Positions 1 to 64,000 of a stretch of DNA of 64,000 nt are shown one piece after another (position 1 is the first letter of the stretch; each line of letters starts with the position of its first letter). The notes under the pieces were generated by a model, which saw nothing but the letters and a program-made list of their open reading frames with translations, was not told the DNA's origin and made no database searches. Origin of the DNA: Clostridia bacterium (lineage in GTDB: Bacteria > Bacillota > Clostridia > UMGS1883); contig JAFQQD010000027.1 in assembly GCA_017411435.1 (NCBI GenBank), forward strand, positions 2,926 through 66,925. The letters are read 5' to 3'. Made by a program: the position numbers and the translations under genes.

Positions 1-1
1 T

Positions 2-649
2 CAGAACGGTCGCATTCTCGCGCAGTATGATAAGGAGATTGGTAATTCAATCGACCTTGATTATGTAAGCGGTGTGCCTGATTCAGGTACGCCGCATGCG
101 ATAGGATATGCCAATGAGAGCGGTGTGCCCTTTGGTCGTCCGTTTATAAAGTACACACCCACATGGGCAAGAAGTTTCACTCCTCCAAATCAAATTGAGC
201 GTGACCGTGTTGCAAAAATGAAGCAGCTTCCAGTTCACGATCTTATCGTTGATAAGAAACTACTTTTCGTAGACGATTCAATTGTAAGAGGAACTCAACT
301 TAAAGAAACCGTTGATTTTCTCTATTCTAACGGGGCAAAAGAAGTTCATATGCGCAGCGCATGCCCGCCCGTAATGTATAGCTGTAAGTATCTTAATTTC
401 TCCCGTGCAACAAATGAGATGGAGCTAATCGCAAGAAGAGTTATCGTAGAACTCGAGGGCGAAGAGGGACTTAAGTATATTGAGGAATACAGCGATGCTT
501 CAACAGCGAGAGGTAAATCACTTCGCAGGGCAATTGCTGAAAAGTTTAACTTTGCATCACTTGAATTCCAGTCAATAGAAGGTGCGATTAAAGCAATAGG
601 TATTGAACCTTGCAAACTTTGCACTTATTGTTGGAATGGTAAGGGTTAA
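2..649 (+). CDS. purF: Amidophosphoribosyltransferase, C-terminal part (5'-truncated by window)
   Basis: Open frame from position 2 (QNGRILAQYD...SGVPDSG); PRPP-binding FVDDSIVRGT; C-terminal CTYCW; followed by purM/purN. Confidence 0.95.
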   Translation, partial: QNGRILAQYDKEIGNSIDLDYVSGVPDSGTPHAIGYANESGVPFGRPFIKYTPTWARSFTPPNQIERDRVAKMKQLPVHDLIVDKKLLFVDDSIVRGTQLKETVDFLYSNGAKEVHMRSACPPVMYSCKYLNFSRATNEMELIARRVIVELEGEEGLKYIEEYSDASTARGKSLRRAIAEKFNFASLEFQSIEGAIKAIGIEPCKLCTYCWNGKG

Positions 650-666
650 TTGAAAGGAGTATTATT

Positions 667-1710
667 ATGCATTCTAATTCAAAATCGGAAAGTTACGCTG
701 CAGCAGGCGTTGATATTACAGCAGGCTACCGCGCGGTAGAACTTATGAAAAAACATATAGCAAGAACGATGGTTAACGGAAAAAAAGCTGATATTGGCGG
801 TTTTGGAGGGCTTTTTGAACTTGATGTTACCAATATGCCTCATCCCGTTCTTGTAAGTGGTACTGACGGTGTTGGTACAAAGCTTAAGCTTGCATTTCTT
901 CTGGACAAGCACGACACAGTTGGTATCGACTGCGTGGCAATGTGCGTTAACGATATTATCTGTTGTGGCGCAAAGCCGCTTCTTTTCCTTGACTATATCG
1001 CATGTGGAAAGAATTATCCCGAGAAGATAGCTGAAATTGTTTCCGGTATAGCAGAAGGCTGTGTTCAGGCGGGTTGCGAACTCGTGGGCGGTGAAACCGC
1101 AGAAATGCCCGGTTTTTACAGCGTAGATGAATACGACCTTGCGGGTTTTTCTGTTGGTGCAGTTGACAAGGCGAAGGTTCTTGATAATTCGAAGGTTGCT
1201 GAAGGCGATGTTATTATAGCGCTTTCTTCAAGTGGTGTTCATTCAAATGGTTTTTCTCTTGTAAGAAAAGTATTCGATGTTGAAAACAGCGATATTACTT
1301 CTCCTGTTGAGGCTCTTGGTGGCAAAAGTATCGGAGAAACACTCCTTACTCCTACAAGAATATATGTTAAACCCATGCTTGCTCTCTTCGAAGAAGTTAC
1401 TGTTAAAGCAGTTTCTCATATTACCGGTGGCGGTTTTTACGAGAACATTCCGCGCAGCCTTCCTGAGGGAATGTGTGCAAAAATCAAGAAAGAAGCTATC
1501 CGTATTCTTCCGATTTTTGACCTTATCGCAAAAACTGGTAATATTTCAGAACGCGATATGTTTAACACATTCAATATGGGTGTTGGTATGAGTATTGTCG
1601 TTTCAAAGGATGAGGCTGACAAGGCCCTTAAAATCCTTCAGGCAAATGGGGAAGACGCATACATTATCGGTGAAATCATCAAGAACGAGGAGAGCGTGGT
1701 AATATGCTAA
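667..1710 (+). CDS. purM: Phosphoribosylformylglycinamidine cyclo-ligase (AIR synthetase)
   Basis: YAAAGVDI, GGFGGLF, GTDGVGTK, GGETAEMPG, HITGGG and TFNMGVG motifs. Confidence 0.97.
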   Translation: MHSNSKSESYAAAGVDITAGYRAVELMKKHIARTMVNGKKADIGGFGGLFELDVTNMPHPVLVSGTDGVGTKLKLAFLLDKHDTVGIDCVAMCVNDIICCGAKPLLFLDYIACGKNYPEKIAEIVSGIAEGCVQAGCELVGGETAEMPGFYSVDEYDLAGFSVGAVDKAKVLDNSKVAEGDVIIALSSSGVHSNGFSLVRKVFDVENSDITSPVEALGGKSIGETLLTPTRIYVKPMLALFEEVTVKAVSHITGGGFYENIPRSLPEGMCAKIKKEAIRILPIFDLIAKTGNISERDMFNTFNMGVGMSIVVSKDEADKALKILQANGEDAYIIGEIIKNEESVVIC

Positions 1711-2300
1711 GGCGTATCGCAGTGTTGGTGTCGGGAGGCGGTACCAATCTTCAGGCGCTTATAGATGCTCAGAAAAGCGGTATTATTAAAAGCGGCGAGA
1801 TAACGCTTGTTGCTTCCAATAACCCTGATGCATATGCTCTTGAAAGAGCAAAAACCGCAGGAATAAATACTGCAGTTATAAATAAAAAAGAATGTGGCAC
1901 ACAGACAGAGTTTGAAGAAAAACTCATCAAAGCTTTAGATGAAAACAAAACCGACCTTATTGTACTTGCAGGTTTTATGTGTATTCTCAGCGAAAACTTC
2001 ACCTCAAAGTATGCCGACCGCATTATAAATGTTCATCCGTCACTCATTCCGTCTTTTTGTGGTCAGGGATTCTACGGACTTCGTGTTCACGAAGCGGCCC
2101 TTGGTTACGGTGTAAAAGTGACGGGTGCTACTGTTCATTTCGTAAATGAAATTCCTGACGGAGGAAAAATCATTATGCAGAAGGCAGTTGAAATAAATGA
2201 TACCGATACCCCTGAAACGCTTCAGAAAAGGGTTATGCAGGAGGCAGAATGGGTAATTCTTCCTCAGGCAGTTGAAAAAATATGTAAGGAGAACTTCTGA
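1704..2300 (+). CDS. purN: Phosphoribosylglycinamide formyltransferase
   Basis: VSGGGTNLQA, INVHPSLIP, GATVHFV and DGGKII motifs. Confidence 0.96.
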   Translation: MLRRIAVLVSGGGTNLQALIDAQKSGIIKSGEITLVASNNPDAYALERAKTAGINTAVINKKECGTQTEFEEKLIKALDENKTDLIVLAGFMCILSENFTSKYADRIINVHPSLIPSFCGQGFYGLRVHEAALGYGVKVTGATVHFVNEIPDGGKIIMQKAVEINDTDTPETLQKRVMQEAEWVILPQAVEKICKENF

Positions 2301-3013
2301 TGAAAAAAATCGATATTTATAAAGAACTTCAGGAAAACGCGTATCCCGGACGCGGAATTGTTATCGGCAAATCTGCTGACGGAAAGAGTGCTGTTACTGC
2401 ATACTTCATTATGGGCAGAAGTGTCAACAGCCGCAACCGCGTATTTGTAGAAGATGGCTGTGGTATTCGCACTCAGGCGTTTGACCCTTCAAAGCTTGAA
2501 GATCCGCATCTTATCATTTACGCTCCTGTACGCGTTCTTGGTAACAAAACTATCGTAACAAACGGAGATCAGACCGATACAATATATGAACTTATGAATC
2601 AGCAGCTTACTTTTGAGCAGGCTCTCCGTACTCGTGAGTTTGAAGATGATGCGCCTAACTACACCCCCCGTATTTCTGGTATTATGAAGGTTGAGGGTGG
2701 ACATTTTAGCTATGCAATGTCAATCTTAAAGAGTGCTAACGGAAACCCCGAATCCTGCCAGAGATTTACATTCAGTTATAAGAATTCTATTGATGGAGAG
2801 GGACATTTCATTCATACATATATGAGCGATGGCAATCCGCTTCCATCTTTTGAGGGCGAGCCTAAGCTTGTAGAAATACCTAATGATATTGATAAATTTA
2901 CAAATAACCTTTGGGCATCTCTCAACGAAGACAACAAGGTATCTCTTTTTGTAAGATTTATTGACATCAAGACAGGCGAAGTTGAATCCAGAATCGTTAA
3001 TAAAAACAAATAA
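2300..3013 (+). CDS. Stand-alone IMP cyclohydrolase (PurO-like Ntn fold)
   Basis: YPGRGI, YFIMGRS.NSRNR, NGDQTD and YTPRISG motifs of PurO-like cyclohydrolases; operon position. Confidence 0.85.
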   Translation: MKKIDIYKELQENAYPGRGIVIGKSADGKSAVTAYFIMGRSVNSRNRVFVEDGCGIRTQAFDPSKLEDPHLIIYAPVRVLGNKTIVTNGDQTDTIYELMNQQLTFEQALRTREFEDDAPNYTPRISGIMKVEGGHFSYAMSILKSANGNPESCQRFTFSYKNSIDGEGHFIHTYMSDGNPLPSFEGEPKLVEIPNDIDKFTNNLWASLNEDNKVSLFVRFIDIKTGEVESRIVNKNK

Positions 3014-3040
3014 TCTCACCATACGAAAGGACAAATACAA

Positions 3041-4225
3041 ATGAAAGAGTTTGAACTTAAATACGGATGTAATCCAAACCAGAAACCTTCAAAGATTTTT
3101 ATGCACGATGGGGCAGAACTTCCCATTGAAATACTTAACGGCCGCCCCGGATACATCAATTTTCTTGATGCCCTCAACAGCTGGCAGCTCGTAAAAGAGC
3201 TTAAAGAAGCTTTGGGTATGTGCGCTGCAACATCATTCAAGCATGTTAGTCCCACATCTGCTGCAGTAGGAGTCAAGATGAGTGACGACCTTAAGAAAGC
3301 ATGTTTTGTGGATGATGTAGAAGGTCTTGACGAATCCCCTCTCGCTACCGCGTACGCACGAGCAAGAGGAACAGACAGAATGAGCTCTTTCGGTGACTGG
3401 ATTGCCCTTTCAGATAAGTGTGATGTTACTTGCGCAAAACTTATCGCACGCGAAGTATCAGACGGTGTCATCGCACCGGATTATGACCCCGAAGCACTTG
3501 AAATATTGAAAGGAAAGAGAAAGGGTACATACAATGTAATCAAAATAGACCCTGATTTCGTTCCCGACCCCGTTGAGCATAAGCAGGTTTACGGAATAAC
3601 ATTTGAGCAGGGCAGAAACAATTTTGAAATTAACCGTGCACTTCTTGAAGATATCGTTACCGATAATAAAGAAATGCCTGAGGATGCAAAGCGCGACCTT
3701 ATAATTGCGCTTATTACACTTAAATACACTCAGTCTAACTCTGTTTGCTTTGCAAAGGATGGTCAGGCAATCGGTGTTGGTGCGGGACAGCAGTCAAGAA
3801 TACACTGCACTCGTCTTGCAGGAAACAAGGCTGATATCTGGCATCTTCGCCAGCACGAGAAAGTTCTGAATCTTCCTTTCAAGGCAGAGATTAAGCGTCC
3901 TGACCGCGACAATGCAATCGATGTTTATATTTCAGAGGATTATGAAGATGTTCTCGGCGATGGAATCTGGGAAACACTCTTTACAAAAAAGCCCGAACCT
4001 TTCACACGAAAGGAGCAGAGAGAGTATCTTGCTTCTCTTAAAGGTGTAGCACTTGGATCGGATGCATTTTTCCCATTCGGAGACAATATTGAACGCGCTG
4101 CAAGAAGCGGTGTAAGTTACATTGCTCAACCTGGTGGCTCAATCCGTGATGATAATGTTATCGAAGCTTGTAACAAACACGGTATGGTTATGGCAATGAC
4201 TAAAATGCGTCTTTTCCATCATTAA
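3041..4225 (+). CDS. purH: AICAR transformylase (PurH lacking the N-terminal IMPCH domain)
   Basis: LKYGCNPNQ, SFKHVSP, KYTQSNSV, GAGQQSR, SDAFFPF and QPGGSIRD motifs. Confidence 0.93.
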   Translation: MKEFELKYGCNPNQKPSKIFMHDGAELPIEILNGRPGYINFLDALNSWQLVKELKEALGMCAATSFKHVSPTSAAVGVKMSDDLKKACFVDDVEGLDESPLATAYARARGTDRMSSFGDWIALSDKCDVTCAKLIAREVSDGVIAPDYDPEALEILKGKRKGTYNVIKIDPDFVPDPVEHKQVYGITFEQGRNNFEINRALLEDIVTDNKEMPEDAKRDLIIALITLKYTQSNSVCFAKDGQAIGVGAGQQSRIHCTRLAGNKADIWHLRQHEKVLNLPFKAEIKRPDRDNAIDVYISEDYEDVLGDGIWETLFTKKPEPFTRKEQREYLASLKGVALGSDAFFPFGDNIERAARSGVSYIAQPGGSIRDDNVIEACNKHGMVMAMTKMRLFHH

Positions 4226-4254
4226 TAAAGAACTCTTGGAAGGATTGAATATAA

Positions 4255-5514
4255 ATGAAAGTTATGGTTGTAGGCGGCGGTGGCCGTGAGCATGCTATTA
4301 TAAAGAAAATAAAAGAAAATAAATCAGTTAGTGAAATTTTTGCACTTCCCGGAAACGGTGGTATCGCAGCAGATGCAACCTGCGTAAATATAGGAGCAAA
4401 AGATATTGAGGCAATCGTAAAGTTCGCAGTAGAGAATTCAATAGATTTTGCTATTGTTGCGCCTGATGACCCGCTTGTACTTGGTTGTGTGGATGCGCTC
4501 AATGCCAAAGGTATAAAAACATTTGGCCCCAATAAGGCAGCAGCAATTATTGAAGGCAGCAAGGTCTTCTCGAAAAACCTCATGAAGAAATATGGCATCC
4601 CTACTGCTCGGTATGAAGTATTTACAGATATGGATGCAGCGCTTAATTATCTTGAAACTGCACCCATTCCCACGGTTGTTAAAGCGGACGGTCTAGCACT
4701 TGGTAAGGGCGTTATAATCGCGCAGACAAGGGAAGAGGCGGTAGATGCGGTCCGTAGCATTATGGGCGATAGAGTATTCGGCGAAAGCGGCAGCAGCATT
4801 GTAATTGAGGAATTCCTTACAGGACCCGAAGTCTCTGTTCTCTCATTTACTGACGGTGAAACACTTGTTCCTATGGTGTCCTCTATGGACCACAAGAGAG
4901 CGCTTGATAATGACCAGGGGCTTAATACAGGCGGTATGGGCACAATTGCTCCCAATCCTTATTACACAGAAGATATTGCCAGAGAATGTATGGAAAAAAT
5001 ATTTATTCCCACAATTGATGCAATGAATAAAGAGGGTAGAAGCTTTTCAGGTTGTCTTTACTTTGGGCTTATGCTTACACCAAACGGTCCTAAGGTAATT
5101 GAGTATAACTGCCGTTTCGGTGACCCTGAAACACAGGTTGTGCTTCCTCTTCTTGAAAGCGATCTTCTTGAAATAATGCTTCATATTTCGGATAAGACTT
5201 TGAAAGATGCCGATGTTCGTTTCTCGGACGGCAGTGCTTGTTGTGTGGTAATGGCGTCTGACGGTTACCCCGGAAAATATGAAACGGGATTTGAGATAAC
5301 GATGCCTACAGATAAAAATATATATGTTGCCGGCGCAAAACACGAAGGTGGAAAACTTCTTACGGGCGGCGGCAGAGTGCTCGGCGTGACCGAAACTGCA
5401 GACACTCTCGAAAATGCTATAAAGAAGGCGTATGAAACTGTAAAGCAAGTTTCCTTTGCAAACGCTTATTGCAGAAGTGACATCGGCGCAAAGGCGCTTG
5501 AAGCCAACAAATAA
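4255..5514 (+). CDS. purD: Phosphoribosylamine-glycine ligase
   Basis: GGGGREHA, EGSKVFSK, KADGLALGKGV, NTGGMG, EYNCRFGDPE and GGRVL motifs. Confidence 0.97.
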   Translation: MKVMVVGGGGREHAIIKKIKENKSVSEIFALPGNGGIAADATCVNIGAKDIEAIVKFAVENSIDFAIVAPDDPLVLGCVDALNAKGIKTFGPNKAAAIIEGSKVFSKNLMKKYGIPTARYEVFTDMDAALNYLETAPIPTVVKADGLALGKGVIIAQTREEAVDAVRSIMGDRVFGESGSSIVIEEFLTGPEVSVLSFTDGETLVPMVSSMDHKRALDNDQGLNTGGMGTIAPNPYYTEDIARECMEKIFIPTIDAMNKEGRSFSGCLYFGLMLTPNGPKVIEYNCRFGDPETQVVLPLLESDLLEIMLHISDKTLKDADVRFSDGSACCVVMASDGYPGKYETGFEITMPTDKNIYVAGAKHEGGKLLTGGGRVLGVTETADTLENAIKKAYETVKQVSFANAYCRSDIGAKALEANK

Positions 5515-5530
5515 GAAAGGAGCAACCGAC

Positions 5531-8500
5531 ATGGTTTTCAGAATATATGTAGAAAAGAAAAGCGGACTTGACCACGGCGCGCGTTCTCTAAAAAAAGACC
5601 TTCAAGACCTTTTAGGTATAAAGGGTATAGAAGAGCTTCGTATGCTTAACCGCTATGATGTTGAAAACATTTCAGAAGAACTTTTTGAAAAATCAGTTAA
5701 GACAGTATTTTCTGAACCTCAGACAGACAATACTTACACAGAGTGTCCCATGGGAGATGTAGTATTTGCTGTAGAATATCTCCCCGGTCAGTTTGATGCC
5801 CGTGCAGCATCAGCGGCAGAATGTATTCAGATCATTTCCAAAGGCGACAGACCTGAGGTTAAAACTGCTACAATTTATGTTCTTAACGGAAAAATTTCTG
5901 AAGAAGAAGTTAAAAGCATAAAAAAATATGTAATTAACCCCGTAGAAGCCCGCGAAGCAGGTATGGAGCGCGTAGAAACACTCAAAACGGAATACACTAT
6001 CCCTACTGAGGTTGAAATTCTTGAAGGATTTTGTGCACTTTCTCGCGAAGAACTGCTCGCATTTATTGACGAGCGCGGTCTTGCGATGGATATTGATGAT
6101 ATTCTTTTCTGTCAGCAGTACTTTAAGAGTGAAGACCGTGAACCTACTATTACGGAAATCAAGATGATTGACACATATTGGTCAGATCATTGCCGTCATA
6201 CAACATTCCTCACAACAATCGATAGCGTTAAATTCGAGGATGAGCTTTTACAGAAAACTTATGACGAATATATAAATGACCGTAAGAAGCTTGGCAGAAC
6301 AAAGCCTGTTAACCTTATGGACATTGCGACTCTTGCTACAAGAGTTCTTAAAAAAGCAGGAAAACTTCCCAAACTTGATGAGTCCGAGGAAATTAATGCT
6401 TGTACAGTTAAAATTGATGTTATGAAGGATGGAAACCTGGAAAAATGGCTTCTTCTTTTCAAAAATGAAACGCACAATCATCCTACTGAAATCGAACCCT
6501 TCGGCGGTGCTGCAACATGTATAGGTGGTGCTATCCGTGACCCGCTTTCAGGCAGAAGTTATGTTTATGCGGCTATGCGTGTGACAGGTGCGGCAGACCC
6601 GACAGTTCCCGTTTCGGAGACTATGCAGGGTAAACTTCCGCAGAGAAAAATTGTTACAACTGCAGCAAACGGTTACAGTTCATACGGTAATCAGATTGGT
6701 CTTGCTACAGGTCAGGTTGATGAAATTTATCACGATGGCTATGTTGCAAAGAGAATGGAAATCGGCGCAGTTATCGCAGCAGCTCCTGAAGAAAATGTAA
6801 GAAGAGAACGGCCCGAAGACGGAGATATTGTAATCCTTCTCGGAGGAAGAACCGGCCGTGACGGTTGTGGCGGTGCAACAGGTTCATCAAAATCACACAA
6901 CCTTTCTTCTCTTGAAAGTTGCGGTGCAGAGGTTCAGAAGGGTAACGCCCCCGAAGAAAGAAAACTCCAGCGACTTTTCAGAAATAAGGAAGTTTCCCGT
7001 CTTATCAAGCGTTGCAATGACTTTGGTGCAGGCGGCGTATCCGTTGCTATTGGTGAACTTGCAGATGGACTTGAAATTGACCTCAATGCAGTACCTAAAA
7101 AGTATGAAGGCCTTGACGGAACAGAGCTTGCAATCAGCGAATCACAGGAAAGAATGGCAGTCGTAGTTGAAAGTAAGGATGTTGAGAAATTCTGTGCTCT
7201 TGCAAAGAAGGAAAACCTTGAGGCGACTGTTGTTGCGACTGTTAAGAATCATCCATATCTTGTTATGACTTGGAACGGAAAAGAAATTGTAAATCTTTCC
7301 AGAGAATTTCTTAATTCAAACGGTGCTGAAAAGCATATCGACATTGCACCTGCTAAGACTAAGGAATATAAAAAAGAAATTAAGGGTACATTTACAGATA
7401 ACTACAAATCCCTTGCCGAGGACCTTAATGTATGTTCAAAGCGTGGCCTTTCTGAGCGCTTTGACTCAACAATCGGTGCAGGCAGTGTATTGATGCCCTT
7501 CGGCGGTAAATACCAGCGCACGCCAGTTCAGGCAATGGTAAATAAAATTTCAACTCCTGATGGAGACACAAACACCTGCAGTCTTATGAGTTGGGGCTAT
7601 AACCCCTTCATTATGGAAAAGAGCCCCTATCATGGTGCATATCTTGCAGTAGTTGAATCTGTATGTAAGCTTATTGCACACGGTGGCTCATTTGAAGAAG
7701 TATATCTTACTTTCCAGGAATACTTCGAAAAGCCCAAGACAGATCCTGCTCGCTGGGGTAAACCCATGGCGGCACTTCTTGGTGCATTCAAGGCCCAGAA
7801 AGATTTTGAAATCGCATCAATCGGCGGCAAGGACTCGATGAGCGGCAGCTTTGAAAATATTGATGTTCCGCCCACGCTTGTTTCATTTGCTGTTACAACA
7901 GATAGCGTTGACAACATTATTTCTCCTGAATTTAAGAAAGCAGGAAGTAATGTCTATCTTGTAAAACCTGAGTATGACGAAAATAATCTCCCAGTGGCAG
8001 AATCAGTAAAAAAAGAATTTGCATTTGTGACCAAGCTTATACGAGATGGAAAAGTTCTAAGCTGTTACACACCCACATATGGTGGTATAGCCGAGGCTGT
8101 TCTTAAAATGGCAATGGGTAACGGTATTGGTTTCAGCTATAAAGAAACTGTTTCAACAGAAGAAATTTTTGGATATAATTACGGCGCATTTGTTCTTGAA
8201 ACCAGTGAGGAAATTGAAGGCGCAACCCTTCTTGGAAAAACTACATCAGATGACGAAATTTCATTTGGTGCAGAAAAGCTTTCTCTTACCGAGCTTTGTG
8301 AATTGTATGAAAATAAGCTTGAAAAGATTTACAAATGCAATATTGAAACACCTTTAGAGAAAGTTGAAAAGTTCAGTTACAGCGGTGCAAGTGCGATAAA
8401 GGCATCTTCAAAGATTGCACAGCCTCGCGTTCTTATTCCTGTATTTCCTGGTACAAACTGCGAATACGACAGCGCTAAGGCATTTGAAAATGCAGGTGCA

Positions 8501-9217
8501 AAAGCAGAGATTTTCGTTATAAACAACCTTACATCAGCAAATGTTGCCGAGTCGGTTACTGAATTTGCAAAAAAGGTTAACGAATCTCAGATTGTGTTTA
8601 TTCCAGGCGGTTTCTCAGGCGGTGACGAACCTGACGGAAGCGGTAAGCTTATAACAGCATTCTTCAGAAACAAGGAAATCAGCGAAGCGGTTATGAACCT
8701 TCTTAAAAATCGTGACGGTCTTATGGCAGGTATTTGTAACGGCTTCCAGGCACTTATAAAACTCGGACTTGTGCCTTTCGGCGAGATTCTCGAGGCGGAC
8801 GCAAACAGTCCCACCCTTACATTTAATACAATTTCACGCCATCAGTCCAAGATTGTTAACACAAGAATTGCTTCAAATAAGTCTCCGTGGCTTATGGAAA
8901 CAAATGTTGGAGACATTTATACTGTGCCGATTTCTCACGGTGAAGGTCGATTCCTCGCAAGCGAAGAACTCATCCGTAAACTTGCACAAAACGGTCAGGT
9001 TATCACTCAGTATGTTGACCTTGATGGTAACCCCACCTACGACATTCAATACAATCCCAACGGTTCAATTTGTGCGGTTGAGGGTATCATTTCCCCTGAT
9101 GGAAAGGTACTTGGCAAGATGGGTCATTCAGAGCGTATTGGTAAAAATCTTTATAAAAATGTTGAGGGTAACTATGATATGAAGATGTTCCTCTCAGCGG
9201 TAAAATATTTCAACTGA
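5531..9217 (+). CDS. purL: Large fused FGAM synthase (synthetase plus C-terminal glutaminase)
   Basis: YWSDHCRH, ETHNHPT, DFGAGG, GGFSGGD, GICNGFQ and MGHSER motifs; ATG at 5531 behind AGAAAGGAG chosen over the ORF-track start. Confidence 0.96.
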   Translation: MVFRIYVEKKSGLDHGARSLKKDLQDLLGIKGIEELRMLNRYDVENISEELFEKSVKTVFSEPQTDNTYTECPMGDVVFAVEYLPGQFDARAASAAECIQIISKGDRPEVKTATIYVLNGKISEEEVKSIKKYVINPVEAREAGMERVETLKTEYTIPTEVEILEGFCALSREELLAFIDERGLAMDIDDILFCQQYFKSEDREPTITEIKMIDTYWSDHCRHTTFLTTIDSVKFEDELLQKTYDEYINDRKKLGRTKPVNLMDIATLATRVLKKAGKLPKLDESEEINACTVKIDVMKDGNLEKWLLLFKNETHNHPTEIEPFGGAATCIGGAIRDPLSGRSYVYAAMRVTGAADPTVPVSETMQGKLPQRKIVTTAANGYSSYGNQIGLATGQVDEIYHDGYVAKRMEIGAVIAAAPEENVRRERPEDGDIVILLGGRTGRDGCGGATGSSKSHNLSSLESCGAEVQKGNAPEERKLQRLFRNKEVSRLIKRCNDFGAGGVSVAIGELADGLEIDLNAVPKKYEGLDGTELAISESQERMAVVVESKDVEKFCALAKKENLEATVVATVKNHPYLVMTWNGKEIVNLSREFLNSNGAEKHIDIAPAKTKEYKKEIKGTFTDNYKSLAEDLNVCSKRGLSERFDSTIGAGSVLMPFGGKYQRTPVQAMVNKISTPDGDTNTCSLMSWGYNPFIMEKSPYHGAYLAVVESVCKLIAHGGSFEEVYLTFQEYFEKPKTDPARWGKPMAALLGAFKAQKDFEIASIGGKDSMSGSFENIDVPPTLVSFAVTTDSVDNIISPEFKKAGSNVYLVKPEYDENNLPVAESVKKEFAFVTKLIRDGKVLSCYTPTYGGIAEAVLKMAMGNGIGFSYKETVSTEEIFGYNYGAFVLETSEEIEGATLLGKTTSDDEISFGAEKLSLTELCELYENKLEKIYKCNIETPLEKVEKFSYSGASAIKASSKIAQPRVLIPVFPGTNCEYDSAKAFENAGAKAEIFVINNLTSANVAESVTEFAKKVNESQIVFIPGGFSGGDEPDGSGKLITAFFRNKEISEAVMNLLKNRDGLMAGICNGFQALIKLGLVPFGEILEADANSPTLTFNTISRHQSKIVNTRIASNKSPWLMETNVGDIYTVPISHGEGRFLASEELIRKLAQNGQVITQYVDLDGNPTYDIQYNPNGSICAVEGIISPDGKVLGKMGHSERIGKNLYKNVEGNYDMKMFLSAVKYFN

Positions 9218-9231
9218 TAAGGAGCTTATTT

Positions 9232-9774
9232 ATGGATTCTGTCAGAAATAGAGTAAAAGAACACAGAAAAATAAGGAATAAAAAACTTTTGTTTGGTGTA
9301 ATCGCTGTAATCATTTTAATTATTGTTGCAATTACAGTAGAAAACAGAATCAGTTCTAAACCTACTGAGGTTACAATTTATAAAAATGAGATAACAGACG
9401 AAAAAGCGGTGTTCATCCCTGTAAAACAGCTTGACACCAGCATTATTGCTGTCAAAACAATTGACGGAAGCTATCGTCTTGCTTTTAATGATTGCATAGG
9501 TTGTTATCAGCAGTTTGGAGTTCGTGGTAAATTCAAAAACAATTCGGATAATACGGGTCTCATCTGTGACAACTGCAAAAGCGAAGTAATGTATGACGAA
9601 ATGGGTTACCTTGCTGAGGAAAGTATGCCTTATCCCATTCCTGAAGTTGAAATAGAGTCTCTTGATGACAAATTTGTAATTTCAGCAGATTATCTTGAGG
9701 CGAAAAAACAGGCTCTTCTTGAAATGCGTAGCGGTAAAGTGAAGAATCAGTACAGCGAAAACCCGAATAAATAA
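9232..9774 (+). CDS. Membrane-anchored CxxC...CxxC protein (DUF2318/FtrD-like Fe-S protein)
   Basis: N-terminal hydrophobic helix; AFNDCIGC and LICDNCK motifs resemble DUF2318. Confidence 0.6.
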   Translation: MDSVRNRVKEHRKIRNKKLLFGVIAVIILIIVAITVENRISSKPTEVTIYKNEITDEKAVFIPVKQLDTSIIAVKTIDGSYRLAFNDCIGCYQQFGVRGKFKNNSDNTGLICDNCKSEVMYDEMGYLAEESMPYPIPEVEIESLDDKFVISADYLEAKKQALLEMRSGKVKNQYSENPNK

Positions 9775-9796
9775 AATACAAATTTTTTCAAACATT

Positions 9797-9840
9797 AAAA
9801 CCTCTTTTCCTGCTTAAAATAAAGTAGGAAAAGAGGTTTT
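9797..9840. terminator. Bidirectional intrinsic terminator
   Basis: Perfect 15-bp arms AAAACCTCTTTTCCT / AGGAAAAGAGGTTTT. Confidence 0.75.
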
Positions 9841-9843
9841 TTT

Positions 9844-10437
9844 ATGAAAATTATTTTAATTGTTGCGATAGCTATTTTAACGGGATGTGCTGCCCGAAAT
9901 CAGCCAATAGCACAAAAACAAAGAGCTAATCCTCTTGAAAATAGATTTTTCAGACAAAAGGAACTGGTTGAAAAGGAAACAGTACTGGGGGAAGCATCAA
10001 CAAATATTCTCGACCAAGGAAAAAACAGAGTTCAGAATATTAAAATAGCATGCGAGAAAACGAGTGGTGTTGAGGTCAAGGCAGGGGAGACATTCAGCTT
10101 TAATTCCTCAACAGGCGAAAGAAACGAGGAAAATGGCTATAAAAATGCTCCGGTAATAGTTGACGGAGAAAAAAGTTACGGCGTAGGCGGGGGAGTATGC
10201 CAGGTAAGCACAACAATCTATCTGGCGGCACTTAATTCAAATTTGTCTGTCACAGAACATCATAACCACAGCGAACCTGTAGCTTACGCTCCGAGTGGAA
10301 AAGATGCAACTGTAGTATACGGGGTAAAGGACCTTAAAATTAGAAATAATACCGATAAATCTATCTATATTTATACCTGGATAGAAAATGAAAAAGTTTT
10401 TGCAAAAATTATTAAAAAAAGTATTGACATACAATAA
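9844..10437 (+). CDS. VanW-family lipoprotein (YoaR-like)
   Basis: Lipobox-like LTGC; FSFN, GGGVCQVSTT, HHNHS and DATV.YG motifs. Confidence 0.85.
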   Translation: MKIILIVAIAILTGCAARNQPIAQKQRANPLENRFFRQKELVEKETVLGEASTNILDQGKNRVQNIKIACEKTSGVEVKAGETFSFNSSTGERNEENGYKNAPVIVDGEKSYGVGGGVCQVSTTIYLAALNSNLSVTEHHNHSEPVAYAPSGKDATVVYGVKDLKIRNNTDKSIYIYTWIENEKVFAKIIKKSIDIQ

Positions 10438-10481
10438 AATTAATGCTATTATAATGACAAGAGATAACGATAACGATTATC
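10424..10481 (+). promoter_or_regulatory. Sigma-A promoter with downstream Fur/PerR box
   Basis: TTGACA 10424-10429, 17-bp spacer, TGcTATTAT 10444-10452; GATAACGATAACGATTATC 10463-10481 is 16/19 to the Fur consensus GATAATGATAATCATTATC. Confidence 0.75.
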
Positions 10482-10503
10482 GTTATTGGCAAGGAGGGAT
10501 TAT

Positions 10504-10863
10504 ATGAGGTATAGCAGACAGCGTGAAGCGCTTCTTGATTTACTTCGCTCGACAAAGTCCCATCCGGACGCAGAATGGTTGTATACCGGACTTCGTAAAG
10601 AATATCCCAATATATCGCTCGGTACAGTCTATCGTAATTTAAGGCAGCTGACTGAGGCGGGGGAAATAATTGAATTGTGTTATGGTAACATTTCACATTT
10701 TGACGGTGACATATCACCCCATTATCATATGAAATGTAATAACTGTAACCGAATTTACGATATACCGATATCAAGCGTTTCGATAAACCTCAGCGGTACA
10801 GACAACTTTGAAGTAGACACAATCAATCTCGTCATAAACGGTACTTGTCGGAATTGTCAGTAA
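10504..10863 (+). CDS. perR: Fur-family regulator, PerR-like
   Basis: [26 protein letters not shown] and C-terminal CxxC; upstream of rubrerythrin; ATG 10504 follows AAGGAGG. Confidence 0.85.
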
Positions 10864-10900
10864 AATAATTAATTTTTATATACGAAAGGAAAAGATTATT

Positions 10901-11488
10901 ATGAAAAAATTTGTATGTTCAGTATGTGGTTATGTTCACGAGGGTACAAATCCTCCCGAGGCTTGTCCCGTATGTAAGGTTCCTGCTGAAAAGTTCAAGG
11001 AAATGCAGGAAGGCGCAGCTCTTGCAGCAGAGCATGAGTATGGCGTATATGCAAAGACAGTAAAAAACAACCCCGATATTTCAGAAGAAGATAAGAAGTA
11101 CATCTTCGAACAGTTGATGGCTAACTTCAACGGCGAATGTAGCGAAGTTGGTATGTACCTTTGCATGGCACGAATTGCTCATCGCGAAGGATATCCTGAA
11201 ATTGGTCTCTACTGGGAAAAGGCAGCTTATGAAGAAGCAGAACACGCTGCAAAGTTTGCAGAGCTTCTCGGCGAAGACCTTGAGCCCAACATGAAGGCTA
11301 CAACAAAAGACAACCTTAAGTGGAGAGTTGACTGTGAATATGGTGCAACTCAGGGTAAGTTTGACCTCGCTTCTTGTGCAAAGAAGAACGGCCTTGATGC
11401 AATCCATGATACAGTTCACGAAATGGCTCGCGACGAAGCTCGACACGGGAAGGCATTAGAAGGTTTGCTCAATAGGTTCTTCAAGTAA
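10901..11488 (+). CDS. rbr: Reverse rubrerythrin (N-terminal rubredoxin site plus di-iron domain); last codons element-derived
   Basis: CSVCGY...CPVC at N-terminus; EAEHA and EARHG di-iron motifs. Confidence 0.93.
11435..11451 (+). repeat. attL core region
   Basis: GAAGCTCGACACGGGAA; 15/17 match to 24161-24177. Confidence 0.85.
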
Positions 11489-11495
11489 GAAAAAT

Positions 11496-11523
11496 AAAGG
11501 GTTTGGAACACTCCAAACCCTTT
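11496..11523 (+). terminator. Element-supplied terminator for the reconstituted rbr
   Basis: AAAGGGTTTGGA-acac-TCCAAACCCTTT followed by T-rich sequence. Confidence 0.85.
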
Positions 11524-11628
11524 TGTTATGCCACTTTTCTTTAATTTTTACTGTTTAGTTCACGAAACTAAAATTGTTTACTGTTCTTGAGAATTCCAGT
11601 GTGTTTTTTAATGGTTTTTTATGAAAAA

Positions 11629-11699
11629 GTGGGCAGTTGGTGGGCAAAACCCACCAAAAAATCACTCTGCCCACCACAAAAAATGCCATTTGCCCACCA
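11629..11699. repeat. Putative integrase arm-type sites near attL
   Basis: GTGGGCAGTTGGTGGGCAAAA 11629-11649 (exact copy at 24080-24100); inverted TGCCCACCA at 11668 and 11691. Confidence 0.7.
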
Positions 11700-11707
11700 A
11701 AGTATTG

Positions 11708-12286
11708 TCAAGTATTACTGTTTATAAACCCTTTGACTTCACTTTTTGCTCTGTTGTTTTCCCTATCAACCTTTAATTCTTTTGAGATAGATATTCTCCC
11801 TATCACTTCTTGTATATCAAGTCTTTTTCTTTCTTCAAAACAATATTCTACTGCATACATAAAGTTTAAATCATAAAACTTGGAATAATACTTGGGGTTA
11901 ATAACAACATATTTATTTCTTCCAATCTTATAAAATGCTATCAAGTTTAGTCTTTCAAGCATATTTAATGTATTATATGTATGTACCACAGAATAACCCA
12001 TTTTTTCTGCAATTTCTTTTATTGAAAGTTTCAAAAGGTTTGTATCTGGTTCTATATGCTTGACATTGATATTTACAAGTAGAATAAAAAAGTTTGTGTA
12101 TTTTCTATCTACACCCAATTTGTTTACAAGAAAATCTAATGCAGTAATATGTATCTTCATAAACTTTCTTTTGTCTTTTTTCTTTTTCTCTGGAAGAACA
12201 ATAGTAGAATACCCTTTACTGTTAATGCTAAAAAGTTCTTTCCAGATTTCATTATGTTCAAGACCACTGATTTGTTTCATATACAC
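11708..12286 (-). CDS. RepL-like winged-helix replication/maintenance protein
   Basis: SIKEIAEKMGYS...TLNMLE HTH followed by G...YVVINP, as in Firmicute RepL-type proteins. Confidence 0.55.
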   Translation of the reverse strand: MYMKQISGLEHNEIWKELFSINSKGYSTIVLPEKKKKDKRKFMKIHITALDFLVNKLGVDRKYTNFFILLVNINVKHIEPDTNLLKLSIKEIAEKMGYSVVHTYNTLNMLERLNLIAFYKIGRNKYVVINPKYYSKFYDLNFMYAVEYCFEERKRLDIQEVIGRISISKELKVDRENNRAKSEVKGFINSNT

Positions 12287-12423
12287 CCCCTAACAAGAGA
12301 AAACTTAAACTGAACTTTATATAAACATAAAATACAGTTTATATTTAAAAATCTTTGAAATGCCCACTGTTGCTTAATTTGTGAGCATTTTTTAATTTTT
12401 GTTATTCTTACTCTTATTAGTAT

Positions 12424-12849
12424 TTATTCTATATCTGCTATGTCAACTAAATCATTTTTGAAAACAAAACAAATCTCTTTTAAATCTCTACACTCTGTTA
12501 TTACATACTCAATGTTGAGAACCCTAAAATAAGTTTGAAAAAAAGCAAAAACTTCTGGAAACCAATTCCTAATTTTTAAAATACCATTTGAAAAATAAAT
12601 GTCTGCATTGTCATACATACTACTTGCATACTCTGCAATGTATTCAACAAGTCTGTATTGATTCACTGCAATAAAACCTTTAATGTTTTCTACTACACCT
12701 TTTTGTAAAAGAGAAGAAACAACATAAGAAATATTTGGTTGAGTGCAACCTATACACTTTGACATTTCTTCTTGGTTAAAATGAAATTGTTTGTTGTTTA
12801 GTAGTGATAATGTTAAAATCTCACTGCTATTTATGAAAAATGCTCCCAT
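12424..12849 (-). CDS. Small winged-helix (MarR-like) DNA-binding protein
   Basis: NQEEMSKCIGCTQPNISYVVSSLLQKGVV; ATG at 12849 follows AAGGAGGTG. Confidence 0.6.
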   Translation of the reverse strand: MGAFFINSSEILTLSLLNNKQFHFNQEEMSKCIGCTQPNISYVVSSLLQKGVVENIKGFIAVNQYRLVEYIAEYASSMYDNADIYFSNGILKIRNWFPEVFAFFQTYFRVLNIEYVITECRDLKEICFVFKNDLVDIADIE

Positions 12850-12977
12850 TTTCCACCTCCTTAAAAATAATATAATTTTGAGTTTATACAAATATAAATC
12901 TCTTTATAATTGTTTTAACACCATTTTATATTACTGTCAAATTATAAAAATATTTATATTTTGGTAAAGGTTTTGAT

Positions 12978-13124
12978 GGACTGCTTAAAAGATACTTTGA
13001 AACAAAACTGGTAAAAAAATCACAAAACTAAATCTGGACCGGTTCTGTGTTAGATTTAATTTCTGCAAAAAATAACCAGTTTTCAAAATAGGGGTTCAAA
13101 GGTCTGTTAGATAGATATTTTGAA
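12978..13124 (+). repeat. 147-bp structured direct repeat, copy A
   Basis: 3 mismatches to 20267-20413; nested inverted arms AAACTGGT/ACCAGTTT and TAAATCT/AGATTTA. Confidence 0.92.
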
Positions 13125-13130
13125 ATAAAA

Positions 13131-13161
13131 AAACTACCAACTGAAAAACAGTTGATAGTTT
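13131..13161 (-). terminator. Intrinsic terminator
   Basis: AAACTACCAACTG-aaaaa-CAGTTGATAGTTT hairpin at the 3' end of 13166-13642. Confidence 0.65.
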
Positions 13162-13165
13162 GCTT

Positions 13166-13642
13166 TTAATCTTCTATTGGTCTTGGAGAAATATTAAAAA
13201 TCTCTTTCTTTTTTCTTCTGGCATAGGTAAAGGTTCTGTATGCTCCCCCATAGTGCCTTTCTATATAGCAAATAACATACTCACAGTTATCTACAACATA
13301 CTCATTTCCTTTTATGATTTGAAACTTCTGGGGAGTGTTCAAGGGTATATCTGCCATAAGAATATTATCATAATCTTTATAATACAGTTCCTTGTATTCA
13401 TTTATGCCTTTGGTTATGTATGGTATAACCAACTCTAATTTTATATCAGTATAAGTTTTCTGCAACTCTCTTATAACAGAAGAAGAACACCCATCAAATC
13501 TGCCATAATGCCCAACCCAGAACTCACTGACATTATGATTTAAAATCAAATCTTCTGCTATTGCTTTTATTTTTTCTCTTGTTTCTTCTGGGTAAGTAAT
13601 ATCACTATGCCCACAGAAACAACACCTTTTTATATTTTCCAT
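13166..13642 (-). CDS. SLOG-superfamily protein (DUF1273/YspA-like)
   Basis: CCFCGH N-terminus; F.VG.YG.FD, N.YVVD and GGAY.T..YA motifs. Confidence 0.7.
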   Translation of the reverse strand: MENIKRCCFCGHSDITYPEETREKIKAIAEDLILNHNVSEFWVGHYGRFDGCSSSVIRELQKTYTDIKLELVIPYITKGINEYKELYYKDYDNILMADIPLNTPQKFQIIKGNEYVVDNCEYVICYIERHYGGAYRTFTYARRKKKEIFNISPRPIED

Positions 13643-13770
13643 AATTACACCTTGCTAAAATACTAAAACTTCCTTGACACAGAAGTTTTATTTTATTATA
13701 CATAATAATCTTTTATTTGTAAATAGTTTATAATTATATATATAAAATAATTATGTAGATAGGTGTTTTT

Positions 13771-14019
13771 ATGAACTATTATAATGAAAAAGAATATCAA
13801 ATGTTTATAATAAAAGTTGGGTTAAAAGTTGGTTATTACAGAAGACTTGCAAATATGACACAAGAGCAGTTGAGTGAAAGCAGTGGTATGTCATTAAACT
13901 TTATTTCTCAATTAGAAGGTCCTTCTGCTCCTTATGTTCCTTCCCTAAAATCACTATTTAAAATAAGTAAAGTGTTAGGTGTTCCAATAAATAAATTAGT
14001 AGATGTAGATAATGATTAA
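13771..14019 (+). CDS. XRE-family HTH regulator
   Basis: YRRLANMTQEQLSE...ISQLE...PSLKSLFKISKVLGV. Confidence 0.88.
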   Translation: MNYYNEKEYQMFIIKVGLKVGYYRRLANMTQEQLSESSGMSLNFISQLEGPSAPYVPSLKSLFKISKVLGVPINKLVDVDND

Positions 14020-14042
14020 AGACTGCCAATGAGCAGTCTTTT

Positions 14043-15044
14043 TTAACTATATAAATAAATCTGTTTCAGGTCCTTTCTTTCCCCACTATGAGATAAGTGC
14101 CTTTGAATAACCATACTTTCTGCTTTTTCTTTACTCCACCCTTTATCAAGATAATATTGTAGTGCAATCTGGCAGTGATATTTTCTAAATTGGTGGTTTT
14201 TCCCACTGACTTCTAACCCCAATTCTTTTGTGATTTTTCTTATTTCATTACTCATAATTTGCCTTGTTGCTTTTGTGTCCTTTGGTAAGTCAAAAAGTCT
14301 GTCAGTTGGGTTCTTGCCTTGTTTCAGTTCTTCAAAAAAACTTCTGTATTCTGGGAGTATAATTCTATAACTATCTTTGCCACCTTTACCTACAATATGA
14401 ACAGTAGAATAAGTGTCTATTCTTCCATCTTTGGTAGTGGTGGTATAGGTATGAGTGTCAAGGTTAATATCTTCTGCTTTTATATTTATGAGTTCAGAAA
14501 CTCTGCAACCTAAAAATGCCATTGTCTTAATCTCATTTTGTCTGTTCCCTTTGTAGTTGCATATCTGTATAATTTCAGTATTTGTGTAAGTTCTTGCAGA
14601 ATTAGTTTTATATGTATCTTCCACCTTGTGTGCCTTTACTTCTTGTGTATAAAACTGCTCACAACCAAACTTTTTGGAACAAGCAATAGAAACTTTTTCC
14701 AACATATTTTTGTATGCAGCAACAGTTTTTTTACTGCAACCTTGTTTTGTGTTCAAATATTCCAGACACATTTTTGGTGTGATTTCTTTAACCATTTTTA
14801 TGTTGTAGTTTTCTTTCAAGAACTTAACAAAGTTTTTGCTTTTCTCTGCCAAGCATTGTGCAGTTCTTTGAGAAAATACATAGTTAATGCTTGTCCCATT
14901 TTTCTTAAACTCCCTTTTGCCAACACTTGAAAAATGAGTGCCATTTTCTCTGTTGTAAATCTCTGTTCTTTTTTCTTGATTTTGCATATTTATTTCTGCA
15001 AGTGCAGTGTGTATTTGATAACCCAAAGACTTATTTTTGCCCAT
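14043..15044 (-). CDS. Second tyrosine recombinase (candidate recombinase-type relaxase)
   Basis: GCRVSEL (R), GKGGK (K), HQFR (HxxR), LSH and terminal Y; no recognisable arm-binding domain. Confidence 0.8.
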   Translation of the reverse strand: MGKNKSLGYQIHTALAEINMQNQEKRTEIYNRENGTHFSSVGKREFKKNGTSINYVFSQRTAQCLAEKSKNFVKFLKENYNIKMVKEITPKMCLEYLNTKQGCSKKTVAAYKNMLEKVSIACSKKFGCEQFYTQEVKAHKVEDTYKTNSARTYTNTEIIQICNYKGNRQNEIKTMAFLGCRVSELINIKAEDINLDTHTYTTTTKDGRIDTYSTVHIVGKGGKDSYRIILPEYRSFFEELKQGKNPTDRLFDLPKDTKATRQIMSNEIRKITKELGLEVSGKNHQFRKYHCQIALQYYLDKGWSKEKAESMVIQRHLSHSGERKDLKQIYLYS

Positions 15045-15073
15045 TTTGAAAATACCCCCTTTTTAATCTGTAT

Positions 15074-15609
15074 TCACTGAAAATGGCAACATTTTCAGTG
15101 ATTTTTCCATAAAAAATGATTTTACACATTTTTTATAATTTTTTTCCTATTAAATACATTTTATTCCTTTTTATTTCTTTTTTCTGGTGCAGTGCAAAAT
15201 TGTTTAGGTTTAAATCAACCTAACCAATTTTGCAACAAAGTTTGGTATAATAAAAACCGGTTTTTTATTATACCAAATATGTGCAAAAAAAATCTGCTAC
15301 AACCAATAGCAGATTTTATCTGTCTTTTGAAAAATCACTCTTTGACTTTTTATAAGTTTAGTATGGCAGTTGCCACAAAGAACTTTTAAAAAGTCCCAAA
15401 AATAATTTATGATAAACACCACAAGTGGTGGAAAGAAAAATTATTTTTCCCTTGTTTCCTTATCAAGAGAAAATGTCTTTTGTGGGAAAGACAAAGAGTG
15501 TAAGAGTGATTTTTTCCAAAAGTTGTGTATAAGTAAAAAGTTTTAATATTATATAGTCTATCTGTAAGTTAAAACTTTATTGTTGCGAGTGCAAGAGTTC
15601 TGCTCTTGC
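15074..15609. other. Non-coding cluster of inverted repeats (candidate oriT/origin)
   Basis: IRs at 15074-15101, 15193-15234, 15241-15277, 15289-15317 and 15591-15609, plus shorter ones; no credible ORF. Confidence 0.55.
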
Positions 15610-15702
15610 TTTTTCTTTTTAAGAAAGGTCTGTTGGGAGTGTATATAAATGAAACCATTTATATTATTGTAGATAAAAAGTAAATACCCTTTTTTACATA
15701 AG

Positions 15703-15733
15703 CAAAGGAGCAGATTTTTTGTCTGCTCCTTTT
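15703..15733 (-). terminator. Terminator of the Xre regulator gene
   Basis: AAAGGAGCAGA-7nt-TCTGCTCCTTT. Confidence 0.7.
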
Positions 15734-15740
15734 GTCATTT

Positions 15741-16793
15741 TTATTTTATATATGAAATCAGTAAATCAGTTAATTTAACTCTAAAACTTTCAATGTCTGT
15801 TTCTGTTGCAGAGAATAAAGGGGAGAAATCAACATTGATAGCATTAACAAACTTATCTTTTCCATTTGTGCAGTTGTCTATCAGTTTTAAAACACTTTCT
15901 GGCATATTGCCATTTTTTAAAGATTGCAGTTTGTTGTAAAAGTCCCTACTGCTTATAGGTGCTCCTTGACTGATAAAATTACTTTGAAAATTGTTGTCAG
16001 TGTAATTTTCAACAACCTTTGCAATTTTATCAAAAATGTTTTCATAACCATAACTTTCTAACTCATTGTAAATGTCTGCATAAATCTGGTCATAGTCTTT
16101 TCTTTGTCTTTCTTCCAGTTCCAGACAGACAAGCAGTGAAAACAAAGTGGAGTATCTTATCTTATTATTAGTAAGAATATCATTGACAATGCAGTTAATG
16201 TCCTTGTCAGTTAGTTCATATTTGATACACCAATAAGGGTAGTTGCCCAAGTCCTTGTATTTCTCTGTATCAAGACCAACATACACTTCATTTGCTACTT
16301 TTATACTTGTTTTCAGTTTTATGTGCTTGTTGCCATTAAGTTTTTGCAGTGCAACAGTCCAGGCAGTAAAAGTGTCAGTTTCTTCTATACTCCTTAATAT
16401 TCTTCTTTCAAGAGCATTACTCAAAGTAATATACTGATACTTCATATAATATGCCTTAACCCAGTCTTGATTTTGCAGATTTTCTATTTCTGCATTTGCC
16501 CCATACAAATATTTTTCCAAGTGCATAATCACAAATTGGTCTATGGGCATAGTTTCCCAACCCACCTTGTTTTTGTATATTTCAAAGAAATTATTAAGAG
16601 TGTCAGTTGTGATACTGTTGCTCCCAGTTGCCTTTTCAAGATTTTTATATGTGTTGAGTTTCATACCCAAAAGTTCTGCCATATCTTCTGCCATAAGATT
16701 TATGTCTTTTCTCATATCTTTAAGGTGCTTTTTCAGTTCTGGTGTCAAATCATACTTTACACCTTGTGTAATATTTCTGCTTTCAGTTCCCAT
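15741..16793 (-). CDS. Large XRE-HTH regulator (probable element repressor) with unknown C-terminal domain
   Basis: LKDMRKDINLMAEDMAELLGMKLNTYKNLE; divergent from xis-int. Confidence 0.72.
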   Translation of the reverse strand: MGTESRNITQGVKYDLTPELKKHLKDMRKDINLMAEDMAELLGMKLNTYKNLEKATGSNSITTDTLNNFFEIYKNKVGWETMPIDQFVIMHLEKYLYGANAEIENLQNQDWVKAYYMKYQYITLSNALERRILRSIEETDTFTAWTVALQKLNGNKHIKLKTSIKVANEVYVGLDTEKYKDLGNYPYWCIKYELTDKDINCIVNDILTNNKIRYSTLFSLLVCLELEERQRKDYDQIYADIYNELESYGYENIFDKIAKVVENYTDNNFQSNFISQGAPISSRDFYNKLQSLKNGNMPESVLKLIDNCTNGKDKFVNAINVDFSPLFSATETDIESFRVKLTDLLISYIK

Positions 16794-16827
16794 TTTGGTT
16801 GTCTCCTTTCCTTATTATATATTATAT

Positions 16828-16975
16828 ACTATACACCAAAAAATCTATTCTGTCAAGTCAAAAATACAAAAATAACACCCCAAGTGTTTTGGAATAAAAA
16901 ATATTTTAAAAATATTTCAAAAAACCATTGACACAATAATTTTTGTATGTTATAATATAAAACACTGAGGGTGTT
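16828..16975. promoter_or_regulatory. Divergent sigma-A promoters with two inverted 15-bp operators
   Basis: Plus strand: TTGACA 16928, 17 bp, TATAAT 16951. Minus strand: TTGACA (16856-16851), 17 bp, TATAGT. Operators AACACCCCAAGTGTT 16874-16888 and AACACTGAGGGTGTT 16961-16975 (13/15 as reverse complements). Confidence 0.8.
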
Positions 16976-17041
16976 AAAATGAAACATTGAAAACAAAATG
17001 TATTGTTTTAACATCATAATTTCAAAAAAGGGAGTGATTAA

Positions 17042-17254
17042 ATGACAACTTCAAGACTTGTGTTAAGTGTTTGTGAAGTAGCAAAGATATTAGGTGTCAA
17101 TAAGGGTTCAGTTTATGCCTTAATACATAGTGGAGCATTATCTGCTATAAAGTTTGGAACATACAAAGTTCCTTCTTTTGAAGTAGATAATTTTCTTCAC
17201 AAGTATTCTGGTTGTGATTTAACTGACCTTAATAATATAAAAACATTAAATTAA
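17042..17254 (+). CDS. xis: Excisionase (HTH_17/MerR-like)
   Basis: LSVCEVAKILGVNKGSVYALIHSGAL.A.KFG; directly upstream of int. Confidence 0.85.
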   Translation: MTTSRLVLSVCEVAKILGVNKGSVYALIHSGALSAIKFGTYKVPSFEVDNFLHKYSGCDLTDLNNIKTLN

Positions 17255-17271
17255 GAAAAGGAGTGTTGAAA

Positions 17272-18492
17272 ATGGCAGAAAAGATTTATGAAGGAACAAG
17301 ATTTAAGGGTGGTAGTTGGAGATACAGAATAAAAATGACACTGCCCAATGGTACAAAAATTAACAAAGAAAAAGCAGGTTTCAAAAGTTCTTATGAGGCA
17401 AGTCAAGCAAGAATTGAAGAGATTGGCAGAATAAAACTCACAAACTTTGTTGAGAAAAAGATAACTTTAAATGAAATGTATAGTCTTTACTTGAAAGAAA
17501 GTGCAACAAAGCAGAAGAGTTATAACACAGTGTTAAGGTATAATTCCATATACAAAAACCATATTGAAAATAGTCTTGGAGAAATGTATGTGGCAAGAAT
17601 ACAACCACTTGACATTACACATTTCTTAAATGAAAAGGCAGAGCAGTATAAGACTGACTACCCTTTGAGTATGTATAACTTTTTCTTGGTTCTCTTTGAT
17701 TTTGCAAGAAAGCATAAGTATATAAATGAAGATATTATGGCATTGGTTGAAAGACCAAGACCTTACACAAGACCAGAAAAGGTGTTGCTAACCCCAGAAG
17801 AGTTTAATGCTCTTGAAAAAAGGTTAATGTCAACAAATGTGCAAGTTGCTTTTACCATAGGAAAAAATAGTGGTTTAAGGGCAAGTGAAGTATATGGGTT
17901 AAGGTGGAGTGATTTTGACTTTGAAAACAACACTTTTGAAGTTAAAAGACAACTTCAAAAAAGGGAAATCAAAGAAGGTGGCAAAGTCTGGCATTTAGTT
18001 CCAGTGAAAACCACAAAAAGTGAAAGAACCATTTATTTTGGAGAAGAGTTTTCCCAGTATATGCAGTTTGTGAAGAAAATGCAAGAAGAAAACAGAAAAA
18101 GACTTGGTAAGTTCTATAAGAGCAACATAATAAATGCTGCAATGGACAAAAATCACCCAGAAATTGTGGAGATTTGGAATGTTGAAGATTTTGTCTGTGT
18201 AAAAGAAAATGGTGCAATGCTTTCTCCAGATAGCAACAAGGTTATTAGCAGAATTGCAAAAGAAATGGGTTTAAAGTTTAACTTCCATTTGTTAAGACAC
18301 TACTATGCAAGTGCCTTACAACAAAATGGTGTTGATATTACAGTTATTAGAGATTGTCTGGGACACTCTAATTTAAGAACCTTGCTTGAAGTCTATTCAC
18401 ATTGCAATGAAGAACAAAGAAGAAGTGCAGGAGCATTGATTGACAGTCTTATGGGTGCTAAAAATCTTATGCCAGAACCAGTGGCAGAGTAA
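17272..18492 (+). CDS. int: Tyrosine integrase with N-terminal arm-binding region
   Basis: GGSWRYRI...GF N-terminus; GLRASE, HLLRH, LGH and VYSH catalytic motifs; ATG 17272 after AAGGAG. Confidence 0.95.
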   Translation: MAEKIYEGTRFKGGSWRYRIKMTLPNGTKINKEKAGFKSSYEASQARIEEIGRIKLTNFVEKKITLNEMYSLYLKESATKQKSYNTVLRYNSIYKNHIENSLGEMYVARIQPLDITHFLNEKAEQYKTDYPLSMYNFFLVLFDFARKHKYINEDIMALVERPRPYTRPEKVLLTPEEFNALEKRLMSTNVQVAFTIGKNSGLRASEVYGLRWSDFDFENNTFEVKRQLQKREIKEGGKVWHLVPVKTTKSERTIYFGEEFSQYMQFVKKMQEENRKRLGKFYKSNIINAAMDKNHPEIVEIWNVEDFVCVKENGAMLSPDSNKVISRIAKEMGLKFNFHLLRHYYASALQQNGVDITVIRDCLGHSNLRTLLEVYSHCNEEQRRSAGALIDSLMGAKNLMPEPVAE

Positions 18493-18513
18493 AGGGTGGT
18501 ATTTCCACCCTTT
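18491..18513 (+). terminator. Hairpin after int
   Basis: AAAGGGTGG-tattt-CCACCCTTT. Confidence 0.6.
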
Positions 18514-18600
18514 ACCTTCTCAAGAGTTGATAATGAAGATACTGTAAATAGTGTTTTCTTTGTTATATATAGAACACAAAAATTAAAAAAATAATTAAAA

Positions 18601-18656
18601 AAGGAGGAGTAGCAGTCAATAGTGGTGTTCCTTTTGCAACTGCTACAAAAGAAAAT
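18601..18656 (+). repeat. SD-hairpin leader, variant 0
   Basis: AAGGAGGA-GTAGCAGT..22 nt..ACTGCTAC-AAAAGAAAAT-ATG. Confidence 0.6.
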
Positions 18657-19094
18657 ATGGAAGTAAAAAAAATCAAAGAATTAGCAAAAGAAAACTTTGA
18701 AAAAGGTTTTTGGGAAAGACATTTTAATTATGCCAGAACCAGTGAAGAAAACCAAAAATGTATGTTGGAAATCATTGAGAAAACTAAAAAAGTTTATGAT
18801 TTGGTTGAAAGTGAAAGTGTTTCATTTGAAGAAAAGTTGAATATGCTTTTTGAAATTGCAGAGAAAGTTTTTGAATATGATTTTGGAATCTGTTTGACAG
18901 AGTGGAAAAAGTATAGTGGCAATATAAATGAGTGTTTACATATAATTGAAATTGATAAAAATGCTCCATATCTAACCCAGTCAAAAAATAGTTTAACTGA
19001 TATTAAAAGCAAAACCTTGTATGGTGCAATAGTTTCCATAAATGTAGGTCTGCTAAAAGAAATATATTTTAATATGAAAGGAGAGTGGGAGTAA
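18657..19094 (+). CDS. Hypothetical protein (cassette 1)
   Basis: 145-aa ORF; its last codons and stop (KGEWE*) are encoded by the next leader repeat. Confidence 0.75.
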   Translation: MEVKKIKELAKENFEKGFWERHFNYARTSEENQKCMLEIIEKTKKVYDLVESESVSFEEKLNMLFEIAEKVFEYDFGICLTEWKKYSGNINECLHIIEIDKNAPYLTQSKNSLTDIKSKTLYGAIVSINVGLLKEIYFNMKGEWE

Positions 19095-19108
19095 ATCTCC
19101 CACAACAA
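19078..19108 (+). repeat. SD-hairpin leader 1
   Basis: AAGGAGA-GTGGGAG-taaat-CTCCCAC-AACAA. Confidence 0.85.
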
Positions 19109-19113
19109 GAAAA

Positions 19114-19374
19114 ATGACTGTTAGAACATTGAAAAAACATTATAAAAAGAACTTCCCAGAAGGACACTTTTTTGATAAAGAAACATTAGAATATTGGGGA
19201 GAGAGTATAAATGCTATGTCAATATCAAAAAACTTGGTTGATTTTAAAGGTCATAAGTGCTATGAATTAGTTGCTCTTCAAAAAAATGATTATCATAACT
19301 TGAATAGATATGTATGGTTTTATTTTGATTGTGAAACTTTTGCATATATTGATTGTAAGTTTAAAAAAGATTAA
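19114..19374 (+). CDS. Hypothetical protein (cassette 2)
   Basis: 86-aa ORF with GHFFDKETLEYWG; aromatic-rich. Confidence 0.75.
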   Translation: MTVRTLKKHYKKNFPEGHFFDKETLEYWGESINAMSISKNLVDFKGHKCYELVALQKNDYHNLNRYVWFYFDCETFAYIDCKFKKD

Positions 19375-19380
19375 AAGTGA

Positions 19381-19412
19381 AAGGAGAGTGGGGACACTGC
19401 TCCCCACAACAA
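19381..19412 (+). repeat. SD-hairpin leader 2
   Basis: AAGGAGA-GTGGGGA-cactgc-TCCCCAC-AACAA. Confidence 0.9.
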
Positions 19413-19419
19413 TTTTATT

Positions 19420-20205
19420 ATGACAAAGTTTGAAAATTATTTTAACAATAAAGACCTTGATAAGAAAACCATTGAAAAATATCTTAAAATCATAGAAAAC
19501 TTGTGTATAGAGTTTGAAGATATAGGTCTACACCCATATAATTATGTTAATGATATGCTATGTATAGCAGAATATTTTGGTGTGGAATTGTGCTACCCAC
19601 TTATCACAGGAGAGAAAGCAGAAAAAATTGTTTTTGAAAAATTAAAATCAAAAATAGAAAATATGGAATATGATTATAATTATGATAATGATACTGAAAC
19701 ACTTATTGACTGGAAAGAACTCAGTGATTTTGTTTATGATATACATAGAAATAGTGAAGATATATATTACTACTATTACAAAACAGATAGCAATTCAGTT
19801 ATGGGTGTTTCTCAACTGGGGGAAGTAGATATAAATAATATTAGAAAAAATCTTTTAGAAAAAATAATAGAGATTGTAGATAATGAACAAGGGAGAGTGG
19901 GGACACTGCTCCCCACAACAGAAAAAATGAAGTATAAAATGAATATAACAATTACCTATAATGACATTGAAACAACCATTGATTTAGATTGTAATTTTTT
20001 TATCATTAAAGAAAATGACTATGGCAACAAATATCATTTGTCAATTACAAACAAATTGGGTTTTAATGAGTGGGTTGATATTAGATATGACACAACCTTT
20101 GATATCAACAAAAAAGAAAAGTATCTTGTGGACTGGGCATATAATTATTGGACTGGTAAAAATGGTGCTTGGGGAATCAAGAGAATTAAAGTCATAAAAC
20201 TATAA
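19420..20205 (+). CDS. Hypothetical protein; in-frame fusion of cassettes 3 and 4 (internal start at 19927)
   Basis: 261-aa ORF that reads through leader 3 as GRVGTLLPTT; in-frame ATG at 19927. Confidence 0.7.
   Translation: MTKFENYFNNKDLDKKTIEKYLKIIENLCIEFEDIGLHPYNYVNDMLCIAEYFGVELCYPLITGEKAEKIVFEKLKSKIENMEYDYNYDNDTETLIDWKELSDFVYDIHRNSEDIYYYYYKTDSNSVMGVSQLGEVDINNIRKNLLEKIIEIVDNEQGRVGTLLPTTEKMKYKMNITITYNDIETTIDLDCNFFIIKENDYGNKYHLSITNKLGFNEWVDIRYDTTFDINKKEKYLVDWAYNYWTGKNGAWGIKRIKVIKL
19889..19920 (+). repeat. SD-hairpin leader 3 (inside ORF)
   Basis: AAGGGAGA-GTGGGGA-cactgc-TCCCCAC-AACA, essentially identical to leader 2. Confidence 0.9.
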
Positions 20206-20212
20206 ATGTATT

Positions 20213-20239
20213 AACCACCAACTATGGCAGTTGGTGGTT
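20213..20239 (+). terminator. Terminator of the cassette array
   Basis: AACCACCAACT-atggc-AGTTGGTGGTT followed by T-rich sequence. Confidence 0.8.
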
Positions 20240-20266
20240 TTCTTATACTCTGGAAAAGGGTTTAAG

Positions 20267-20413
20267 GGACTGTTTAAAAGATACTTTGAAACAGAACTGG
20301 TAAAAAAATCACAAAACTAAATCTGGACCAGTTCTGTGTTAGATTTAATTTCTGCAAAAAATAACCAGTTTTCAAAATAGGGGTTCAAAGGTCTGTTAGA
20401 TAGATATTTTGAA
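20267..20413 (+). repeat. 147-bp structured direct repeat, copy B
   Basis: Near-identical to 12978-13124. Confidence 0.92.
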
Positions 20414-20489
20414 TTATAAAAAAGGTGTTTATAAAGTTCTCTATAAATAAACAATTACAAAAAATAACATAATAAAGGGAGTGCTACAA

Positions 20490-20894
20490 ATGACACCAAC
20501 ATTAAAAGAACAGAAGAAAGAGTGCTTAACCAGATTGAAACTTTCTGGGTTATGCAATGAAGTTATTACAGACTTCAAAAATGGGCAGTTATACAAGACT
20601 GAACAACTGGGTATATTGTATTATATCAATGACAATGAAAAGGCAGTGGTTAAAGACTTTGAAGAAAAAAATAATGCTATGGTATATCATATATTACATA
20701 GTAATACAGAGTTTGGAGAATTACTTGCTTTACTCTATGTCAGTAAATACAAGGAAGAGTGGCAAACTGACAGAGAAGATTTAAAAGATAATATTGCTTT
20801 GTCTTATGTCTATAATGTTGATTGCCCAGATTTCAGTGAGTTTGGTTCTATTGGTTTTGCCCAGAGATTTGGGGGACTTGTGAGAACTGCATAA
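20490..20894 (+). CDS. Hypothetical protein (LYVSKYKEEW...DREDL...SEFGSIG...GGLVR)
   Basis: 134-aa ORF; ATG at 20490 after AAGGGAG; own terminator at about 20897-20943. Confidence 0.8.
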   Translation: MTPTLKEQKKECLTRLKLSGLCNEVITDFKNGQLYKTEQLGILYYINDNEKAVVKDFEEKNNAMVYHILHSNTEFGELLALLYVSKYKEEWQTDREDLKDNIALSYVYNVDCPDFSEFGSIGFAQRFGGLVRTA

Positions 20895-20973
20895 CCCCAC
20901 CACCACCAACCAATAAAAATTATGGTTGAGTGGTGGTTTTTTTTAACTTTTTTATGTTAATTCTGTGAAATTA

Positions 20974-21002
20974 TTGATTTTCCAACAGATATATGGTATA
21001 AT
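20974..21002 (+). promoter_or_regulatory. Sigma-A promoter of the MTase operon
   Basis: TTGATT, 17 bp, TGgTATAAT. Confidence 0.7.
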
Positions 21003-21039
21003 AAATACTAACTATACTTGCATATAGGAGAAGATAAAA

Positions 21040-22188
21040 ATGGCAGGGACAAAAGATTTACATAATGCAAAAAAAGAGAAAAAAGATGAGTTTTATACTC
21101 AACTTGAAGATATAGAACTTGAACTAAAACATTATAGAAATGACTTTAAAGGCAAGGTTATTTTTTGTAATTGTGATGACCCCTATGAAAGTAATTTCTT
21201 TAAATACTTTGCAATGAACTTTAATACTTTTGGACTTAAAAAGTTAATTGCTACTTGTTATGCTACTTCCCCAGTGGCAAACACACAACTTTCTTTGTTT
21301 GATATTTTAGATATGCCAGAAGAAACAGAAGAAGATAACAGAAAACCACATAAAATAGAGATTACAGAAGTTCTGGACTACAATGAAGATGGAGCAGTAG
21401 ATTTAGCAGATGTTGAGTTTCTTTTAAGAAGTAAAAAAAACACTCTTACACTTCTTAATGGAGATGGAGATTTTAGAAGTGAAGAGTGTATAGAACTTTT
21501 AAAACAAGCAGACATAGTTATAACAAACCCACCATTTTCTTTGTTTAGAGAATATGTTGCTCAACTAATTGAATATGACAAGAAGTTTATTATTATAGGA
21601 AATAAAAATGCTATCACTTATAAAGAAATATTTTCTTTAATACAAGAAGAGAAAATGTGGTTGGGTTATAGAAATATAAATGCAGATATGTGGTTTATAG
21701 TTCCAAAAGACTATGAGTGTGAAAAGGTTGTAAATGGTTTAAGAGTTAAGCATATTATGGGTTGTTGGTTCACAAATCTTGACACAACTAAAAGACACGA
21801 AGATTTATTGCTTTTCAAACCATATACCCCAGAAGAATACCCCAAATATGATAATTATGATGCCATAAATGTTGATAAAGTTAGTGATATTCCTTGTGAT
21901 TATGATGGTGTTATTGGAGTTCCTATAACATTTCTTGATAAATACAACCCTAACCAATTTGAAATACTTGGGTTGTCTCAAAAAGTTGGTATGGGGTTAG
22001 AAAGCAACAAGTTTTATGATGATTACAAGGAAGTAAGACAAGATGGCAGTTTTACTGGTAGTTCTGGCAAAAAAACAAATGGAAACCCAGTAATGAAAGG
22101 AAAACCAGAAAAAGGAAATTACTACACTAATGGAACTGATTTTGTATATTCTCTCTATGGAAGAATATTCATAAGGAAAAAAAGGTGA
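21040..22188 (+). CDS. Adenine-specific DNA methyltransferase, EcoRI family
   Basis: K.DEFYTQL, CNCDDP.ESNF, GDFRS.E, ITNPPFSLFREY and GVPITFLDKYNP.QFEI motifs. Confidence 0.92.
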   Translation: MAGTKDLHNAKKEKKDEFYTQLEDIELELKHYRNDFKGKVIFCNCDDPYESNFFKYFAMNFNTFGLKKLIATCYATSPVANTQLSLFDILDMPEETEEDNRKPHKIEITEVLDYNEDGAVDLADVEFLLRSKKNTLTLLNGDGDFRSEECIELLKQADIVITNPPFSLFREYVAQLIEYDKKFIIIGNKNAITYKEIFSLIQEEKMWLGYRNINADMWFIVPKDYECEKVVNGLRVKHIMGCWFTNLDTTKRHEDLLLFKPYTPEEYPKYDNYDAINVDKVSDIPCDYDGVIGVPITFLDKYNPNQFEILGLSQKVGMGLESNKFYDDYKEVRQDGSFTGSSGKKTNGNPVMKGKPEKGNYYTNGTDFVYSLYGRIFIRKKR

Positions 22189-22192
22189 GTTT

Positions 22193-23302
22193 ATGGAAAT
22201 AAGATTAGAAGAAAAAACAATTAGAGAAATCTATAATGGTTATCTTGATAGTGCAGAAAATGGAGTGGTTGCATTTGGTGGAAAATTAAATGTAAGACCA
22301 CCTTTCCAGAGAGAGTTTGTCTATTCTGGCAAACAGAGAGATGCAGTCATTGATACAATACAAAAAGACTTCCCATTAAATGTTATGTATTGGGTTGAAA
22401 ATGACAATGGTTATTATGAACTTCTTGATGGACAACAAAGAACCATAAGCATTTGTCAATATGTGGGTGGAGAATATTCCATAAACCACAGAGCATTTGG
22501 AAACTTGACTGAAACTGAAAAAGAGCAGATTTTGAATTATAAACTAATGATTTATATTTGTAAAGGTAATGACAAAGAGAAATTAGACTGGTTCAAAATC
22601 ATAAATATTGCAGGAGAAAAACTAACAGACCAAGAGTTGAGAAATGCCATTTATACTGGTGAGTGGTTGTCAAATGCAAAAGCATATTTTTCTAAAAATA
22701 ACTGCCCAGCATATCAAATAGCAAGTAAATATATGAGGGGAACACCCATAAGACAAGACTACCTTGAAACAGTCTTAAAATGGGTTTCTGCAAGAGATAA
22801 TATTGACTTGGAAGATTATATGGCAGAACACCAGAACACCACAAATGCAAGTGAATTATGGTTGTATTTCAACAGTGTTATTACTTGGGTAAAAACTATA
22901 TTCCCTAATTACAGAAAAGAAATGCAAGGCATTGAGTGGGGACTGCTCTATAACAAATATGGTAATGATAAACTTGACCCACAAGAACTTGAAAAAAGAA
23001 TAGTTGAGTTAATGCAAGATGATGACATAACAAAAAGAAGTGGCATATATGAATACTTATTAAGTGGAGAAGAAAAATACTTGAACATAAGAAGTTTCAC
23101 AGACACAATGAAAAGAAAAGTCTATGAGAAACAAAAAGGTATATGCCCACATTGTAAAGCAGAGAAGAAAGAGAAAATACACTGGGAGATTGAAGAAATG
23201 GAAGCAGACCACATTACACCTTGGTGTGAAGGAGGAAAAACAGAAATTGAAAATTGCCAAATGCTCTGCAAAGAACATAACAGAAGAAAATCAAGTAAAT
23301 AA
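22193..23302 (+). CDS. DUF262 (GmrS-like) plus C-terminal HNH endonuclease
   Basis: P.FQR, DGQQRT and F..IN motifs; CPHC...MEADHITPW.EGGKT...NCQMLC..HN.RK. Confidence 0.9.
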   Translation: MEIRLEEKTIREIYNGYLDSAENGVVAFGGKLNVRPPFQREFVYSGKQRDAVIDTIQKDFPLNVMYWVENDNGYYELLDGQQRTISICQYVGGEYSINHRAFGNLTETEKEQILNYKLMIYICKGNDKEKLDWFKIINIAGEKLTDQELRNAIYTGEWLSNAKAYFSKNNCPAYQIASKYMRGTPIRQDYLETVLKWVSARDNIDLEDYMAEHQNTTNASELWLYFNSVITWVKTIFPNYRKEMQGIEWGLLYNKYGNDKLDPQELEKRIVELMQDDDITKRSGIYEYLLSGEEKYLNIRSFTDTMKRKVYEKQKGICPHCKAEKKEKIHWEIEEMEADHITPWCEGGKTEIENCQMLCKEHNRRKSSK

Positions 23303-23312
23303 GGAAGAAAAT

Positions 23313-23939
23313 ATGCCAGATTTTTCAATTAAAGCAATAGTTTTAACAATAATTACAACAATAATTACAACTTTAATAGGAATAATAATTAAGGGTATTT
23401 CAATCAGTAAAATAAAAAAATGGTGGGAAGATACAAGAATATATAAGTATTTTAAAAGGTATCAATTTGTTAATGATATTGAAGACAATCAAAAGACCTT
23501 TAGCACCTTTATAACATTAAGCAAAAGTAATACAGACCAAACAAATACAGAATATCAAAAAGCAATGTTTTCCATACAAGACAAATTACATAAAACAGTA
23601 GTTAAAGAAAAGGAACTTTGGGGGAAAATCAAATCAAGTACAACATCTCCAAAGGAAAGAGAAATATTAAATGAATTATTGTCAATAAATAGTGGTGGTA
23701 ATACTGATAATATTTCAAAAAGTGAATTAAAAACTATTGGAGATAAAAGGTTGAAGTGTTGTAAGCAGTATATTAAAACACTAAAAAAATATCAACAAAC
23801 ACCAATAGAGAATTATCAAGTTGAAAAACTTGACTGCTTGAAAGATTATGTTAATGCAACAAAGTCTTATTATGAATTGTTGTATATCTATTTACCCATT
23901 GACAAAAGAAATATTATAGAAAAATCTTTTAATAAATAA
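23313..23939 (+). CDS. Hypothetical protein with N-terminal transmembrane helix
   Basis: IKAIVLTIITTIITTLIGIII; ATG 10 bp after the HNH gene stop. Confidence 0.7.
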   Translation: MPDFSIKAIVLTIITTIITTLIGIIIKGISISKIKKWWEDTRIYKYFKRYQFVNDIEDNQKTFSTFITLSKSNTDQTNTEYQKAMFSIQDKLHKTVVKEKELWGKIKSSTTSPKEREILNELLSINSGGNTDNISKSELKTIGDKRLKCCKQYIKTLKKYQQTPIENYQVEKLDCLKDYVNATKSYYELLYIYLPIDKRNIIEKSFNK

Positions 23940-23944
23940 AAAGA

Positions 23945-23973
23945 TTGCAATATCAAGCAGTATGTGGTATAAT
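23945..23973 (+). promoter_or_regulatory. Outward-facing sigma-A promoter pointing at attR and ftnA
   Basis: TTGCAA, 17 bp, TGgTATAAT; no credible ORF before attR. Confidence 0.65.
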
Positions 23974-24060
23974 AAAAATACATAATCACAGAATATAAAT
24001 ATACTGTGATAAACAGAAACAGACCTAAAACCTTTGGTTTTATGCCCTTATTCTTTGAAA

Positions 24061-24100
24061 TGGTGGGCACAAGAAAAAGGTGGGCAGTTGGTGGGCAAAA
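24061..24100. repeat. Putative integrase arm-type sites near attR
   Basis: TGGTGGGCA 24061; GTGGGCAGTTGGTGGGCAAAA 24080-24100. Confidence 0.7.
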
Positions 24101-24160
24101 TGAGATTGAAAATCACAGAACCCTTGATTTTACTGGGTTTCTGTGAGTAAGTCCCATTGT

Positions 24161-24211
24161 GAGGCTCGCCACGGGAAAGGCTTGGAAGGTCTTTTGAAGA
24201 GATATTTCTAA
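24161..24211 (+). pseudogene. attR with the displaced original 3' end of rubrerythrin
   Basis: Translates EARHGKGLEGLLKRYF*, versus [17 protein letters not shown] at 11435-11488. Confidence 0.9.
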
Positions 24212-24221
24212 TCAACAATTT

Positions 24222-24252
24222 AACAGGCGACCGCATAATCGGTCGCCTGTTT
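24222..24252 (+). terminator. Host hairpin between the original rbr end and ftnA
   Basis: AACAGGCGACC-gcataatc-GGTCGCCTGTT(TT). Confidence 0.65.
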
Positions 24253-24270
24253 TAGAAAAGGAGAATGTAT

Positions 24271-24786
24271 ATGTTAAATTCAAAAGTGGCACAATTACTT
24301 AACGAGCAGATAACAAAAGAGTTGTACTCAGCATATCTTTATCTTGATTTTTCTGTCTTCTATGAAGCACAGGGTCTTGACGGCTATGCGAACTGGTACA
24401 TGATTCAGGCGCAGGAGGAAAGAGACCACGCTATGCTCTTTATGAAATATCTTCAGATGTGCGGAGAAAAGGTGTCTCTCGGTGCAATAGACAAGCCTGA
24501 TAAAGTACTCAATACTCTTATGGACCCACTAGTGGCAGGTCTTGAACATGAACAGTATGTTACAAGCCTTATTAACGATATCTACGCTGCCGCGTACGAT
24601 GTAAAAGATTTTAGAACAATGCAGTTCCTTGACTGGTTTGTAAAGGAACAGCTTGAAGAAGAAAAGAATGCAGATGATTTAATCAAGAAAATGGAGCTTT
24701 TTGGAGGAGATTCAAAGGGACTTTATTCTCTTGACGCGGAATACGCAGCAAGAATCTATACTGCACCTTCTCTTGTGCTTGACTGA
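24271..24786 (+). CDS. ftnA: Non-heme ferritin
   Basis: ELYSAYLYL, QAQEERDHA, EQYVT..I and FLDWFVKEQLEEE ferroxidase motifs. Confidence 0.95.
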   Translation: MLNSKVAQLLNEQITKELYSAYLYLDFSVFYEAQGLDGYANWYMIQAQEERDHAMLFMKYLQMCGEKVSLGAIDKPDKVLNTLMDPLVAGLEHEQYVTSLINDIYAAAYDVKDFRTMQFLDWFVKEQLEEEKNADDLIKKMELFGGDSKGLYSLDAEYAARIYTAPSLVLD

Positions 24787-24793
24787 TTTTAAT

Positions 24794-24831
24794 AAAAGCA
24801 TGACTGTAGCAAGTTCTGCAGTCATGCTTTT
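24794..24831 (+). terminator. Terminator after ferritin
   Basis: AAAAGCATGACTG...CAGTCATGCTTTT. Confidence 0.8.
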
Positions 24832-24908
24832 ATTTACTTTTCCAAAAGAGTATGATATACTTTTTCAATAATGAACGAATTCTTTATTGAAAGCCGGTGT
24901 GTGGAAAT

Positions 24909-25784
24909 ATGATTAAAAAAAGCGATATTGATAGTGGAATCAAGTTTTTTAATATTGACAACAAATATAAAGAAAAATGCTACGAATGTGCAGATTTTCT
25001 GAACGCTGATTCCAGATTTCTTAAATCATTTCAAGATGTATATGATTTTCTCAATTACGGAAATATTAATAACCTCAAGAAAATATGGGAGATTGAAGAT
25101 ATATCAGATTTGTTTATAAAAGAAATTCCTCCTTTTGCAACAAATCTTATGGTAGTACTCGGATATGAAAAATGTAGAGAAAATATGGATAAAGCGCAAC
25201 TCGACACAAAGATTGCAGACACACATATCAAAAGAATTAAAACGATTTTTGAAAATGATGCTGATATAGCTTTGCATGGAGGTATTTTATTCACACAAAT
25301 GTCCTGGGCATACTACTTTATAAGAATGAGGATTATCGAGGCAGGAAGACTTCAGTACGAAAACTTTGATGGCAAGCTTATAAAGATACATATACCATCA
25401 TCGGTGCCATCAGGTGAAAAGCTTACCGTAGAAGCAGTACGGAAATCATATTTGGAATCGAAGGCATTGACGGAAAATGTTTTCGGATTTTTCGATCCGG
25501 ACTATTTATGTGAATCCTGGCTATTAAGTAAACAGGTTGTGTCAGATTTTGATAAAGAAACGAATCTATATAAGTTTTACAGCCTTTTTGATGTTTCGGA
25601 GGGGGAAGACTGTCTTAAAGATGTTCTGCACTATGTTTTTCCGGGAATGGAGAAAGAAAATTACAAAAATCTTCCGGAAAAAACAACCCTTCAGAAAGTA
25701 GTCAAGGAGAAGCTTATTAACGGAACAACTTTCAAATTGGGAATGGGAAAGCTAATAAAAGAAAAAATAATCAACAATAATTAG
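24909..25784 (+). CDS. Acyltransferase-domain protein (GNAT-like C-terminal domain)
   Basis: GRLQYE, KIHIP and CESWLL...NL.KF..LF motifs. Confidence 0.6.
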   Translation: MIKKSDIDSGIKFFNIDNKYKEKCYECADFLNADSRFLKSFQDVYDFLNYGNINNLKKIWEIEDISDLFIKEIPPFATNLMVVLGYEKCRENMDKAQLDTKIADTHIKRIKTIFENDADIALHGGILFTQMSWAYYFIRMRIIEAGRLQYENFDGKLIKIHIPSSVPSGEKLTVEAVRKSYLESKALTENVFGFFDPDYLCESWLLSKQVVSDFDKETNLYKFYSLFDVSEGEDCLKDVLHYVFPGMEKENYKNLPEKTTLQKVVKEKLINGTTFKLGMGKLIKEKIINNN

Positions 25785-25790
25785 ATTCAC

Positions 25791-25826
25791 CAAAAAACGC
25801 CTCTGCATCAGCAGAGGCGTTTTTTG
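25791..25826. terminator. Bidirectional terminator
   Basis: CAAAAAACGCCTCTGC-atca-GCAGAGGCGTTTTTTG. Confidence 0.88.
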
Positions 25827-25871
25827 TAAGTTATAAGATGTTTGCCTTGATTTATTAATACTCGCAAAGCA

Positions 25872-26681
25872 TTAATAAATCTGGAATGAAGTTAAGTATT
25901 TTCCGTCCGAGTTTCTGTATTCAACATAGAATGAGCCAACAGGATAACCGTTTGCTCTTATAAGGTCAAGAGTTTCCTGAATTTCAGCCTTATCTCCGGG
26001 CACAATATTCGCCTTGATATGGTTAAGATTTGCATTATTCACATATGTTCGAGCAGTACCAATCAACATCATAACATTACCTTTAGCTCTGATAATTCTT
26101 TTCCAGTCAGAATTATAGTCAAGACTGTTATGCAGTGATATTGCAAGTTCAGCAACGATATTGGTGTTCAATCCACTTACTGTAAGAGAAATTTCGCGTC
26201 TGCTATCGTCATAAGAAACTGCGCCGAATCTTGAAAGCTCGTTGAAACTGATGATTGTCTGACCATTAATGTTTGAACTTGATACATAGTATCCGTCCAC
26301 ATATGTCTTGATATCAGTATAGAGGATTTTCTTGCGAGTGTTGTTTGAACCTATCTGCCAGAATTTAGGATTAGTGTTCTGAGGATCAATCTGGGAAACA
26401 TAATTGTTGCGAGCTACTGAAAGCGTTCTTGTGTAATCATCATATACAACATCAAAACCATAATACCTCAAATCCTCAACACATATGTATGTATAGCCAT
26501 TCACATTGTAAGATTCAAGCTGATAACCATTAATTGATGCAACAATGTCAGTAGGCTGAGCATAGCCGACTACATCACCAACTCTTGCAGCACCAACTGT
26601 TGTGGGAAGAAGCGAGAGGATGAACATTGTAACGATAACAAGACCAATAAATTTTTTTGTAGTTTTTTTCAAATTTACCAC
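25872..26681 (-). CDS. Secreted protein with two tandem stalk-like repeats
   Basis: Signal peptide; two TDI...NG..S.N.NG.T.I...L..G.V.YDD..R units. Confidence 0.7.
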   Translation of the reverse strand: MVNLKKTTKKFIGLVIVTMFILSLLPTTVGAARVGDVVGYAQPTDIVASINGYQLESYNVNGYTYICVEDLRYYGFDVVYDDYTRTLSVARNNYVSQIDPQNTNPKFWQIGSNNTRKKILYTDIKTYVDGYYVSSSNINGQTIISFNELSRFGAVSYDDSRREISLTVSGLNTNIVAELAISLHNSLDYNSDWKRIIRAKGNVMMLIGTARTYVNNANLNHIKANIVPGDKAEIQETLDLIRANGYPVGSFYVEYRNSDGKYLTSFQIY

Positions 26682-26913
26682 TCCTTTTGTTATATTTTAC
26701 CATAACATATAACAAAAGTAAATAATAGAGTTAAAGAAAAACAAATAATTTTCAAGTGTTTCAGATTAAATCGCATGGATTGTGGGTATCAAAAGCTTGT
26801 GCAAGAATACTGTCTCTTTTTGCGTCAAAGGAACTTTTTTTCCGACAAAGGTTATCAGATTTTGCAGAGAAATATGTGATAAAATCATATCTGAATAATG
26901 AAAGGATGGGGTA

Positions 26914-27270
26914 ATGATGTCAAAGAATTTCTATCTCGGAAAAAATTCGCTGATAGTAAACCTTCGCGGAGAAATTGACCAATATGCAGCAGCACAGTTA
27001 AAATCAAACATTGATATAGAAATAGAAAATTCTCCAAAGAAAAACCTGATATTTGATCTTAAAGAGGTTACTTTGATGGATTCATCAGGAATTGGGCTTA
27101 TTGTAGGAAGATATAAACTTGTAACATCACTGGGAGGAAAAATGATGCTTTGTAATGCATCCGAAAGCGTTTTCAAGATGCTGCGGCTAAGTGGTATACA
27201 AAAGGTCGTAGATATATACGAAACGCTGGCAGACGCAGAAAAATCATTATCAAAGCAGAAAGGTAGATAA
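26914..27270 (+). CDS. spoIIAA: Anti-sigma-F antagonist
   Basis: LRGEIDQY, FDLKEVTLMDSSGIG (phospho-Ser motif). Confidence 0.93.
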   Translation: MMSKNFYLGKNSLIVNLRGEIDQYAAAQLKSNIDIEIENSPKKNLIFDLKEVTLMDSSGIGLIVGRYKLVTSLGGKMMLCNASESVFKMLRLSGIQKVVDIYETLADAEKSLSKQKGR

Positions 27271-27274
27271 AATT

Positions 27275-27688
27275 ATGAATAATTACTTAAAAGCAGAATT
27301 CAGCTCCAAATCAATAAACGAAAGCCTTGCAAGAATTATAGTGTCGGGATTTATAATGTCGCTTGACCCAACGATAGAAGAGCTTTCAGATGTGAAAACA
27401 GCAGTTTCTGAAGCTGTCACAAACTCTATAATACACGGATATGAAGGGAAAGAGGGAAAAGTGATGCTGGAACTCACTCTGGAAGATAGAGAACTGACTG
27501 TAAAAGTATGCGACCATGGTATAGGAATACTTGATATAGAACAGGCGAGAGAGCCACTTTATACATCAAAGCCCGAATGTGACAGAAGCGGGATGGGTTT
27601 TACCGTTATGGAGAGTTTCATGGACTCTTTACATATCGTCAGCGAGCAGGGGCAGGGAACGACTGTAATTATGACAAAAAAGCTTTAA
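27275..27688 (+). CDS. spoIIAB: Anti-sigma-F factor
   Basis: TAVSEAVTNSIIHGY, DHGIGI, SGMGFTVMESFMD. Confidence 0.95.
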   Translation: MNNYLKAEFSSKSINESLARIIVSGFIMSLDPTIEELSDVKTAVSEAVTNSIIHGYEGKEGKVMLELTLEDRELTVKVCDHGIGILDIEQAREPLYTSKPECDRSGMGFTVMESFMDSLHIVSEQGQGTTVIMTKKL

Positions 27689-27701
27689 TAGGTGTAAAAA
27701 T

Positions 27702-28421
27702 ATGAAAGAAGAAAACTATCGCCTTATAAAACTTGCGCAAAGCGGTGATAAATCGGCACTGGAGGAACTAACTCTCAAAAACAGCGGACTTATATGGGCT
27801 TCAGTAAGAAAATTTTCAGGCAGAGGTGTGGATATCGATGATTTGTTTCAAATCGGAGCAATAGGCCTTATAAAAGCAATAAACAAATTTGATACTTCAT
27901 TTAATGTAGAATTTTCAACATATGCAGTTCCTATGATATTAGGGGAAATAAGACGGTTTTTGCGCGATGACGGAATTATAAAGGTAAGTCGTAATCTCAA
28001 AGAAATTGCAGCATCGGCAAAGAATGCCGCGGAGAAAATTTATCTCAAAGAGGGGAGAGAGGCAACCGTGTTCGAGATTGCGCAGGAAATTAATTGTTCC
28101 GTAAGCGATGTAACCTTGTCTCTTGAAGCAACCCAACCCACAGAGTCTATATACCGAAGTATTCACGATGGGGAAAATTCACAGATACTTCTTATAGATA
28201 AAATTAATTCTGACACAGACAAGGAAGAGAACCTTTTGACCAGTATGGCGCTAAGACAAGCAATAGATACTTTACCCTCGAGAGAAAGACAAATTTTGTT
28301 GCTTCGTTATTACAAAGAAAAGACACAAAGTGAGGTAGCGAAAATAATGGGGGTAAGTCAGGTTCAAATTTCAAGAATTGAGAAAAAACTCCTCGGAATT
28401 CTTCGTAAAAAAATAGGATAA
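27702..28421 (+). CDS. sigF: Sporulation sigma factor F
   Basis: DDLFQIGAIGLIKA, FSTYAVPMI.GEIRRFLRDDG, TQSEVA..GVSQVQISR; third gene of the spoIIA operon. Confidence 0.92.
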   Translation: MKEENYRLIKLAQSGDKSALEELTLKNSGLIWASVRKFSGRGVDIDDLFQIGAIGLIKAINKFDTSFNVEFSTYAVPMILGEIRRFLRDDGIIKVSRNLKEIAASAKNAAEKIYLKEGREATVFEIAQEINCSVSDVTLSLEATQPTESIYRSIHDGENSQILLIDKINSDTDKEENLLTSMALRQAIDTLPSRERQILLLRYYKEKTQSEVAKIMGVSQVQISRIEKKLLGILRKKIG

Positions 28422-28458
28422 AAGGCCTTTTAATTTGAAATTTTCTGCACTATAATCA

Positions 28459-28487
28459 TTGACACCATACCCGTAAAGTGATATTAT
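28459..28487 (+). promoter_or_regulatory. Sigma-A promoter of kdgK-eda
   Basis: TTGACA, 17 bp, TGaTATTAT. Confidence 0.7.
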
Positions 28488-28541
28488 ATAGATAATTGGG
28501 AAATTAGGCAAAAATTTCAAAACAAAAAGGAGTCGTTACAA

Positions 28542-29573
28542 ATGGCAAAAATAGTTACAATGGGAGAGATAATGCTTCGCTTATCAACTCCCAACAACGA
28601 AAGATTCATTCAGGCAGACGAGTTTGATGTGTGTTATGGCGGCGGTGAAGCCAATGTTGCAGTTTCACTTGCAAATTACGGTCATGATGCTGAATTCGTT
28701 ACAAAAGTTCCTGCAAATCCCATCGGCGAATGTGCAGTTGCTGCTCTTCGCAAGATGAATGTTAAAACTGACAACATTGCTCGCGGAGGAGAAAGACTTG
28801 GTATCTATTTCCTTGAAACGGGTGCCTCAATGCGTGCTTCCAATGTTGTATATGACAGAGCTCACTCTTCAATTTCTACTGCAGTTGCAGAAGATTTTGA
28901 TTTTGATAAAATCTTTGACGGTTGCGACTGGTTCCACTTCACAGGAATCACTCCCGCAGTTTCTGACCAGGCTGCAGAGCTTACTGAAATCGCACTTAAG
29001 GCTGCAAAGACTAAGGGCGTAAAGGTTTCTTGTGACCTTAACTTCAGAAAGAAACTCTGGTCAAGCGAGAAGGCTCAGCGCGTTATGTCTAACCTTATGC
29101 AGTATGTTGATGTATGTATCGGCAATGAAGAAGATGCTGAAAAGGTTCTTGGCTTCAAGCCCGGCGAAACAGATGTTACTAGCGGTGAACTTGAACTTGC
29201 AGGTTACAAGAGTATTTTTGAACAGATGGTTGAAAAGTTTAACTTCGAATATGTTATTTCTTCACTTCGTGTTTCTCACTCTGCTTCAGATAACGGTTGG
29301 TCTGCTTGTATTTATTCGAGAGATACTAAAGAATTTTACCATTCAAGAGAATATCGAATTGCTCCTATCGTTGACCGCGTAGGTGGTGGCGACAGTTTTG
29401 CAGGCGGTACAATCTGTGGTTTCCTCGATGGAAAGAACTTCAAGGAAGCACTTGAGTTCGGTGTTGCTGCATCTGCTCTTAAGCACACAATCCCCGGAGA
29501 TATGAACCTTGTTACACGCGCAGAGGTTGATAACCTTGTTGGCGGTGACGGAAGCGGCCGTGTACAGAGATAA
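28542..29573 (+). CDS. kdgK: 2-keto-3-deoxygluconate kinase (PfkB family)
   Basis: GEIMLRLS, GGGEANVA, DLNFRKKLW, DRVGGGDSF. Confidence 0.92.
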   Translation: MAKIVTMGEIMLRLSTPNNERFIQADEFDVCYGGGEANVAVSLANYGHDAEFVTKVPANPIGECAVAALRKMNVKTDNIARGGERLGIYFLETGASMRASNVVYDRAHSSISTAVAEDFDFDKIFDGCDWFHFTGITPAVSDQAAELTEIALKAAKTKGVKVSCDLNFRKKLWSSEKAQRVMSNLMQYVDVCIGNEEDAEKVLGFKPGETDVTSGELELAGYKSIFEQMVEKFNFEYVISSLRVSHSASDNGWSACIYSRDTKEFYHSREYRIAPIVDRVGGGDSFAGGTICGFLDGKNFKEALEFGVAASALKHTIPGDMNLVTRAEVDNLVGGDGSGRVQR

Positions 29574-29593
29574 CTTTTGAAAGGAAGATAAAA

Positions 29594-30553
29594 ATGTTAA
29601 AGGAAATTTACAATATCGGTGTTATTCCGGTAATCAAGATTAATGATGCATCTAAAGCTGTTCCGCTTGCAAAGGCTCTTATTGACGGCGGTCTTCCTGC
29701 TGCAGAAGTTACATTCAGAACTGATGCTGCTGAAGATGCAATCCGCGCTATCTCAAAGGCATATCCTGATATGCTTGTAGGCGCAGGAACGGTACTTACA
29801 ATCGAACAGGCTCAGCGCGCGCTTAATGCAGGCGCAAAGTTTATCGTTAGCCCCGGATTCAACCCCAAGGTTGTTCAGTGGTGCCTTGACAACAATGTAA
29901 CTCCGCTTCCCGGATGTACTACACCTTCTGAAATTGAGCAGGCTCTTGAGCTTGGTCTTAAGGTTGTAAAATTCTTCCCTGCAGAGCAGAGTGGCGGTCT
30001 TGACAAGATTAAGGCTATGTCAGCTCCTTACGGAAATGTTAAGTTTATGCCCACAGGCGGTGTAAGCCTCGACAATGTTAATAACTACCTTAATTGCAAC
30101 AAGATTGTTGCTTGTGGCGGAAGCTTTATGGTTAAGGAAAACTTCATCGATAACGACCAGTGGGATGAAATCACCGCACTTACAAAGAAGTCTGTAGATA
30201 CAATCCTCGGTCTTGAAATTGCTCATATAGGTATCAATAGCGAAAACGAAGAAGATGCAATGAAGACAGCAAATATGCTTTCACTTCTTCTCGGTAAGCC
30301 TGTTGAAAAGGATACTCCCAAGAGCGCATTCGTAACAACTGAATTTGAAGTTATGAAGTCTAAGGGCCCTGGAAAGTGCGGACACATTGCAGTTTATACA
30401 AACAATGTTGAGCGTGCAATCTATCATCTTGGCGCGCGCGGCGTTAAGTTCAACGAAGAAAGCGCAACATACAACGCTGACGGCACAAGAAAGTTCATCT
30501 ATCTTGCAGAAGAATACGGCGGATTTGGTATCCACCTTATGCAGAAAAAGTAA
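29594..30553 (+). CDS. eda: KDPG/KHG aldolase with ~110-aa C-terminal extension
   Basis: EVTFRT, GAGTVL, KFFPAE and FMPTGGV; extra HIGIN...GHIAV...GFGIHL domain. Confidence 0.92.
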   Translation: MLKEIYNIGVIPVIKINDASKAVPLAKALIDGGLPAAEVTFRTDAAEDAIRAISKAYPDMLVGAGTVLTIEQAQRALNAGAKFIVSPGFNPKVVQWCLDNNVTPLPGCTTPSEIEQALELGLKVVKFFPAEQSGGLDKIKAMSAPYGNVKFMPTGGVSLDNVNNYLNCNKIVACGGSFMVKENFIDNDQWDEITALTKKSVDTILGLEIAHIGINSENEEDAMKTANMLSLLLGKPVEKDTPKSAFVTTEFEVMKSKGPGKCGHIAVYTNNVERAIYHLGARGVKFNEESATYNADGTRKFIYLAEEYGGFGIHLMQKK

Positions 30554-30602
30554 TTAAATGAAAAAAACACCCTTACCAAATCGGTAGGGGTGTTTTTTGG
30601 CT

Positions 30603-31190
30603 TTATTTATTCATATTTGCGCTATAGCATCTTTTATCTGACATATCCTGAACACTGCGAAGAGCTTCACCAAATCTCTGAAAATGCACTATTTCGCGTG
30701 CACGGAGGAACTTAATCGGTTCGATAACATCAGGGTCATCTGCAAGACGCAGAATGTTATCATAGGTGGCACGGGCTTTCTGTTCTGCTGCAAGGTCTTC
30801 TGTAAGGTCGGCAATAACATCAGCCTTTGACTGAATATATGCTGCGCTCCAAGGAACACCTGCTGCAGAGGCAGGGTAGATGCCGGTGTTATGGTCAACA
30901 AAGTATTTATCAAATCCTGACGCCTTAATTTCTTCCGTTGAAAGGTTGCGGGTAAGTTGATAAACAATTGTACCTATCATTTCAAGATGGGCAAGTTCTT
31001 CCGTACCAATGTCGTTAAGAGTTGCCTTAGTTATTTCGTTAGGCATGCTAAATCTCTGACTGAGGTAGCGGAGGGATGCGCCTAATTCACCATCAGGACC
31101 ACCGTACTGACTGAGGATGACCTGTGCCATTTTAGGGTCCGGGTTTTTAATTTTTACCGGAAACTGTAACTTTTTTTCATAAATCCACAT
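30603..31190 (-). CDS. cotJC: Mn-catalase-like spore coat protein
   Basis: MWIYEKKLQFPV, QYGGPDGEL.ASLRY, TEELAHLE, REIVHFQRFGE. Confidence 0.94.
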   Translation of the reverse strand: MWIYEKKLQFPVKIKNPDPKMAQVILSQYGGPDGELGASLRYLSQRFSMPNEITKATLNDIGTEELAHLEMIGTIVYQLTRNLSTEEIKASGFDKYFVDHNTGIYPASAAGVPWSAAYIQSKADVIADLTEDLAAEQKARATYDNILRLADDPDVIEPIKFLRAREIVHFQRFGEALRSVQDMSDKRCYSANMNK

Positions 31191-31193
31191 AAC

Positions 31194-31457
31194 TTAACTC
31201 CTTTCTTTTTCCCATGTCCAAGGATTTTTCGACCATTGCCACGGTGTTTTTCCTGAAGAACGAGTTGCTGTAAGCGGACCGTATTTTTCTTCAAATTCGT
31301 GTCTTAATTCGTCTGCTTCTCTGACTGTATTTTTGTAGAGTGTCAATGCGCGCTCGCACATTGGATGAGTGTTAAGATAAAGTCCAAGGTCAAGCGCAAA
31401 GAAATCGGCTTCCTGAATTTTTCGAAGAAGCGCCTGGCGTGAATTATTTTCCATCAT
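31194..31457 (-). CDS. cotJB: Spore coat protein CotJB
   Basis: DLGLYLNTHP, YGPL, WQWSKNPWTWE. Confidence 0.9.
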   Translation of the reverse strand: MMENNSRQALLRKIQEADFFALDLGLYLNTHPMCERALTLYKNTVREADELRHEFEEKYGPLTATRSSGKTPWQWSKNPWTWEKERS

Positions 31458-31681
31458 ATTTCTTTCACACCTGCCTTAGTTGAAAATTCTTTTCCATATA
31501 CTCCGTAGGGCTTATTAAGTCCGGGGAATACAGTACCTACACAGAGTGCTTTTTCCTTGCTGTAAGGGGTTTCATAGCGCTGATAGGGGACATAGCTATA
31601 TGCAAGGGGCAAATCGTTGCACCTGTCGCAATCATACGAGACCATATGGGGAATAAACTCAATATCAAGTAAATCCTTCAT
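31454..31681 (-). CDS. cotJA: Spore coat protein CotJA
   Basis: PLAYSYVPYQ...AL.VGTVFPGL.KP. Confidence 0.85.
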   Translation of the reverse strand: MKDLLDIEFIPHMVSYDCDRCNDLPLAYSYVPYQRYETPYSKEKALCVGTVFPGLNKPYGVYGKEFSTKAGVKEI

Positions 31682-31764
31682 AAGAATTACCTTCCTTTCT
31701 GAATCGTTAAAGCGGGAATTTTCTTCCCAATATTCATTTTATTCCCCGATATTAATTTTGTGAT

Positions 31765-32895
31765 TTAGGCTTGGAGTAATCCTTTCAACATATAGATAAA
31801 ATAGTCTCCCGATCCTTTTCGTTTAATAGTACGGTCGGAGACCAAATTTGTTTTCGTAATTGTTTCTCCATCAAGGGTAACTATCATTTCGCCAATTATA
31901 TCGCCTTTTTTTATGGGTGCGGTTATGTTTTTGTGCAAGTTTATATGAGTTTTTATTCGCTCTTTATCTTCTTTTTCAATTACAACCGAAGTATCGGAAT
32001 GGGTGAGAGCAAGCACGCTAGTGCTTTTTCCGTAAAGTACAGGAACTTTACACACCGAGGAACCTTTTTCACCAAAATTGTTTACTGCAAAATTAGAAAA
32101 TCCGTAGTTCAGAAGTTCGCTTGCTGCTGCAAAGCGGTCCTTGCTTGAGGGAGCTCCCATGACAACCGCTATAAGCTGCATTCCGTCTCTTTTTGCAGTT
32201 GCGCTTATACAGCATCCTGCACCACTTGTAGAACCCGTTTTAAGCCCGTTTGCGCCTTGATAGAAACGAATTAATTTATTCGTATTTGCAAGTTGGAATT
32301 TGCCTCCACGAAGCGTATCCATCCAGATGGTTGTATACTTTTCAATCATTTTATGCTTCAGAAGTTCGCGACTCATTATAGCTATGTCATAGGCACTTGT
32401 ATGATGATTTTCAGCATCTAATCCATTGCAGTTAACAAAATTTGTATCCTTCATACCAAGTTCTCTTGCACGAGAATTCATTTTATCAACAAACGATTCG
32501 ACACTTCCGCACATATGTTCCGCTACTGCTACAGATGCATCATTTGCACTTGCTACAGCAATTCCTTTTAACATATCGTTAAGTGACATAACCTCATTCG
32601 TATCAAGAAAAATTGTGCTTCCGCCCATGCTTTTTGCACGCTCACTTGCTGTAATCTGAGTATCAAGTGTAATTTCGCCTCGTTCAAGAGCTTCACAAAT
32701 AAGAAGCATCGTCATAATTTTTGTAACGCTTGCCGGTGGTAGAGATTCATGTGGGTTATTCTCATAAAGTATTTTTCCACTGCTTGCTTCCATCAAAAGC
32801 AAGGATTTTGCAACTGCGGATGTTTTCCATTCGGCAAATGTGCATAACGGAAACATCAATATAAAAACAAGAGAAAGCGAAATTAGTTTTTTCAT
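31765..32895 (-). CDS. dacF: D-alanyl-D-alanine carboxypeptidase (DacF-like)
   Basis: PASVTKIMT (SxxK), SAN, LKTG and NTNKLIRFY.G. Confidence 0.85.
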   Translation of the reverse strand: MKKLISLSLVFILMFPLCTFAEWKTSAVAKSLLLMEASSGKILYENNPHESLPPASVTKIMTMLLICEALERGEITLDTQITASERAKSMGGSTIFLDTNEVMSLNDMLKGIAVASANDASVAVAEHMCGSVESFVDKMNSRARELGMKDTNFVNCNGLDAENHHTSAYDIAIMSRELLKHKMIEKYTTIWMDTLRGGKFQLANTNKLIRFYQGANGLKTGSTSGAGCCISATAKRDGMQLIAVVMGAPSSKDRFAAASELLNYGFSNFAVNNFGEKGSSVCKVPVLYGKSTSVLALTHSDTSVVIEKEDKERIKTHINLHKNITAPIKKGDIIGEMIVTLDGETITKTNLVSDRTIKRKGSGDYFIYMLKGLLQA

Positions 32896-32924
32896 ATTTA
32901 TATACTCCTTACATTTTATATACT

Positions 32925-32953
32925 AGAATATGCCTTAAAATCATCAGTTATTC
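32925..32953 (-). promoter_or_regulatory. Possible sporulation sigma (E/F/G-type) promoter
   Basis: GAATA-N16-CATATTCT upstream of dacF-cotJ. Confidence 0.35.
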
Positions 32954-32998
32954 CGTTATATTGACAACAGGCATGGGTTGTGATATTCTTTACTATAA

Positions 32999-33679
32999 AT
33001 GAAAGGGGTGATTACGATTAACGGAATTTGTTATATTTTTGCTGCATGCAAAGAAAATTCAGAAGAAATTCTTATTTTTCCAAGCAAAAGAGATATAATT
33101 ATTGCCGCGGACGGCGGTTATGACATATTAACGGAGAAAGGCATAATTCCGGATGTTGTAATCGGGGACTTTGACTCTATTGAAGGAAATTTAACACATG
33201 AAAATATCATAAAACATCCTGTCGAAAAGGATGATACTGATACATTTCTTGCTTGCAAGCTTGGCTTTGAGAAAAATTTCAACAATTTTGTGATACTCGG
33301 TGGTGTTGGAGGAAGAATCGACCATACAATTGCCAACATCCAGGCTCTTTTGTGGGCAGCAAAAAGGGGAGGGAGAGCATTTTTGATTGGTAATGATGTC
33401 GTTATGACAGTAATTTTCAACCAAAACATCGCATTTTCTGCTGATTTTAATGGGAAAATAAGCGTTTTTGCTCAGGAAAAAAGCGCAAATGCCGTATCGA
33501 TTAAAGGTCTTAAATATAATGCTGAAAAAATAACCCTTGCTCCTGAATTTCCTCTTGGTGTAAGTAATGAGTTTGTAGGAGAGAGGGCGGAAATTTCTGT
33601 TGAAAACGGCGCACTTTTGATTGTGTGGGAACAGAAATTCAAAGATTTTATTGAAAAAATAAATGATTTTATAATATAA
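32999..33679 (+). CDS. thiN: Thiamine pyrophosphokinase
   Basis: IAADGG, GDFDS, EKDDTDT, GGRIDH, PLGVSNE; start codon uncertain. Confidence 0.92.
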   Translation: MKGVITINGICYIFAACKENSEEILIFPSKRDIIIAADGGYDILTEKGIIPDVVIGDFDSIEGNLTHENIIKHPVEKDDTDTFLACKLGFEKNFNNFVILGGVGGRIDHTIANIQALLWAAKRGGRAFLIGNDVVMTVIFNQNIAFSADFNGKISVFAQEKSANAVSIKGLKYNAEKITLAPEFPLGVSNEFVGERAEISVENGALLIVWEQKFKDFIEKINDFII

Positions 33680-33749
33680 AAAAACGAGGGCAACCCCTCG
33701 TTTTTACCGTATAGGAAATTGTGTGTGTTTTTATCGCGACCAATCTTTT

Positions 33750-34721
33750 TTATTCAGGCTTAATTTTAGATAACGGATTTTTGTCAACTGCTTTCCTGAG
33801 CTGTTCTTCATCGATGTGCGTATAAATCTGGGTTGTTGATAAGTGCTCATGCCCCAAAATTTCCTGCAAAGCACGAACATCTACATTCCCGTATTTATAC
33901 ATCAATGTAGCGGCTGTGTGTCTTAATTTATGCGGAGAATAGATGTTAGAATCAAGCCCTGCGCGCTCTATATTCTTTTTAATCATTCTATACACCATAT
34001 TATTTGATATACGCGTTTTTTGTTTACTTAAAAAGAGTGCTCTTCGGTCTTTTACAGCATCCTTCGGGCGAACTTCCATATATGATTGTATAGCTCGCTG
34101 ACAAGCTTCATTAAGGTATACCGTGCGTTGTTTGTTGCCTTTACCGGTAACGGTAAGACTGTCTCCGTGTATATCAGAGATATTAATTCCTACTAATTCA
34201 CTGAGACGCATTCCGCAATTAAGAAATAGCGTAATAATACAATAATCTCTTATTTTGAACTCGCCATCAACATTTTCCAATAATTGTAAACTCTCATCCA
34301 GGGAAAGAAAAACAGGTAATTTTGAAGGAATTTTAGGCGAGTCAAGCTCTTTTGTAATATTGATATCGAGAAGATGTGCCTTGCTGGACATATAATTGAA
34401 AAAGCTCTTCAACGAAGAAACCTTTCTGGCGCGAGCATTTGCGCTATTATCACGGTCGCTGTTAGCATACATTAAATATTCATACAAATCATCAAGGGAT
34501 ATATCTTTGATAAAATCTGTATCAATATCACTACAATCAATTTTTTCAAAATCATCATACGATTCAAGTAATCTGTGACATTTCATAAAACGGAAGAATG
34601 TACGAAGGTCATAGTAATATTCATTAATTGTGGTATCAGATTTTCCTTTAATATTTGAAAGGTAACTTAAAAAATTCCTGACATCACGGGGAACATCAAT
34701 ATAATGTCTTAAATCAGCCAT
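33750..34721 (-). CDS. xerC: Chromosomal XerC/XerD-family recombinase
   Basis: RKVSSLKSFF, RDYCIITLFLNCGMRLSEL, GKGNKQR, SPHKLRHTAAT, LGHEHLSTTQIYTH; host-like composition. Confidence 0.85.
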   Translation of the reverse strand: MADLRHYIDVPRDVRNFLSYLSNIKGKSDTTINEYYYDLRTFFRFMKCHRLLESYDDFEKIDCSDIDTDFIKDISLDDLYEYLMYANSDRDNSANARARKVSSLKSFFNYMSSKAHLLDINITKELDSPKIPSKLPVFLSLDESLQLLENVDGEFKIRDYCIITLFLNCGMRLSELVGINISDIHGDSLTVTGKGNKQRTVYLNEACQRAIQSYMEVRPKDAVKDRRALFLSKQKTRISNNMVYRMIKKNIERAGLDSNIYSPHKLRHTAATLMYKYGNVDVRALQEILGHEHLSTTQIYTHIDEEQLRKAVDKNPLSKIKPE

Positions 34722-34966
34722 TAAAAATCCTCCTTTTGTTAAATCCCTATATAATGGGGTTTTTCTCGATAATCTCCCTATCGCCAATTCAACAAAATTT
34801 TTATTTTGTTGAATTGTATATATTTTATCACAGCACCTTCCCTTTGTCAAGTTATATATATTATAATAGCCAACAACTGATAAAAAAGAAGCATGCCGAA
34901 CTTAAAACCAACAAAATTTCTTATACAATAAAAAGAACGAGTGAAATTACTCGTTCTTTTTAATTA

Positions 34967-35692
34967 TTATTCATCCCAGTTATGATAAACATTCTGCACA
35001 TCATCGTTGTCATCTAACATATCAATAAGTTTATTCATATTCTTCAAGTCTTCCTCATCAGTAAGTTCTACAGTTGTCTGAGGAATCATCTGTATTTCTG
35101 CAGTCAGGAAACTGTATCCCCTCTCCTCCAAAGCTTCGCGTACAGCTGAAAAATTTTCAGGAGCTGTGAGAACTTCATAAATACCATCTTCTGAAGAAAA
35201 GTCATCTGCGCCAGAGTCTAGCGCATCCATCATAACAGCATCTTCATCAGGAAGTTCTTCTGCAGAAATCAAAAGGACGCCTTTTTTGTCAAACATATAG
35301 CTTACGCATCCTGTTTGGCCAAGGTTTCCACCATATTTATCAAAATAATGTCGCATATCTGCTGCAGTACGGTTTCTGTTGTTTGTAAGAGTCTCAACAA
35401 TTACTGCAACGCCGCTTGGACCGTAACCTTCATATGTAATTTCTTCATAATCATTTCCGCCCGTTTCGCCTGCTGCCTTTGCAATACAACGCTGAATATT
35501 ATCGTTAGGCATATTGTTTGAACGCGCTTTAGCTATAGCATCACGAAGTTTTCCGTTACTGTCTGGATTGGGGCCTCCAGCCTTTACAATTACAGCTATT
35601 TCTCTGCCGAGCTTTGTGAAAATCTTAGCGCGCTGTGCGTCTGATTTTTCTTTTTTATTTTTTATGTTATTCCATTTGGAATGTCCGGACAT
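34967..35692 (-). CDS. yebC: YebC/PmpR-family protein
   Basis: MSGHSKWNNIK, YEGYGPSG, DDNDDVQNVYHN. Confidence 0.96.
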   Translation of the reverse strand: MSGHSKWNNIKNKKEKSDAQRAKIFTKLGREIAVIVKAGGPNPDSNGKLRDAIAKARSNNMPNDNIQRCIAKAAGETGGNDYEEITYEGYGPSGVAVIVETLTNNRNRTAADMRHYFDKYGGNLGQTGCVSYMFDKKGVLLISAEELPDEDAVMMDALDSGADDFSSEDGIYEVLTAPENFSAVREALEERGYSFLTAEIQMIPQTTVELTDEEDLKNMNKLIDMLDDNDDVQNVYHNWDE

Positions 35693-35710
35693 AATTACAC
35701 CTCTGTCAAA

Positions 35711-36199
35711 TTATTCTGCTTTTTCGCTCTTTTCCGCAGCAATTGCTGTTTTAGAAGCTTCCTGTCTTACATCTGCACGAGCTTTTCTGATTATAGATTG
35801 TGCCTTTGTAAGCTTTGCGTCTGTATCAGCAAAAAGGGAATCAACATACTGTCTTGCGCCCATTCTGAGTTCACGAGAGTTTTTCTGAGCAGCAGCAACA
35901 ATCTGGTTTGCCTGTTCATAAGCTTTCTTTGTGATCTCATGCTCATCAACCATTTTTTCAGTTTTGATTTTTGCAGCATTGATGATATCTTCTGCCTCAG
36001 ACTGTGCTTCAGCAAGGATTCTTTTTCTCTCATCTTTAATAAGTTTCGCCTGCTTCATATCTTCAGGAATATTGAGTCTGATTTCTTCAATTGCGGCAAG
36101 AAGCTCCTCTCTATCGATTAAAGCTCGGTTCAAAAGCGGAATTGTTTTTGTCTGTTCAACCTTGTCTTCCAAAAGGTCAATCATTTTCAAAATTTCCAT
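35711..36199 (-). CDS. Conserved coiled-coil protein (coaD-linked)
   Basis: LEDKVE...PL...ID.EEL..I..IR..P..K.A pattern; usual neighbour of coaD in Clostridia. Confidence 0.75.
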   Translation of the reverse strand: MEILKMIDLLEDKVEQTKTIPLLNRALIDREELLAAIEEIRLNIPEDMKQAKLIKDERKRILAEAQSEAEDIINAAKIKTEKMVDEHEITKKAYEQANQIVAAAQKNSRELRMGARQYVDSLFADTDAKLTKAQSIIRKARADVRQEASKTAIAAEKSEKAE

Positions 36200-36684
36200 T
36201 ATCGTGTGCCTCCTATTTTCTCTTTTATATCTTCTATAATTTCAAGCGGTACCATTTCAGTGAAATCTCCTCCGTACTTGGCAACCTCTTTAACTATACT
36301 TGAGCTAAGGTACGCATATTTAGCGTTTGTAGTTATGAAGAATGTCTCAATTTCAGGAGCTAACTGCTTATTTGTCAGCGACATCTGAAATTCGTATTCA
36401 AAATCAGTTACAGCTCTCAGGCCTTTTACTATGAATTTTGCATTTTTAGCCCTTGCATAATCCACAAGCAGCCCTGTAAAGCCTTCAACCTTTACATTTG
36501 GCAAATCATGAGTAACACGCTCTATAAGAGAAATCCTTTCTTCTACAGAAAACAAAGGATTCTTTGAACTGTTTGAAAGAATGCTTACATACACCATATC
36601 AAAAAGTTCGCTTGTTCTTTTTATAATATCTAAATGACCGTTAGTAACGGGATCAAAACTTCCTGGAACGATAGCAATATTCAT
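36199..36684 (-). CDS. coaD: Phosphopantetheine adenylyltransferase
   Basis: [31 protein letters not shown]. Confidence 0.97.
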
Positions 36685-36688
36685 CAAG

Positions 36689-37234
36689 TCATCTCCATTT
36701 CAAAACCGTTATCCCTACTCTTCCATACTTTTTTTCCTTGAAGACTTCAAACATTTGCCCGATATTAATATGTTTTTCTGCACCAAAGTCCTGTTCAATT
36801 ACAATAAGACCTTCATTGCTGAGAAGTTTATTCTCAGCAATCAGATTGATAGTATTTTCATACAATCCATCTGCGTATGGAGGATCAAGAAAAACAATGT
36901 CAAATTGCTGACTGCAATTTTTGAGGAATCCGATTGCATCTGTCTTCATAACTACCGAGCTCTTAGTAAATTTTGCTGCAGTAATATTTGAATTAATACA
37001 GGAAATAGCCTCTTGCGAACTGTCTATAAAATAGGACTTGTCCGCGCCACGGCTCAGAGCTTCGATACCTAATGCTCCAGAACCTGCAAAGAGATCAAGT
37101 ATTAAAGCCCCATTTATGTACGGGGAAAGCATCGAAAAAACGGCTTCCTTCACCCTGTCGAGTGTAGGTCTTGTTTCTATACCATCAGGACTTACAAGTT
37201 TCAGCCCTCTGGCACTTCCCGATATAACTCTCAC
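36689..37234 (-). CDS. rsmD: 16S rRNA m2G966 methyltransferase
   Basis: [40 protein letters not shown]; GTG start after GGAGG. Confidence 0.94.
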
Positions 37235-37347
37235 AAATTCCTCCGAAAATAAATTCCTTCTCAATACAGAAAAGGAATTTAGTGTACTATATATATTTTA
37301 CAATAACTTCTGAAAAAGTCAAGTATTTTCGGTTAATTAGTAATAAT

Positions 37348-37989
37348 TTACACTACGCGTCTTGCGGTAACATAATTTCTTACATAATATTCTTTGCTAA
37401 GATTGTCTTTAACAACCCCTCGTGTGCTTGTTGATGCATGTATAAACTCGTTGTTTCCAACATATACGCCAACATGGTTTATGCGTCTGTCGCTTCGATT
37501 AGAGAAGAAAACAAGGTCGCCAGGCTGTAACGCACTTTTCTCAACATAAGAACCTGCACTTCCCTGAGAGATTGATGTGCGCGGTAATGAAATCCCCTGC
37601 TTTTTATATAAGTAGCTAGTAAAACCGCTGCAGTCGAAAGCGTTGGGGCCTGAAGCTCCGTACACATAACTGTAACCAAGATAGTTGTATGCATCTGCCG
37701 CAACTTTTGAAGCAGCATCGCTGCCAGCAGTAGAATATGAAATATAAGGAGCAGATACAAAACCTGTAACTCCATCTTCCATACGAATGTTGTGCCAGCC
37801 GTTATCAGTATAAATAATATCAATCTTTGTTCCGTAAGGAAGCTTTGTTACTATTTCTGATGCAGTGCTTGGGGATACTCGCACATTAAGTATATCACAG
37901 TTAACATATCCAACTTGATTTGCATATGTAGGCATAAATGAGAAAAGCATTAAGACCACAAGCACAAATGAAAGTATATATTTTTTCAT
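37348..37989 (-). CDS. SH3b plus NlpC/P60 cell-wall peptidase
   Basis: Signal peptide; LNVR SH3 motif; FDCSGF, GDLVFF, HVGVY and FIHAS. Confidence 0.92.
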   Translation of the reverse strand: MKKYILSFVLVVLMLFSFMPTYANQVGYVNCDILNVRVSPSTASEIVTKLPYGTKIDIIYTDNGWHNIRMEDGVTGFVSAPYISYSTAGSDAASKVAADAYNYLGYSYVYGASGPNAFDCSGFTSYLYKKQGISLPRTSISQGSAGSYVEKSALQPGDLVFFSNRSDRRINHVGVYVGNNEFIHASTSTRGVVKDNLSKEYYVRNYVTARRVV

Positions 37990-38177
37990 AAATCATTGCT
38001 CCTATTTTTTTCTTACGAGCTTATTATACTATAGTTTTATCAAAATGTCAAACTTTTTTAATAATTTCTTCATAATTTCTAAATTATTTTGAAACGATAT
38101 TGCCGGATTAAAATAATTTTCCGCCTCTCTCCTATTACGACATTTTATCTATAGTTGCTGTTGTATAATTTAATAGG

Positions 38178-39080
38178 GTGGTGCTTGTGACTATTATATA
38201 TATTGATGTTTTGTTTGTTGTTAACCTTTTAATTAACTACATATTGTTGAGAGCGTGTTGCGTTTTGTGCAGATTAAGGCTAAATCAATACAGAATACTT
38301 TTTGGAGCTTTCGTAGGAGCCTCATATGCAGTTCTTGTTTTCTTTCCGGATTTTTCTGTAATATATTCAACTCTGTGCAAAATGCTTATTTCGATGCTTT
38401 TGGTTGCTGTTTCCTTTCCTTTTTATTCTCTTAAAGGATATCTTAAAGCGCTTTTTGTGTTTTACATGGTTTCATTCGGATTTGGCGGATGTGTATTAGG
38501 AACTTTTTATTTTAGTGATGTTGGAGCAAGTCTGGGTGCAGTCTATTCAAATGGTATTTTGTATTTTAATTTGCCGTGGACCATCCTGGCTTTGTCCGGA
38601 ACCCTTTTTTATGTAGCTACAAAGTTATTTGCTTTCTTTTCAAAAAGAAGTTTTAAGGTTAATGGCCTCCGAAAGAAACTATATCTCTCTTTCGGGGATA
38701 AGACGGCAGAAATAACTGCTCTGATGGATACCGGAAACTCTTTGGTCGATCCGTTGACTCTCTCTCCGGTTATAGTAGCTGAATACCGATTATTAAAAAA
38801 CTTGTTCAGCGAGGACATCAGGATTTCTCTTGATAAACTTGAAAACGGAAACCTGATGTGGATTATGGATGATATCGTTCAAAAAGGACTTTCTGCACGC
38901 CTTATCCCCTTCTCATCGTTAGGAAAATCCAATGGAATGCTTATTGGATTTATTCCTGACCGCGCAGAAATCCGTGATGAGTGTGGCGTAAGGGTTCTTG
39001 ATAAATGTGTTGTGGGAATTTGTGACGGTCAACTTTCAAAAGACAGGAGTTACGGAGCTTTACTAAACCCCTATATGTAA
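38178..39080 (+). CDS. spoIIGA: Pro-sigma-E processing aspartic protease
   Basis: YIDVLF..N, multiple TM helices, ALMDTGNSLVDP, LIPFSSLG. Confidence 0.93.
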   Translation: MVLVTIIYIDVLFVVNLLINYILLRACCVLCRLRLNQYRILFGAFVGASYAVLVFFPDFSVIYSTLCKMLISMLLVAVSFPFYSLKGYLKALFVFYMVSFGFGGCVLGTFYFSDVGASLGAVYSNGILYFNLPWTILALSGTLFYVATKLFAFFSKRSFKVNGLRKKLYLSFGDKTAEITALMDTGNSLVDPLTLSPVIVAEYRLLKNLFSEDIRISLDKLENGNLMWIMDDIVQKGLSARLIPFSSLGKSNGMLIGFIPDRAEIRDECGVRVLDKCVVGICDGQLSKDRSYGALLNPYM

Positions 39081-39095
39081 TAAAAGGAATGATTT

Positions 39096-39818
39096 GTGTT
39101 GAATATTATGAAAACAATGAAAGCGTACTATCAGGTAGGTTATCTGAAATTGTTGCAAAAAATGGACATAGAGGAAAGTGTTCATTACATAGGTGGCGGA
39201 ACATATCTTCCTCCTCCACTCTCACAGGAGGAAGAAACTACTCACATTGAAAATATTAATGATGAAAAAAGCCGTCAGATTTTAATTGAGCATAATTTAA
39301 GACTCGTTGTATATATTGCAAAAAAATTTGAAAACACAAACATCTGTGTAGATGATTTAATATCAATAGGAACAATAGGCCTTATAAAAGCAATTAATAC
39401 ATTCAAAAAAGATAAACAGATAAAACTTGCCACATATGCCAGCAGATGTATCGAGAATGAAATACTGATGTATTTAAGAAAAAACAACTCACAAAAAATC
39501 ATCATATCTTTTGACGAGCCTCTCAATGTCGATTGGGACGGAAATGAACTTCTTTTAGGCGATGTATTAGGAACTGATGATGACTGCGTGGATCGCCACC
39601 TGGAAGACGAGGCCGAAAAAGAACTTCTTCGCTCTGCTATGGAAAATCTAGGATTACGAGAAAAACAAATAATGCAACTCCGGTACGGCTTATCCGGTTC
39701 AAGAGAAAAAACACAAAAAGAAGTTGCGCAGATGCTCGGAATAAGTCAAAGTTACATTTCAAGGCTAGAAAAACGGATTATAAAGCGTCTAAAAACCGAA
39801 ATTGCGAAAAACATATAA
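39096..39818 (+). CDS. sigE: Sporulation sigma factor E (pro-form)
   Basis: YIGG...[55 protein letters not shown]. Confidence 0.95.
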
Positions 39819-39903
39819 AAGTTTGTGCGTTTTTTATAAAAAAATGTTGAAAAATGCTCTCAATTTGTGTATAATTAGTTCGTATGCACTTAGGAGGGAT
39901 ATA

Positions 39904-41433
39904 ATGTTCTTTCAACACAAAGAAAAGATTAGTAATGCGGATGCAATGCGCGAATTCGAAAAATTATGGAATGAAGAGCTTCTTAAAAGAGGCGAATACA
40001 GAGACTTTTCCAAAGCGTATGATTATGCAATAAAAAATGCGTCAATCCGCGAAGAATGTATAAAAAAATACTTTGATTTTGAGTCAGAAGGTTCTGTAAG
40101 ATATAAGGAAGCTTGCCATGCTTTTGACGAAGGGGATATTTACTGGACTTTTATACTGTTGCGTCAGTTTTCCAGTGTGCCTTCCCTTAACGCAACATTA
40201 AAGGAACTTACAAACAAGCGTCGTATTTTTCTCTCCGAAGACCGCAAGGAATCTGTCGTAGCGCGTCAAAGTGTCGAGATTTTTCTGGAAAGAATAATGA
40301 AAGCTTCTTCAAAGAAGTCCGAAGAGTTTGTTAAAGATGCACTGTTAAATTTTGATGCTTATAATGCATTAAAAGAACAGAAAAAATATAAATCAGCATA
40401 CAAAACGATTGTTTTTGCAGATAAAGCTAACAGCTATGTTATCAATCTGAAAAAACACCTCTACTATGTAGCAAGCCGCAATATTACAGAGGAAAATAAA
40501 GAACAGACAAAAAAATATTTTGAGCTTATTAAGAAATATTTTAATTTCAAAAGAAAAACAAAGGAAAACGAGCTTATTACGGTTGATGACATAGATATTA
40601 TAATTGCACTTCTGACATATATGAAAAATGGCGGAGATGTTTCACCGGAAGATCTCTCAAAAAGACTGCACAGGACAGTTAAAGTATACTGTGCGGAAAA
40701 CCTCTCTTCCTCTGTTTGCGTTTTGGCGGACTACTTGCATCTTATTGGCGAAACTGAGCTTGAACAAATTGCTTTAAGACAGCTCGTGAAAAGTGGACAG
40801 TCAATCAATGATAAGTACAAAAAGCGCTATACTTATCTTGAACTTATGAACGAAAATTCAAACAAGTTTATTTTCAGACACAATTCTAAAATTCCGCTTG
40901 AGTGCATTGTTCGGAACGAAAGCGTGGATACTCTTCCTGAAATCTTTAAGAAGAGTGTTAAAGAAAAGGATGTTAACTCATGGTGTCTCGTTGTAAAACA
41001 TGATGTTAAGACATATGAATCAAACTGTAAAAATTTCCAAGAAGATAAGATTCTTTCAACACTGGAAACAGTACTCGATAATGAATTCGGAGATTATTTG
41101 TTAGAGCATTCTGTCGATACATACTTTACAGGAGACAGCAGCAAAAAAGCTAAAGAGTCCATGCTCATAATAACAAGCGGAAGAAACCATTACAGCGATT
41201 TCCCGAAGCTTGGAGTTATGGTTAAGATAGAACCTATCACAAAGAAAATTATAAATGTTCATTACTGCGTACTCTACCTCCCCGAAGAGGAATATACGCC
41301 TTCTCTTTTGGAAGAAGACTGTAAATACATTGAAAAAATTCTCAATGATGATACAGATTCCAGATATAAAACTTTCTCTACTGTTGTCGAAGAGCTAGTA
41401 TGGAACACAGTCAATGATTTGTTAGCTAAATAA
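39904..41433 (+). CDS. Hypothetical 509-aa protein
   Basis: Long ORF; SD AGGAGG at 39892; own terminator 41438-41470; no recognised domain. Confidence 0.75.
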   Translation: MFFQHKEKISNADAMREFEKLWNEELLKRGEYRDFSKAYDYAIKNASIREECIKKYFDFESEGSVRYKEACHAFDEGDIYWTFILLRQFSSVPSLNATLKELTNKRRIFLSEDRKESVVARQSVEIFLERIMKASSKKSEEFVKDALLNFDAYNALKEQKKYKSAYKTIVFADKANSYVINLKKHLYYVASRNITEENKEQTKKYFELIKKYFNFKRKTKENELITVDDIDIIIALLTYMKNGGDVSPEDLSKRLHRTVKVYCAENLSSSVCVLADYLHLIGETELEQIALRQLVKSGQSINDKYKKRYTYLELMNENSNKFIFRHNSKIPLECIVRNESVDTLPEIFKKSVKEKDVNSWCLVVKHDVKTYESNCKNFQEDKILSTLETVLDNEFGDYLLEHSVDTYFTGDSSKKAKESMLIITSGRNHYSDFPKLGVMVKIEPITKKIINVHYCVLYLPEEEYTPSLLEEDCKYIEKILNDDTDSRYKTFSTVVEELVWNTVNDLLAK

Positions 41434-41492
41434 TGTTAGAACGCCATCCACAATCAAAGGATGGCGTTCTTTATATATTTTATAAAAAATAC

Positions 41493-41521
41493 TTGCAATT
41501 TCATGAAATTCCGTGTATAAT
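41493..41521 (+). promoter_or_regulatory. Sigma-A promoter of tRNA-Ser
   Basis: TTGCAA, 17 bp, TATAAT. Confidence 0.75.
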
Positions 41522-41536
41522 ACTAAAGTCGGTTAT

Positions 41537-41628
41537 GGAGAGATGGCTGAGTTGGTCTAAGGCGCACGACTGGAAATCGTGTAACGGCTAATACCCGTTC
41601 GAGGGTTCGAATCCCTCTCTCTCCGCCA
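41537..41628 (+). tRNA. tRNA-Ser (anticodon GGA)
   Basis: GGAGAGA/TCTCTCC acceptor stem; CACGA-CTGGAAA-TCGTG anticodon arm; long variable arm; GGTTCGAATCC T-loop; encoded CCA. Confidence 0.97.
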
Positions 41629-41804
41629 AAGAAGTCGGTTACCTTTTTTAGGTAGCCGGCTTTTTTTATTTTATAGGGATTCGAACCCTCGAAGGCAAAA
41701 GAGTTATCTTTTTTCGATAATTTCTTTTTTATTTAATTCGTATATATTTTTGTTTGAAAGGTAAAATTAATATATACTTGTTTTTAGCGAAAGGAAAATG
41801 TTAT

Positions 41805-42062
41805 ATGACAGAATTTACATTTACGGTCAAAGATTCATCAGGTATACATGCAAGACCGGCAGGATTACTTGTTAAAGAAGCCGGCAAGTACAGTTCTGAT
41901 ATAAAAATTCTCCATAACAGCAAACAAGCAGATGCAAAGAGAATTTTTTCGGTTATGGGGCTTGGCGTTAAATGCGGGGACAGCATAAAACTAGTAATTA
42001 ACGGAGAAGATGAAAATCTAGCAAAAAAAGAACTTATGGAGTTTTTAAGCCAGAATTTGTAA
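41805..42062 (+). CDS. ptsH: Phosphocarrier protein HPr
   Basis: GIHARPAG (His15) and AKRIFSVMGLG (Ser46). Confidence 0.95.
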   Translation: MTEFTFTVKDSSGIHARPAGLLVKEAGKYSSDIKILHNSKQADAKRIFSVMGLGVKCGDSIKLVINGEDENLAKKELMEFLSQNL

Positions 42063-42072
42063 GGAGTTATAT

Positions 42073-43704
42073 ATGAAATCTTATCATGGAAAAAGTGTCT
42101 ATGGCGGAATAGCTATAGGGAAAATTAGATTTTGGAAAAAATCCGATGCGGACATAGCATGTTACAGAGTAAAGAACCCTGATGAAGAATTCATAAGATT
42201 TGAAAAAGCTCTTTCTGAAGCTAAAAATCAGATTGATAATTTGAAAGAAAAAGCCTTGAACGAAGTTGGAGAAGAAAATGCGGAAATATTTGAGATTCAT
42301 AAATTAATGCTTGAAGATAAAGATTATATTGAATCTGTTGAAAACATAATTTGCAACCAGGGTATTAATGCCGAATATGCTGTGTCGGCCACTGCAGAAA
42401 CATTTGCAGCTATGTTTTCCGGGATGGATGACCATTACATGCAAGCTCGGGCTGTAGATGTAAGGGATATTTCAGACAGAATAGTAGACATACTCTCAAA
42501 AAAAAGCGAAAGCATTGTTTCTTACAATGAACCTGTTATCATAGTCGCAGAAGACCTCACTCCCAGCGAAGCACTTCAACTTGACAAATCTAAAATACTC
42601 GCATTCGTAACTTTCAAGGGTTCCTTAAACTCACATACCGCAATCTTAGCAAGAACCATGAATATACCTGCGATAATTGGTGTTGACCTTATCTCGAATG
42701 AAGATATTGATGGAAATTTGGCTGTTGTTGATGGGTTCAGTGGTACAATTTATATAGAGCCGGATGAGGAATTTCTTAAAAAAAGTTATCAGTGTCTTAA
42801 GGAGGAGCTGGAGAAAAAAGAGCTCCTCGAAACATTGAAAGGCAAAGAGAACACCACTCTTGATGGAAAAAAGATTGAGCTTTTTGCAAATATCGGAAAT
42901 ATCAAAGATGTGTCTCTTGTTATTGAAAATGATGCTAATGGAATCGGGCTTTTTCGAAGTGAGTTTATTTTTCTCGAGAAGAACACTTTTCCTTCCGAGG
43001 AAGAGCAGTTTGCAATATATAAAAATGCTGTTGAGACTATGGCGGGAAAAAAAGTTATAATAAGAACCCTCGACATTGGCGCGGATAAAAAGGTTGATTA
43101 TTTCAAACTCGAACAAGAAGAAAATCCAGCCCTTGGCTTGCGTGCAATAAGATTATGTATTAAGCGCCCTGAGATATTCAAAACGCAGCTCAGAGCACTT
43201 TTAAGAGCTTCTTTTTACGGAAATCTTTCAATAATGTTTCCTATGATTACCTCGCTTAAAGAGGTTTGTGATGTAAAAAGAATGGTATATCAAACCGCAG
43301 CAGAACTAGAGAGTCAGAACATCAATTACAAAATTCCTGAAATGGGAATCATGATCGAAACTCCTGCCGCTGTTATGATTTCTGATGAGCTTGCCAAGGA
43401 GGTGGATTTCTTCAGCATCGGAACAAATGACCTTTCGCAGTATTCTATGGCAATAGACAGACAAAACGAAGAACTTGATGAGTTCTTTGACCCATACCAC
43501 AAGGCAATTATCAGGATGATAGATATTACCACTCAAAATGCACATAAGGCAGGAATCTGGGTGGGGATATGCGGAGAATTAGCTGCTGATACCGATCTTA
43601 CACAAACTTTCCTCTCTATTGGAGTTGATGAACTCTCTGTTTCCCCTTCACGCCTCCTCCCTGTTCGTAAAAAAATAAGAGAAATAGATTTAAGGAAAAA
43701 ATAA
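42073..43704 (+). CDS. ptsI: PTS enzyme I
   Basis: SHTAILAR, GLFRSEF, RTLDIGADK, ENPALGLRAIR, FSIGTNDL, GICGE. Confidence 0.97.
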   Translation: MKSYHGKSVYGGIAIGKIRFWKKSDADIACYRVKNPDEEFIRFEKALSEAKNQIDNLKEKALNEVGEENAEIFEIHKLMLEDKDYIESVENIICNQGINAEYAVSATAETFAAMFSGMDDHYMQARAVDVRDISDRIVDILSKKSESIVSYNEPVIIVAEDLTPSEALQLDKSKILAFVTFKGSLNSHTAILARTMNIPAIIGVDLISNEDIDGNLAVVDGFSGTIYIEPDEEFLKKSYQCLKEELEKKELLETLKGKENTTLDGKKIELFANIGNIKDVSLVIENDANGIGLFRSEFIFLEKNTFPSEEEQFAIYKNAVETMAGKKVIIRTLDIGADKKVDYFKLEQEENPALGLRAIRLCIKRPEIFKTQLRALLRASFYGNLSIMFPMITSLKEVCDVKRMVYQTAAELESQNINYKIPEMGIMIETPAAVMISDELAKEVDFFSIGTNDLSQYSMAIDRQNEELDEFFDPYHKAIIRMIDITTQNAHKAGIWVGICGELAADTDLTQTFLSIGVDELSVSPSRLLPVRKKIREIDLRKK

Positions 43705-43722
43705 AAGTGGCTTTAGCCACTT

Positions 43723-45159
43723 TTATTTTTTCCATGTATACGGAGAGAAAAGTATTAATATCGGGAAAACCTCAAGTCTTCCTATGAGCATATCAAAGGT
43801 TAGTACCAATATTGAAAAATCAGAGTAAACCGAGAAGTTGGATGTCGGACCGACTTTTGCAAGGCCCGGCCCTATATTATTGAGAGTGGCTGCGACTGCA
43901 GTAAAATTAGTAGTAAAATCAAGATTGTCGATGCTGATTGCAAGAAGCGATAAAACAAACACAACAATATACGCTGCCATAAATACATTTACGCTTCTTA
44001 CGGTTTCATGTTCCACTATTCTTCCGCTCATCTGGATTTTTTTCGTAAGTTTCGGGTGTGCCGCTATAGATATTTCTTTTTTGATACTCTTAAGATAAAT
44101 AAGTATTCTTGATACTTTTATACCACCTCCGGTACTTCCTGCACAGGCGCCTATAAACATAAGCAAAACAAGTATCGTTTTTGAAAGTTCCGGAAATTTA
44201 TCAAAGTCGACAGTAGAAAACCCCGTTGTGGTCATTATTGAAGAAACCTGGAATGCACTGTGTCTCAATGACGCCCATATGTTTTCAAACAGATTTACAC
44301 AGTTAATACTTATTATAAGCGTAGACACGAGAATAATTCCTATATATGCTTTCACTTCGTCAGACTTGAGCATAAGTTTGAATTTACCAAGTAACAGCAG
44401 ATAATATACGGAAAAATCAATTCCAAAGAGAGCCATAAATACAGTAATTACTATCTGAAGATACGGAGAATAGTCAGCAAGGCTGGAATTTTTGATTCCA
44501 AAACCACCCGTTCCTGCTGTGCCGAACATATGAGTTATTGCTTCAAAAAAGCTCATGCCACCGGCAAGAAGTAAAACCAAAAGAATTAAGCTTAGTCCTA
44601 TATAAATTCCATAAAGAATTTTTGCACTTGATTTTACCTTCGGGACAAGCTTGTTTACGGCAGGTCCTGTACTTTCAGCTCTCATAAGATGGAGGTTACT
44701 TCCACCCGACAAGGATAATATAGCCATCAAAAATACGAGTACTCCCATACCGCCTATCCAATGAGTAAAACTTCTCCAGAAAAGAACAGATTTTGGGATT
44801 ACTTCAACATCTTTGAGAATGGATGCGCCGGTGGTAGTAAATCCCGAGGCAGTTTCAAAGAACGCGTGTATAAAGTTTGGTATCGCCTCTGAAAAAACGA
44901 ACGGTAATGCACCAAAAAGACTCATTAATATCCAAGAAAGAGCAACAACAACGAAGCCCTCTTTGGAATACATTTCATTCTTCTTCGGCTTTATAAGATA
45001 CAAAGGGATGCCACATACAAGACATAAAACAATAGATGCTATAAAACTGTATATGGCCACTTCATCGTATATTATTGCACATATTGAAGGGAGTATTAAA
45101 AGCATTGCTTCAAAGCACAGCACTACTCCCAAAGTGTGAAAAATTCGTTTGAAATCCAT
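43723..45159 (-). CDS. trkH: Trk K+ uptake membrane subunit
   Basis: FETASGFTTTG, WIGGMG, TAGTGGF, GACAGSTGGGIK, LNNIGPG, GRLE. Confidence 0.95.
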   Translation of the reverse strand: MDFKRIFHTLGVVLCFEAMLLILPSICAIIYDEVAIYSFIASIVLCLVCGIPLYLIKPKKNEMYSKEGFVVVALSWILMSLFGALPFVFSEAIPNFIHAFFETASGFTTTGASILKDVEVIPKSVLFWRSFTHWIGGMGVLVFLMAILSLSGGSNLHLMRAESTGPAVNKLVPKVKSSAKILYGIYIGLSLILLVLLLAGGMSFFEAITHMFGTAGTGGFGIKNSSLADYSPYLQIVITVFMALFGIDFSVYYLLLLGKFKLMLKSDEVKAYIGIILVSTLIISINCVNLFENIWASLRHSAFQVSSIMTTTGFSTVDFDKFPELSKTILVLLMFIGACAGSTGGGIKVSRILIYLKSIKKEISIAAHPKLTKKIQMSGRIVEHETVRSVNVFMAAYIVVFVLSLLAISIDNLDFTTNFTAVAATLNNIGPGLAKVGPTSNFSVYSDFSILVLTFDMLIGRLEVFPILILFSPYTWKK

Positions 45160-45163
45160 AAAA

Positions 45164-46528
45164 TCAACCTTCCAAAATATCGTTGATATCCTTTAGTCCA
45201 CTAAGGGTTGTAACAACTACTACGCTGTCACCAACATGGATAGAATCCTGACCTTTCGGGATTATTACCTTTCCGTCACGGTTAATGCAGGATATAATGT
45301 TGTTCTTTCTTATATTGAGTTGGTACAACGGTTTTCCGACAACCGCGGATTTCTCTTTTATATGGAATTCAAGTGCTTCAGCCTTGCCACCAAGAATATA
45401 GTGCATGGTTTCTATATTGTTACTTGTAAATGAGTTGTTTTTTGCTCTTACGAAACGCAGAACATCCTCTGCTGTAATTGTTTTAGGATGTATAATTGTA
45501 TCAAGATCGAGCTTTCTTATTATTTCATCATACTCTACACGGTTAATCTTTGTAATAAGCTTTCCACCTGTTTTGCTTTTAGCAAAAAGTGAGAGTATTA
45601 TATTTTCCTCGTCTATATTGGTAAGAGCAATAACAGAATCAGCACTTTCTATCCCCTCTTCGAGAAGAAGCGCATTATCAGTGCCATCACCGTTTATAAT
45701 AGTGGCTTTTGGAAGCAAACAGGAAAGTTCCTCACATCTTTCCTTTTTCTCTTCAATGATTTTAACATCTATACCTGCCTGAATGAGCATGTTCGCAAGA
45801 TAATATCCTGTTACTCCGCCACCTATAATAATTGAATTTTTAACTCTTGATGATTTAATACCTATTTTTTTGAAAAAGACATTGGCATTATTGTATGTTG
45901 ATACAATACTTATAAGATCTCCGGGGTGAAATTCGAAATTACCATCAGGGATATAGACCTCTCCCCCTCTTTCAACACCGCAAACAAGAACATCACAATT
46001 AAGCTTTGCTCCCATCTCCGAAAGTTTTAATCCTTGAAGAACAGAGTCATCATTAATTTTGAACTTAAGTATTTCTATTCTGCCCTTTGCAAAAGTATCT
46101 ATCTGGATGGCTGTCGGAAATTTCAGAATTCTTGCTATTTCTCGCGCTGCAGCTATATCTGAATTGATAGCAAGTGCAAGCCCGATATCATCTTTGAAAA
46201 GATTAATTGTTTTTGTATATTGCGGCTTTCTTACCCTTGCAATAGTCTGACAGTCTCCTATTTTTTTCGCGAGAAGGCATGTTGTGAAATTTATTTCATC
46301 ACTGCCTGTAGTAGCAATCAATATATCGGCATCTTTAACGCCTGCCTCTTCTAATATTTCAGCATTGATACAGTCGCCGGAAACACCCATTACATCGTGT
46401 TTGTTTACAATTTCATTCAAAATATGATTACGAATATCGACAACTGTTATATTGTGTTCCTTTTCTTCACATAATTTCTCTATTATTTTTTGACCTGTTT
46501 TACCACAACCGACAATTATAATATTCAT
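45164..46528 (-). CDS. trkA: Trk K+ uptake NAD-binding subunit
   Basis: Two RCK_N (GCGKTG; GGGVTG) and RCK_C pairs. Confidence 0.95.
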   Translation of the reverse strand: MNIIIVGCGKTGQKIIEKLCEEKEHNITVVDIRNHILNEIVNKHDVMGVSGDCINAEILEEAGVKDADILIATTGSDEINFTTCLLAKKIGDCQTIARVRKPQYTKTINLFKDDIGLALAINSDIAAAREIARILKFPTAIQIDTFAKGRIEILKFKINDDSVLQGLKLSEMGAKLNCDVLVCGVERGGEVYIPDGNFEFHPGDLISIVSTYNNANVFFKKIGIKSSRVKNSIIIGGGVTGYYLANMLIQAGIDVKIIEEKKERCEELSCLLPKATIINGDGTDNALLLEEGIESADSVIALTNIDEENIILSLFAKSKTGGKLITKINRVEYDEIIRKLDLDTIIHPKTITAEDVLRFVRAKNNSFTSNNIETMHYILGGKAEALEFHIKEKSAVVGKPLYQLNIRKNNIISCINRDGKVIIPKGQDSIHVGDSVVVVTTLSGLKDINDILEG

Positions 46529-46622
46529 TGATTCACCTTCTTTAGAGGAAATTATAACAAAAAAAGCAAGAACTTTCAAGTGTTATCTATAAAAATATAC
46601 CCTGCTGCTGCAGGGTATATTT

Positions 46623-46814
46623 TTACTCAGTAATAATAATGTCAAGCGCTTCTTTGAGTTCTGCGTTGGGTACCAATATCTCAAAACAATCTTCGCCAAC
46701 CCGGTCCTCAAGCTTTATGCTGCGCATCATCACAAGAATTTCAGAATTCTCCATTTTTCTGCGCATAGCCCGTGCAGTATCAATATTTTGCGTCATATAT
46801 ACTGAAGTCCACAT
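46623..46814 (-). CDS. Small conserved hypothetical protein downstream of dnaE
   Basis: MWTSVY...FEILVP..E...A; followed by terminator 46591-46624. Confidence 0.65.
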   Translation of the reverse strand: MWTSVYMTQNIDTARAMRRKMENSEILVMMRSIKLEDRVGEDCFEILVPNAELKEALDIIITE

Positions 46815-46882
46815 AAATATTTTCCTTTCAAGCATATTGCCAGTGGATATATTACAACATTTTGGCTGAGATTTCAAGTAAA

Positions 46883-49800
46883 TTATTTATTTTCTTTCAA
46901 AACATTTTCCCCAAAAAGAGAATTTATTCCGCTTTTAAGCTCTTCACTTGGTTCTACTGTTAAGTTTTTTACAATAATTTTACCGTAACTACACTCGATT
47001 TGTAAAGGATATGCTCCCGGATATTTTGAAACAAGAGTTTTGAGTTTGTCAAGCTGTTTTAAGTTTTCGTCACTTAAAACGAGAGTGAGAGAATCGGCCG
47101 TAGATATATACTGAGTTGCTGAATCCAATATAAGTTTCGCATCCTCATCTTCTCTGATGTCAAGTCGACCGTGAAGCATAACAATCGAATCCTCTGCAAG
47201 CAGTGCATCAAGCTTTGAAAGAATTTTAGGAAACACAATTACTTCCATACTTGCTGTAAAATCTTCTATGGTAAGAAATGCCATGTTAGTGTTAGAACGG
47301 GTTAATTTATCTTTTCTGTTAGATATAATACCTACAACAGAAACTTCTTTACCATCATAGAAATCATTTTGCCGAGCAGAATATCCGTCTTCATCGGATG
47401 ATTCTGAAGCTAAAAACTCAGCTATGCACGGATAATTCATTTTTGCTAAATCATCCCTGTACTCGTCAAGGGGATGTCCTGAGAAATATATTCCGGCAAC
47501 TTCTTTTTCCATATTGAGAAGTTCTCTTTTTGAAAAATCTTTTACTTTATCAGAAAAAACATCCTTCTTCTCCGTTTCTTCTGCAAAGAAAGAAAACTGT
47601 CCTGCAATATTATTTTTTCCTGCACGAACCTCTGAGTCTATTATTTCCTCATAAACTGCAAGTTTCTGTGCGCGGGTACCATCCAGAGAATCAAAAGCAC
47701 CACTTTTTATAAGGCATTCAACACTTCTTTTGTTGAGTTCACCCATCATTCGCGATGCAAAATCTCGAATGCTCTTGAATAAACCGTTTTCATTTCGTTC
47801 TTTTACACATTTTCTAACGAAATTTTCACCCACATTTTTTATAGTGGATAGACCAAAACGAATATCGCTTCCTTCAACAGAAAACTCTGCCATACTCTTA
47901 TTTATGTCCGGAGGAAGGATTTTTATTCCTCTTTGTACACAGTTGTTAATGTAGGCAGATACCTTGTTAGTGTCATCCATTACGCTGGAAATGAGAGCTG
48001 CCATAAACTGTGAAGGATACAAACATTTAAGATAAGCAGTCTGGTATGTAACATAAGAATATGCAGCAGCGTGACTTTTGTTGAAGGCATACTGTGCAAA
48101 AGCATCCATATCGTCAAATATGCTCTCGGCAGTTTTTTCATCAATGCCGTTCCTGATACATCCCATGTAGCGGATACTTCCGTCATCGTTATCTTCGCCA
48201 TAAATGAAACTCTGACGGGCTTTTTGCATCTCCTTTGCTTTCTTTTTACTCATGGCGCGGCGAACTTCATCAGCACGCCCCATTGAGAAACCGGCTAATT
48301 TTTGCACAATTTGCATAACCTGTTCCTGATACACAATACAGCCATAAGTCATCTCCAGAATATCTCTAAGGAGCGGATGCTTGTATCTGATGTTTTCGGG
48401 ATTTGTTTTATTCTTTATATATGCGGGGATAAAGTCCATAGGGCCAGGTCTGTACAACGCTATTCCTGCGGTTATGTCTTCTATATTCTTCGGGATGAGG
48501 CGTTTCATGAATGAGCGCATTCCGCCACTTTCAAGCTGAAAGACACCGTCTGTATCACCCTCTGATATCATTTTATACACTTCAGGAACATCATAGCTGA
48601 TATTTTTCATGTCAATATCAATACCCATAGCTCCTGCAATTTTAACTGTATCTTCTATTACAGTAAGGTTTCTGAGCCCCAGAAAGTCCATTTTAAGAAG
48701 TCCCAGTTCTTCAACTGTATCTTTTGTGTATTGAGTGGAAATAATATCCTCGCTACGCTGTACAGGCACATAGCTTGACACCTTTTTGCCTGCTATAACA
48801 ACGCCTGCTGCGTGAGTTCCAATATTTCTTGGAAGCCCCTCTACTGCCCTCGCAGTATCTACAAGCTTTTTAATATCAGCTGAAGATTCATAGGCTTCTT
48901 TTAATTTTGGGTTTTCAAGAGCAAGGTCAAGCGTCATTCCCAGGTCATTAGGAACCATTTTTGCAATAGTGTCAACTTCGCCGTATGGCATACCTAAAAC
49001 TCTGCCGCAGTCACGGATGGCACCTCGTGCTTTCATAGTACCGAAAGTTCCTATTTGACTGACATTTTCAGCGCCGTATTTCTCTATTACATAATCAATA
49101 ACTTCTCCTCTGCGTTTGGGACAGAAGTCAATATCGATATCAGGCATACTTACTCTTTCAGGGTTAAGAAACCTCTCAAAAATAAGATTGTAATGAAGCG
49201 GCTCAATGTCGGTGATTCCCAGAACATATGAGACAAGGCTTCCTGCTGCGCTTCCTCGTCCAGGGCCAACTGAAACACCATTACTTTTAGCATAATTTAT
49301 GAAATCCCATACTATGAGAAAATAATCCACAAACCCCATGCTTTGTATAACGCCCAGTTCATAATCAAGCCTTTCCGTATGCTCGGTCGTGGGGTTTTTA
49401 TAGCGCTTTTCAAGTCCTTTTTTACACAAGGATTTGAGATATTCAAACGGCTCCATGTTATCCGGTACCGCATACTTTGGAAGATGTCTTTCTCCGAATT
49501 TGAAATCAAAGTTACATTTTTCTGCAATAATATTTGTGTTTTCTATTGCTTCAGGGGCATATTTGAAAAGATTTCGCATCTCCTCTTCGCTTTTCAAGTA
49601 AAATTCCTCGGTTTCAAAGCGCATTCTGTTCTCTTCATCAAGGGTTTTACCCGTTTGAATACAAATCAGAACATCCTGATTTTTAGCATCCTCTGATTTA
49701 ATATAATGAACATCGTTTGTTGCCACAAGAGGTGTGTTTGTATCCTTAGCAAGCTTTACAAGGAGCGGATTTACCTTTTTCTGTTCTTCAATTCCATGGT

Positions 49801-50317
49801 CCTGTATTTCTATATAAAATTCCTCGAAAAGTTCTTTGTACTCGCATACAATTTCCTTTGCGCGTTCTTCGTTGCCTGAAAGAAGAGCCTTAGGTATTTC
49901 TCCTGCCAAGCATGCTGAGAGCGCAATGAGTCCGCCACTGTATTTCTTAAGGGTTTCCATATCAACTCTGGGACGGTAATAAAAGCCTTCTACAAACCCT
50001 TCTGAAACAATTTGAATAAGATTCTCGTAGCCTTTTTCATTCACGCATAAAAGTATCAGATGGTTGGTTTCATTTTCTCCCCTGCCACCACTTTTATCAA
50101 GTCGGTTTTTGGTTGTGTAGACCTCACAGCCTATAATCGGCTTTATTCCCTCTGCTTTGCACGCTTTGTAAAAATCTACTGCACCGTACATCACGCCATG
50201 GTCAGTCAAAGCGACAGCTGTCTGACCCAGCTCTTTTGCTCTTTTGGGAATTTCTCTTATGCGACACATACCGTCAAGTAAACTATATTCACTATGTACA
50301 TGTAAATGAGTGTACAT
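46883..50317 (-). CDS. dnaE: DNA polymerase III alpha subunit
   Basis: HLHVHSEYSLLDG, GPGRGSAAGS, PDIDIDF, KMDFLGLRNL, FNKSHAAAY. Confidence 0.98.
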   Translation of the reverse strand: MYTHLHVHSEYSLLDGMCRIREIPKRAKELGQTAVALTDHGVMYGAVDFYKACKAEGIKPIIGCEVYTTKNRLDKSGGRGENETNHLILLCVNEKGYENLIQIVSEGFVEGFYYRPRVDMETLKKYSGGLIALSACLAGEIPKALLSGNEERAKEIVCEYKELFEEFYIEIQDHGIEEQKKVNPLLVKLAKDTNTPLVATNDVHYIKSEDAKNQDVLICIQTGKTLDEENRMRFETEEFYLKSEEEMRNLFKYAPEAIENTNIIAEKCNFDFKFGERHLPKYAVPDNMEPFEYLKSLCKKGLEKRYKNPTTEHTERLDYELGVIQSMGFVDYFLIVWDFINYAKSNGVSVGPGRGSAAGSLVSYVLGITDIEPLHYNLIFERFLNPERVSMPDIDIDFCPKRRGEVIDYVIEKYGAENVSQIGTFGTMKARGAIRDCGRVLGMPYGEVDTIAKMVPNDLGMTLDLALENPKLKEAYESSADIKKLVDTARAVEGLPRNIGTHAAGVVIAGKKVSSYVPVQRSEDIISTQYTKDTVEELGLLKMDFLGLRNLTVIEDTVKIAGAMGIDIDMKNISYDVPEVYKMISEGDTDGVFQLESGGMRSFMKRLIPKNIEDITAGIALYRPGPMDFIPAYIKNKTNPENIRYKHPLLRDILEMTYGCIVYQEQVMQIVQKLAGFSMGRADEVRRAMSKKKAKEMQKARQSFIYGEDNDDGSIRYMGCIRNGIDEKTAESIFDDMDAFAQYAFNKSHAAAYSYVTYQTAYLKCLYPSQFMAALISSVMDDTNKVSAYINNCVQRGIKILPPDINKSMAEFSVEGSDIRFGLSTIKNVGENFVRKCVKERNENGLFKSIRDFASRMMGELNKRSVECLIKSGAFDSLDGTRAQKLAVYEEIIDSEVRAGKNNIAGQFSFFAEETEKKDVFSDKVKDFSKRELLNMEKEVAGIYFSGHPLDEYRDDLAKMNYPCIAEFLASESSDEDGYSARQNDFYDGKEVSVVGIISNRKDKLTRSNTNMAFLTIEDFTASMEVIVFPKILSKLDALLAEDSIVMLHGRLDIREDEDAKLILDSATQYISTADSLTLVLSDENLKQLDKLKTLVSKYPGAYPLQIECSYGKIIVKNLTVEPSEELKSGINSLFGENVLKENK

Positions 50318-51205
50318 TTATTTTTCCTCCGCTAAATTCATAAGCTTTTTCATTCGTCTGTTGACACTGCTTTTTGTCATTGGTGGGGACATTTTTTCTC
50401 CTATTGCAGAAAGAGATAGGTCAAAATTATCAAGTCTTAACTGGGCTATCTCTTTTGTTTTATCATCAATTTCTTCCCAAAAAGGCGTTTCTTTTAATTT
50501 TAATATTGCCTTATACTGATAGGCAGCGGCAGAAATAGTTTTGTCTACATTTGCCGCAATACAGTTCTGCGTACGGTTTTCTTTGTTATTTATATCTTTT
50601 TCAATCTGAGTTACCATAAAATCAAGCATTGACTTATGAGCCCCTATTATATTCAGAAAATCCCCGACTGATGTCTTATCTTTCAAATATGTTATGTAAT
50701 TTTTATTTCTTTTAACTGTGTTTGCCTTTATACCAAATGTTTCAAGCATCTCTGCAGCTAGATATGACATATTCTCGTTAAATGTAACAAGTTCGCACGA
50801 ATATCCTTTCTGCGGATCTGAAATTGTTCCGCTCATTACAAATGCGCCGCGTAAAAACGCTCTTTTTTCAAGTTCGGTTTCACAAATATCTTCGTCAAAG
50901 GCTATTTCACCGTCTTCGTAAAAGTAAACCCCTGCTTTTTCAGAAAGCCTGGAGGGAAAACTTACACAATAATTCTTCCGTCCTTTTAAGATATCGATTG
51001 CTCTTTCTTCATCAATAGCTTTTCTGAGAATAAGTTGTATTCTGGCTGCAATATTAGGATTGTCCGTGCGAAGTGATACAGTATCATTTATGACATTTTC
51101 TCCAAAAAGAATCATTGCGGCAAGTTCAGAAACTGCCTCTTCCCTTTTGAATTTTACTTCACATAATTCATTTTTCACTTCATGAGAAAAAGTTTTGTTC
51201 GCCAT
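50318..51205 (-). CDS. whiA: WhiA-family DNA-binding protein
   Basis: FSHEVKNEL, FLRGAF..SG.I.DP..Y, NR..NC..AN..K, KSSVNRRMKKL. Confidence 0.9.
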   Translation of the reverse strand: MANKTFSHEVKNELCEVKFKREEAVSELAAMILFGENVINDTVSLRTDNPNIAARIQLILRKAIDEERAIDILKGRKNYCVSFPSRLSEKAGVYFYEDGEIAFDEDICETELEKRAFLRGAFVMSGTISDPQKGYSCELVTFNENMSYLAAEMLETFGIKANTVKRNKNYITYLKDKTSVGDFLNIIGAHKSMLDFMVTQIEKDINNKENRTQNCIAANVDKTISAAAYQYKAILKLKETPFWEEIDDKTKEIAQLRLDNFDLSLSAIGEKMSPPMTKSSVNRRMKKLMNLAEEK

Positions 51206-51234
51206 TGAAATTCAATCCTTTATAATTATCGGGG

Positions 51235-52128
51235 TCAATCCCAATATTTTACTTCGGGCTCAAGAGCTACACCGTGAATATCATATACAGTTTTTTGTAC
51301 TAATTCTATCAAATCACAAATATCCTGTGTTGTAGCATTTTCTCTATTGATTATAAAACCAGCGTGTTTTTCACTTACCTGAGCTCCTCCAACAGATTTC
51401 CCTTTCAGATTGGAGCTTTCTATTAACGCCCCTGCAAAATAGCCGTGAGGACGCTTGAATGTGCTGCCTGCGCTTGGGTACTCAAGCGGTTGTTTTTCGC
51501 GTCTTCGAGATGCCAGATCAGCCATTTTACCAAGGATTTCTTCTTTGCTACCGCGAGTAAGTTTTAATGTAGCGCCTGTAATTATACATCCCGTATCCAT
51601 TAAAGCGCTCTCTCTGTATCCAAATTCCATTTCCTCGCCGGAAACTACATATTCTTTACCTGTTATATCGATAAAGCTTACGGCTTCAACGACATCCTTC
51701 ATTTCTCCACCATATGCGCCTGCGTTCATTATGAGCGCACCGCCAAGAGTTCCCGGGATACCTGCAGCAAATTCAAATCCCGTAAGAGATTCTTCTGCTG
51801 CCCTTTTTGCAATAGCGGAAAGATGCTCGCCTGCTTTTGCAGTAATACAATCTTCAAAAACTTCTATACCGCTGAAGTTTTTATCCATATAGATTACGGG
51901 ATTTTTAACACCATCATCGCTTACAAGCAAATTACTTCCATTACCAAGGATATAGTAGCTGATTGAGTTTTCGTAAAAGAAATTCATAATATTTTTCAGC
52001 TCGTCCGTGGTCGTAGGAGAAATGAGAATTTCAGCTCTTCCTCCCGTTTTGAAAGTTGTGTAAGAAGCCATGGAAACATTGGTTTTTATTTTGTTTACAT
52101 CAATAATATTTTTTATTCTATCAAGCAT
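51235..52128 (-). CDS. murB: UDP-N-acetylenolpyruvoylglucosamine reductase
   Basis: TTFKTGG, GNGSNLL, GIPGTLGGA..MNAGAYG, PSAGSTFKRP, KHAGFIIN. Confidence 0.96.
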   Translation of the reverse strand: MLDRIKNIIDVNKIKTNVSMASYTTFKTGGRAEILISPTTTDELKNIMNFFYENSISYYILGNGSNLLVSDDGVKNPVIYMDKNFSGIEVFEDCITAKAGEHLSAIAKRAAEESLTGFEFAAGIPGTLGGALIMNAGAYGGEMKDVVEAVSFIDITGKEYVVSGEEMEFGYRESALMDTGCIITGATLKLTRGSKEEILGKMADLASRRREKQPLEYPSAGSTFKRPHGYFAGALIESSNLKGKSVGGAQVSEKHAGFIINRENATTQDICDLIELVQKTVYDIHGVALEPEVKYWD

Positions 52129-52143
52129 AATATTCCCTTTCCT

Positions 52144-53115
52144 TTAGAAGAGGTCGCTTCCGGATATTCCATTGTTCTCCATCTGTTTTGACAATCGTTC
52201 GCTAAGTTCTTCAGCGGCATTATATCCCATCTTCTGTTGTCTGTGGTTCATAGCTGCTATTTCGATAATAACAGCCAGATTTCTTCCCGGCTTTACAGGA
52301 ATTGTAAGAGACGGAATGTCGATTCCCAATAGATTTGTAACTTCTTTGTCAAGGCCGAGTCTTTCGTAATTTTTTCCTTGCTGCCATACTTCGAGATTTA
52401 TAATAAGATTGATGCTCTCAGTATCTTTTACAGCACCCATACCGAAAATTTTCTTTACATCAACAATACCGATACCACGGAGTTCAATAAAGTGGCGTAT
52501 TATCTCAGGAGAACTTCCTACGAGTGTTTTTGCGGAAACGCGTCTTATTTCAACCGCATCATCAGCAACAAGTCTGTGACCGCGTTTAATAAGCTCTACC
52601 GCAGTTTCACTCTTACCTACGCCACTTTCTCCCAACAAAAGTACGCCTTCGCCGTATACTTCTACAAGTACTCCGTGTCTGGTGATACAAGGCGCAAGCG
52701 AAAGGTTTAGAGAGGCAATGAGCGCAGCCATGAATGACGAAGTACTTTCTTCAGTTCTTAGAAGCGGCACCTTGTATTTTTCTGCAGCCGCTTTTAACAC
52801 ATCCGGCACATCTAATCCGCGTGTGACGATTGCCGCAGGTATGCCCTTTGATATAAGTTTTTCATATGCTACTTTTTGATTCTCCAAAGACTTTTGCATC
52901 ATATAAGAGTGCTCAACCTTTCCGAGAATCTGAATACGGTCACTGTCAAAATAGTCAAAAAAGCCTTCGCTGAGCTGTATTCCCGGTCTATGAACATCTG
53001 AAGAATTAATCATTATGCTATCAAGGTTTTCAGGTGCATAGATTATCTCAAGATGGAACTCATCAATTAATTTTGTTAGGTTAACTTTGTACTGAGGATC
53101 GTTCATGTTTTTCAC
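52144..53115 (-). CDS. hprK: HPr kinase/phosphorylase
   Basis: [40 protein letters not shown]. Confidence 0.96.
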
Positions 53116-54182
53116 CCTTCGTTATTTTTAAGCTTCTCGCTTTGAAAATGAGTTATAAGAGCATCTATTATCTCGTCCATATCTCCGTCCATTATTGATT
53201 CTATTTTATAAAGAGTCAGATTAATACGGTGGTCGCTTACCCTGCCCTGGGGGAAGTTATATGTCCTTATTCTTTCGCTTCTGTCCCCGCTTCCAACCTG
53301 ACTTTTTCTTTCTTTACTGATAGCATCGTTTCTTTGAGATTCCATAAACTCATAAAGACGGCTTCTCAAAACTTTCAGCGCCTTGTCCTTATTTTTATGT
53401 TGGCTTTTTTCATCCTGGCACGAAACCACAAGTCCGGTAGGAATATGCGTTACGCGTACTGCTGAATCCGTAGTATTAACGCACTGACCACCTGGGCCGC
53501 CTGCACGGAAAACATCTATTCTTAAATCATTCGGATTTATCTCGAGTTCTACTTCTTCTACTTCAGGAAGTACTGCAACCGTAGCGGCACTTGTGTGAAT
53601 TCTTCCGCCCGATTCAGTTTCAGGCACTCGCTGAACTCTGTGAACGCCACTTTCATACTTTAATCTGCTATATGCTCCGGCTCCTTCAACTGTAAAGGTG
53701 ATTTCCTTGTAACCCCCAAGTTCTGTCGGATTTGAGTTCATAATATCTATTTTCCAGTTTCTGTTTTCAGCATACATGCTGTACATTCTGAAAAGCGAGC
53801 CGGCAAAAAGCGCTGCCTCTTCTCCGCCTGTACCGCCGCGTATTTCAACAATAACATTTTTCTCATCATTAGGGTCTTTTGGTAAAAGAAGTATTTTAAG
53901 CTCTTCTTCTATTTTTTCAATTTTTTCTTTGTTTTCTTCTATTTCCGAAAGAAGCATTTCTTCAAACTCTCTGTCAGCGCCCTCTTCAAGCATTTCCTTT
54001 GCCTCTGAGATAGCAGTATTTGCTGCCTTGTATTCCCTGTATCTTTCCACGATTGGTGTAATATCAGAATTTTCTTTACAGAGCTTACGCCAGCGGTTCT
54101 GGTCGGCAATAATTTCAGGGTCACTTATTTTCTGCGAAAGTTCTTCGTATCTTTCTTCTATAAATGCAAGTTTATTAAACAT
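53112..54182 (-). CDS. prfA: Peptide chain release factor 1
   Basis: [39 protein letters not shown]. Confidence 0.97.
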
Positions 54183-54190
54183 AGGTAAAA

Positions 54191-55051
54191 TCAATTCTTT
54201 CTATCTAAAAGATATAATGCAAGCTCTTTAAGGAATTCTCCTTTTGTTCCAAGAAAATGGAGGGAATCAATTGCGTTTTGAGTTTCTTCTTTAAGAATTT
54301 CTTTTGCTCCATCCATACCGTAAAGAGTGACATAGGTTGTTTTTGAGTTCTTTTCATCACTTAATATCGGCTTGCCAAAAGTTTCAACATCCCCTTCAAT
54401 ATCGAGAATGTCATCCCTGATCTGGAATGCCAGCCCGAGAGAAAGAGCGTACTTTTCAAATATCGCGGGGTCTTTGCCTGCAGACACAGCTCCGAGAGCC
54501 GCAGATGCACAGATAAGTGCGCCCGTTTTCTTTTTATGAAGGAGCGAAAGCGTTTCTGCGTCTATTTGGGTTACTTCCGCTTCCATGTCCATTATTTGTC
54601 CGCCTATCATTCCTTCTGCGCCTGAAGCCGTGTAAATAATTTTCAAAGCATCAAGCTGCATCTTTGAATCTTTGATATCGGCGGTAAGAACAGACTCACA
54701 GGCATAGTTAAGGAGCGCATCTCCGGACAATACTGCAGTCGCTTCGCCGTAAACAATATGATTTGTCGGCTTTCCGCGTCTTAAATCATCATTATCCATA
54801 CATGGTAAATCGTCATGTATCAACGAGTATGTATGAATCATTTCGATTGCACACGCATAAGAAAGAGCCGCCTCCATATCCCCGCCAAGCGCTTCGCAAC
54901 ACGCAAGAGTAAGAACGGGCCTTATTCTTTTGCCGCCTGCGTAGAGGCTGTATCTCATTGCCTCGTAGATTAACCCTTCCTTTGAATCCAGTAGCGTATG
55001 AAGATGTGTATCTATTTTGTTTATATATTCACCAAGTTTTTCTCTGAACAT
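54191..55051 (-). CDS. ispA: Farnesyl diphosphate synthase
   Basis: [33 protein letters not shown]. Confidence 0.93.
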
Positions 55052-55263
55052 CACATATTCTCCGTATCAAATTCAGTTTCGCTATTGTTTTCTGCGATAA
55101 GTTTTGTAACCTTGAGCTGAGCTTCTGAAAGAAGCTTCTGACAGGTTTTTGAAAGGCCTACACCTTTTTCGAAAAGCTCCATCGCCTCATCCAATGATAC
55201 TTCTTCGCTTTCGAGCTTATTCACAGTTTCCTCAAGTTCTTTCATTGCTTCTTCAAATTTCAT
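55051..55263 (-). CDS. xseB: Exonuclease VII small subunit
   Basis: FEEAMKELEE.V..LE...SLDEA...FEKG. Confidence 0.92.
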   Translation of the reverse strand: MKFEEAMKELEETVNKLESEEVSLDEAMELFEKGVGLSKTCQKLLSEAQLKVTKLIAENNSETEFDTENM

Positions 55264-56470
55264 TAATTTCTCTCCTTCCGGTAACAAGACAATCTGCCTC
55301 GCCATCTGTTAACCGTAAAACGATATTGTCTCCTTCGCTGAGCTGGGAAATATTTTTTACGGTTTTTCCGTTTTTTGTCGTACTTGTATATCCTCTTTCA
55401 AAAACCGCAAGCGGACTGAGCGCTGATAACTTACCGCAAAGTGCACCAAAAAGTTTTTCTGATACCTGCTTTTTATTTTTGAAAGCCATAACGCACCTGT
55501 CAAGTAACAAGTCTGCATCCTGTTGCTTATCTAAAAGGAATTTACCAAATTGCGTCAGCGATCTTCTCTTAGTAAGAAGTTCAAGTTGTCTTGCCTGGGT
55601 TTCCACTCTGTTTTTCAAAAGAGCCGACATTGCGCTTTTCAATGAATCCATAGTTCTTCTTAATTCAGTAACATCAGGAACTGCAAGTTCCGCTGCTGCA
55701 GACGGAGTCGGTGCTCTCAAATCCGATACGAAGTCACAAATCGTAAAATCCACCTCATGCCCTACTGCAGATATGACAGGAATCTCGGAAGAAGCAACTG
55801 CACGCGCTGTTATTTCCTCATTAAAAGCCCATAAATCCTCAATTGAGCCACCACCGCGCCCTGTAATGATAACATCAACTTTCTTCTTAGTGTTAAAGTA
55901 TTCTATTCCTTCGCAAATGCTTTTCGCGGCATCCGTTCCCTGTACCAGACAAGGAAAAATGATAACCTTTACCATAGGGCATCTTCTGCGCAATACATTT
56001 ATCATATCTCTGATTGCAGCCCCCGTAGGGCTTGTTACAATTCCTATTGTTTCAGGGAATTTGGGAATTGCTTTTTTTCTGCTTTCATCAAAAAGGCCTT
56101 CCTCGGAAAGCATTCTTTTAAGAGCCTCAAACCTGGCATACAGGTCCCCCATGCCTTCGGCTTCCATTTCCTCGATATACATCTGGTATTGTCCGCCTGA
56201 TTCGTAAACCCCGATTTTACCACGGGCAAGAACCTTTGTTCCATCCGCAGGCTTAAAACGAAGATGTGCTGCAGCATTCCTGAACATAACTGCCTTAAGA
56301 ACTGAACCTTCGTCCTTAAGTGTCAAATATATATGTCCTGACGAATGAATCTTGAGGTTGCTGATTTCGCCTTTAATCCATATATTTTGAAGAACAGGAA
56401 CCTTATCCAGGACGGCCTTTATGTAATTGTTAATCTGCGACACAGTAGCAATCCTTCTGCCATCTGTCAT
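55253..56470 (-). CDS. xseA: Exonuclease VII large subunit
   Basis: GEISN, SGHIYLTLKD, TSPTGAAIRD, RGGGSIEDLWAFN, APTPSAAAE. Confidence 0.96.
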   Translation of the reverse strand: MTDGRRIATVSQINNYIKAVLDKVPVLQNIWIKGEISNLKIHSSGHIYLTLKDEGSVLKAVMFRNAAAHLRFKPADGTKVLARGKIGVYESGGQYQMYIEEMEAEGMGDLYARFEALKRMLSEEGLFDESRKKAIPKFPETIGIVTSPTGAAIRDMINVLRRRCPMVKVIIFPCLVQGTDAAKSICEGIEYFNTKKKVDVIITGRGGGSIEDLWAFNEEITARAVASSEIPVISAVGHEVDFTICDFVSDLRAPTPSAAAELAVPDVTELRRTMDSLKSAMSALLKNRVETQARQLELLTKRRSLTQFGKFLLDKQQDADLLLDRCVMAFKNKKQVSEKLFGALCGKLSALSPLAVFERGYTSTTKNGKTVKNISQLSEGDNIVLRLTDGEADCLVTGRREINEI

Positions 56471-56491
56471 AGTATATCAATTCCTTCTGAC

Positions 56492-56926
56492 TTATCCGTC
56501 TAAGTTTGTAATAACTGTTCCCAAAACACCATTCACAAAAGAAGCGCTATCTTTTCCGCCGTATGTCTTGGCAAGTTTAACAGCTTCGTTTACAGACACC
56601 TTTTGGGGAATGTCTTCCATAAAATATATCTCATAAACGGCTAACTTCAAAAGTGCAAGATTTACTTTTGAAATACGCGAAATTGTCCAGTCTTTCAGGG
56701 TGGGAGTGATGATTTCAATAAGAAAATCGCACTTTTCCCTAACCCCCTTAACAATTTCCTCTATATACTTTCTGTTAGGTGCTGAAATAAATTCCTGTGC
56801 CCACATTTCATTCTTTTTTTCTACTGTTTCATATAAATAAGAGATTGCACTTTCTGAATCTATCTTTGTAATTTCCATTTCAAAAATCAACTTGAATGCG
56901 TCTTCTCTTGCAAATGCTCTGCTCAT
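56492..56926 (-). CDS. nusB: Transcription antitermination factor
   Basis: AREDAFKLIF, VSVNEAVKLAK.YG...FVNGVL. Confidence 0.92.
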   Translation of the reverse strand: MSRAFAREDAFKLIFEMEITKIDSESAISYLYETVEKKNEMWAQEFISAPNRKYIEEIVKGVREKCDFLIEIITPTLKDWTISRISKVNLALLKLAVYEIYFMEDIPQKVSVNEAVKLAKTYGGKDSASFVNGVLGTVITNLDG

Positions 56927-56947
56927 TAGTAAATCTCCTTCTTGCGT

Positions 56948-57970
56948 TTAGTTAAAAAGGTCTGCAATATCCCCAACGGTTACAAAAACAGCAAGAACCA
57001 TCAGGAGAACAAACCCTATTATACTTGCGTAACCAATTATTTCACTTTTTACTTTTTTGCGTGTTATCAGTTCATAAAGTGCAAATACTATGCTTCCGCC
57101 GTCAAGCGCCGGAAAAGGAAGTAAATTAAACACTCCAAGGTTGACTGTAATCATCGCAAAAAGCATCAATATAGATAAAAATGTATATTCAGTCTTTGCC
57201 GATGCAACGGAATCAACAACGCTGACTATCTCTACCGGACCTGACAGTGTGTTCATTCCAACTCTACCACTTACAAGGTCTCCCACTGCGTAAAGTACAG
57301 CTTTAGTTATATACACCGTATCATAAACTGCAAATTCCGCACTTTTTATAAGCGATGAATCTTCATTCTTAAATATTACACCTAATTTGTATCCTTCATC
57401 AGTTTTGATTGGAGTAAATTCTTTGACGGTCATTTTCTCCCCGTCTCTTTTGATTGTGATAGAAATGGGGTCTCCTTCTTTGTATCGACTCATAAAAAGG
57501 AGGACATCATCATTCGTTCTTACGCGTGTGTTGTTCAACCTTAAGATTTCGTCTCCGCTTTCAAGATAAACCTGCCTGTTTTTCATTTTGTCAGGTACAC
57601 TTTCCACAACAGACGGAACTATACCCACGCTCAAATTTATAATTGTAAAAATCATAAATCCTAAAAGAATGTTCATTAAAGCTCCGGAAATAAGAACTAT
57701 TATTCTTTTTAAGGGATGCAAATTTGAAAACGAACGGGGATTATCATTTTCTTCGACTTCATTTTCCCCTTCAAGTTTTACATATCCGCCTATCGGAAAA
57801 AGTCTTAAAGAGTATTTTGTCTCCCCTTTTCCAAAAGAAACTATCTTGGGCCCCATTCCTATTGAAAACTCATGCACCAATACGCCAAATTTTTTAGCCG
57901 TTATAAAATGGCCAAGCTCGTGCAAGATTATCATTATTCCAAATCCGATGATGGTAATTAGAATTGCCAA
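56948..57970 (-). CDS. rseP: RIP metalloprotease RseP
   Basis: HELGH, PIGGYV, NLLP.PALDGG. Confidence 0.93.
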   Translation of the reverse strand: MAILITIIGFGIMIILHELGHFITAKKFGVLVHEFSIGMGPKIVSFGKGETKYSLRLFPIGGYVKLEGENEVEENDNPRSFSNLHPLKRIIVLISGALMNILLGFMIFTIINLSVGIVPSVVESVPDKMKNRQVYLESGDEILRLNNTRVRTNDDVLLFMSRYKEGDPISITIKRDGEKMTVKEFTPIKTDEGYKLGVIFKNEDSSLIKSAEFAVYDTVYITKAVLYAVGDLVSGRVGMNTLSGPVEIVSVVDSVASAKTEYTFLSILMLFAMITVNLGVFNLLPFPALDGGSIVFALYELITRKKVKSEIIGYASIIGFVLLMVLAVFVTVGDIADLFN

Positions 57971-59110
57971 TTAACAACATTCCTTTACAATTTCTCTGGC
58001 AAAAGAATCAGCGTCTGCGATATCCTCAAGAGTTGCATTTTCTATCCTGGGAGCTTTTTGCATCGCTTTTTCTATAAGCTCAGTAATTTGGGTAAATTTA
58101 CATTCGCCTTTCAAAAACTTTTCTACAGCAGCTTCGTTTGCGCCGTTATATACTGCACACATCACGCCGCCATCCTTTGCTGCCTTTTTTGCAAGTTCCA
58201 CTGCCGGGAATGCCTCGTTATCTATGTTATAAAAAGAAAGGTTTGAAATTTCTACTAAATCAAGAGGTTTTGTAACCGGAACACTTCTTTCAGGATACGA
58301 CAAAGCGTAGCTGATGGGAAGCTTCATATCAGGAACTCCTAACTGTGCAATAACACTTCCGTCACAGAATTCAACTAATGAATGGATTATGCTCTCCCTA
58401 TGAACGACAGGTTGAATATAATCCACACCGATATCAAAAAGATGCGTAGCCTCAATTATTTCAAGTCCCTTATTCACAAGAGTTGCACTATCAACAGTTA
58501 TTTTTGCACCCATATTCCAATTTGGGTGTTTGAGTGCCATTTCAGGAGTTACAGCAGTAAGGAAAATTCTGTCCTTTCCAAAAAAAGGTCCTCCTGATGC
58601 TGTTATTATGATTTTCTTAAGGAACTTTTCCTGATTTGATATGGACTGAAAAATAGCACTGTGTTCACTATCAACAGGTATAATTTCAGCATTATACTCT
58701 TTTGCTGATTTTTTAACAATTTCGCCTGCTGTTACAAGCGTTTCCTTATTTGCAAGTGCAATTCGCTTTCCTTTTGAAATTGCGCTGAGTGTAGGTTTTA
58801 ACCCTGCAATACCCACTATCGCAGTTACAACTGTGTCTGCATCGTTGTCTGCTGCACACTCACATACTCCGTCAATTCCCGAAAGAACCAAAGTCCCTGT
58901 ATCTGCAACACGGACCTTGAGATCTTTAGCGGCCCTTTCATCTGTCATACTCACTTTTTTAGGAGCATATTTACGGATTTGACTTTCCATAAGGGCAACA
59001 TTTGAGTGGGCGCTAAGGGTTTCCACCTGATATTCTTTTGTAATATCAACCACATCAAGTGTTTGAGTTCCTATTGAGCCTGTTGAACCAAGTACAGAAA
59101 TTTTTTTCAT
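57971..59110 (-). CDS. dxr: 1-deoxy-D-xylulose 5-phosphate reductoisomerase
   Basis: GSTGSIG, LANKE, PVDSEHSAI, HPNWNMGAKIT.DSAT..NKGLE. Confidence 0.97.
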   Translation of the reverse strand: MKKISVLGSTGSIGTQTLDVVDITKEYQVETLSAHSNVALMESQIRKYAPKKVSMTDERAAKDLKVRVADTGTLVLSGIDGVCECAADNDADTVVTAIVGIAGLKPTLSAISKGKRIALANKETLVTAGEIVKKSAKEYNAEIIPVDSEHSAIFQSISNQEKFLKKIIITASGGPFFGKDRIFLTAVTPEMALKHPNWNMGAKITVDSATLVNKGLEIIEATHLFDIGVDYIQPVVHRESIIHSLVEFCDGSVIAQLGVPDMKLPISYALSYPERSVPVTKPLDLVEISNLSFYNIDNEAFPAVELAKKAAKDGGVMCAVYNGANEAAVEKFLKGECKFTQITELIEKAMQKAPRIENATLEDIADADSFAREIVKECC

Positions 59111-59128
59111 ATGAATACCTGCTTTGAA

Positions 59129-59932
59129 TCAGAAAAATATCGGGAAAAATTCCAGGATGTAATAAAGTGCCGGTGCTACAAAAAGAAGACTGTCAAATCT
59201 ATCCATAACTCCTCCATGACCGGGCATAATGTTACCAAAATCCTTTATATTGTGTTCCCTTTTAATTATCGATGCACAAAGGTCACCGAACTGAGAAAGA
59301 ACACCTGCAACAAGTCCAATAATAATTGCAGAATAAATGTTTACTGACTTATCCATTATATTGCCTGCAATCAATGAATATGCAACAATAATAACGATAA
59401 CACCAAAAATGCCACCTATTGAGCCTTCTATAGTCTTCTTTGGACTGATTTCAGGTGCAAGTTTGTGCTTTCCAAAGAAATATCCCGCAAAATATGCACA
59501 TGAATCAGTAATCCAGCTACCTATAAGCACTACAAGCACATCAAGATTTTCGTTACCAAGTCTCCTTACGAGAGATACATGAAGGAACGAAATTGAAAAA
59601 ATTACTGAAACTGCAATATAGAGAGCTGTATCTGTAAAAGAATATCTACCCTTACTAAATAGCATCGTAATCATGAATATAGCTATAAAGAGGAAAATAA
59701 GTGAATGTAGATATTCTGCGGAGAAGTATGAAACGCTCATAAGAGCCGCCGGCATCAATACGGAAATAGCAGTCATTTTTTTATTTTTACTAAGTCCGAT
59801 TGCATTTATAACCTCATAAATAGCCATGGCTGAAATAAGAGTTACCACTACATCGAAAACAAGTTGATTTCCAAGCAAAACAAGAACAAGTATTATTATT
59901 CCAAAAAAAGCACTGATTACTCTTTGCTTCAT
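59129..59932 (-). CDS. cdsA: Phosphatidate cytidylyltransferase
   Basis: ISPKKTIEG, SIIKR...IKDFG..MPGHGGVMDRFDS. Confidence 0.95.
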   Translation of the reverse strand: MKQRVISAFFGIIILVLVLLGNQLVFDVVVTLISAMAIYEVINAIGLSKNKKMTAISVLMPAALMSVSYFSAEYLHSLIFLFIAIFMITMLFSKGRYSFTDTALYIAVSVIFSISFLHVSLVRRLGNENLDVLVVLIGSWITDSCAYFAGYFFGKHKLAPEISPKKTIEGSIGGIFGVIVIIVAYSLIAGNIMDKSVNIYSAIIIGLVAGVLSQFGDLCASIIKREHNIKDFGNIMPGHGGVMDRFDSLLFVAPALYYILEFFPIFF

Positions 59933-59959
59933 AATGTAATCTTCCTTTCAGAAAGAGTA

Positions 59960-60715
59960 TTAAACTCCTCCAAATCTTCTGTTTCTTTTCTGGTAATCAG
60001 ATATTGCCTCAAGTAATTCCTTCTTTGAAAAATCGGGCCAGAGACAATCTGAAAACCAAAGTTCGCTGTAAGCACCCTGCCACATAAGGAAATTGCTTAG
60101 TCTGAATTCGCCACTGGGGCGGATAATAAGATCAGGATCTGGCTGCCCGCTTGTGTAAAGGTGCTTTGAAATAGTATCTTCTGTAATTTCATCAGGGTTA
60201 ATTTCCCCATTTTTTACTTCCTCAGCTATTTGTTTAACCGCATTCGTGAGCTCGGCACGACCTCCGTAATTAAGTGCAACATTAAGTAAAAGACCACCGT
60301 TATCACGAGTGGCCTTTTCCATGTGCGCAAGTTTCTTTTGAAACTTATCGGAAAAGGCAGCTGAATCTCCAATAAAGTGTATCTTAACATCGCGTCCTGC
60401 AATACGCTCAAGACCATTATCAAGATAATCTTCCAGAAGGCTCATTAAAGCGTCTACCTCATCTTTAGGCCTGCTCCAGTTTTCTGTCGAAAACGCATAA
60501 ACCGTAACAACCTTGATGCCGATATCGCCTGCATCTTCAATAATTTTTTCAAAAGTTTTTGCTCCTGCAGCATGACCGCCTGAACGAGGAAGGCCGCGTT
60601 TTTTTGCCCAACGGCCGTTCCCGTCCATAATTATACCGATATGCTGCGGTAAATTTTCAAGGTCCACCTTATGCTCATCCTGCTTGAATAAGTTTTTTAG
60701 TTTAAGCATAATCAT
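59960..60715 (-). CDS. uppS: Undecaprenyl diphosphate synthase
   Basis: IMDGNGRWA, YAFSTENW.RP, IRPSGE.RLSNF. Confidence 0.96.
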   Translation of the reverse strand: MIMLKLKNLFKQDEHKVDLENLPQHIGIIMDGNGRWAKKRGLPRSGGHAAGAKTFEKIIEDAGDIGIKVVTVYAFSTENWSRPKDEVDALMSLLEDYLDNGLERIAGRDVKIHFIGDSAAFSDKFQKKLAHMEKATRDNGGLLLNVALNYGGRAELTNAVKQIAEEVKNGEINPDEITEDTISKHLYTSGQPDPDLIIRPSGEFRLSNFLMWQGAYSELWFSDCLWPDFSKKELLEAISDYQKRNRRFGGV

Positions 60716-61266
60716 ATTTCCATTATTTCTTTATTTTTCTTCTCAGCAATCTTGTCGATTTCCTTAATCTGAGCATCTACGATATCCTGAATATCTTTTT
60801 CAATGCCCTTAAGGTCGTCTTCTGTAATTTCACTCTTTTTCTTCATTGCTTTGAATTTTTCAATCTCATCTCTTCTGATACCGCGAATTACAACCTTGCA
60901 GTCTTCTGATTTCTTTGCTACTGTCTTTGTAAGTTCCTTACGGCGGTCCTCAGTAAGCTGAGGGAAAGAAAGACGGATTACTTTGCCGTCATTCTGAGGA
61001 TTGATTCCAAGCTCTGAAGCAAGAATCGCCTTTTCAATATCTTTGATAAGAGTTGCGTCCCAGGGCTGGATTGCAATTGTTCTTGCATCAGGTGTAGAAA
61101 CAGCCGCAACCTGAGGTATCGGTGTCATTGTGCCGTAATAGTCAACACTGATTCTGTTAAGAACAGTTGTGTTAGCTCTTCCTGCACGAATAGAACCGAG
61201 ATCGTCTACAAAATAATTAATTGCCTTTTCGATTTTTGCTGAAAGTTCCGGATAATCGTTTTTCAT
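60712..61266 (-). CDS. frr: Ribosome recycling factor
   Basis: IRAGRA, GINPQNDG, LTEDRRKEL. Confidence 0.96.
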   Translation of the reverse strand: MKNDYPELSAKIEKAINYFVDDLGSIRAGRANTTVLNRISVDYYGTMTPIPQVAAVSTPDARTIAIQPWDATLIKDIEKAILASELGINPQNDGKVIRLSFPQLTEDRRKELTKTVAKKSEDCKVVIRGIRRDEIEKFKAMKKKSEITEDDLKGIEKDIQDIVDAQIKEIDKIAEKKNKEIMEI

Positions 61267-61303
61267 TGTTTGTTCCTCCATAATATATAAATATAAATAA
61301 AAA

Positions 61304-62011
61304 TTATGAATAGATAAGTGTGCCTATTTCCTCACCGTTGAGAACGCGCTTAATGTTGTCCGGATCAGAAAGACCGAACACGCGAATGGGCATCTTGTTA
61401 TCCATGCAAAGAGATGTCGCGGTTGTATCCATGACACCGAGTCCTTTATTGAGGACATCTATATAAGATATAGAGTCGAACTTTGCCGCATCGGGATTGG
61501 TTGCAGGATCGCTGTCATATACGCCATCAACTTTCTTTGCAAGAAGTATTGCGTCAGCATCAATTTCAGCCGCGCGAAGTGCTGCTGTTGTATCTGTCGA
61601 GAAGAACGGGTTACCTGTACCGCAACCGAAGATTACGACCCTTCCCTTTTCAAGATGGCGCACTGCTCTGCCTCTTATGTATGTTTCAGCAATCTGCTTC
61701 ATTTCAATAGCTGTCTGCACCCTCGTAGGTACTCCGTTGCGCTCAAATGCATCACAAAGAGCAAGAGAATTAATTACAGTTGCAAGCATACCCATATGGT
61801 CCGCACGGGTGCGTTCCATATTTTCACCTGTCCTTCCGCGCCAGAAATTACCGCCGCCTACAACAACTGCAATTTCTACGCCCATCTTTACACACTCTTT
61901 AATTGTTTTAGCAATACTATCAAGAGTTTTTTCATCAAGGCCAAAACCTTTATCCCCGGCAAGAGCCTCGCCGCTCATTTTAATAAGTACCCTTTTATAT
62001 TTCTTCTGCAT
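61304..62011 (-). CDS. pyrH: UMP kinase
   Basis: [34 protein letters not shown]. Confidence 0.97.
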
Positions 62012-62131
62012 AAAACCACAGCCTTTCCTTTGTACTTTACTTATACACATCCATTTTAACATATTTAATTGCAATTTGTAAATATCTATAGTATAATAAG
62101 TTAAAATATTTTTTAAGTGAGGTGTTGAAAA

Positions 62132-63043
62132 ATGGGCGAATTCCCTCGTATTTGGAAAAATCTGGTAAATTCAGAAACGGGACTTCCTGTTGTTGTTAAA
62201 TCGGTACAGAAGATTATGGATGCAAGACATCATCCTGACCATATAAGCCTCCACGACGAATTCGAACTTGTTTATATGCAGGAAATTGACCGCGGAACCT
62301 TTTATATTGACGACAAAACCGTAAGCGTGCGTACAGATGACCTGCTTCTTATAAAGCCAAGAATCCCTCATTACCTTAAAGTTGAATGTACCCGTCCTTG
62401 TAGGTTTGTGGTACTTAAGTTCTCGTTTGCCCAAAGCGATGAAACGAATATTTCAGATATAAGTGCAAATGATTTCCTCTCATTTATTTCGGAAAACAAC
62501 GATTTTGGTGGATTTTTCAAGCTTTCCAGTAATTACTGCTCCACTATTTCGACAATAATGCAACAGATTATGCATGAAGACAAATCTCCCGATGGCGAAA
62601 GCGCGTTTCTGCGAAGTCTTCTTACCATGGAACTTTTTGTATGGCTGAGTCGAAGTCTTCGCGAACAGTGGGAAACCAACCTTTCCACAAAGGGGCATAA
62701 ATTACAGGAAATATTGGAATCCGCACGAGCATATATAAACAATAATTACAATAATGATATTTCTCTTTCCGATATTGCAGGTTATGTTTATCTTTCCACA
62801 AGTCATTTCGCCAGAGCTTTCAAAAAACACTATGGAACTAGTCCCATTCAGTATCTTCTAAGTGTTCGCATCGAGAAAGCTAAATCTCTTCTTGAGGAAA
62901 CGAATCTTAAAGTCGGTGATATAGCCTTATCTGTAGGTTTTAGTGCTCAGCAGCGATTTAATGATATATTCAAAAAACATCTGGATGTTTCTCCGAGCGA
63001 ATACAGACAGAAATATAAGGAAAATCTGCTTAACAAAGAATAA
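62132..63043 (+). CDS. AraC-family regulator (cupin plus HTH)
   Basis: H.H..FEL; C-terminal SLSDIA...S.SHF.R.FKK..G.SP..Y and GFS....F...FKK. Confidence 0.93.
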
Positions 63044-63086
63044 ATTGCTCCCTCTTCACAATACTAGTATCAGGAGGCGAAATATT

Positions 63087-63440
63087 GTGAATTATTTATG
63101 GGCATTTATTATCGGTGGCATAATATGTTCTATCGGTCAGTTTTTTATAGACAAAACTGCACTTACACCCGCAAAACTCCTGACGGGATATGTTTGCAGC
63201 GGCGTCTTTCTATCGCTCTTTGGAATATATGAAAAGCTTGAAAAATTTGCAGGAGCAGGTGTAACAGTTCCTCTTACAGGCTTTGGACACACGCTTTTTC
63301 AAGGCGTTAAAAAAGCAGTGGAAAAAGATGGATTTCTAGGAATTTTTACCGGAGGTCTTACTGCTACTGCCGGCGGAATTACCGCAGCAATTTTCTTCGC
63401 TCTGATTGCATCTTTAATTTTCAAGCCTAATTCAAAATAG
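63087..63440 (+). CDS. spoVAE: Stage V sporulation protein AE
   Basis: YLWAFIIGG.IC.IGQ, AGAGVTVPLTGFG, IFKP; GTG start after AGGAGG. Confidence 0.9.
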   Translation: MNYLWAFIIGGIICSIGQFFIDKTALTPAKLLTGYVCSGVFLSLFGIYEKLEKFAGAGVTVPLTGFGHTLFQGVKKAVEKDGFLGIFTGGLTATAGGITAAIFFALIASLIFKPNSK

Positions 63441-63509
63441 GTATGGACAAAACAAAACAATGAGAGTATAATATTATAAAACAAATGAAGAAGGACGGTG
63501 CTGAAAAAA

Positions 63510-64000
63510 ATGAATAACTTTACTGTTATGAATCATCCCTTAATTTCTCATAAGCTTTCCATTTTGCGCCACAAGGATACCGGCGGAAAGGAATTTCGTG
63601 AACTGGTAAGCGAAATTGCTATGCTTATCTGTTATGAAGCGACACGCGATATGAAAACAACACCTGTGGATATCCCTACACCTCTTATGACCGCAAAGTG
63701 CGAGATGATTACTACTGAAAAGCCTGTTTTAGTACCTATTCTCCGTGCAGGCCTCGGAATGGTTGACGGTATGCTTACTATTCTTCCTTCTGCAAAAATC
63801 GGACATATTGGTATGTGTCGTAACCATGAAACATTAGAGCCTGAGCAGTATTATTGCAATCTTCCTGCGGATATTTCTGAAAGAACTGTGTTTGTTCTCG
63901 ACCCAATGCTTGCAACCGGTGGTTCTCTTGCTGCTGCAATTTCTATTCTTAAAGAAAAAGGCGCAAAGAAGATTAAGGTTTTAAGTATTGTTGGTGCACA
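63510..64000 (+). CDS. upp: Uracil phosphoribosyltransferase (3'-truncated; not in the ORF track)
   Basis: My translation gives MNNFTVMNHPLISHKL, VPILRAGLGM and DPMLATGGS. Confidence 0.95.
   Translation, partial: MNNFTVMNHPLISHKLSILRHKDTGGKEFRELVSEIAMLICYEATRDMKTTPVDIPTPLMTAKCEMITTEKPVLVPILRAGLGMVDGMLTILPSAKIGHIGMCRNHETLEPEQYYCNLPADISERTVFVLDPMLATGGSLAAAISILKEKGAKKIKVLSIVGA

Follow-up and report, generated by a model that had tools for sequence, protein, structure and literature searches.

Within the window, the whole 64,000-nucleotide stretch of DNA that was analysed, lies an island of 12,726 bp, low in GC and flanked by two copies of the 3′ end of the rubrerythrin gene (rbr), which on balance we would explain best as a helper-borrowing element that integrates site-specifically, carries a Cre-like recombinase, TyrR2, and belongs to a family of uncultured gut Clostridia not described before. 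GC is 0.26–0.33 from about 11.5 to 24.2 kb and about 0.40 in the flanks, CG dinucleotides at the dense host level end at 11446 and return at 24167, and the rbr codons E-A-R-H-G-K are present twice (at 11435 and 24161; Table 1). These three signals agree with the span of 11435–24177 proposed in a preliminary description, and its coordinates are essentially the att sites because E-A-R-H-G-K stands at both ends.

Table 1. Features of the island and its borders (positions within the window; a dot marks features given without a strand)
Feature	Position	Strand	Detail
Host rubrerythrin gene (rbr), 195 aa, intact	10901–11488	+	Pfam RUBY_RBDX 1.7e-14, Rubrerythrin 4e-13
attL core CACGGGAA	11444–11451	+	Identical to attR segment; inside duplicated E-A-R-H-G-K codons
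Element's own terminator hairpin for repaired rbr, AAAGGGTTTGGA..TCCAAACCCTTT	11496–11523	.	Kept at left end of relatives
Left arm-type Int binding cluster	11629–11697	.	GTGGGCA at 11629(+), 11640(+), 11668(-), 11691(-)
A192, orphan winged-helix protein	11708–12286	-	
B155, orphan winged-helix protein (MarR/TrmB-like)	12424–12849	-	141 aa from conserved start
180-nt repeat, copy 1	12954–13133	+	Both ends are decayed CG-free rbr-tail-like sequence (GKGFDGLLKRYFE, GFKGLLDRYFE)
SLOG/YpsA-like protein, 158 aa	13166–13642	-	Pfam YpsA 3e-5, under curated cut-off; kept in relatives
Xre-type HTH protein, 82 aa	13771–14019	+	HTH_3, 2e-9; convergent with TyrR2
TyrR2, two-domain Cre/Xer/IntI-like tyrosine recombinase, 333 aa	14043–15044	-	PF00589 2e-7
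Hairpin directly 5′ of TyrR2 ribosome-binding site	15072–15103	-	
Family-wide hairpin	15193–15234	-	Inner stem GGTTAGGTT/AACCTAAAC invariant, with conserved G.A mismatch
Lox-like 13-7-13 inverted repeat, TGGTATAATAAAA AACCGGT TTTTATTATACCA	15243–15275	-	Extended -10 motifs on both strands
Third hairpin of cluster	15287–15319	-	Terminator-like on + strand
C350, N-terminal HTH and large orphan C-terminal domain	15741–16793	-	
Divergent promoter pair	16828–16956	.	Consensus matches 12/12 and 11/12
Excisionase (Xis)	17042–17254	+	HTH_17, E 4e-10
Int, lambda-type tyrosine integrase	17263–18492	+	Phage_integrase 3e-21, SAM_3 8e-11, weak Arm-DNA-bind_4
Small orphan ORF array (145, 86, 261 aa)	18657–20205	+	Hairpin motifs 19083–19106, 19386–19410, 19895–19919
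180-nt repeat, copy 2	20243–20422	+	94% identical to copy 1
o137, conserved orphan, 134 aa	20490–20894	+	In nearly all Int-type relatives
Type II adenine methyltransferase, EcoRI family	21040–22188	+	Pfam 4.5e-140; PADLOC MTase_II 9e-121
Type II restriction endonuclease, DUF262/ParB-like N-terminus and HNH	22193–23302	+	PADLOC REase_II 8.4e-136, full length
Membrane-anchored orphan	23313–23939	+	208 aa from internal ATG; conserved in L021, L025, L034
Right arm-type cluster	24063–24097	+	Three direct GTGGGCA copies
attR core CACGGGAA (24170–24177), displaced original rbr tail EARHGKGLEGLLKRYF*, then host terminator	24161–24211	+	

Judged from the sequence, a lambda-type integrase inserted the element into the last rbr codons, and rbr was repaired with a tail and terminator of the element; the final 37 nt of the gene (11452–11488), beyond the CG break, are element-derived. 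The 3′ end of rbr is used in many different genomes, which bears out the earlier claim of insertion into a conserved gene. The functional att sites appear to be the outer pair, each with GTGGGCA arm-type repeats. The att duplication was also found in 10 related loci, and the arm-site pattern was found in every locus with an Int at least 66% identical but was missing where Int was 41–45% identical. The Int, Xis and Xre announced earlier all have profile matches, and Int presence correlates with rbr insertion across loci. Back-to-back consensus promoters are predicted to drive xis-int (TTGACA-17-TGnTATAAT at 16928–16956, plus strand) and C350 (16856–16828, minus strand); C350, with two allele types in the family that are ~35% identical to each other, is the candidate master repressor.

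CG is virtually purged from the island (observed/expected 0.02 vs 0.95 in the host), with five CGs in its whole length (11563, 13040, 15258, 15586, and 21798); the purge is not absolute, since four of the five lie outside any recognised site. The loss of 4-bp palindromes that had been described together with that of CG is equally clear (observed/expected: AGCT 0/36, CATG 0/44, CTAG 0/28, GATC 0/23, GGCC 0/10, GTAC 3/25), TGCA being kept; nine CG-free 4-mers are missing or almost missing, vs 0.0 in Markov-1 simulations. GTNAC, CTNAG, and RAATTY are likewise absent or nearly so, and non-palindromic GGAT, GGCT, CAGC, CCTG, and CCTC and the longer ATTAAT are purged too. Arginine is encoded by AGR in 109 of 109 codons, which argues for selection and not deamination as the cause of CG loss and, together with the loss of CG-free palindromes, for a selective purge of restriction targets. 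Positions that are CG in CG-normal homologs became mostly AG (56) and TG (48), and the restriction-modification (R-M) cargo is CG-free, though its homolog in L033 has a CG observed/expected ratio of 0.8–0.95. Selection appears to keep the whole element, cargo included, free of CG and a dozen short restriction targets, a trait common to one clade of elements and not found in sister elements.

Alternatively, the composition could be a legacy of mutation, for example of CpG decay driven by methylation in an earlier host, and the island what is left of a larger prophage or ICE, now immobile and inherited vertically. TG and CA are modestly in excess (1.33 and 1.21), the decayed internal att-like relics show past rearrangement, and searches for a circular form, an attP junction, and an empty attB of this element found none. 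Nucleotide identity to relatives is mosaic and only 75–93%, resembling that of rbr between hosts, so that a large share of the distribution could reflect old events or partly vertical descent. We regard a remnant as improbable, however. CG-free palindromes, beyond the reach of deamination, were purged too, CG was replaced chiefly by AG via synonymous CGN-to-AGR changes, and the host DNA around the island has normal CG. Moreover, no ORF of the island is broken, and the two att cores and two arm clusters are likewise intact as well as conserved across loci. The same compact architecture, with no larger parent, recurs in >20 related loci from uncultured gut Clostridia, usually in rbr (independent contigs L001, L002, L014, L019–L025, L034, and L058–L067), and modules, including cargo and repressor alleles, have been swapped between elements. 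Intact ORFs and recurrent architecture favor a discrete element over a decaying remnant; it is not self-transmissible, as previously described.

Apart from the recombinases and HTH proteins, the backbone proteins are all unnamed orphans. Profile searches of every ORF of at least 65 aa against Pfam, PHROGs, and NCBIfam returned no capsid, terminase, relaxase, or T4SS match, in line with the preliminary description, and no replication initiator, oriT, or relaxase was identified in the element. The label “RepL-like” for A192 was dropped: nine family members gave no PF05732 match even at E ≤ 1, and the protein had no PDB profile match, its fold matches being limited to generic winged helices of MarR/ArsR type. 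A192, with which B155 is paired in every case, may serve the core module in replication or DNA handling. The ORF array is indeed punctuated by a repeat, GAGTGGGR..YCCCACAAC occurring three times vs 0 expected, and the 261-aa ORF, which has the third copy inside it, may be a fusion. By PADLOC, what had been called a defence operon is specifically a pair of Type II R-M genes (the endonuclease has Pfam matches to GmrSD_N and HNH). It seems to occupy a cargo slot at the right end of the island, where relatives have an NgoBV R-M, a BpuJI R-M, or the R-M of the present island.

The second tyrosine recombinase reported beside a hairpin cluster was recovered, with the hairpins upstream. Its catalytic residues (R181, K220, H284, R287, H319, and Y330) are invariant in 30 homologs, and it aligns over its full length, including the N-terminal core-binding domain, with IntI4, XerH, XerA, and Cre (the model alignment with IntI4, XerH, and Cre covers 300–350 columns). 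The 13-7-13 repeat is a candidate TyrR2 site: its arms are invariant where TyrR2 is 64–100% identical and differ in the 43%-identity lineage, and its spacer varies. Because TGnTATAAT lies on both its strands, it could alternatively be a palindromic operator or promoter. As single-stranded DNA, 15185–15325 folds at −37.7 kcal/mol vs −12.1 ± 2.3 in shuffles (z = −11). The family-wide hairpin covaries in its outer stem and has a variable loop (eight pairs with double changes; pairing 95.5% vs 20–54% when slid), a covariation score reached by 0 of 500 shuffles.

TyrR2 had been put forward as a recombinase-fold relaxase; on this reading it is of MOB_M type and nicks an oriT in the upstream hairpin region, and a conjugative element in the same cell mobilises the island as an IME. 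TyrR2 is distinct from the integrase and kept whichever integrase is used, has the full catalytic set, and lies directly downstream of a conserved inverted-repeat/hairpin region, as do MobK, TcpM, and MpsA (PMC8152469); MOB_M islands are now reported as abundant, commonly with a neighbouring integrase (bioRxiv 10.64898/2026.01.13.699239). These characterised recombinase-fold relaxases, however, lack core-binding (CB) and AB domains (PMC8152469), whereas the core-binding domain of TyrR2 is full, and TyrR2 has no similarity to TcpM (BLASTP E = 0.42). The adjoining lox-like repeat weakens the claim further, as does the occurrence of the TyrR2 module in presumably non-conjugating, filamentous-phage-like genomes; plasmids with the nearest plasmid-borne TyrR2 relatives are typed non-mobilizable, and in L052 the module adjoins a canonical Mob_Pre relaxase. 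We therefore consider a relaxase role unlikely, though the least unlikely of the alternatives.

The core shared among relatives comprises TyrR2, the 13-7-13 repeat, the covarying hairpin, Xre, and the two winged-helix orphans. It is also found in serine-integrase elements (L003, L026, L031, and L032 encode a large serine recombinase; a related element, L039, is a circular contig with a 141-nt terminal overlap) and in filamentous-phage-like elements, one of which is a circular 10.57-kb contig. The phage-like elements have, at the equivalent position, TyrR2 homologs (43–46% identical), the invariant hairpin, and an Xre that is 90% identical even where TyrR2 is only 43% identical; they also have a pI/Zot ATPase (PF05707 2.6e-4; PHROG “protein I of M13” 4e-8), a pIII-like protein of 376 aa, and small membrane ORFs. 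Since an HUH Rep is missing from them, TyrR2 is left as a candidate initiator; in L007 a phage-like element stands in tandem with a non-phage one, and the hairpin cluster is like the Ff intergenic region. The island might accordingly depend on filamentous (inovirus-like) prophages of Gram-positive hosts as their satellite and leave the cell as single-stranded DNA inside helper virions; it would retain a helper-type replication/packaging region made up of TyrR2, the lox-like site, Xre, and the invariant hairpin, and lack coat and morphogenesis genes. This is a shade more doubtful than the relaxase reading: no phage-like relative with a TyrR2 or 13-7-13 site near the island's clade was found, structural genes are absent in every 333-aa-clade context examined, genes lie on both strands, unlike in inoviruses, there are no relatives in IMG/VR, a satellite of this kind would be large at 12.7 kb with an R-M system, and the polarity of tyrosine recombinases offers no obvious priming of rolling-circle synthesis.

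For the helper-borrowing island with a Cre-like TyrR2 that we prefer, C350 would repress excision, and Xis and Int would excise a circle. TyrR2 would act Cre-like on the lox-like site, keeping the extrachromosomal form monomeric, or would process that form at the adjacent hairpins; the hairpin cluster suggests a single-stranded stage. For transfer the element probably depends on a helper: with no transfer genes of its own, it would have to borrow a filamentous phage or a conjugative element to enter new cells. Once inside, it would withstand many R-M systems through site avoidance, and the R-M cargo that it carries would then aid persistence.

The claim of novelty stands for the family, with its orphan backbone, but was overstated for the combination as a concept, as integrase, Xis, a second recombinase-fold protein, and a replication function are already the layout of SGI1. 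SGI1-type elements with the MOB_M relaxases MpsA, TcpM, and MobK share with the island int, xis, and a separate recombinase-fold protein, a conserved inverted-repeat region just upstream of the second recombinase gene, and a lack of mating-pore genes, hence presumed helper dependence. The island differs in the Cre/Xer/IntI-like TyrR2 with its full core-binding domain, no TcpM similarity, and putative relaxase activity, in having no identified MpsB-like partner, and in its Gram-positive host. Like Cre-loxP of P1 and Xer/dif-type resolution, it pairs a simple two-domain tyrosine recombinase with an adjoining 13-n-13 inverted repeat of conserved arms and free spacer, the enzyme being distinct from the chromosomal integration system; the spacer is 8 bp in loxP and 6–7 bp in the island family, whose site overlaps -10-like motifs ahead of a conserved hairpin, with no recognised plasmid replication or partition genes. 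Firmicutes IMEs (Guedon et al. 2017, PMC5704250; Coluzzi et al. 2017, PMC5357655) are similarly small, enter site-specifically at the 3′ end of a conserved gene that is repaired, exchange integration modules, and accrete in tandem, whereas the island has orphan backbone proteins and no recognised MOB-family relaxase or coupling protein. Filamentous prophages and satellites (CTXphi with RS1/TLC; inoviruses, Roux et al. 2019, PMC6813254) resemble it in tandem arrays, a hairpin-rich non-coding region, and core-module relatives in pI/Zot-encoding small-ORF elements, but the island lacks pI, coat, and ssDNA-binding genes, codes on both strands, and uses its own integrase, not host XerCD. SaPI/PICI elements are alike in size (10–15 kb), int and xis, a divergent allele-variable HTH repressor, and a slot where accessory or defence genes are carried as cargo; the island has no primase/helicase replication module, terS, or capsid-remodelling or packaging genes, and no phage-family match. 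Finally, phages and plasmids also avoid short palindromic Type II targets relative to their hosts (Shaw et al. 2023, PMC10359461), but in the island the degree and breadth of avoidance are far greater, with CG virtually absent, non-palindromic targets and 5–6-mers purged too, and the trait common to one element clade and absent from sister elements.

The 12.7-kb island lies in the 3′ end of rbr, the rubrerythrin gene of a Clostridia-like chromosome (~40% GC in the window), and both of its ends can be placed on rbr codons (Table). GC falls to 0.26-0.33 between rbr and ferritin, and CG at host-type density stops at 11446 and restarts at 24167, with five CGs within. Both edges carry the rbr codons E-A-R-H-G-K: the left rbr copy reads on in frame into an 11-residue tail and a terminator encoded by the island, and the right copy is the displaced native tail (GLEGLLKRYF*), followed by the host terminator. 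Taking the longest stretch of identity, the att core CACGGGAA, the island measures 12,726 bp. The limits in the preliminary description (11435-24177) are essentially these att sites, as judged by the rbr codon duplication and the CG boundaries. A 26-nt near-perfect direct repeat was rejected as the att core because the rbr duplication and the CG boundary sit further outward; its copies are arm-type sites instead.

Coordinates of features of the island and its host flanks
Feature	Position	Description
Fur/PerR-family regulator	10486-10863	host flank, between purL and rbr
rbr	10901-11488	host gene, between Fur/PerR-family regulator and ferritin
att core, left	11444-11451	
26-nt direct repeat	11624-11649; 24075-24100	
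GTGGGCA cluster, left	11629-11697	orientation (+,+,-,-), ~190 nt inward of attL
180-nt direct repeats	12954-13133; 20243-20422	
Xre	13771-14019	82 aa
TyrR2	14043-15044(-)	second tyrosine recombinase, 333 aa
Hairpin	15193-15234	
lox-like site	15243-15275	33-bp inverted repeat
xis-int promoter	16928-16956	12/12 consensus, extended -10
Xis	17042-17254	HTH_17 protein
Int	17263-18492	SAM_3 and catalytic domains; arm-binding domain match weak (E 1e-3)
Small-ORF array repeats	19077-19120; 19380-19425; 19889-19932	
GTGGGCA cluster, right	24063-24097	orientation (+,+,+), ~90 nt inward of attR
att core, right	24170-24177	
ferritin	24265-24786	host gene beyond the island's right end

The integration system has the features of a lambda-type, arm-dependent integrase: the core is flanked left and right by arm-type repeats, and there is an excisionase. 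The pattern of GTGGGCA copies is identical in all related loci whose Int is at least 66% identical and is missing at Int identities of 41-45%; it tracks Int type, as expected of arm-type sites. The promoter of C350, a 350-aa HTH protein, matches at 11/12 positions and points in the opposite direction to the xis-int promoter, which in sequence is the layout of a repressor/excision switch with C350 as the putative repressor. An integrative mobilizable element (IME) is defined by its own integration and excision, a relaxase and/or an oriT usable by a helper, no T4SS, and mobilization by a conjugative helper (PMC5704250). The island has its own integration/excision module and flanking att sites (Int, Xis, duplicated core, arm-type repeats), and no mating-pore (T4SS) genes were found among its ORFs of at least 65 aa. 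No relaxase family was matched in the island by Pfam, PHROGs or NCBIfam; a conserved hairpin region is present.

TyrR2 homologs fall into ~105 clusters, all metagenome- or MAG-derived and hardly any named. Many independent contigs share the gene order A192-B155-SLOG-Xre-TyrR2-non-coding-C350-Xis-Int-small ORFs-o137-cargo, in which A192 and B155 are orphan winged-helix proteins, Xre an HTH protein and o137 a conserved 134-aa orphan. These contigs derive from Clostridia of human, goat and deer gut, one Ructibacterium MAG among them, and at every related locus with a visible flank the element adjoins rbr. Within the shared order the modules are mosaic: C350 occurs as two allele types with only ~35% identity, Int identity spans 41-94% where TyrR2 stays at 83-95%, and the cargo slot holds an NgoBV restriction-modification (R-M) system, a BpuJI R-M system, the R-M system of the window, or other genes. 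The preliminary description had named an origin as an ordinary remnant of a larger prophage or ICE as the finding that would count against it; the recurrent architecture and mosaic modules argue against such a decaying remnant, and we consider it very improbable that the island is an immobile remnant. Segment by segment, relatives are 75-93% identical to the window in nucleotide sequence, a level too low to establish recent transfer. The family is found widely in gut metagenomes of humans and ruminants, with single protein variants indexed in 50-95 sample blocks, yet it is wholly unannotated.

Searches for free or vector-borne forms returned little. The whole element had no megablast match in the plasmid and phage collections, TyrR2 had no tblastn match among phages, and IMG/VR contained no relatives. 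The attP junction and the reconstructed empty attB each gave 0 hits among JGI metagenome contigs, zeros that carry no information, since only exact matches count and the gut taxa concerned may be missing from the collection. Among ~30 short family contigs examined for terminal overlap, one was circular (L039, a distant relative), and contigs of element-like size (~10.5 kb) turned out to be integrated copies. Two related contigs carry IS insertions in the island (L058 8,970-10,553 and L064 1,527-2,639; DDE_Tnp_1 and IS110 family). Another, L028 (5,274 nt), holds a 4.6-kb Int-less derivative flanked by two rbr-tail copies. Besides TyrR2 and Xre it encodes a Fic-domain protein and a pair of small membrane proteins, and it is perhaps a deletion product, movable only in cis with help.

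The preliminary description supposed mobilization by a recombinase-fold relaxase, a role that would make TyrR2 an enzyme of the MOB_M type. [quoted passage not shown] Inverted repeats and hairpins sit directly upstream of its gene; they may or may not correspond to the oriT that MOB_M systems have at this position. In the AlphaFold (AF2) model (pLDDT 90.8) the N-terminus forms a helical domain, with a weak Phage_int_SAM_1 match in the sequence, and 300-350 columns of the model can be aligned with the integron integrase IntI4, XerH, XerA and Cre, so TyrR2 is a complete two-domain recombinase without an arm-binding domain. Core-binding and arm-binding domains are, by published description, missing from the characterized recombinase-fold relaxases MobK, TcpM and MpsA (PMC8152469); a BLASTP comparison, made with TcpM, gave no similarity (E = 0.42), and no pCW3-type plasmids were among the tblastn matches of TyrR2. 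Membership in MOB_M is thus unsupported, though TyrR2 may have a relaxase-like activity, and a conjugative route with TyrR2 as the relaxase seems to us unlikely. Among plasmids, the closest relatives of TyrR2, at 26-29% identity, come from small Clostridium perfringens plasmids (NZ_CP143540.1, NC_008264.1 and similar), all typed non-mobilizable; in one of 3.4 kb (NZ_CP143540.1) the relative is the sole large ORF, beside ~1 kb of non-coding DNA.

Upstream of TyrR2, a 700-nt non-coding stretch matches the genes in conservation and folds far more stably than its shuffles (z = -11). It contains an inverted repeat, TGGTATAATAAAA-AACCGGT-TTTTATTATACCA, built like lox, FRT or dif sites, with the two inverted arms of ~13 bp and the 6-8-bp spacer of a Cre/Xer-type target. 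The arms are invariant in all lineages with TyrR2 64-100% identical and are replaced in the lineage at 43% identity; the layout is always 13-6/7-13, with a spacer that differs across eight lineages. This lox-like site is likely the target of TyrR2, as predicted from its sequence. It also bears extended -10 motifs, which count in favor of its being an operator or promoter instead, a possible reading.

The adjacent hairpin is present in every family member, phage-like ones included. Its inner stem (GGTTAGGTT/AACCTAAAC) is invariant, with a conserved G.A mismatch, and in its outer stem eight pairs are changed on both sides; pairing holds in 95.5% of cells (slid controls: 20-54%), a score reached by 0/500 shuffles, and the loop varies from 6 to 11 nt. 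The variable spacing and compensatory change argue for a sequence that acts by folding of one strand, of DNA or of RNA, and against a duplex dimer site. It could be nicked, could serve as a signal for priming or packaging, or could be a 5′-UTR element. An Rfam search over the element returned one sub-threshold chance match only.

The TyrR2 module also occurs with other integrases. In four contigs (L003, L026, L031 and L032), TyrR2, Xre, B155 and A192 make up elements of ~5.5 kb together with a large serine recombinase. A core of ~3.6 kb (B155, A192, TyrR2 and a 119-aa gene) is 96-99% identical across several chromosomal contexts; its reading as an autonomous mini-element with TyrR2 as the integrase was not upheld, because L035 has a separate tyrosine integrase 3 kb past the conserved core. 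The serine-integrase elements carry at their left end, ~700 nt upstream of TyrR2, a second copy of the last 42-55 aa of the serine recombinase, which implies an attP within the 3′ end of the serine recombinase gene. In L052 (1,555-6,838), the A192-TyrR2 core adjoins a canonical Mob_Pre (MOB_V) relaxase gene and Band_7/SHOCT genes. No protein of the family is better conserved than Xre, which is 90% identical between elements that differ in base composition and whose TyrR2 proteins are only 43-67% identical.

More distant TyrR2 homologs (43-46% identity), still accompanied by Xre at 90% identity, lie in elements that combine numerous small membrane ORFs with a 376-aa signal-peptide protein and with a P-loop protein matching Zot (PF05707, 2.6e-4) and the PHROG 'protein I of M13' (4e-8). 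By gene content these elements look like Gram-positive filamentous prophages; no HUH replication protein was found in them. The circular contig L039 (10,713 nt with a 141-nt terminal overlap; 10.57 kb) is of this filamentous-phage-like kind, and its genes encode small membrane proteins, the pIII-like 376-aa protein, the pI/Zot ATPase, a large serine recombinase, TyrR2, Xre and an 84-aa candidate ssDNA-binding protein, with no HUH Rep. In L006 and L007 (9,300-20,900) two TyrR2-bearing elements stand in tandem; of the pair in L007, the first is phage-like and has CG at a normal level, and CG is depleted in the second. The recombinase-plus-hairpin module thus connects integrative islands, serine-integrase mini-elements and filamentous-phage-like genomes, and is a concrete handle on the movement of relaxase-less islands.

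This connection raises the alternative that the island is a satellite of filamentous phages. The pI-like ATPase and small coat ORFs are present in L039, L006 and L038; neither was found in the window element, and the pI/Zot morphogenesis ATPase is the hallmark of inoviruses (PMC6813254). We regard the satellite reading as doubtful, and equally doubtful its fuller form, in which TyrR2, the lox-like site, the invariant hairpin and Xre would constitute a new origin of ssDNA replication and export in gut Firmicutes. If this were true, an enzyme of tyrosine-recombinase fold would substitute for the HUH initiator, and one module would serve Gram-positive filamentous prophages and integrated gene-poor derivatives alike. 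The island would then be the first filamentous-phage satellite family in Firmicutes, with defence cargo, in an oxidative-stress gene, and recoded past most restriction systems.

The cargo begins with an adjacent Type II methyltransferase and endonuclease (PADLOC MTase_II 9e-121, REase_II 8e-136), the arrangement of a Type II R-M system, followed by a membrane protein. The 'defence operon' of the preliminary description does hold defence genes, more exactly this R-M pair, and PADLOC replaces an earlier assignment of the 369-aa protein to GmrSD-type Type IV by Type II REase. The label 'RepL-like', given to the 192-aa protein A192, lost its support: PF05732 had no match at E ≤ 1 in nine members, and the fold matches are to generic winged helices only.

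In the small-ORF array 3′ of int, a conserved hairpin occurs in three copies (0 expected) and recurs at ORF junctions in seven relatives. Each repeat consists of GGAG, the hairpin and then ATG ~35 nt from GGAG; the hairpin may bring the distant Shine-Dalgarno sequence beside the start codon. The third repeat sits within a 261-aa ORF, perhaps a fusion of two genes. The two 180-nt direct repeats are conserved in relatives, and each starts and ends with a decayed, CG-free copy of the rbr tail (GKGFDGLLKRYFE, GFKGLLDRYFE), giving four att-like relics inside the element besides attL and attR. Their reading as a structured RNA was rejected, as they show little covariation. On the simplest reading of these sequences, the repeats would be relics of internal att sites left by tandem accretion, with three blocks between them (A192-B155; the part from SLOG through the small ORFs; o137 and cargo); a present-day function of the repeats is possible.

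The claim that the element is purged of CG and short palindromes was borne out. CG observed/expected is 0.02-0.04 in the element and 0.95 in the host, and nine CG-free tetranucleotides are absent from the element (0.0 expected absent in Markov-1 simulations). Zero counts include AGCT (0/36 observed/expected), GGAT/ATCC (0/66), CATG (0/44), CTAG (0/28), GATC (0/23) and GGCC (0/10); AGCC/GGCT (1/39), CAGC/GCTG (3/38), GTAC (3/25), CCTG/CAGG (7/48) and CCTC/GAGG (7/37) are depleted. Among longer targets, GTNAC (0/31), CTNAG (2/36), GANTC (3/28), AAATTT (0/35), ATTAAT (0/15.5), CAATTG (0/7.5) and the RAATTY class (1 vs ~25 expected) are avoided, and TGCA, TTAA, TTTAAA and AATATT are not. All 109 Arg codons are AGR, NCG codons do not occur, and the R-M cargo is CG-free in the window but not in its L033 homolog. 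The same purge is found in L001, L002, L020, L021, L023, L025 and L034; it is weaker in serine-integrase elements, absent in phage-like elements, and absent in L019 despite the same architecture. CG dinucleotides of the CG-normal homologs L019 and L033 correspond in the window to AG (56), TG (48), CA (21) or others (82). Deamination was ruled out as the source, since it explains neither the AG replacements nor the loss of CG-free palindromes, and the best reading of the composition is selection against restriction targets. The word 'stealth' holds as a description of the purge; its benefit to the element is presumed. Host flanks (1-11400, 24300-64000) have their own depletion, with ACGT at 0 observed vs 83 expected, GATC at 34/152, CTAG at 17/41 and CATG at 94/168, which suggests resident R-M systems of these four specificities in the host.

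The island is an unusually clean natural case of how far selection recodes mobile DNA against restriction, freshly acquired R-M cargo included. It offers a natural template for DNA deliverable to hard-to-transform gut Clostridia, and its purge pattern a read-out of the dominant restriction specificities in the gut community.

Building on the integration anatomy, modularity and selected composition documented here, we propose that C350 would govern xis-int, Int and Xis would excise a circle at the rbr core, and TyrR2 would monomerize or process this circle at the lox-like site. The hairpins point to a single-stranded phase, a helper would be needed for transfer, and the R-M cargo and site avoidance would help establishment and retention. 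We hold the whole chain, from C350 through excision, TyrR2 processing and helper transfer to establishment, to be just on the probable side.

Compared with known systems, the island lacks, among its identified genes, the primase/helicase module and the packaging or capsid-redirection genes of PICI/SaPI, and it falls short of defining features of MOB_M, PICI, inoviruses and RepL. Two of its properties go beyond anything we found described in the literature searched: a recombinase-plus-hairpin module that it shares with filamentous-phage-like elements, and the near-total purge of CG and many short targets. At the level of concept it resembles SGI1-type islands, Firmicute IMEs, Cre-loxP and SaPI-like regulatory switches, and it is best filed as a site-specific integrative, helper-dependent island.

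Follow-up and report, generated by a model that had tools for sequence, protein, structure and literature searches.

In a window of 64 kb from a gut Clostridia genome, the whole stretch of DNA analysed here, one block at 11452-24160 has lost almost every CG dinucleotide. It has also lost about twenty short words, which form a discrete list and are mostly without CG and mostly classic Type II restriction sites. By its sequence, the block is a ~12.7-kb site-specific integrative element with an integrase (Int), an excisionase (Xis), arm-type repeats and an 8-bp core, CACGGGAA. The losses are confined to the element, affect both strands, are conserved in its family and persist through high synonymous divergence. 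Ongoing selection against short recognition words, that is, restriction evasion, is the best explanation and in our judgement a probable one.

CG loss is confined to the element

A direct count of 11452-24160 gave 5 CG where 287 are expected at 30.2% G+C (O/E 0.017, Poisson p ~1e-114). These lie at 11563, 13040, 15258, 15586 and 21798, exactly the five positions listed in an earlier sequence-only reading of the window. The GC dinucleotide is unaffected (O/E 0.96), and TG and CA have O/E values of 1.32 and 1.22. Outside the element CG O/E is 1.01 in the left flank and 0.94 in the right. As the same reading had described, CG is abundant in the flanks and resumes at the att cores: the flank CGs nearest the element, 11446 on the left and 24167 on the right, are both in or beside CACGGGAA. 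AT-rich host windows are ordinary in CG (32 vs. 26 expected at 34001, 33 vs. 29 at 39001), and no further CG-poor islands were found elsewhere in the 64-kb window.

None of the 131 Arg codons in the element is CGN, all being AGR (AGA/AGG, as noticed before). There are no NCG codons, and one C|G codon junction is found where ~113 are expected. We shuffled synonymous codons with protein sequences and the codon usage of the element held constant, which gave an expectation of 104 +/- 7.5 CG in the coding regions, against 1 observed. The expectation thus stays at 104, and codon bias and AT-richness do not explain the loss, which survives the codon-bias correction that the sequence-only reading had proposed. 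Non-coding DNA of the element has ~4 CG vs. 54 expected.

Genes and ends of the element

A rubrerythrin gene carries the element in its 3' end, which is rebuilt from the element's own sequence (Table 1). The half-sites flanking the two core copies are similar (GCTCGA and GCTCGC). The 192-aa winged-helix protein may be a replication starter of the excised circle, and the palindrome TTTGGTATAATAAAAACCGGTTTTTATTATACCAAA resembles an operator with divergent -10 boxes. Alleles of the 350-aa regulator are highly divergent between family members (34–38% vs. 80–94% aa identity), as in immunity-type repressors. Residual CG 21798 lies in the EcoRI-family methyltransferase gene, part of a Type II R-M cargo, and the DUF262 and HNH protein matches a REBASE-type model of Type II restriction enzymes end to end (residues 5–369 against 372 profile positions). 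Family searches returned no match for the four cargo ORFs at 18657..20894 or for the 208-aa protein at 23313..23939; among the ORFs of the element they returned no relaxase, capsid or packaging genes and no C5-MTase family match. The gene caller placed the start of the integrase gene at 17272.

Table 1. Features of the integrative element and its junctions (window positions).
Feature	Position	Strand	Evidence or remark
Host rubrerythrin gene	10901..11488	+	ORF and translation; Pfam Rubrerythrin on orthologues; junction read
attL core CACGGGAA	11444..11451	.	Same octamer at both junctions; last host CG (11446) inside
CG-free surrogate: last 12 rubrerythrin codons and stop, supplied by element	11452-11488		Junction read
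Element body, nearly without CG and other lost words	11452..24160	.	Word counts
Residual CG, centre of inverted repeat TTTAGTTCACGAAACTAAA	11563..11564	.	In 5/5 aligned elements (column A:111)
Left GGTGGGCA / TGCCCACC repeat cluster, putative integrase arm-type sites	11624..11700	.	Repeat search, sequence
192-aa winged-helix protein, weak DnaD-like match (E about 3e-3)	11708..12286	-	Conserved in relatives
155-aa winged-helix (MarR/TrmB-like) protein	12424..12891	-	Weak matches; conserved in relatives
180-nt direct repeat, copy a	12954..13133	.	Contains residual CG 13040 (ACCGGT)
158-aa SLOG/YpsA-like protein	13166..13642	-	PF06908, E 3e-5, below gathering score
82-aa Cro/C1-type HTH regulator	13771..14019	+	PF01381, E 1.7e-9
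rec2, second tyrosine recombinase (Xer-like)	14043..15044	-	Marker gene common to serine-integrase family
Perfect 37-nt palindrome TTTGGTATAATAAAAACCGGTTTTTATTATACCAAA	15241..15277	.	Family-conserved CG at dyad 15258 (columns B:1223/1224)
Family-conserved residual CG (TGCGAG)	15586..15587	.	Non-coding, between 350-aa regulator gene and rec2; column B:1554
350-aa regulator, N-terminal HTH	15741..16793	-	Weak HTH matches
Excisionase (HTH_17)	17042..17254	+	PF12728, E 4e-10; excisionase phrogs
Tyrosine integrase, arm-binding and SAM-like N-terminal domains	17263..18492	+	PF00589 E 3e-21, PF14659, PF14657
Four cargo ORFs (145, 86, 261, 137 aa)	18657..20894	+	Missing from most relatives
180-nt direct repeat, copy b	20243..20422	.	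ACCAGT in place of ACCGGT of copy a
EcoRI-family N6-adenine DNA methyltransferase	21040..22188	+	PF13651 E 4.5e-140; PADLOC MTase_II E 9e-121
DUF262 (GmrSD_N) and HNH nuclease	22193..23302	+	PADLOC REase_II, E 8e-136
208-aa protein with hydrophobic stretch	23313..23939	+	Gene call
Right cluster, three GGTGGGCA repeats, putative integrase arm-type sites	24058..24100	.	Repeat search, sequence
attR core CACGGGAA	24170..24177	.	CG back at 24167 and 24172
Displaced original rubrerythrin 3' end (...KGLEGLLKRYF*)	24178..24211	+	Conserved beside relatives' elements (23961-24207 matches)

Other words lost from the element

GATC, CATG, CTAG, AGCT, GGCC, GGAT/ATCC, AGCC/GGCT, ACGT and TCGA have zero copies in the element, and CAGC/GCTG, GANTC, GTNAC, TCNGA, RAATTY and ATTAAT are almost absent. 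Longer purged words also include CTGCAG, CTTAAG, GTTAAC and GTATAC; GTAC is purged partly, and TGCA, TTAA and ATAT are retained. The shuffle expects 16.5 copies of GATC, 15.6 of CATG, 15 of CTAG, 16 of AGCT, 26.5 of GGAT and 19 of AAATTT, all of which are observed zero times, and TGCA is observed 61 times vs. 55 expected. Very short or degenerate words are wholly lost (all RGCY, all GGAT). Non-palindromic words are gone whichever way they are read along the coding strand (GGAT, ATCC, AGCC and GGCT, 0 each), indicating a constraint on double-stranded DNA, not RNA.

When word statistics were pooled over eight elements (83.9 kb), only CG and nine tetranucleotides had an O/E below 0.3, with no comparable depletion among the remaining trinucleotides and tetranucleotides. 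In this pool the CG loss is roughly equal across contexts (ACG 0.02, CGA 0.04, CGC 0.04, CCG 0.06). CG is depleted in all 16 neighbour contexts, in palindromic sites or not.

The losses are shared by a family of elements

Relatives with the same word losses, inserted at the same rubrerythrin 3' end site, were found on at least nine other Clostridia contigs. CG O/E in the CG-free relatives (L001-L005, L037, L038-40 and L042) is 0.015–0.14. The host flanks of these relatives, with 33–48% G+C, are normal in CG, and host CG is normal beside a CG-free element in 10/10 contexts examined. Synonymous divergence (dS) between the window element and its relatives is 0.2–1.4, and each ~1.1-kb gene still has 0–5 CG, compared with 33–45 in orthologues of the same genes in a CG-normal relative, L041. 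A CG-free state kept through such divergence is being maintained now and is not an inherited relic. CG-bearing alignment columns are mostly private to a single element (23/28), with mostly TG/CA in the others; three CG sites are conserved in the family alignment, two of them at inverted-repeat centres.

Cargo of the relatives without homology to the window (15 stretches) lacks the words equally, and purging of the two L042 R-M genes is only partial (5/15 and 5/24 CG). The losses are a property of the family and are shared despite unrelated cargo and high synonymous divergence. The same word losses mark a second family (L066/L067), whose members insert at another site and use a large serine recombinase (CG 8 vs. 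about 115, GATC 0/14, CTAG 0/14, GGAT 0/30, CAGC 0/12). L041, which shares its synteny with the window element, has a CG O/E of 0.94 but avoids GATC, CTAG, AGCT and GTNAC. The right part of the element has a 99.6%-identical copy elsewhere, in another gene neighbourhood beyond the rubrerythrin remnant, and the element therefore moves. Phage relatives of its MTase and REase have ordinary CG (O/E 0.35–1.3), 0.35 being the lowest value among 43 phage-derived loci examined. Relatives labelled Mycoplasmataceae (L063-L065) are about half depleted in CG, and a distant rec2 homologue carries the same label. The closest cultured relatives are remote: for the integrase, identity to phage integrases is 30% at most, and rec2 shares 26–29% identity with recombinases from small plasmids of C. 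perfringens.

Restriction evasion as the probable cause, and its rivals

Selection on recognition words would act at every horizontal transfer of the element. Unmodified incoming DNA without sites for the recipient's restriction enzymes, or for other sequence-specific defences, would escape cleavage, and copies acquiring a site would drop out at the next transfer. We infer that the selection is exerted by restriction enzymes and kept up by sufficiently frequent transfer. CG is the cheapest word to purge, as any CG can be replaced with the protein unchanged (Arg as AGR, NCG to NCH, NNC|G to NNT|G), and its removal eliminates 5/16 four-bp palindromes, 23/64 six-bp palindromes and every CG-containing asymmetric motif. 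Restriction evasion is favoured by the discrete, Type II-like list, the loss from both strands, the recurrence in two families, the purged cargo and the ordinary phage homologues. Part of the list is also avoided by the host flanks in the window (ACGT 0/181, GATC 34/181, CTAG 17/181), other hosts avoid CGCG, GCGC, CCGG and GGCC, and the word list of the element resembles the union of host avoidance lists. Phages and small, broad-host-range plasmids are well known to avoid restriction sites (PMC6286503, PMC10359461). The sequence-only reading had offered selection against CG-containing restriction sites; selection on recognition words holds up, but that version is too narrow, as most lost words have no CG and CG itself is gone in all 16 contexts, beyond palindromic sites.

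Several observations sit less easily with restriction evasion. Ordinary 4–6-bp sites are not expected to clear six non-palindromic NCGN classes so evenly, and we know of no restriction enzyme that recognises CG alone. L015 (IMGVR_UViG_3300028242_001187), an 8.5-kb viral contig, is a case of extreme multi-site avoidance in which 12/16 four-bp palindromes are missing. Unlike the window element, it has a CG O/E of 0.96, over-represented CCGG (27 vs. 11), and no TGCA or TTAA; its losses are palindromic only and leave the CG dinucleotide untouched. Because L015 and L041 avoid palindromes yet keep normal CG, strong Type II pressure alone does not remove CG. The hosts examined do not avoid GGAT, CAGC, AGCC, AGCT or CG, and so give no independent sign of matching enzymes there. 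The element also has no relaxase, capsid or packaging genes as a transfer route, and published surveys have seen near-complete loss of sites more typically in virulent phages than in temperate or integrated elements (PMC6286503). TTTAAA, with 0 copies in 51 kb of the present host (41 expected), is kept 21 times in the element, which is thus not tuned to this particular host.

The evenness of the loss across contexts, and the separation of palindrome avoidance from CG loss in L015 and L041, would fit a dedicated CG-specific agent that selects against every CG in these elements, atop ordinary restriction-site avoidance. Complete loss of RGCY and GGAT points to unusually short specificities, and the trait is common to two element families with different integrases. 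Possible candidates are a nuclease or defence of very short specificity in the host clade, or a helper-phage or competing-element nuclease that spares CG-free DNA. We nevertheless think such an agent unlikely. Host chromosomes are CG-rich (O/E about 1) and would need protection, and protective CpG methylation should leave a deamination footprint, which is not seen. We found no gene conserved across CG-free elements and absent from L041, and no second CG-poor island in the rest of the 64-kb window. To our knowledge, no CG-specific enzyme of this kind exists. A long stay with a CpG-specific C5 methyltransferase (M.SssI/M.MpeI type), with 5mC deamination turning CG into TG/CA, was the other suggestion of the sequence-only reading. 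The TG and CA excess, the private CGs mostly opposite TG/CA in relatives, the CG of 180-nt repeat copy a standing against CA in copy b, and the distant rec2 homologue labelled Mycoplasmataceae are consistent with such a relic, and Mycoplasma penetrans, as cited in PMC11282364, combines CpG under-representation with a CpG methyltransferase. The proposed check for a TG/CA excess does find a real one, but it does not discriminate between causes because the sole synonymous ways out of NNC|G and NCG are NNT|G and NCA/NCT, whatever the cause. All ten sampled host contexts have normal CG, and in these hosts the elements are still CG-free at dS values of up to about 1.4, where a relic would have decayed. 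The O/E of 0.017 is far under the phage-derived minimum, and the Mycoplasmataceae-labelled relatives are only half depleted. Nine non-CG tetranucleotides are lost equally, and deamination is unable to remove GATC, CATG, CTAG, AGCT, GGCC, GGAT, RGCY or CAGC. Arg content is not lowered (131/3400 codons vs. 535/13104 in the host), the all-AGR codons require C-to-A transversions instead of deamination, and the ORFs of the window element include no C5-MTase family match. The relic is thus highly improbable and already close to refuted.

An effect of composition, of translation or RNA (codon preference, avoidance of RNA-cleaving toxins), or of a chimeric or synthetic assembly has almost no probability left. 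G+C is indeed 30%, and CG is self-complementary, so that an RNA-level constraint would be symmetric for CG alone. Against these readings stand the synonymous shuffle, the CG-normal AT-rich host windows, the equal depletion of non-coding DNA and the loss of non-palindromic words in both orientations. Assemblies made independently in unrelated studies, among them goat-gut, Hadza and JGI samples, show the same pattern, and the element's proteins have strong family matches; we rejected this reading.

Comparison with known systems

Under restriction evasion, the element is an extreme case of known restriction-site avoidance, differing in scale. Phages and plasmids (Rusinov et al., 2018, PMC6286503; Shaw, Rocha and MacLean, 2023, PMC10359461) likewise avoid short, mostly palindromic Type II words, after correction for composition, and more strongly in a small element than in its host. 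In the 2018 survey, near-complete elimination was found mainly in non-temperate phages and for single sites (PMC6286503). In contrast, the window element is integrated and has lost about twenty words at once (O/E 0–0.1), a whole dinucleotide and the non-palindromic 4-mers GGAT, AGCC and CAGC. In the literature searched, no CG-free bacterial element turned up.

In Mollicutes, CpG depletion has been linked to the CpG-specific C5 methyltransferases M.SssI and M.MpeI (cited in PMC11282364). As far as that account goes, CG under-representation with TG/CA excess is common to both cases, but in Mollicutes it is genome-wide with a CpG MTase present; here the element alone is affected, in normal hosts and with no C5-MTase match, the depletion is far deeper and words without CG are lost too. 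CpG suppression in vertebrate-infecting viruses under ZAP/TLR9, as outlined in PMC11282364, sheds a dinucleotide because a host sensor separates self from non-self. This likeness would serve as a conceptual analogy for a CG-specific agent, although here the host genome is not CG-poor. We know of no bacterial counterpart of such CpG sensing.

With small phage-like integrative elements and plasmids the window element shares Int/Xis, an arm-binding integrase, arm repeats, an 8-bp core at both ends, a surrogate for the 3' end of the target gene, and variable cargo including R-M. Unlike those, it has no capsid, packaging, relaxase or conjugation genes, and it carries an extra Xer-like recombinase and two winged-helix proteins.

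CG is nearly absent from an integrated element

Positions 11452-24160 of the window hold a mobile element, ~12.7 kb long, that has integrated into the host DNA. A direct count found five CG dinucleotides in the element (at 11563, 13040, 15258, 15586 and 21798) vs. 287 expected, giving an observed/expected ratio (O/E) of 0.017 and a Poisson probability of ~1e-114 at a G+C content of 30.2%. These are exactly the five sites listed in the sequence-only reading, which had also described CG as abundant in the flanks; this was borne out, with O/E values of 1.01 for the left flank and 0.94 for the right one. The GC dinucleotide is normal within the element (O/E 0.96), and AT-rich host windows are CG-normal (for example, 32 CG vs. 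26 expected at 34001).

The 15 ORFs of the element (3400 codons) contain no CGN codon among 131 arginine codons and no NCG codon, and a C|G codon junction occurs once vs. ~113 expected. Non-coding element DNA has ~4 CG vs. 54 expected. A synonymous-codon shuffle in which all protein sequences and the CG-free codon usage of the element were left intact predicted 104 ± 7.5 CG, while the coding sequence has one. Together with the CG-normal AT-rich host windows, the shuffle rules out that codon bias or AT-richness brought the loss about. The near-total loss first reported thus stands, with a codon-corrected O/E unlike that of the flanks or of AT-rich host DNA.

The element has an integrase with an adjacent excisionase and a core repeat at both ends, the features that define a tyrosine-integrase element. 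It interrupts a rubrerythrin gene at its 3' end, and the last codons of that gene are now a CG-free replacement supplied by the element. Clusters of a short repeat near both ends look like putative integrase arm sites. The adjacent methyltransferase and nuclease genes fit Type II models and are predicted to form a Type II restriction-modification cargo. The element was found to have no genes for a relaxase, a capsid, packaging or a C5 methyltransferase: the only methyltransferase is the EcoRI-family N6-adenine enzyme, and no ORF matched a C5-methyltransferase family when all 15 were searched with Pfam models and some of them also with NCBIfam and PADLOC models. Gene calls for 24-33 kb of the window gave housekeeping and sporulation genes only. 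An ENA gut-metagenome scaffold is identical to the window.

Features of the integrated element and its insertion site
Feature	Position	Strand	Match or remark
Rubrerythrin gene	10901-11488		3' end interrupted by element
Core octamer CACGGGAA	11444-11451 and 24170-24177		Both junctions
GGTGGGCA repeat clusters	11624-11700 and 24058-24100		Near both ends
Small winged-helix protein	11708-12286	-	Weak DnaD-like match
Small winged-helix protein	12424-12891	-	
SLOG/YpsA-like protein	13166-13642	-	
Cro/C1-type HTH regulator	13771-14019	+	
rec2, second, Xer-like tyrosine recombinase	14043-15044	-	
350-aa HTH regulator	15741-16793	-	
Excisionase	17042-17254	+	PF12728
Tyrosine integrase	17263-18492	+	PF00589, PF14659, PF14657
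Four ORFs of unknown function	18657-20894	+	
EcoRI-family N6-adenine methyltransferase	21040-22188	+	PADLOC MTase_II, E 9e-121
DUF262+HNH nuclease	22193-23302	+	PADLOC REase_II, E 8e-136, full length
208-aa protein of unknown function	23313-23939	+	
Displaced original rubrerythrin end	24178-24211		Just before ferritin gene

A related locus from another sample, L044 (Logan DRR773864), matches the element at 99.6% identity for 3.4 kb, as far as the rubrerythrin remnant, after which it continues into other genes. Such a copy of the right part beside different genes suggests that the element moved recently. Beyond the remnant (L044 3438-5472) lie PepSY, GntR and ABC-transporter genes, where the window has ferritin. 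At least seven relatives adjoin a rubrerythrin gene or its remnant (L001, L002, L004, L005, L037, L038 and L044).

About twenty other short words are lost

The key finding is that words other than CG are lost as well. With expected counts taken from base composition, many tetranucleotides are missing outright from the element, among them AGCC/GGCT, AGCT and GGCC, and therefore it contains no RGCY word. GANTC, GTNAC, TCNGA, RAATTY, ATTAAT, AAATTT and CATATG are nearly or fully gone, and CTGCAG is also among the lost words. TGCA is unavoided, and AATT, TTAA, ATAT and TATA are still common.

Counts of short words in the element, with expectations from base composition
Word	Observed	Expected
GATC	0	35
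CATG	0	35
CTAG	0	35
AGCT	0	35
GGCC	0	6.5
ACGT	0	35
TCGA	0	35
GTAC	3	35
GGAT/ATCC	0	about 70
AGCC/GGCT	0	about 30
CAGC/GCTG	3	about 30
TGCA	71	35

The shuffle confirmed that codon usage does not account for these losses. It predicted 16.5 GATC, 15.6 CATG, 15.1 CTAG, 16.3 AGCT, 26.5 GGAT and 19.4 AAATTT, each of which was observed zero times, and 55 TGCA, of which 61 were observed. When eight family members were pooled (83.9 kb), only CG and nine tetranucleotides, six of them palindromes, fall below an O/E of 0.3; the remaining tri- and tetranucleotides show no comparable depletion. As so few discrete words are depleted, we are dealing with a word list and not with general compositional drift. 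Within the same pool CG is lost evenly across all neighboring contexts. The asymmetric words are absent whether they are read on the coding strand or on its complement, which points to a constraint on double-stranded DNA and rules out one at the RNA level. No Rfam family matched within the element.

The loss is a maintained trait of an element family

Five Clostridia MAGs, from goat gut and human cohorts and including one with the label Ructibacterium, encode integrases with 95-70% amino acid identity to that of the element. Further relatives occur in another NCBI MAG (67%), in JGI metagenome contigs (53%) and in an ENA contig (41%). The blocks carrying all these integrases have a CG O/E of 0.015-0.14, and their flanks return sharply to normal CG at a G+C of 33-48%. 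An identical set of tetranucleotides is missing from every relative. The word loss is thus a trait of the element family, not of the host.

For the integrase and rec2 (the second, Xer-like tyrosine recombinase gene), dS between the window and its relatives is 0.2-1.4, and still there are only 0-5 CG per ~1.1-kb gene. A relic of an earlier host would have decayed at such distances, so the CG-free state must be maintained now. An alignment of the conserved modules has 28 columns with a CG, of which 23 are private to one element and usually read TG or CA elsewhere. Three CG sites are conserved in the family, at 11563, 15258 and 15586 of the window. The one at 11563 is the center of a short inverted repeat. 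The one at 15258 is the dyad of a palindrome that is perfect over 37 nt and carries TATAAT boxes on each strand. With most CGs private and three conserved, new CGs arise and are removed except where they appear to be functionally required. The palindrome (15241-15277) has a family-conserved CCGG at its dyad and lies in a 700-nt non-coding region rich in inverted repeats, probably a regulatory or origin region.

The same words are missing from DNA that the window element does not have: 15 cargo stretches of relatives, non-homologous to the window, are equally free of CG and the other words. In L042, a more distant CG-free relative with a 41% identical integrase, the cargo includes a Bsp6I-like restriction enzyme and a C5 methyltransferase (4816-6441). 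These genes are only partly purged, with 5 CG vs. 15 expected and 5 vs. 24 (10 in total, O/E about 0.2-0.3).

The 350-aa regulator exists as very divergent alleles in L001-L005, L037 and L038, at either 34-38% or 80-94% amino acid identity to that of the window. These alleles are out of step with the integrase and rec2 relationships, which themselves disagree in L038 (rec2 95%, integrase 53%). The modules therefore look mosaic, and the regulator variation resembles that of immunity repressors. IMG/VR returned no relatives of the integrase, rec2, the regulator or a 261-aa ORF, so the family is not represented among its catalogued viral contigs. A metagenome scan gave one remote match only, and phage and plasmid collections remote relatives only.

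A second depleted family and CG-normal contrasts

A rec2 homolog with 68% identity marks a distinct element of ~5.5 kb, with a large serine recombinase and another insertion site, found in L066 (ENA k141_337996, about 9846-15340) and L067 (XIEF21-1 scaffold_4491). This element has 8 CG vs. about 115 expected, and it lacks the other words too: GATC 0/14, CTAG 0/14, AGCT 1/14, GGAT 0/30, CAGC 0/12, GANTC 1/14, GTNAC 1/14 and ATTAAT 0/10 (observed/expected). Besides rec2, it has an HTH_3 regulator and several similarly sized small ORFs in common with the window element. Among more distant elements with rec2, some are half depleted in CG and others undepleted.

A natural contrast for what drives CG loss is provided by L041 (GCA_965336585.1, CBDQFI010000055.1, 1-11869), a syntenic relative with a 45% identical integrase and a 70% identical rec2. 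Its CG is normal (329 vs. 352 expected), yet GATC, CTAG, AGCT, GTAC, GANTC and GTNAC are still avoided.

The cargo genes do not account for the trait. Phage contigs with the closest relatives of the window methyltransferase (43-63% amino acid identity) and nuclease (54-68%) have ordinary CG, with an O/E of 0.35-1.3, which rules out that the trait was inherited with these genes. Across 43 such loci, 0-4 four-bp palindromes are eliminated per locus, with one outlier. Nor can the element's own methyltransferase and nuclease be the cause: the pair is present only in the window, L001 and L037, and L002-L005, L038 and L066 are equally CG-free without it. L015 (IMGVR_UViG_3300028242_001187, 1-8480), an 8.5-kb viral contig with a relative of the methyltransferase, is an extreme site avoider of a different kind. 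Twelve of the 16 four-bp palindromes, TGCA and TTAA among them, are missing from it, but its CG O/E is 0.96 and it has 27 CCGG vs. 11 expected.

What removes the words

Two causes had been proposed from the sequence, long residence in CpG-methylating hosts and selection against CG-containing restriction sites. Methylation by M.SssI- or M.MpeI-type enzymes in earlier hosts, followed by deamination, agrees with the excess of TG and CA in the element. This excess is real, and extends to the TG or CA found in relatives at private CGs, but it does not discriminate between causes because the only synonymous escapes from CG yield TG and CA. All sampled host contexts are CG-normal, so the depletion is not host-wide, and the CG-free state has been kept through deep divergence in such hosts. 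The lack of a C5-methyltransferase match among the element's ORFs also speaks against methylation, as does arginine content, which is not reduced (3.9% vs. 4.1% in the host); the exclusive use of AGR codons requires transversions, not deamination. Words without CG are beyond the reach of deamination, and nine such tetranucleotides are equally lost. The methylation model is therefore not supported.

The losses are best explained by selection, acting when the element is transferred horizontally, against words read by restriction enzymes or similar sequence-specific defenses. The second proposal is supported as selection on restriction words and was too narrow in naming CG-containing sites, as words without CG are lost too. 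An incoming element would be under selection against whatever words the restriction enzymes or other sequence-specific defenses of its recipient recognize, and its list of lost words would be the union of those restricted by its hosts. The lost words have the form of restriction sites, being short, mostly palindromic and strand-symmetric. Hosts avoid subsets of them, which fits such a union. In 51 kb of the window host (1-11451 and 24161-64000), ACGT (0/181), CTAG (17/181) and GATC (34/181) are avoided, and flanks of some other hosts avoid CGCG, GCGC, CCGG and GGCC. The window host also has no TTTAAA (0 vs. 41 expected), a word not lost from the element; its missing ACGT and TTTAAA suggest MaeII-like and DraI-like restriction-modification systems in this lineage. 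CG is the word that costs least to remove, since each one can be exchanged for something else with the protein left as it is, and its removal abolishes 5 of 16 four-bp and 23 of 64 six-bp palindromes in one step. Phages and small plasmids are known to avoid restriction sites (PMC6286503, PMC10359461), and the window element would represent the same phenomenon taken to an extreme.

Some observations fit restriction evasion poorly. Host flanks tolerate GGAT, CAGC, AGCC, AGCT and CG, the element retains 21 copies of the TTTAAA that its present host lacks, and a published survey finds that temperate or integrated elements less typically lose nearly all copies of a site (PMC6286503). Because of these misfits we keep a further candidate, an undescribed agent with CG itself as its target, working alongside ordinary restriction, although we consider it unlikely. 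The even loss of CG in all contexts favors such an agent, as do L015 and L041, which avoid palindromes strongly and yet keep CG. We know of no restriction enzyme that recognizes CG alone. More doubtful still is a fuller version, in which CG, and perhaps GGAT and RGCY, would be the recognition word of an undescribed nuclease or defense of very short specificity, carried by uncultured gut Clostridia or by a helper phage or competitor of the elements, with the CG-free families as its footprint. If it existed, a CG-specific agent would be a new kind of defense specificity and a bacterial counterpart of dinucleotide-based self/non-self discrimination.

Within a limited literature search, we found no earlier description of a CG-free bacterial mobile element. 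What appears to be new is that a dinucleotide and about twenty restriction words have been erased almost completely, that this has happened in an integrated element, and that it is conserved across two integrase classes and unrelated cargo. If restriction evasion is the cause, this would be the most extreme natural sequence 'stealth' found, spanning coding and non-coding DNA in at least two families of small elements from uncultured gut Clostridia, and showing how far site avoidance can reach at no protein cost. The list of lost words would then be a negative image of the restriction specificities circulating in a clade without cultured representatives, including the unusually short words CG, GGAT and RGCY. 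An island with a CG O/E < 0.1 inside a CG-normal genome suggests itself as a compositional screen, and the CG-free backbones could be used as vectors, naturally proof against restriction, in genetically intractable gut anaerobes.

Additional features of the elements

A 180-nt non-coding direct repeat occurs in the window element at 12954-13133 and 20243-20422, with the copies 94% identical, 7.3 kb apart and upstream of divergently placed gene blocks; it has no match in Rfam. Its only CG is in the ACCGGT at 13040, which reads ACCAGT in the other copy. At locus L069, a stretch poor in CG (19544-20960), which holds a rec2-like gene of 333 aa, directly follows a CG-normal, very AT-rich serine-recombinase element, and the two may be tandem insertions.

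Follow-up and report, generated by a model that had tools for sequence, protein, structure and literature searches.

The window, the whole 64,000-nucleotide stretch of DNA analysed, contains an integrative island of approximately 12.7 kb (positions 11452–24160; 12,709 bp, 30.2% GC). It is inserted site-specifically at the 3′ end of a rubrerythrin gene; Table 1 lists its features. Its edges are abrupt, with dense CpG running up to 11446 and starting again at 24167. The target sequence is duplicated at the island ends, a sign of mobility, and related islands bring their own versions of the rubrerythrin 3′ end. The right limit was set by comparison with another locus, L007; host-specific sequence begins directly after ...CATTGTGA (24160). 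In L007, which belongs to a different host, the 3.4-kb right end occurs with 100% identity, beside another rubrerythrin remnant and other genes. The 64-kb window has six copies of GGTGGGCA, every one of them close to an island end (0.64 expected). The first copy of the 180-nt repeat is an internal junction relic.

Table 1. Features of the island and its junctions (positions in the window).
Feature	Position	Strand	Remarks
Left junction repeat GAAGCTCGACACGGGAA (attL region), imperfect, 17 bp	11435–11451	+	inside rubrerythrin gene; 15/17 positions match 24161–24177
Island-encoded CpG-free substitute for rubrerythrin 3′ end	11452–11488	+	ORF 10901–11488 remains intact
Left GGTGGGCA repeat cluster (11639+, 11668−, 11691−)	11624–11700		candidate integrase/Xis arm sites
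Winged-helix-like protein, 190 aa, left module	11708–12286	−	weak HTH matches; 39–86% identity within family
Winged-helix-like protein, 141 aa, left module	12424–12849	−	weak TrmB/MarR matches; 59–96% identity within family
180-nt repeat, copy 1	12954–13133	+	two decayed rubrerythrin 3′ coding ends (GKGFDGLLKRYFE, GFKGLLDRYFE)
SLOG/YpsA-like protein, 158 aa	13166–13642	−	PF06908 E=3e-5, under curated cut-off; relatives 90–98% identical
Xre-type HTH regulator, 82 aa	13771–14019	+	PF01381 E=2e-9
Second tyrosine-recombinase-like protein, 333 aa	14043–15044	−	PF00589 E=2e-7
Family-specific protein, 350 aa	15741–16793	−	weak N-terminal HTH; two divergent alleles in family
Excisionase-like HTH_17 protein, 70 aa	17042–17254	+	PF12728 E=4e-10
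Tyrosine integrase, 406 aa	17272–18492	+	PF00589 E=3e-21, PF14659 E=8e-11
Three small genes (145, 86, 261 aa)	18657–20205	+	32-nt hairpin repeats between them
180-nt repeat, copy 2	20243–20422	+	94% identical to copy 1; same two rubrerythrin-end relics
Conserved 134-aa protein	20490–20894	+	heads cargo module; confident predicted fold
Cargo EcoRI-family N6-adenine DNA methyltransferase, 382 aa	21040–22188	+	PF13651 E=4.5e-140; PADLOC MTase_II E=9e-121
Cargo DUF262(GmrSD_N)-HNH nuclease, 369 aa	22193–23302	+	PF03235, PF01844; PADLOC REase_II PDLC03418 E=8e-136
208-aa protein without assigned function	23313–23939	+	
Right GGTGGGCA repeat cluster (24062, 24079, 24090)	24062–24097	+	
Displaced original rubrerythrin 3′ end, EARHGKGLEGLLKRYF*	24161–24211	+	contains right junction repeat 24161–24177

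The second recombinase-like protein is 23–29% identical to 'tyrosine recombinase' genes of small C. perfringens plasmids. Family searches gave no match for the three small gene products, and comparison of the 134-aa fold with PDB structures gave no neighbour. A larger mobile element encodes a homologue of the 134-aa protein (50% identical), placed upstream of PcfJ and two genes away from ArdA. The DUF262-HNH nuclease matches a Type II restriction-enzyme model over its full length, and on these matches the island is predicted to carry Type II restriction-modification (R-M) cargo. The tyrosine integrase, Xis-like HTH protein, duplicated target, replacement 3′ end, tandem arrays and defence cargo are shared with site-specific integrative islands and integrative mobilizable elements that enter a conserved gene at its 3′ end and restore it. 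Unlike these, the island gene set yielded no recognisable transfer genes (relaxase, coupling protein, packaging) or oriT in family searches, so that frequent transfer, and its mode, are only what we infer. The searches returned no annotated record matching the rubrerythrin target together with the island gene set.

Words missing from the island

AGCT, GGCC, AGCC and GGCT (together RGCY) are absent from the island, as are GATC (among 154 GAT), CATG and CTAG. An earlier note on this DNA had reported these absences correctly and had understated the pattern. It had put GTAC at about three copies, and there are exactly three, at the positions it gave (11983, 17351 and 23638). It had also observed correctly that every AGC (52/52) and GGC (39/39) is followed by A, and that TGCA is abundant (71 copies). 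Only five CpG remain (observed/expected, o/e, 0.017), and TCGA, ACGT, GCGC and CGCG count zero each. GGAT/ATCC is absent against ~65 expected, no GAT being preceded by G, and RAATTY occurs once against ~47. CAGC/GCTG occurs 3 times, CCTC/GAGG 6 times, GTNAC never, TCNGA once, CTNAG twice and GANTC 3 times. The 2.6 kb of non-coding DNA in the island is purged as well.

The counts were compared with three independent nulls: a zero-order model, a first-order Markov model (500 simulations) and a synonymous-codon shuffle (1000 shuffles) that holds proteins and codon usage fixed. The zero-order null gives ~35 copies per 4-mer and ~71 RGCY; the Markov null gives 85±8.5 RGCY (minimum 64), 23 GATC, 45 CATG, 28 CTAG and 26 GTAC. 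The codon shuffle expects 35 RGCY, 15 GATC, 14 CATG, 14 CTAG and 18 GTAC, and the observed values were reached in none of the shuffles. It further expects 93 CG and 40 GGAT, against 1 and 0 observed. The comparison with Markov and codon-shuffled nulls, which the earlier note had proposed, thus ended with chance rejected by every null. No CG-containing codon is used, and the single CG stands across codons where 93 are expected; the avoidance shows both in which codons are chosen and in which codons stand next to each other.

As controls we took 78 ten-kb windows of unrelated loci together with host flanks. None of these controls lacks more than 4 of the 12 G/C-containing 4-bp palindromes, and their lowest CpG o/e is 0.57; the island lacks 9 of 12 and stands at 0.017. 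Avoidance of CpG, GGAT and AGCC is lacking in the same-genome controls, namely the host flanks, the second islands that share the site in tandem (L013, L014) and the L016 island, whose integrase is 35% identical.

Within the island, TG (1.32) and CA (1.22) are over-represented and CG stands at 0.02, as deamination of methylated CpG to TpG/CpA would leave it. Such a bias, or another context-specific mutator acting without selection, is already strongly disfavoured as the cause, and we give it very little credence. Host DNA directly flanking the island has normal CpG (o/e 0.96), and a CpG methyltransferase gene is present in none of the islands. Nor is any mutational process known to remove GATC, CATG, CTAG, GANTC, GTNAC, RAATTY and GGAT together while sparing TGCA, CANTG and TGNCA. 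The words found in excess are the synonymous alternatives that avoidance imposes, and residual CpGs at non-coding sites are conserved: those at 11563 and 15586 are kept in most relatives (5 and 8 loci). Of the others, the CpG at 15258 is common to some relatives and that at 21798 is found in one close relative only.

Variation across the island family

Relatives occupy the same site in at least eight other Clostridia genomes or metagenome contigs. Their host flanks range from 33 to 47% GC, one host has a rubrerythrin that is only 65% identical, and the conserved rubrerythrin target is present in all hosts of the family. The broad host range proposed in the earlier note is borne out only among sporulating members of the class Clostridia, in several hosts. 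Nine related islands (integrase 41–95% identical) share gene order, target site and the same missing words, with CpG o/e between 0.017 and 0.16. The family as a whole has the avoidance and has retained it across hundreds of synonymous changes. Orthologues differ at 720 synonymous positions, yet forbidden words are involved in only 18 of the changed codons, where ~134 would be expected; the constraint is ongoing.

A depletion of this kind has a designed look, and megablast against phage and plasmid collections gave no match, as might be expected of an engineered 'site-free' construct or an assembly artefact. The chance of either is negligible. The island or its diverged relatives occur in independent ENA, NCBI MAG, JGI and Logan assemblies, with genes typical of natural islands, mosaicism and differing cargo, and this natural diversity refutes an artefactual or synthetic origin.

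The avoided motifs act as separable traits, varying motif by motif between lineages. The sister lineage L063 avoids RGCY (8 observed/42 expected), GATC (0/11.5), CATG (1/12.7) and CTAG (0/6.6) and keeps CG (194/198), GGAT (50/45), GTAC (20/20) and RAATTY (45/31); avoidance of the latter four occurs together in the nine islands and is missing altogether in L063. CCTC is avoided in the window's island and L065 and not in L057 or L015, and CAGC avoidance is weakest in L065. CpG depletion among lineages is graded (0.01, 0.21, 0.35, 0.98). RGCY is the real avoided unit, as the earlier note had suggested in calling the avoidance degenerate: AGCC/GGCT matches AGCT and GGCC in the strength of its depletion, and RGCG is not avoided in the lineage that still has CpG (48 vs 35).

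The only R-M genes seen are the cargo of the islands themselves. This cargo is interchangeable and modules recombine freely among family members: the window's island, L011 and L057 carry an EcoRI-family methyltransferase with a DUF262-HNH nuclease, and L065 carries a C5-methyltransferase with an Eco47II-type nuclease. The backbone might have been purged for compatibility with any R-M cargo that recombination brings in, so that a cargo nuclease expressed in a new cell would not cleave it ahead of full methylation. GGNCC, the presumed own target of L065, is kept there (9 vs 7 expected) and stands at 0–4 against 4–7 expected in other islands, which favours this idea. We nevertheless consider it improbable. 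L014 is depleted without R-M cargo, the EcoRI-family cargo makes no difference to AATT/RAATTY avoidance, and one cargo covers one motif, not more than 30. Since the host chromosome also contains these sites and would itself be cut, timing control would be necessary in any case.

Restriction as the probable selective agent

The pattern of depletion follows known Type II specificities, a reading supported by the pooled family; the pooled statistics come from related, non-independent sequences. Among G/C-containing 4-bp palindromes in the pool, 7 of the 10 for which an expectation is usable do not exceed 0.16 and GTAC is at 0.27, with TGCA not depleted; CGCG falls outside the usable set and CCGG is weak (5/8.9). 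GANTC (0.11), GTNAC (0.11), TCNGA (0.15) and CTNAG (0.28), which we take to be restriction-enzyme sites, are depleted 4–10 fold. CANTG, TGNCA and ACNGT stand at 1.15–1.53, and AGNCT is not depleted either; we know of no enzyme for CANTG, TGNCA or AGNCT. Enzyme names put on motifs are tentative and follow REBASE prototypes. For 6-bp palindromes the median observed/expected is 0.09, compared with 0.97 for non-palindromes, and 20 of the 28 testable ones are below 0.33 (GTTAAC 0/16, CAATTG 1/29, ATTAAT 6/58, AAATTT 10/106).

We think it likely that the pattern is the cumulative product of selection for escape from many restriction systems, methylation-dependent ones probably among them, with restriction inferred as the selective agent. 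Multi-system avoidance, which the earlier note had proposed, is the best-supported reading: the words track enzyme specificities, and the avoidance is codon-level, a family trait and absent from host DNA. Selection would act on the whole island, coding and non-coding, leaving almost no sites for sequence-specific nucleases or methyltransferases. The purged list comprises CpG, RGCY, GGAT, GATC, CATG, CTAG, GANTC, GTNAC, TCNGA, CTNAG, RAATTY, CAGC and most testable 6-bp palindromes, with GTAC and CCTC purged variably. An absent site could not be cut by the restriction enzyme of a new host, nor would it have been methylated in the old one, so the island DNA would be invisible to methylation-dependent nucleases. 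Every lost site would multiply the survival chance of an incoming copy. A short, often-moving island, inserted by its tyrosine integrase into sporulating gut Clostridia with different restriction repertoires, would thus be purged of the union of their targets. The avoided set is a generalist one: TTTAAA is kept in the island (21 copies) yet absent from the present host (0 vs ~25 expected). Since this host avoids TTTAAA completely, avoidance is not a full account of entry there.

Loss of CpG in every flanking context is hard to derive from a union of 4–6-bp sites, as is loss of GGAT regardless of the next base. The enzymes named in the earlier note do not explain the loss of every CpG, GGAT, CAGC and RAATTY, all of which it had missed. 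No bacterial restriction enzyme known to us recognises CG, GGAT or CAGC as an entire site, and for RGCY the one enzyme of which we are aware is the chlorovirus CviJI. It is possible, though we hold it doubtful, that for the whole-CpG, GGAT, RGCY, CAGC and RAATTY part the cause is not many classical enzymes but a few uncharacterised gut-Clostridia systems with very short or degenerate motifs, for example a CpG-directed methyltransferase with methyl-dependent nucleases, or a CpG-sensing nuclease. This would complement selection by many restriction systems, not replace it. Every NCGN context is depleted 3–100 fold, non-palindromic ones included (AACG 5/143, CGAA 14/140, ACGA 14/92), GGAT is missing before any base, and the CpG, GGAT, GTAC and RAATTY traits come and go jointly. 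RGCY methylation is documented for prokaryotic viruses, in phage methylomes (PMC8919816), and Mollicutes have CpG methyltransferases (PMC9465063). On the other side, no such system was identified in this analysis, the flank CpG speaks against long-term CpG 5mC methylation of the hosts, depletion across CpG contexts is not wholly even (0.01–0.33), and co-occurrence in one clade may be shared ancestry.

Passive anti-restriction by complete loss of a frequent 4-bp palindrome is familiar from staphylococcal phage K, which lacks GATC, and from Bacillus phages without host enzyme sites. In those phages one or a few sites are matched to a known host enzyme, whereas the island has lost nearly all G/C-containing short palindromes and, as TTTAAA shows, is unmatched to its present host. 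SyngenicDNA 'stealth' DNA and commercial CpG-free vectors are recoded synonymously to remove R-M targets or CpG, with the aim that a restrictive host accepts them. At the codon level the island shows the same kind of solution, but it is natural, evolved and generalist, and engineered stealth DNA is tailored to one strain's methylome. Vertebrate RNA viruses escape the CpG sensor ZAP through CpG depletion. This is an analogy only, of a parasite genome that sheds a single dinucleotide at its synonymous sites because the host recognises it: kingdom and molecule differ, CpG loss in the island is joined by loss of many classical restriction sites, and we know of no CpG sensor in bacteria.

R-M target words are under-represented in phage and plasmid DNA (Rusinov et al. 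2018, PMC6286503; Shaw, Rocha & MacLean 2023, PMC10359461), and the island shares this property of mobile DNA. It differs in that the purge is near-total and simultaneous, covers upwards of 30 word classes in an integrative island rather than a plasmid or phage, and takes a whole dinucleotide, CpG, together with degenerate or asymmetric 4-mers (RGCY, GGAT, CAGC); the literature searched held no report of such a combination. The island is an extreme variant of an already known avoidance strategy. Among plasmids, avoidance is strongest in small ones and in those of broad host range, and large ones carry anti-restriction genes (PMC10359461). The larger ArdA-carrying element with the 134-aa gene is CpG-rich, and together with the island pattern it fits this published trend.

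Word counts and null models

The element occupies window positions 11452–24160 (12,709 bp). Its GC content is 30%, and that of the flanks is 36–43%. An earlier note, made from the sequence alone, had described RGCY, GATC, CATG and CTAG as absent and GTAC as rare. Direct counting confirmed this. AGCT, GGCC, AGCC, GGCT, GATC, CATG and CTAG occur zero times, with 154 GAT present, and GTAC occurs three times (11983, 17351 and 23638). All 52 AGC and all 39 GGC are followed by A, as had been claimed, and TGCA is indeed abundant (71 copies).

Several depleted words had been missed. Only five CpG dinucleotides are left (observed over expected, o/e, 0.017), and TCGA, ACGT, GCGC and CGCG are absent because CpG is almost gone. 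GGAT/ATCC is absent, with 71 copies expected at zero order and 65 under a first-order Markov model. Nearly absent are CAGC/GCTG (3 copies), CCTC/GAGG (6), GANTC (3), GTNAC (0), TCNGA (1), CTNAG (2) and RAATTY (1, with approximately 47 expected). The edges are sharp, with dense CpG up to 11446 and again from 24167.

The k-mer counts were compared with Markov and codon-shuffled nulls, as the earlier note had proposed, and the depletion is far beyond both. The first-order Markov null (500 runs) preserves the dinucleotide content, so the shortage of CpG is already accounted for. It predicts 85 ± 8.5 RGCY (minimum 64 in the 500 runs), 45 CATG, 28 CTAG and 23 GATC. In the second null, synonymous codons were permuted within each gene, so that the proteins stay unchanged and the codon usage remains that of the element, in which CG-bearing codons are never used. 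With ORF calls that use ATG starts only, the expectations are 93 CG, 35 RGCY, 40 GGAT, 15 GATC, 14 CATG and 14 CTAG. One CG and none of the other five words are observed, values reached by none of 1000 shuffles. Since shuffles that keep the codon usage still miss the observed values, the avoidance lies in which synonymous codons adjoin. TGCA is as expected under the same shuffle (61 vs 58). The purge also extends to the 2.6 kb of non-coding DNA. The depletion and its precision are shown by these comparisons. Of the 12 GC-containing 4-bp palindromes, nine are absent from the element. In 78 windows of 10 kb each, drawn from unrelated loci and from host DNA, at most four are absent from any one window and CpG o/e is at least 0.57.

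An integrative island with exchangeable cargo

The block is a tyrosine-recombinase integrative island in the 3′ end of a rubrerythrin gene. The GGTGGGCA repeats near its ends may be arm-type sites to which the integrase or excisionase binds.

Features of the element and its insertion site (window positions)
Feature	Position	Remarks
Rubrerythrin gene	10901–11488	Kept intact by an element-supplied, CpG-free replacement end (11452–11488)
Original rubrerythrin end, EARHGKGLEGLLKRYF-stop	24161–24211	Displaced by the insertion
17-bp imperfect repeat, GARGCTCGMCACGGGAA	Both junctions	Duplicated target
GGTGGGCA copies	11639–11698 and 24062–24097	Six of six in the 64-kb window, approximately 250 bp or less from the element ends; 0.64 expected
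180-nt direct repeat	12954–13133 and 20243–20422	94% identical
32-nt unit with GTGGGGA...TCCCCAC hairpin	19077–19108, 19380–19411 and 19889–19920	Between and within small genes downstream of the integrase
134-aa protein	20490–20894
Residual CpG in TTCACGAAAC	11563	Non-coding, near left end; conserved in most relatives (five loci)
Residual CpG	13040	Mostly unconserved
Residual CpG in palindrome AAACCGGTTT	15258	Non-coding; common to only some relatives
Residual CpG in TTGTTGCGAGTGCAAG	15586	Non-coding, between 333-aa and 350-aa genes; conserved in most relatives (eight loci)
Residual CpG	21798	Coding; shared with one close relative only

The element encodes a tyrosine integrase (PF00589, E=3e-21, plus PF14659), an excisionase-like HTH_17 protein (PF12728, E=4e-10), two winged-helix-like proteins, a SLOG/YpsA-like protein, an Xre-type regulator, a weakly integrase-like 333-aa protein, a family-specific 350-aa protein, a conserved 134-aa protein and small unknowns. 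Its cargo comprises an EcoRI-family adenine methyltransferase (PF13651, E=4.5e-140; MTase_II, E=9e-121) and an adjoining DUF262-HNH nuclease, which aligns along its entire length with a curated model of Type II restriction enzymes (REase_II PDLC03418, E=8e-136). Judged by these matches, the pair is a predicted Type II restriction–modification (R-M) system. EcoRI-family methyltransferases act on AATT-core sites. Avoidance of AATT-type words is the same whatever the cargo. In the relative at locus L065, a C5-methyltransferase, an Eco47II-type nuclease and a NUDIX protein (13881–16107) take the place of the EcoRI-family pair. GGNCC is not avoided there (9 vs 7 expected), and other members have 0–4 vs 4–7 expected. 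These figures hint, weakly, at relaxed avoidance of a motif protected by the cargo.

Searches with Pfam, PHROGs and PADLOC found no relaxase, transfer family or coupling protein in the element, and no replication or packaging genes were recognized. The phage-like content by PHROGs is limited to the integrase, excisionase and regulators, without a capsid or packaging gene. IMG/VR and GenBank phages hold no close relatives, megablast against PLSDB plasmids and GenBank phages returned zero matches, and integrase-based scans of IMG/VR and JGI metagenome contigs gave distant integrases only (≤29% identity) and no family members. We also considered the 333-aa protein as a TcpM-like relaxase. This was not supported, as tblastn led only to "tyrosine recombinase" genes, 23–29% identical, on small C. 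perfringens plasmids; no solved structural relative of the protein was found.

The 134-aa protein has 115 homologue clusters, none of them annotated. Its structure is predicted with confidence (pLDDT 95.6) and has no significant neighbor in the PDB. A homologue with 50% identity is encoded in a larger, CpG-rich mobile element, which is inserted at five different chromosomal sites; there it lies two genes downstream of ArdA, with PcfJ further downstream. By this gene-neighborhood association, the 134-aa protein is a candidate establishment or anti-defense gene.

Each copy of the 180-nt direct repeat holds two decayed rubrerythrin C-terminal coding ends (GKGFDGLLKRYFE and GFKGLLDRYFE), and these relics are themselves purged of the forbidden words. 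Their presence within the repeats indicates that the element is a three-module composite that grew as insertions recurred at a single site. The right-hand module is missing from the relative at L014. Separately, a 32-nt hairpin unit is present in three copies. An Rfam scan of the window gave tRNA-Ser as the single match.

A recombining family and its hosts

Exact and related copies of the element are present in ENA, NCBI, JGI and Logan assemblies. An assembly artefact and a synthetic origin were both rejected. The duplicated rubrerythrin end allowed ten elements to be delimited. These are the window element, its eight CpG-depleted relatives and L063, a member of a CpG-containing sister lineage of which L062 is a second, cut copy. 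The limits were set by junction alignment; an automatic block-finder was dropped because it broke elements apart wherever a few residual sites lay close together. All ten share one target, and gene order is kept even at an integrase identity of 41%. The rubrerythrin junction of the window element recurs in L007, L011–L015, L057, L058, L063 and L065.

CpG o/e is 0.017–0.16 in the window element and the eight depleted relatives, and the same words are missing from every module at any divergence. The 14 orthologue comparisons, which are not mutually independent, contain 720 synonymous differences. Forbidden words are touched by only 18 of the changed codons, compared with approximately 134 expected if the replacement codons were random. 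The family is mosaic. The L065 integrase is 41% identical to that of the window element, yet the SLOG, regulator and 333-aa genes are 95–100% identical, and across L011, L012, L015, L057, L058 and L065 integrase alleles of 41–95% identity stand beside neighbor genes of 95–100% identity. The 350-aa gene has two alleles in the family (approximately 36% vs 80–94% identity). By these comparisons, the family behaves as a recombining pool with exchangeable cargo.

The avoided repertoire differs between lineages. L063 has the same backbone, with an integrase approximately 44% identical to that of the window element. It avoids RGCY (8 observed/42 expected), GATC (0/11.5), CATG (1/12.7) and CTAG (0/6.6), and GANTC in part, and it is normal for CG (194/198), GGAT (50/45), GTAC (20/20), RAATTY (45/31) and also AATT. 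In the CpG-free group, the window element, L011, L058 and L065 avoid CCTC, but L015 and L057 do not; avoidance of CAGC is weakest in L065 and that of GTAC varies. CpG depletion itself is graded (0.01 in the window element, 0.21 in L013 and 0.35 in L014). A patchwork of repertoires that differ by lineage is the outcome expected of several selective agents acting independently, and not of a single bias. Inheritance and variation of the purge, like the insertion and spread of the elements, are observed directly in this set.

In L007 the right end is 100% identical over 3.4 kb and lies next to a different rubrerythrin remnant (EASHGRGLEGLLKRYFG-stop) and different downstream genes. Such an arrangement implies very recent transfer between hosts, the route of which we infer. 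Family members occur in at least five species-representative genomes and in further MAGs from goat, Hadza human and other gut samples. Flank GC of the hosts ranges from 33 to 47%, their neighboring genes differ, and the rubrerythrin of one host is approximately 65% identical to the others. The broad host range suggested by the earlier note therefore holds for several genera, one of them Ructibacterium (Oscillospiraceae, NCBI taxonomy), but all named hosts belong to one class, Clostridia. When the neighboring host ferritin was used to look for an empty site, every site recovered was either occupied or on a very short contig.

The window corresponds to a scaffold from a ruminant-gut metagenome. 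Its non-element genes are housekeeping, and the flanks are chromosomal DNA of a spore-forming bacterium, with PurL, PerR, ferritin, the sigma-F operon, CotJABC, DnaE and WhiA. These flanks show no avoidance of CG (o/e 0.96), RGCY or GGAT. Methylation-driven deamination was rejected as the cause of the CpG loss, given this normal CG in adjacent host DNA and the lack of a CpG methyltransferase in any element; the methyltransferases of the elements are of the N6A EcoRI type or presumed GGNCC C5 type, the latter by association with the Eco47II-type nuclease. GATC (0.25), CTAG (0.27) and CATG (0.66) are under-represented in the flanks, more mildly than in the element. Together with the shortage of ACGT, this is as expected where such R-M systems are common. 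In the 51 kb of host DNA (1–11451 and 24161–64000), ACGT occurs zero times, with 83 expected by the Markov null and 105 by codon shuffle of the coding DNA. TTTAAA is likewise at zero, with 25–27 expected; the 21 TTTAAA of the window all lie inside the element. These counts suggest that ACGT- and TTTAAA-specific restriction has long been at work in this host. ACGT is present in other hosts of the family. As the host avoids TTTAAA and the element keeps 21 copies, the avoided set is not tuned to the present host.

Unrelated tandem islands occupy the same rubrerythrin target in L013 (7474–13956), L014 (11652–16858) and L062 (1–2500), and these loci carry three copies of the rubrerythrin 3′ end. 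They have normal CpG and GGAT and only ordinary palindrome avoidance at the same site, and so could be used as natural controls. An island in Peptoclostridium litorale, with a 35%-identical integrase, served as a further control. The second islands of L013 and L014 and the P. litorale island have normal CpG and GGAT; they avoid AGCT and GGCC, but not AGCC/GGCT (AGCC 25/18 in the tandem islands). The word purge is imposed by neither the site nor the hosts, and is a property of the element family.

The avoided set and restriction

Word statistics were pooled over seven elements, related to each other in sequence, with 60 kb of coding sequence, and compared with synonymous shuffles. The 4-bp palindromes ACGT, AGCT, CATG, CTAG, GATC, GCGC, GGCC and TCGA are all at o/e ≤0.16. 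CCGG is weak (5/8.9), the expectation for CGCG is only 0.1, and GTAC, AATT and TGCA are at 0.27, 0.63 and 1.13, respectively. The interrupted palindromes GANTC (0.11), GTNAC (0.11), TCNGA (0.15) and CTNAG (0.28), which we take to be the sites of HinfI, MaeIII, Hpy188I and DdeI, are depleted; CANTG, TGNCA, ACNGT, AGNCT, ATNAT and TTNAA are not. Depletion in this class is limited to words known as enzyme sites (REBASE prototypes). Mutational decay is an unlikely cause, as no process would take the neighbors of TGCA, CANTG and TGNCA yet spare these three.

Of the 28 testable 6-bp palindromes, 20 are below one third of expectation. Many of them contain no avoided 4-mer: GTTAAC (0/16), GTATAC (0/11), CAATTG (1/29), CTTAAG (1/18), ATTAAT (6/58), AAATTT (10/106), ATGCAT (3/20) and CATATG (4/19). 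The median o/e is 0.09 for 6-bp palindromes vs 0.97 for other, non-palindromic 6-mers. Asymmetric words are also down, namely GGAT, CAGC, CCTC, GTCTC (9/52), GAATG (20/117) and CTTTAG (0/36). GCAG, TGCC and ACTGC are over-represented as the synonymous alternatives forced by the avoidance. The avoided words are thus palindromic or enzyme-like rather than arbitrary, with the motif-to-enzyme mapping based on REBASE prototypes.

All four RGCY words are depleted, including the non-palindromic AGCC/GGCT (0/16 in the window element, 0/17 and 0/14 in others). In L063, where CpG is allowed, RGCY is depleted but RGCG is spared (48/35). The avoided unit is therefore RGCY and not RGCB. RGCY is the specificity of the chlorovirus enzyme CviJI, and a CviJI-like specificity fits this unit.

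The earlier note had read its absences as multi-system restriction avoidance. Depletion beyond the nulls, enzyme-like words and a family trait that varies motif by motif support this reading, and passive anti-restriction through loss of sites is the probable working of the element, with restriction as the selective agent that we infer. A missing site would be uncuttable in the recipient. It would also be unmethylatable in the donor, so that methylation-dependent nucleases would not be triggered; both protections together would be unattainable by self-methylation. If each site carries some chance of cleavage before it is protected, every loss would multiply survival, and selection would therefore act stepwise and be strongest on short, often-moving elements. 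Small and broad-host-range plasmids tune their sequence, and large ones carry anti-restriction genes (PMC10359461); the larger ArdA-carrying, CpG-rich element that shares the 134-aa homologue fits this trend.

Known restriction-site avoidance is usually a statistical tendency or concerns one or two sites, whereas here more than 30 word classes are lost at once, among them a whole dinucleotide and degenerate and asymmetric 4-mers, in a recombining family with R-M cargo. The kind is known twice over, as site avoidance and as a site-specific integrative island; the degree and content are unusual. Neither the family nor such a combination of avoided words was found described in the collections and literature searched. 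For CpG-free or RGCY-avoiding bacterial elements, the literature gave general avoidance papers, marine viral RGCY methylation and the unrelated H-NS "stealth" concept.

Some words fit known enzymes less readily. CpG is lost in every flanking context (for example, AACG 5/143 and CGAA 14/140), which is hard to derive from 4–6-bp sites. No bacterial restriction enzyme is known to have CG, GGAT or CAGC as its entire site. Methylated RGCY has been described in marine Myoviridae-like viral genomes (PMC8919816), and CpG methyltransferases have been reported in Mollicutes (PMC9465063). Undescribed defense or modification systems in gut Clostridia or their phages, such as CpG- or RGCY-directed restriction, are a tentative explanation for the loss of CpG, GGAT, CAGC, RGCY and CTTTAG. 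It is likewise possible, although on balance doubtful, that the family records, as a "negative image", the restriction systems at work in uncultured gut Clostridia, the avoided words reporting undescribed ones. Lineage differences in these words could then lead to the discovery of such systems and inform the design of DNA for transforming intractable gut anaerobes.

The element is a natural one near the limit, with almost every short restriction target and dispensable CpG purged by codon choice and neighborhood, and this purged family itself transports restriction systems between species. If restriction avoidance is the correct interpretation, the family would show the strength with which restriction acts on small mobile DNA in the gut and would give a ready list of words to leave out when vectors are designed for Clostridia that are uncultured or intractable. 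The specificities predicted for the hosts and their phages would be CpG as a unit, GGAT, CAGC, RGCY and RAATTY. The L063 lineage, which keeps CpG, GGAT, GTAC and RAATTY, would provide a natural contrast with which each pressure could be dated and tested.

The five residual CpGs of the element are listed in the table. The three non-coding ones are probably protein-binding or structural sites that cannot change; everything removable has been removed. The few leftover CAGC sites are private to single elements.
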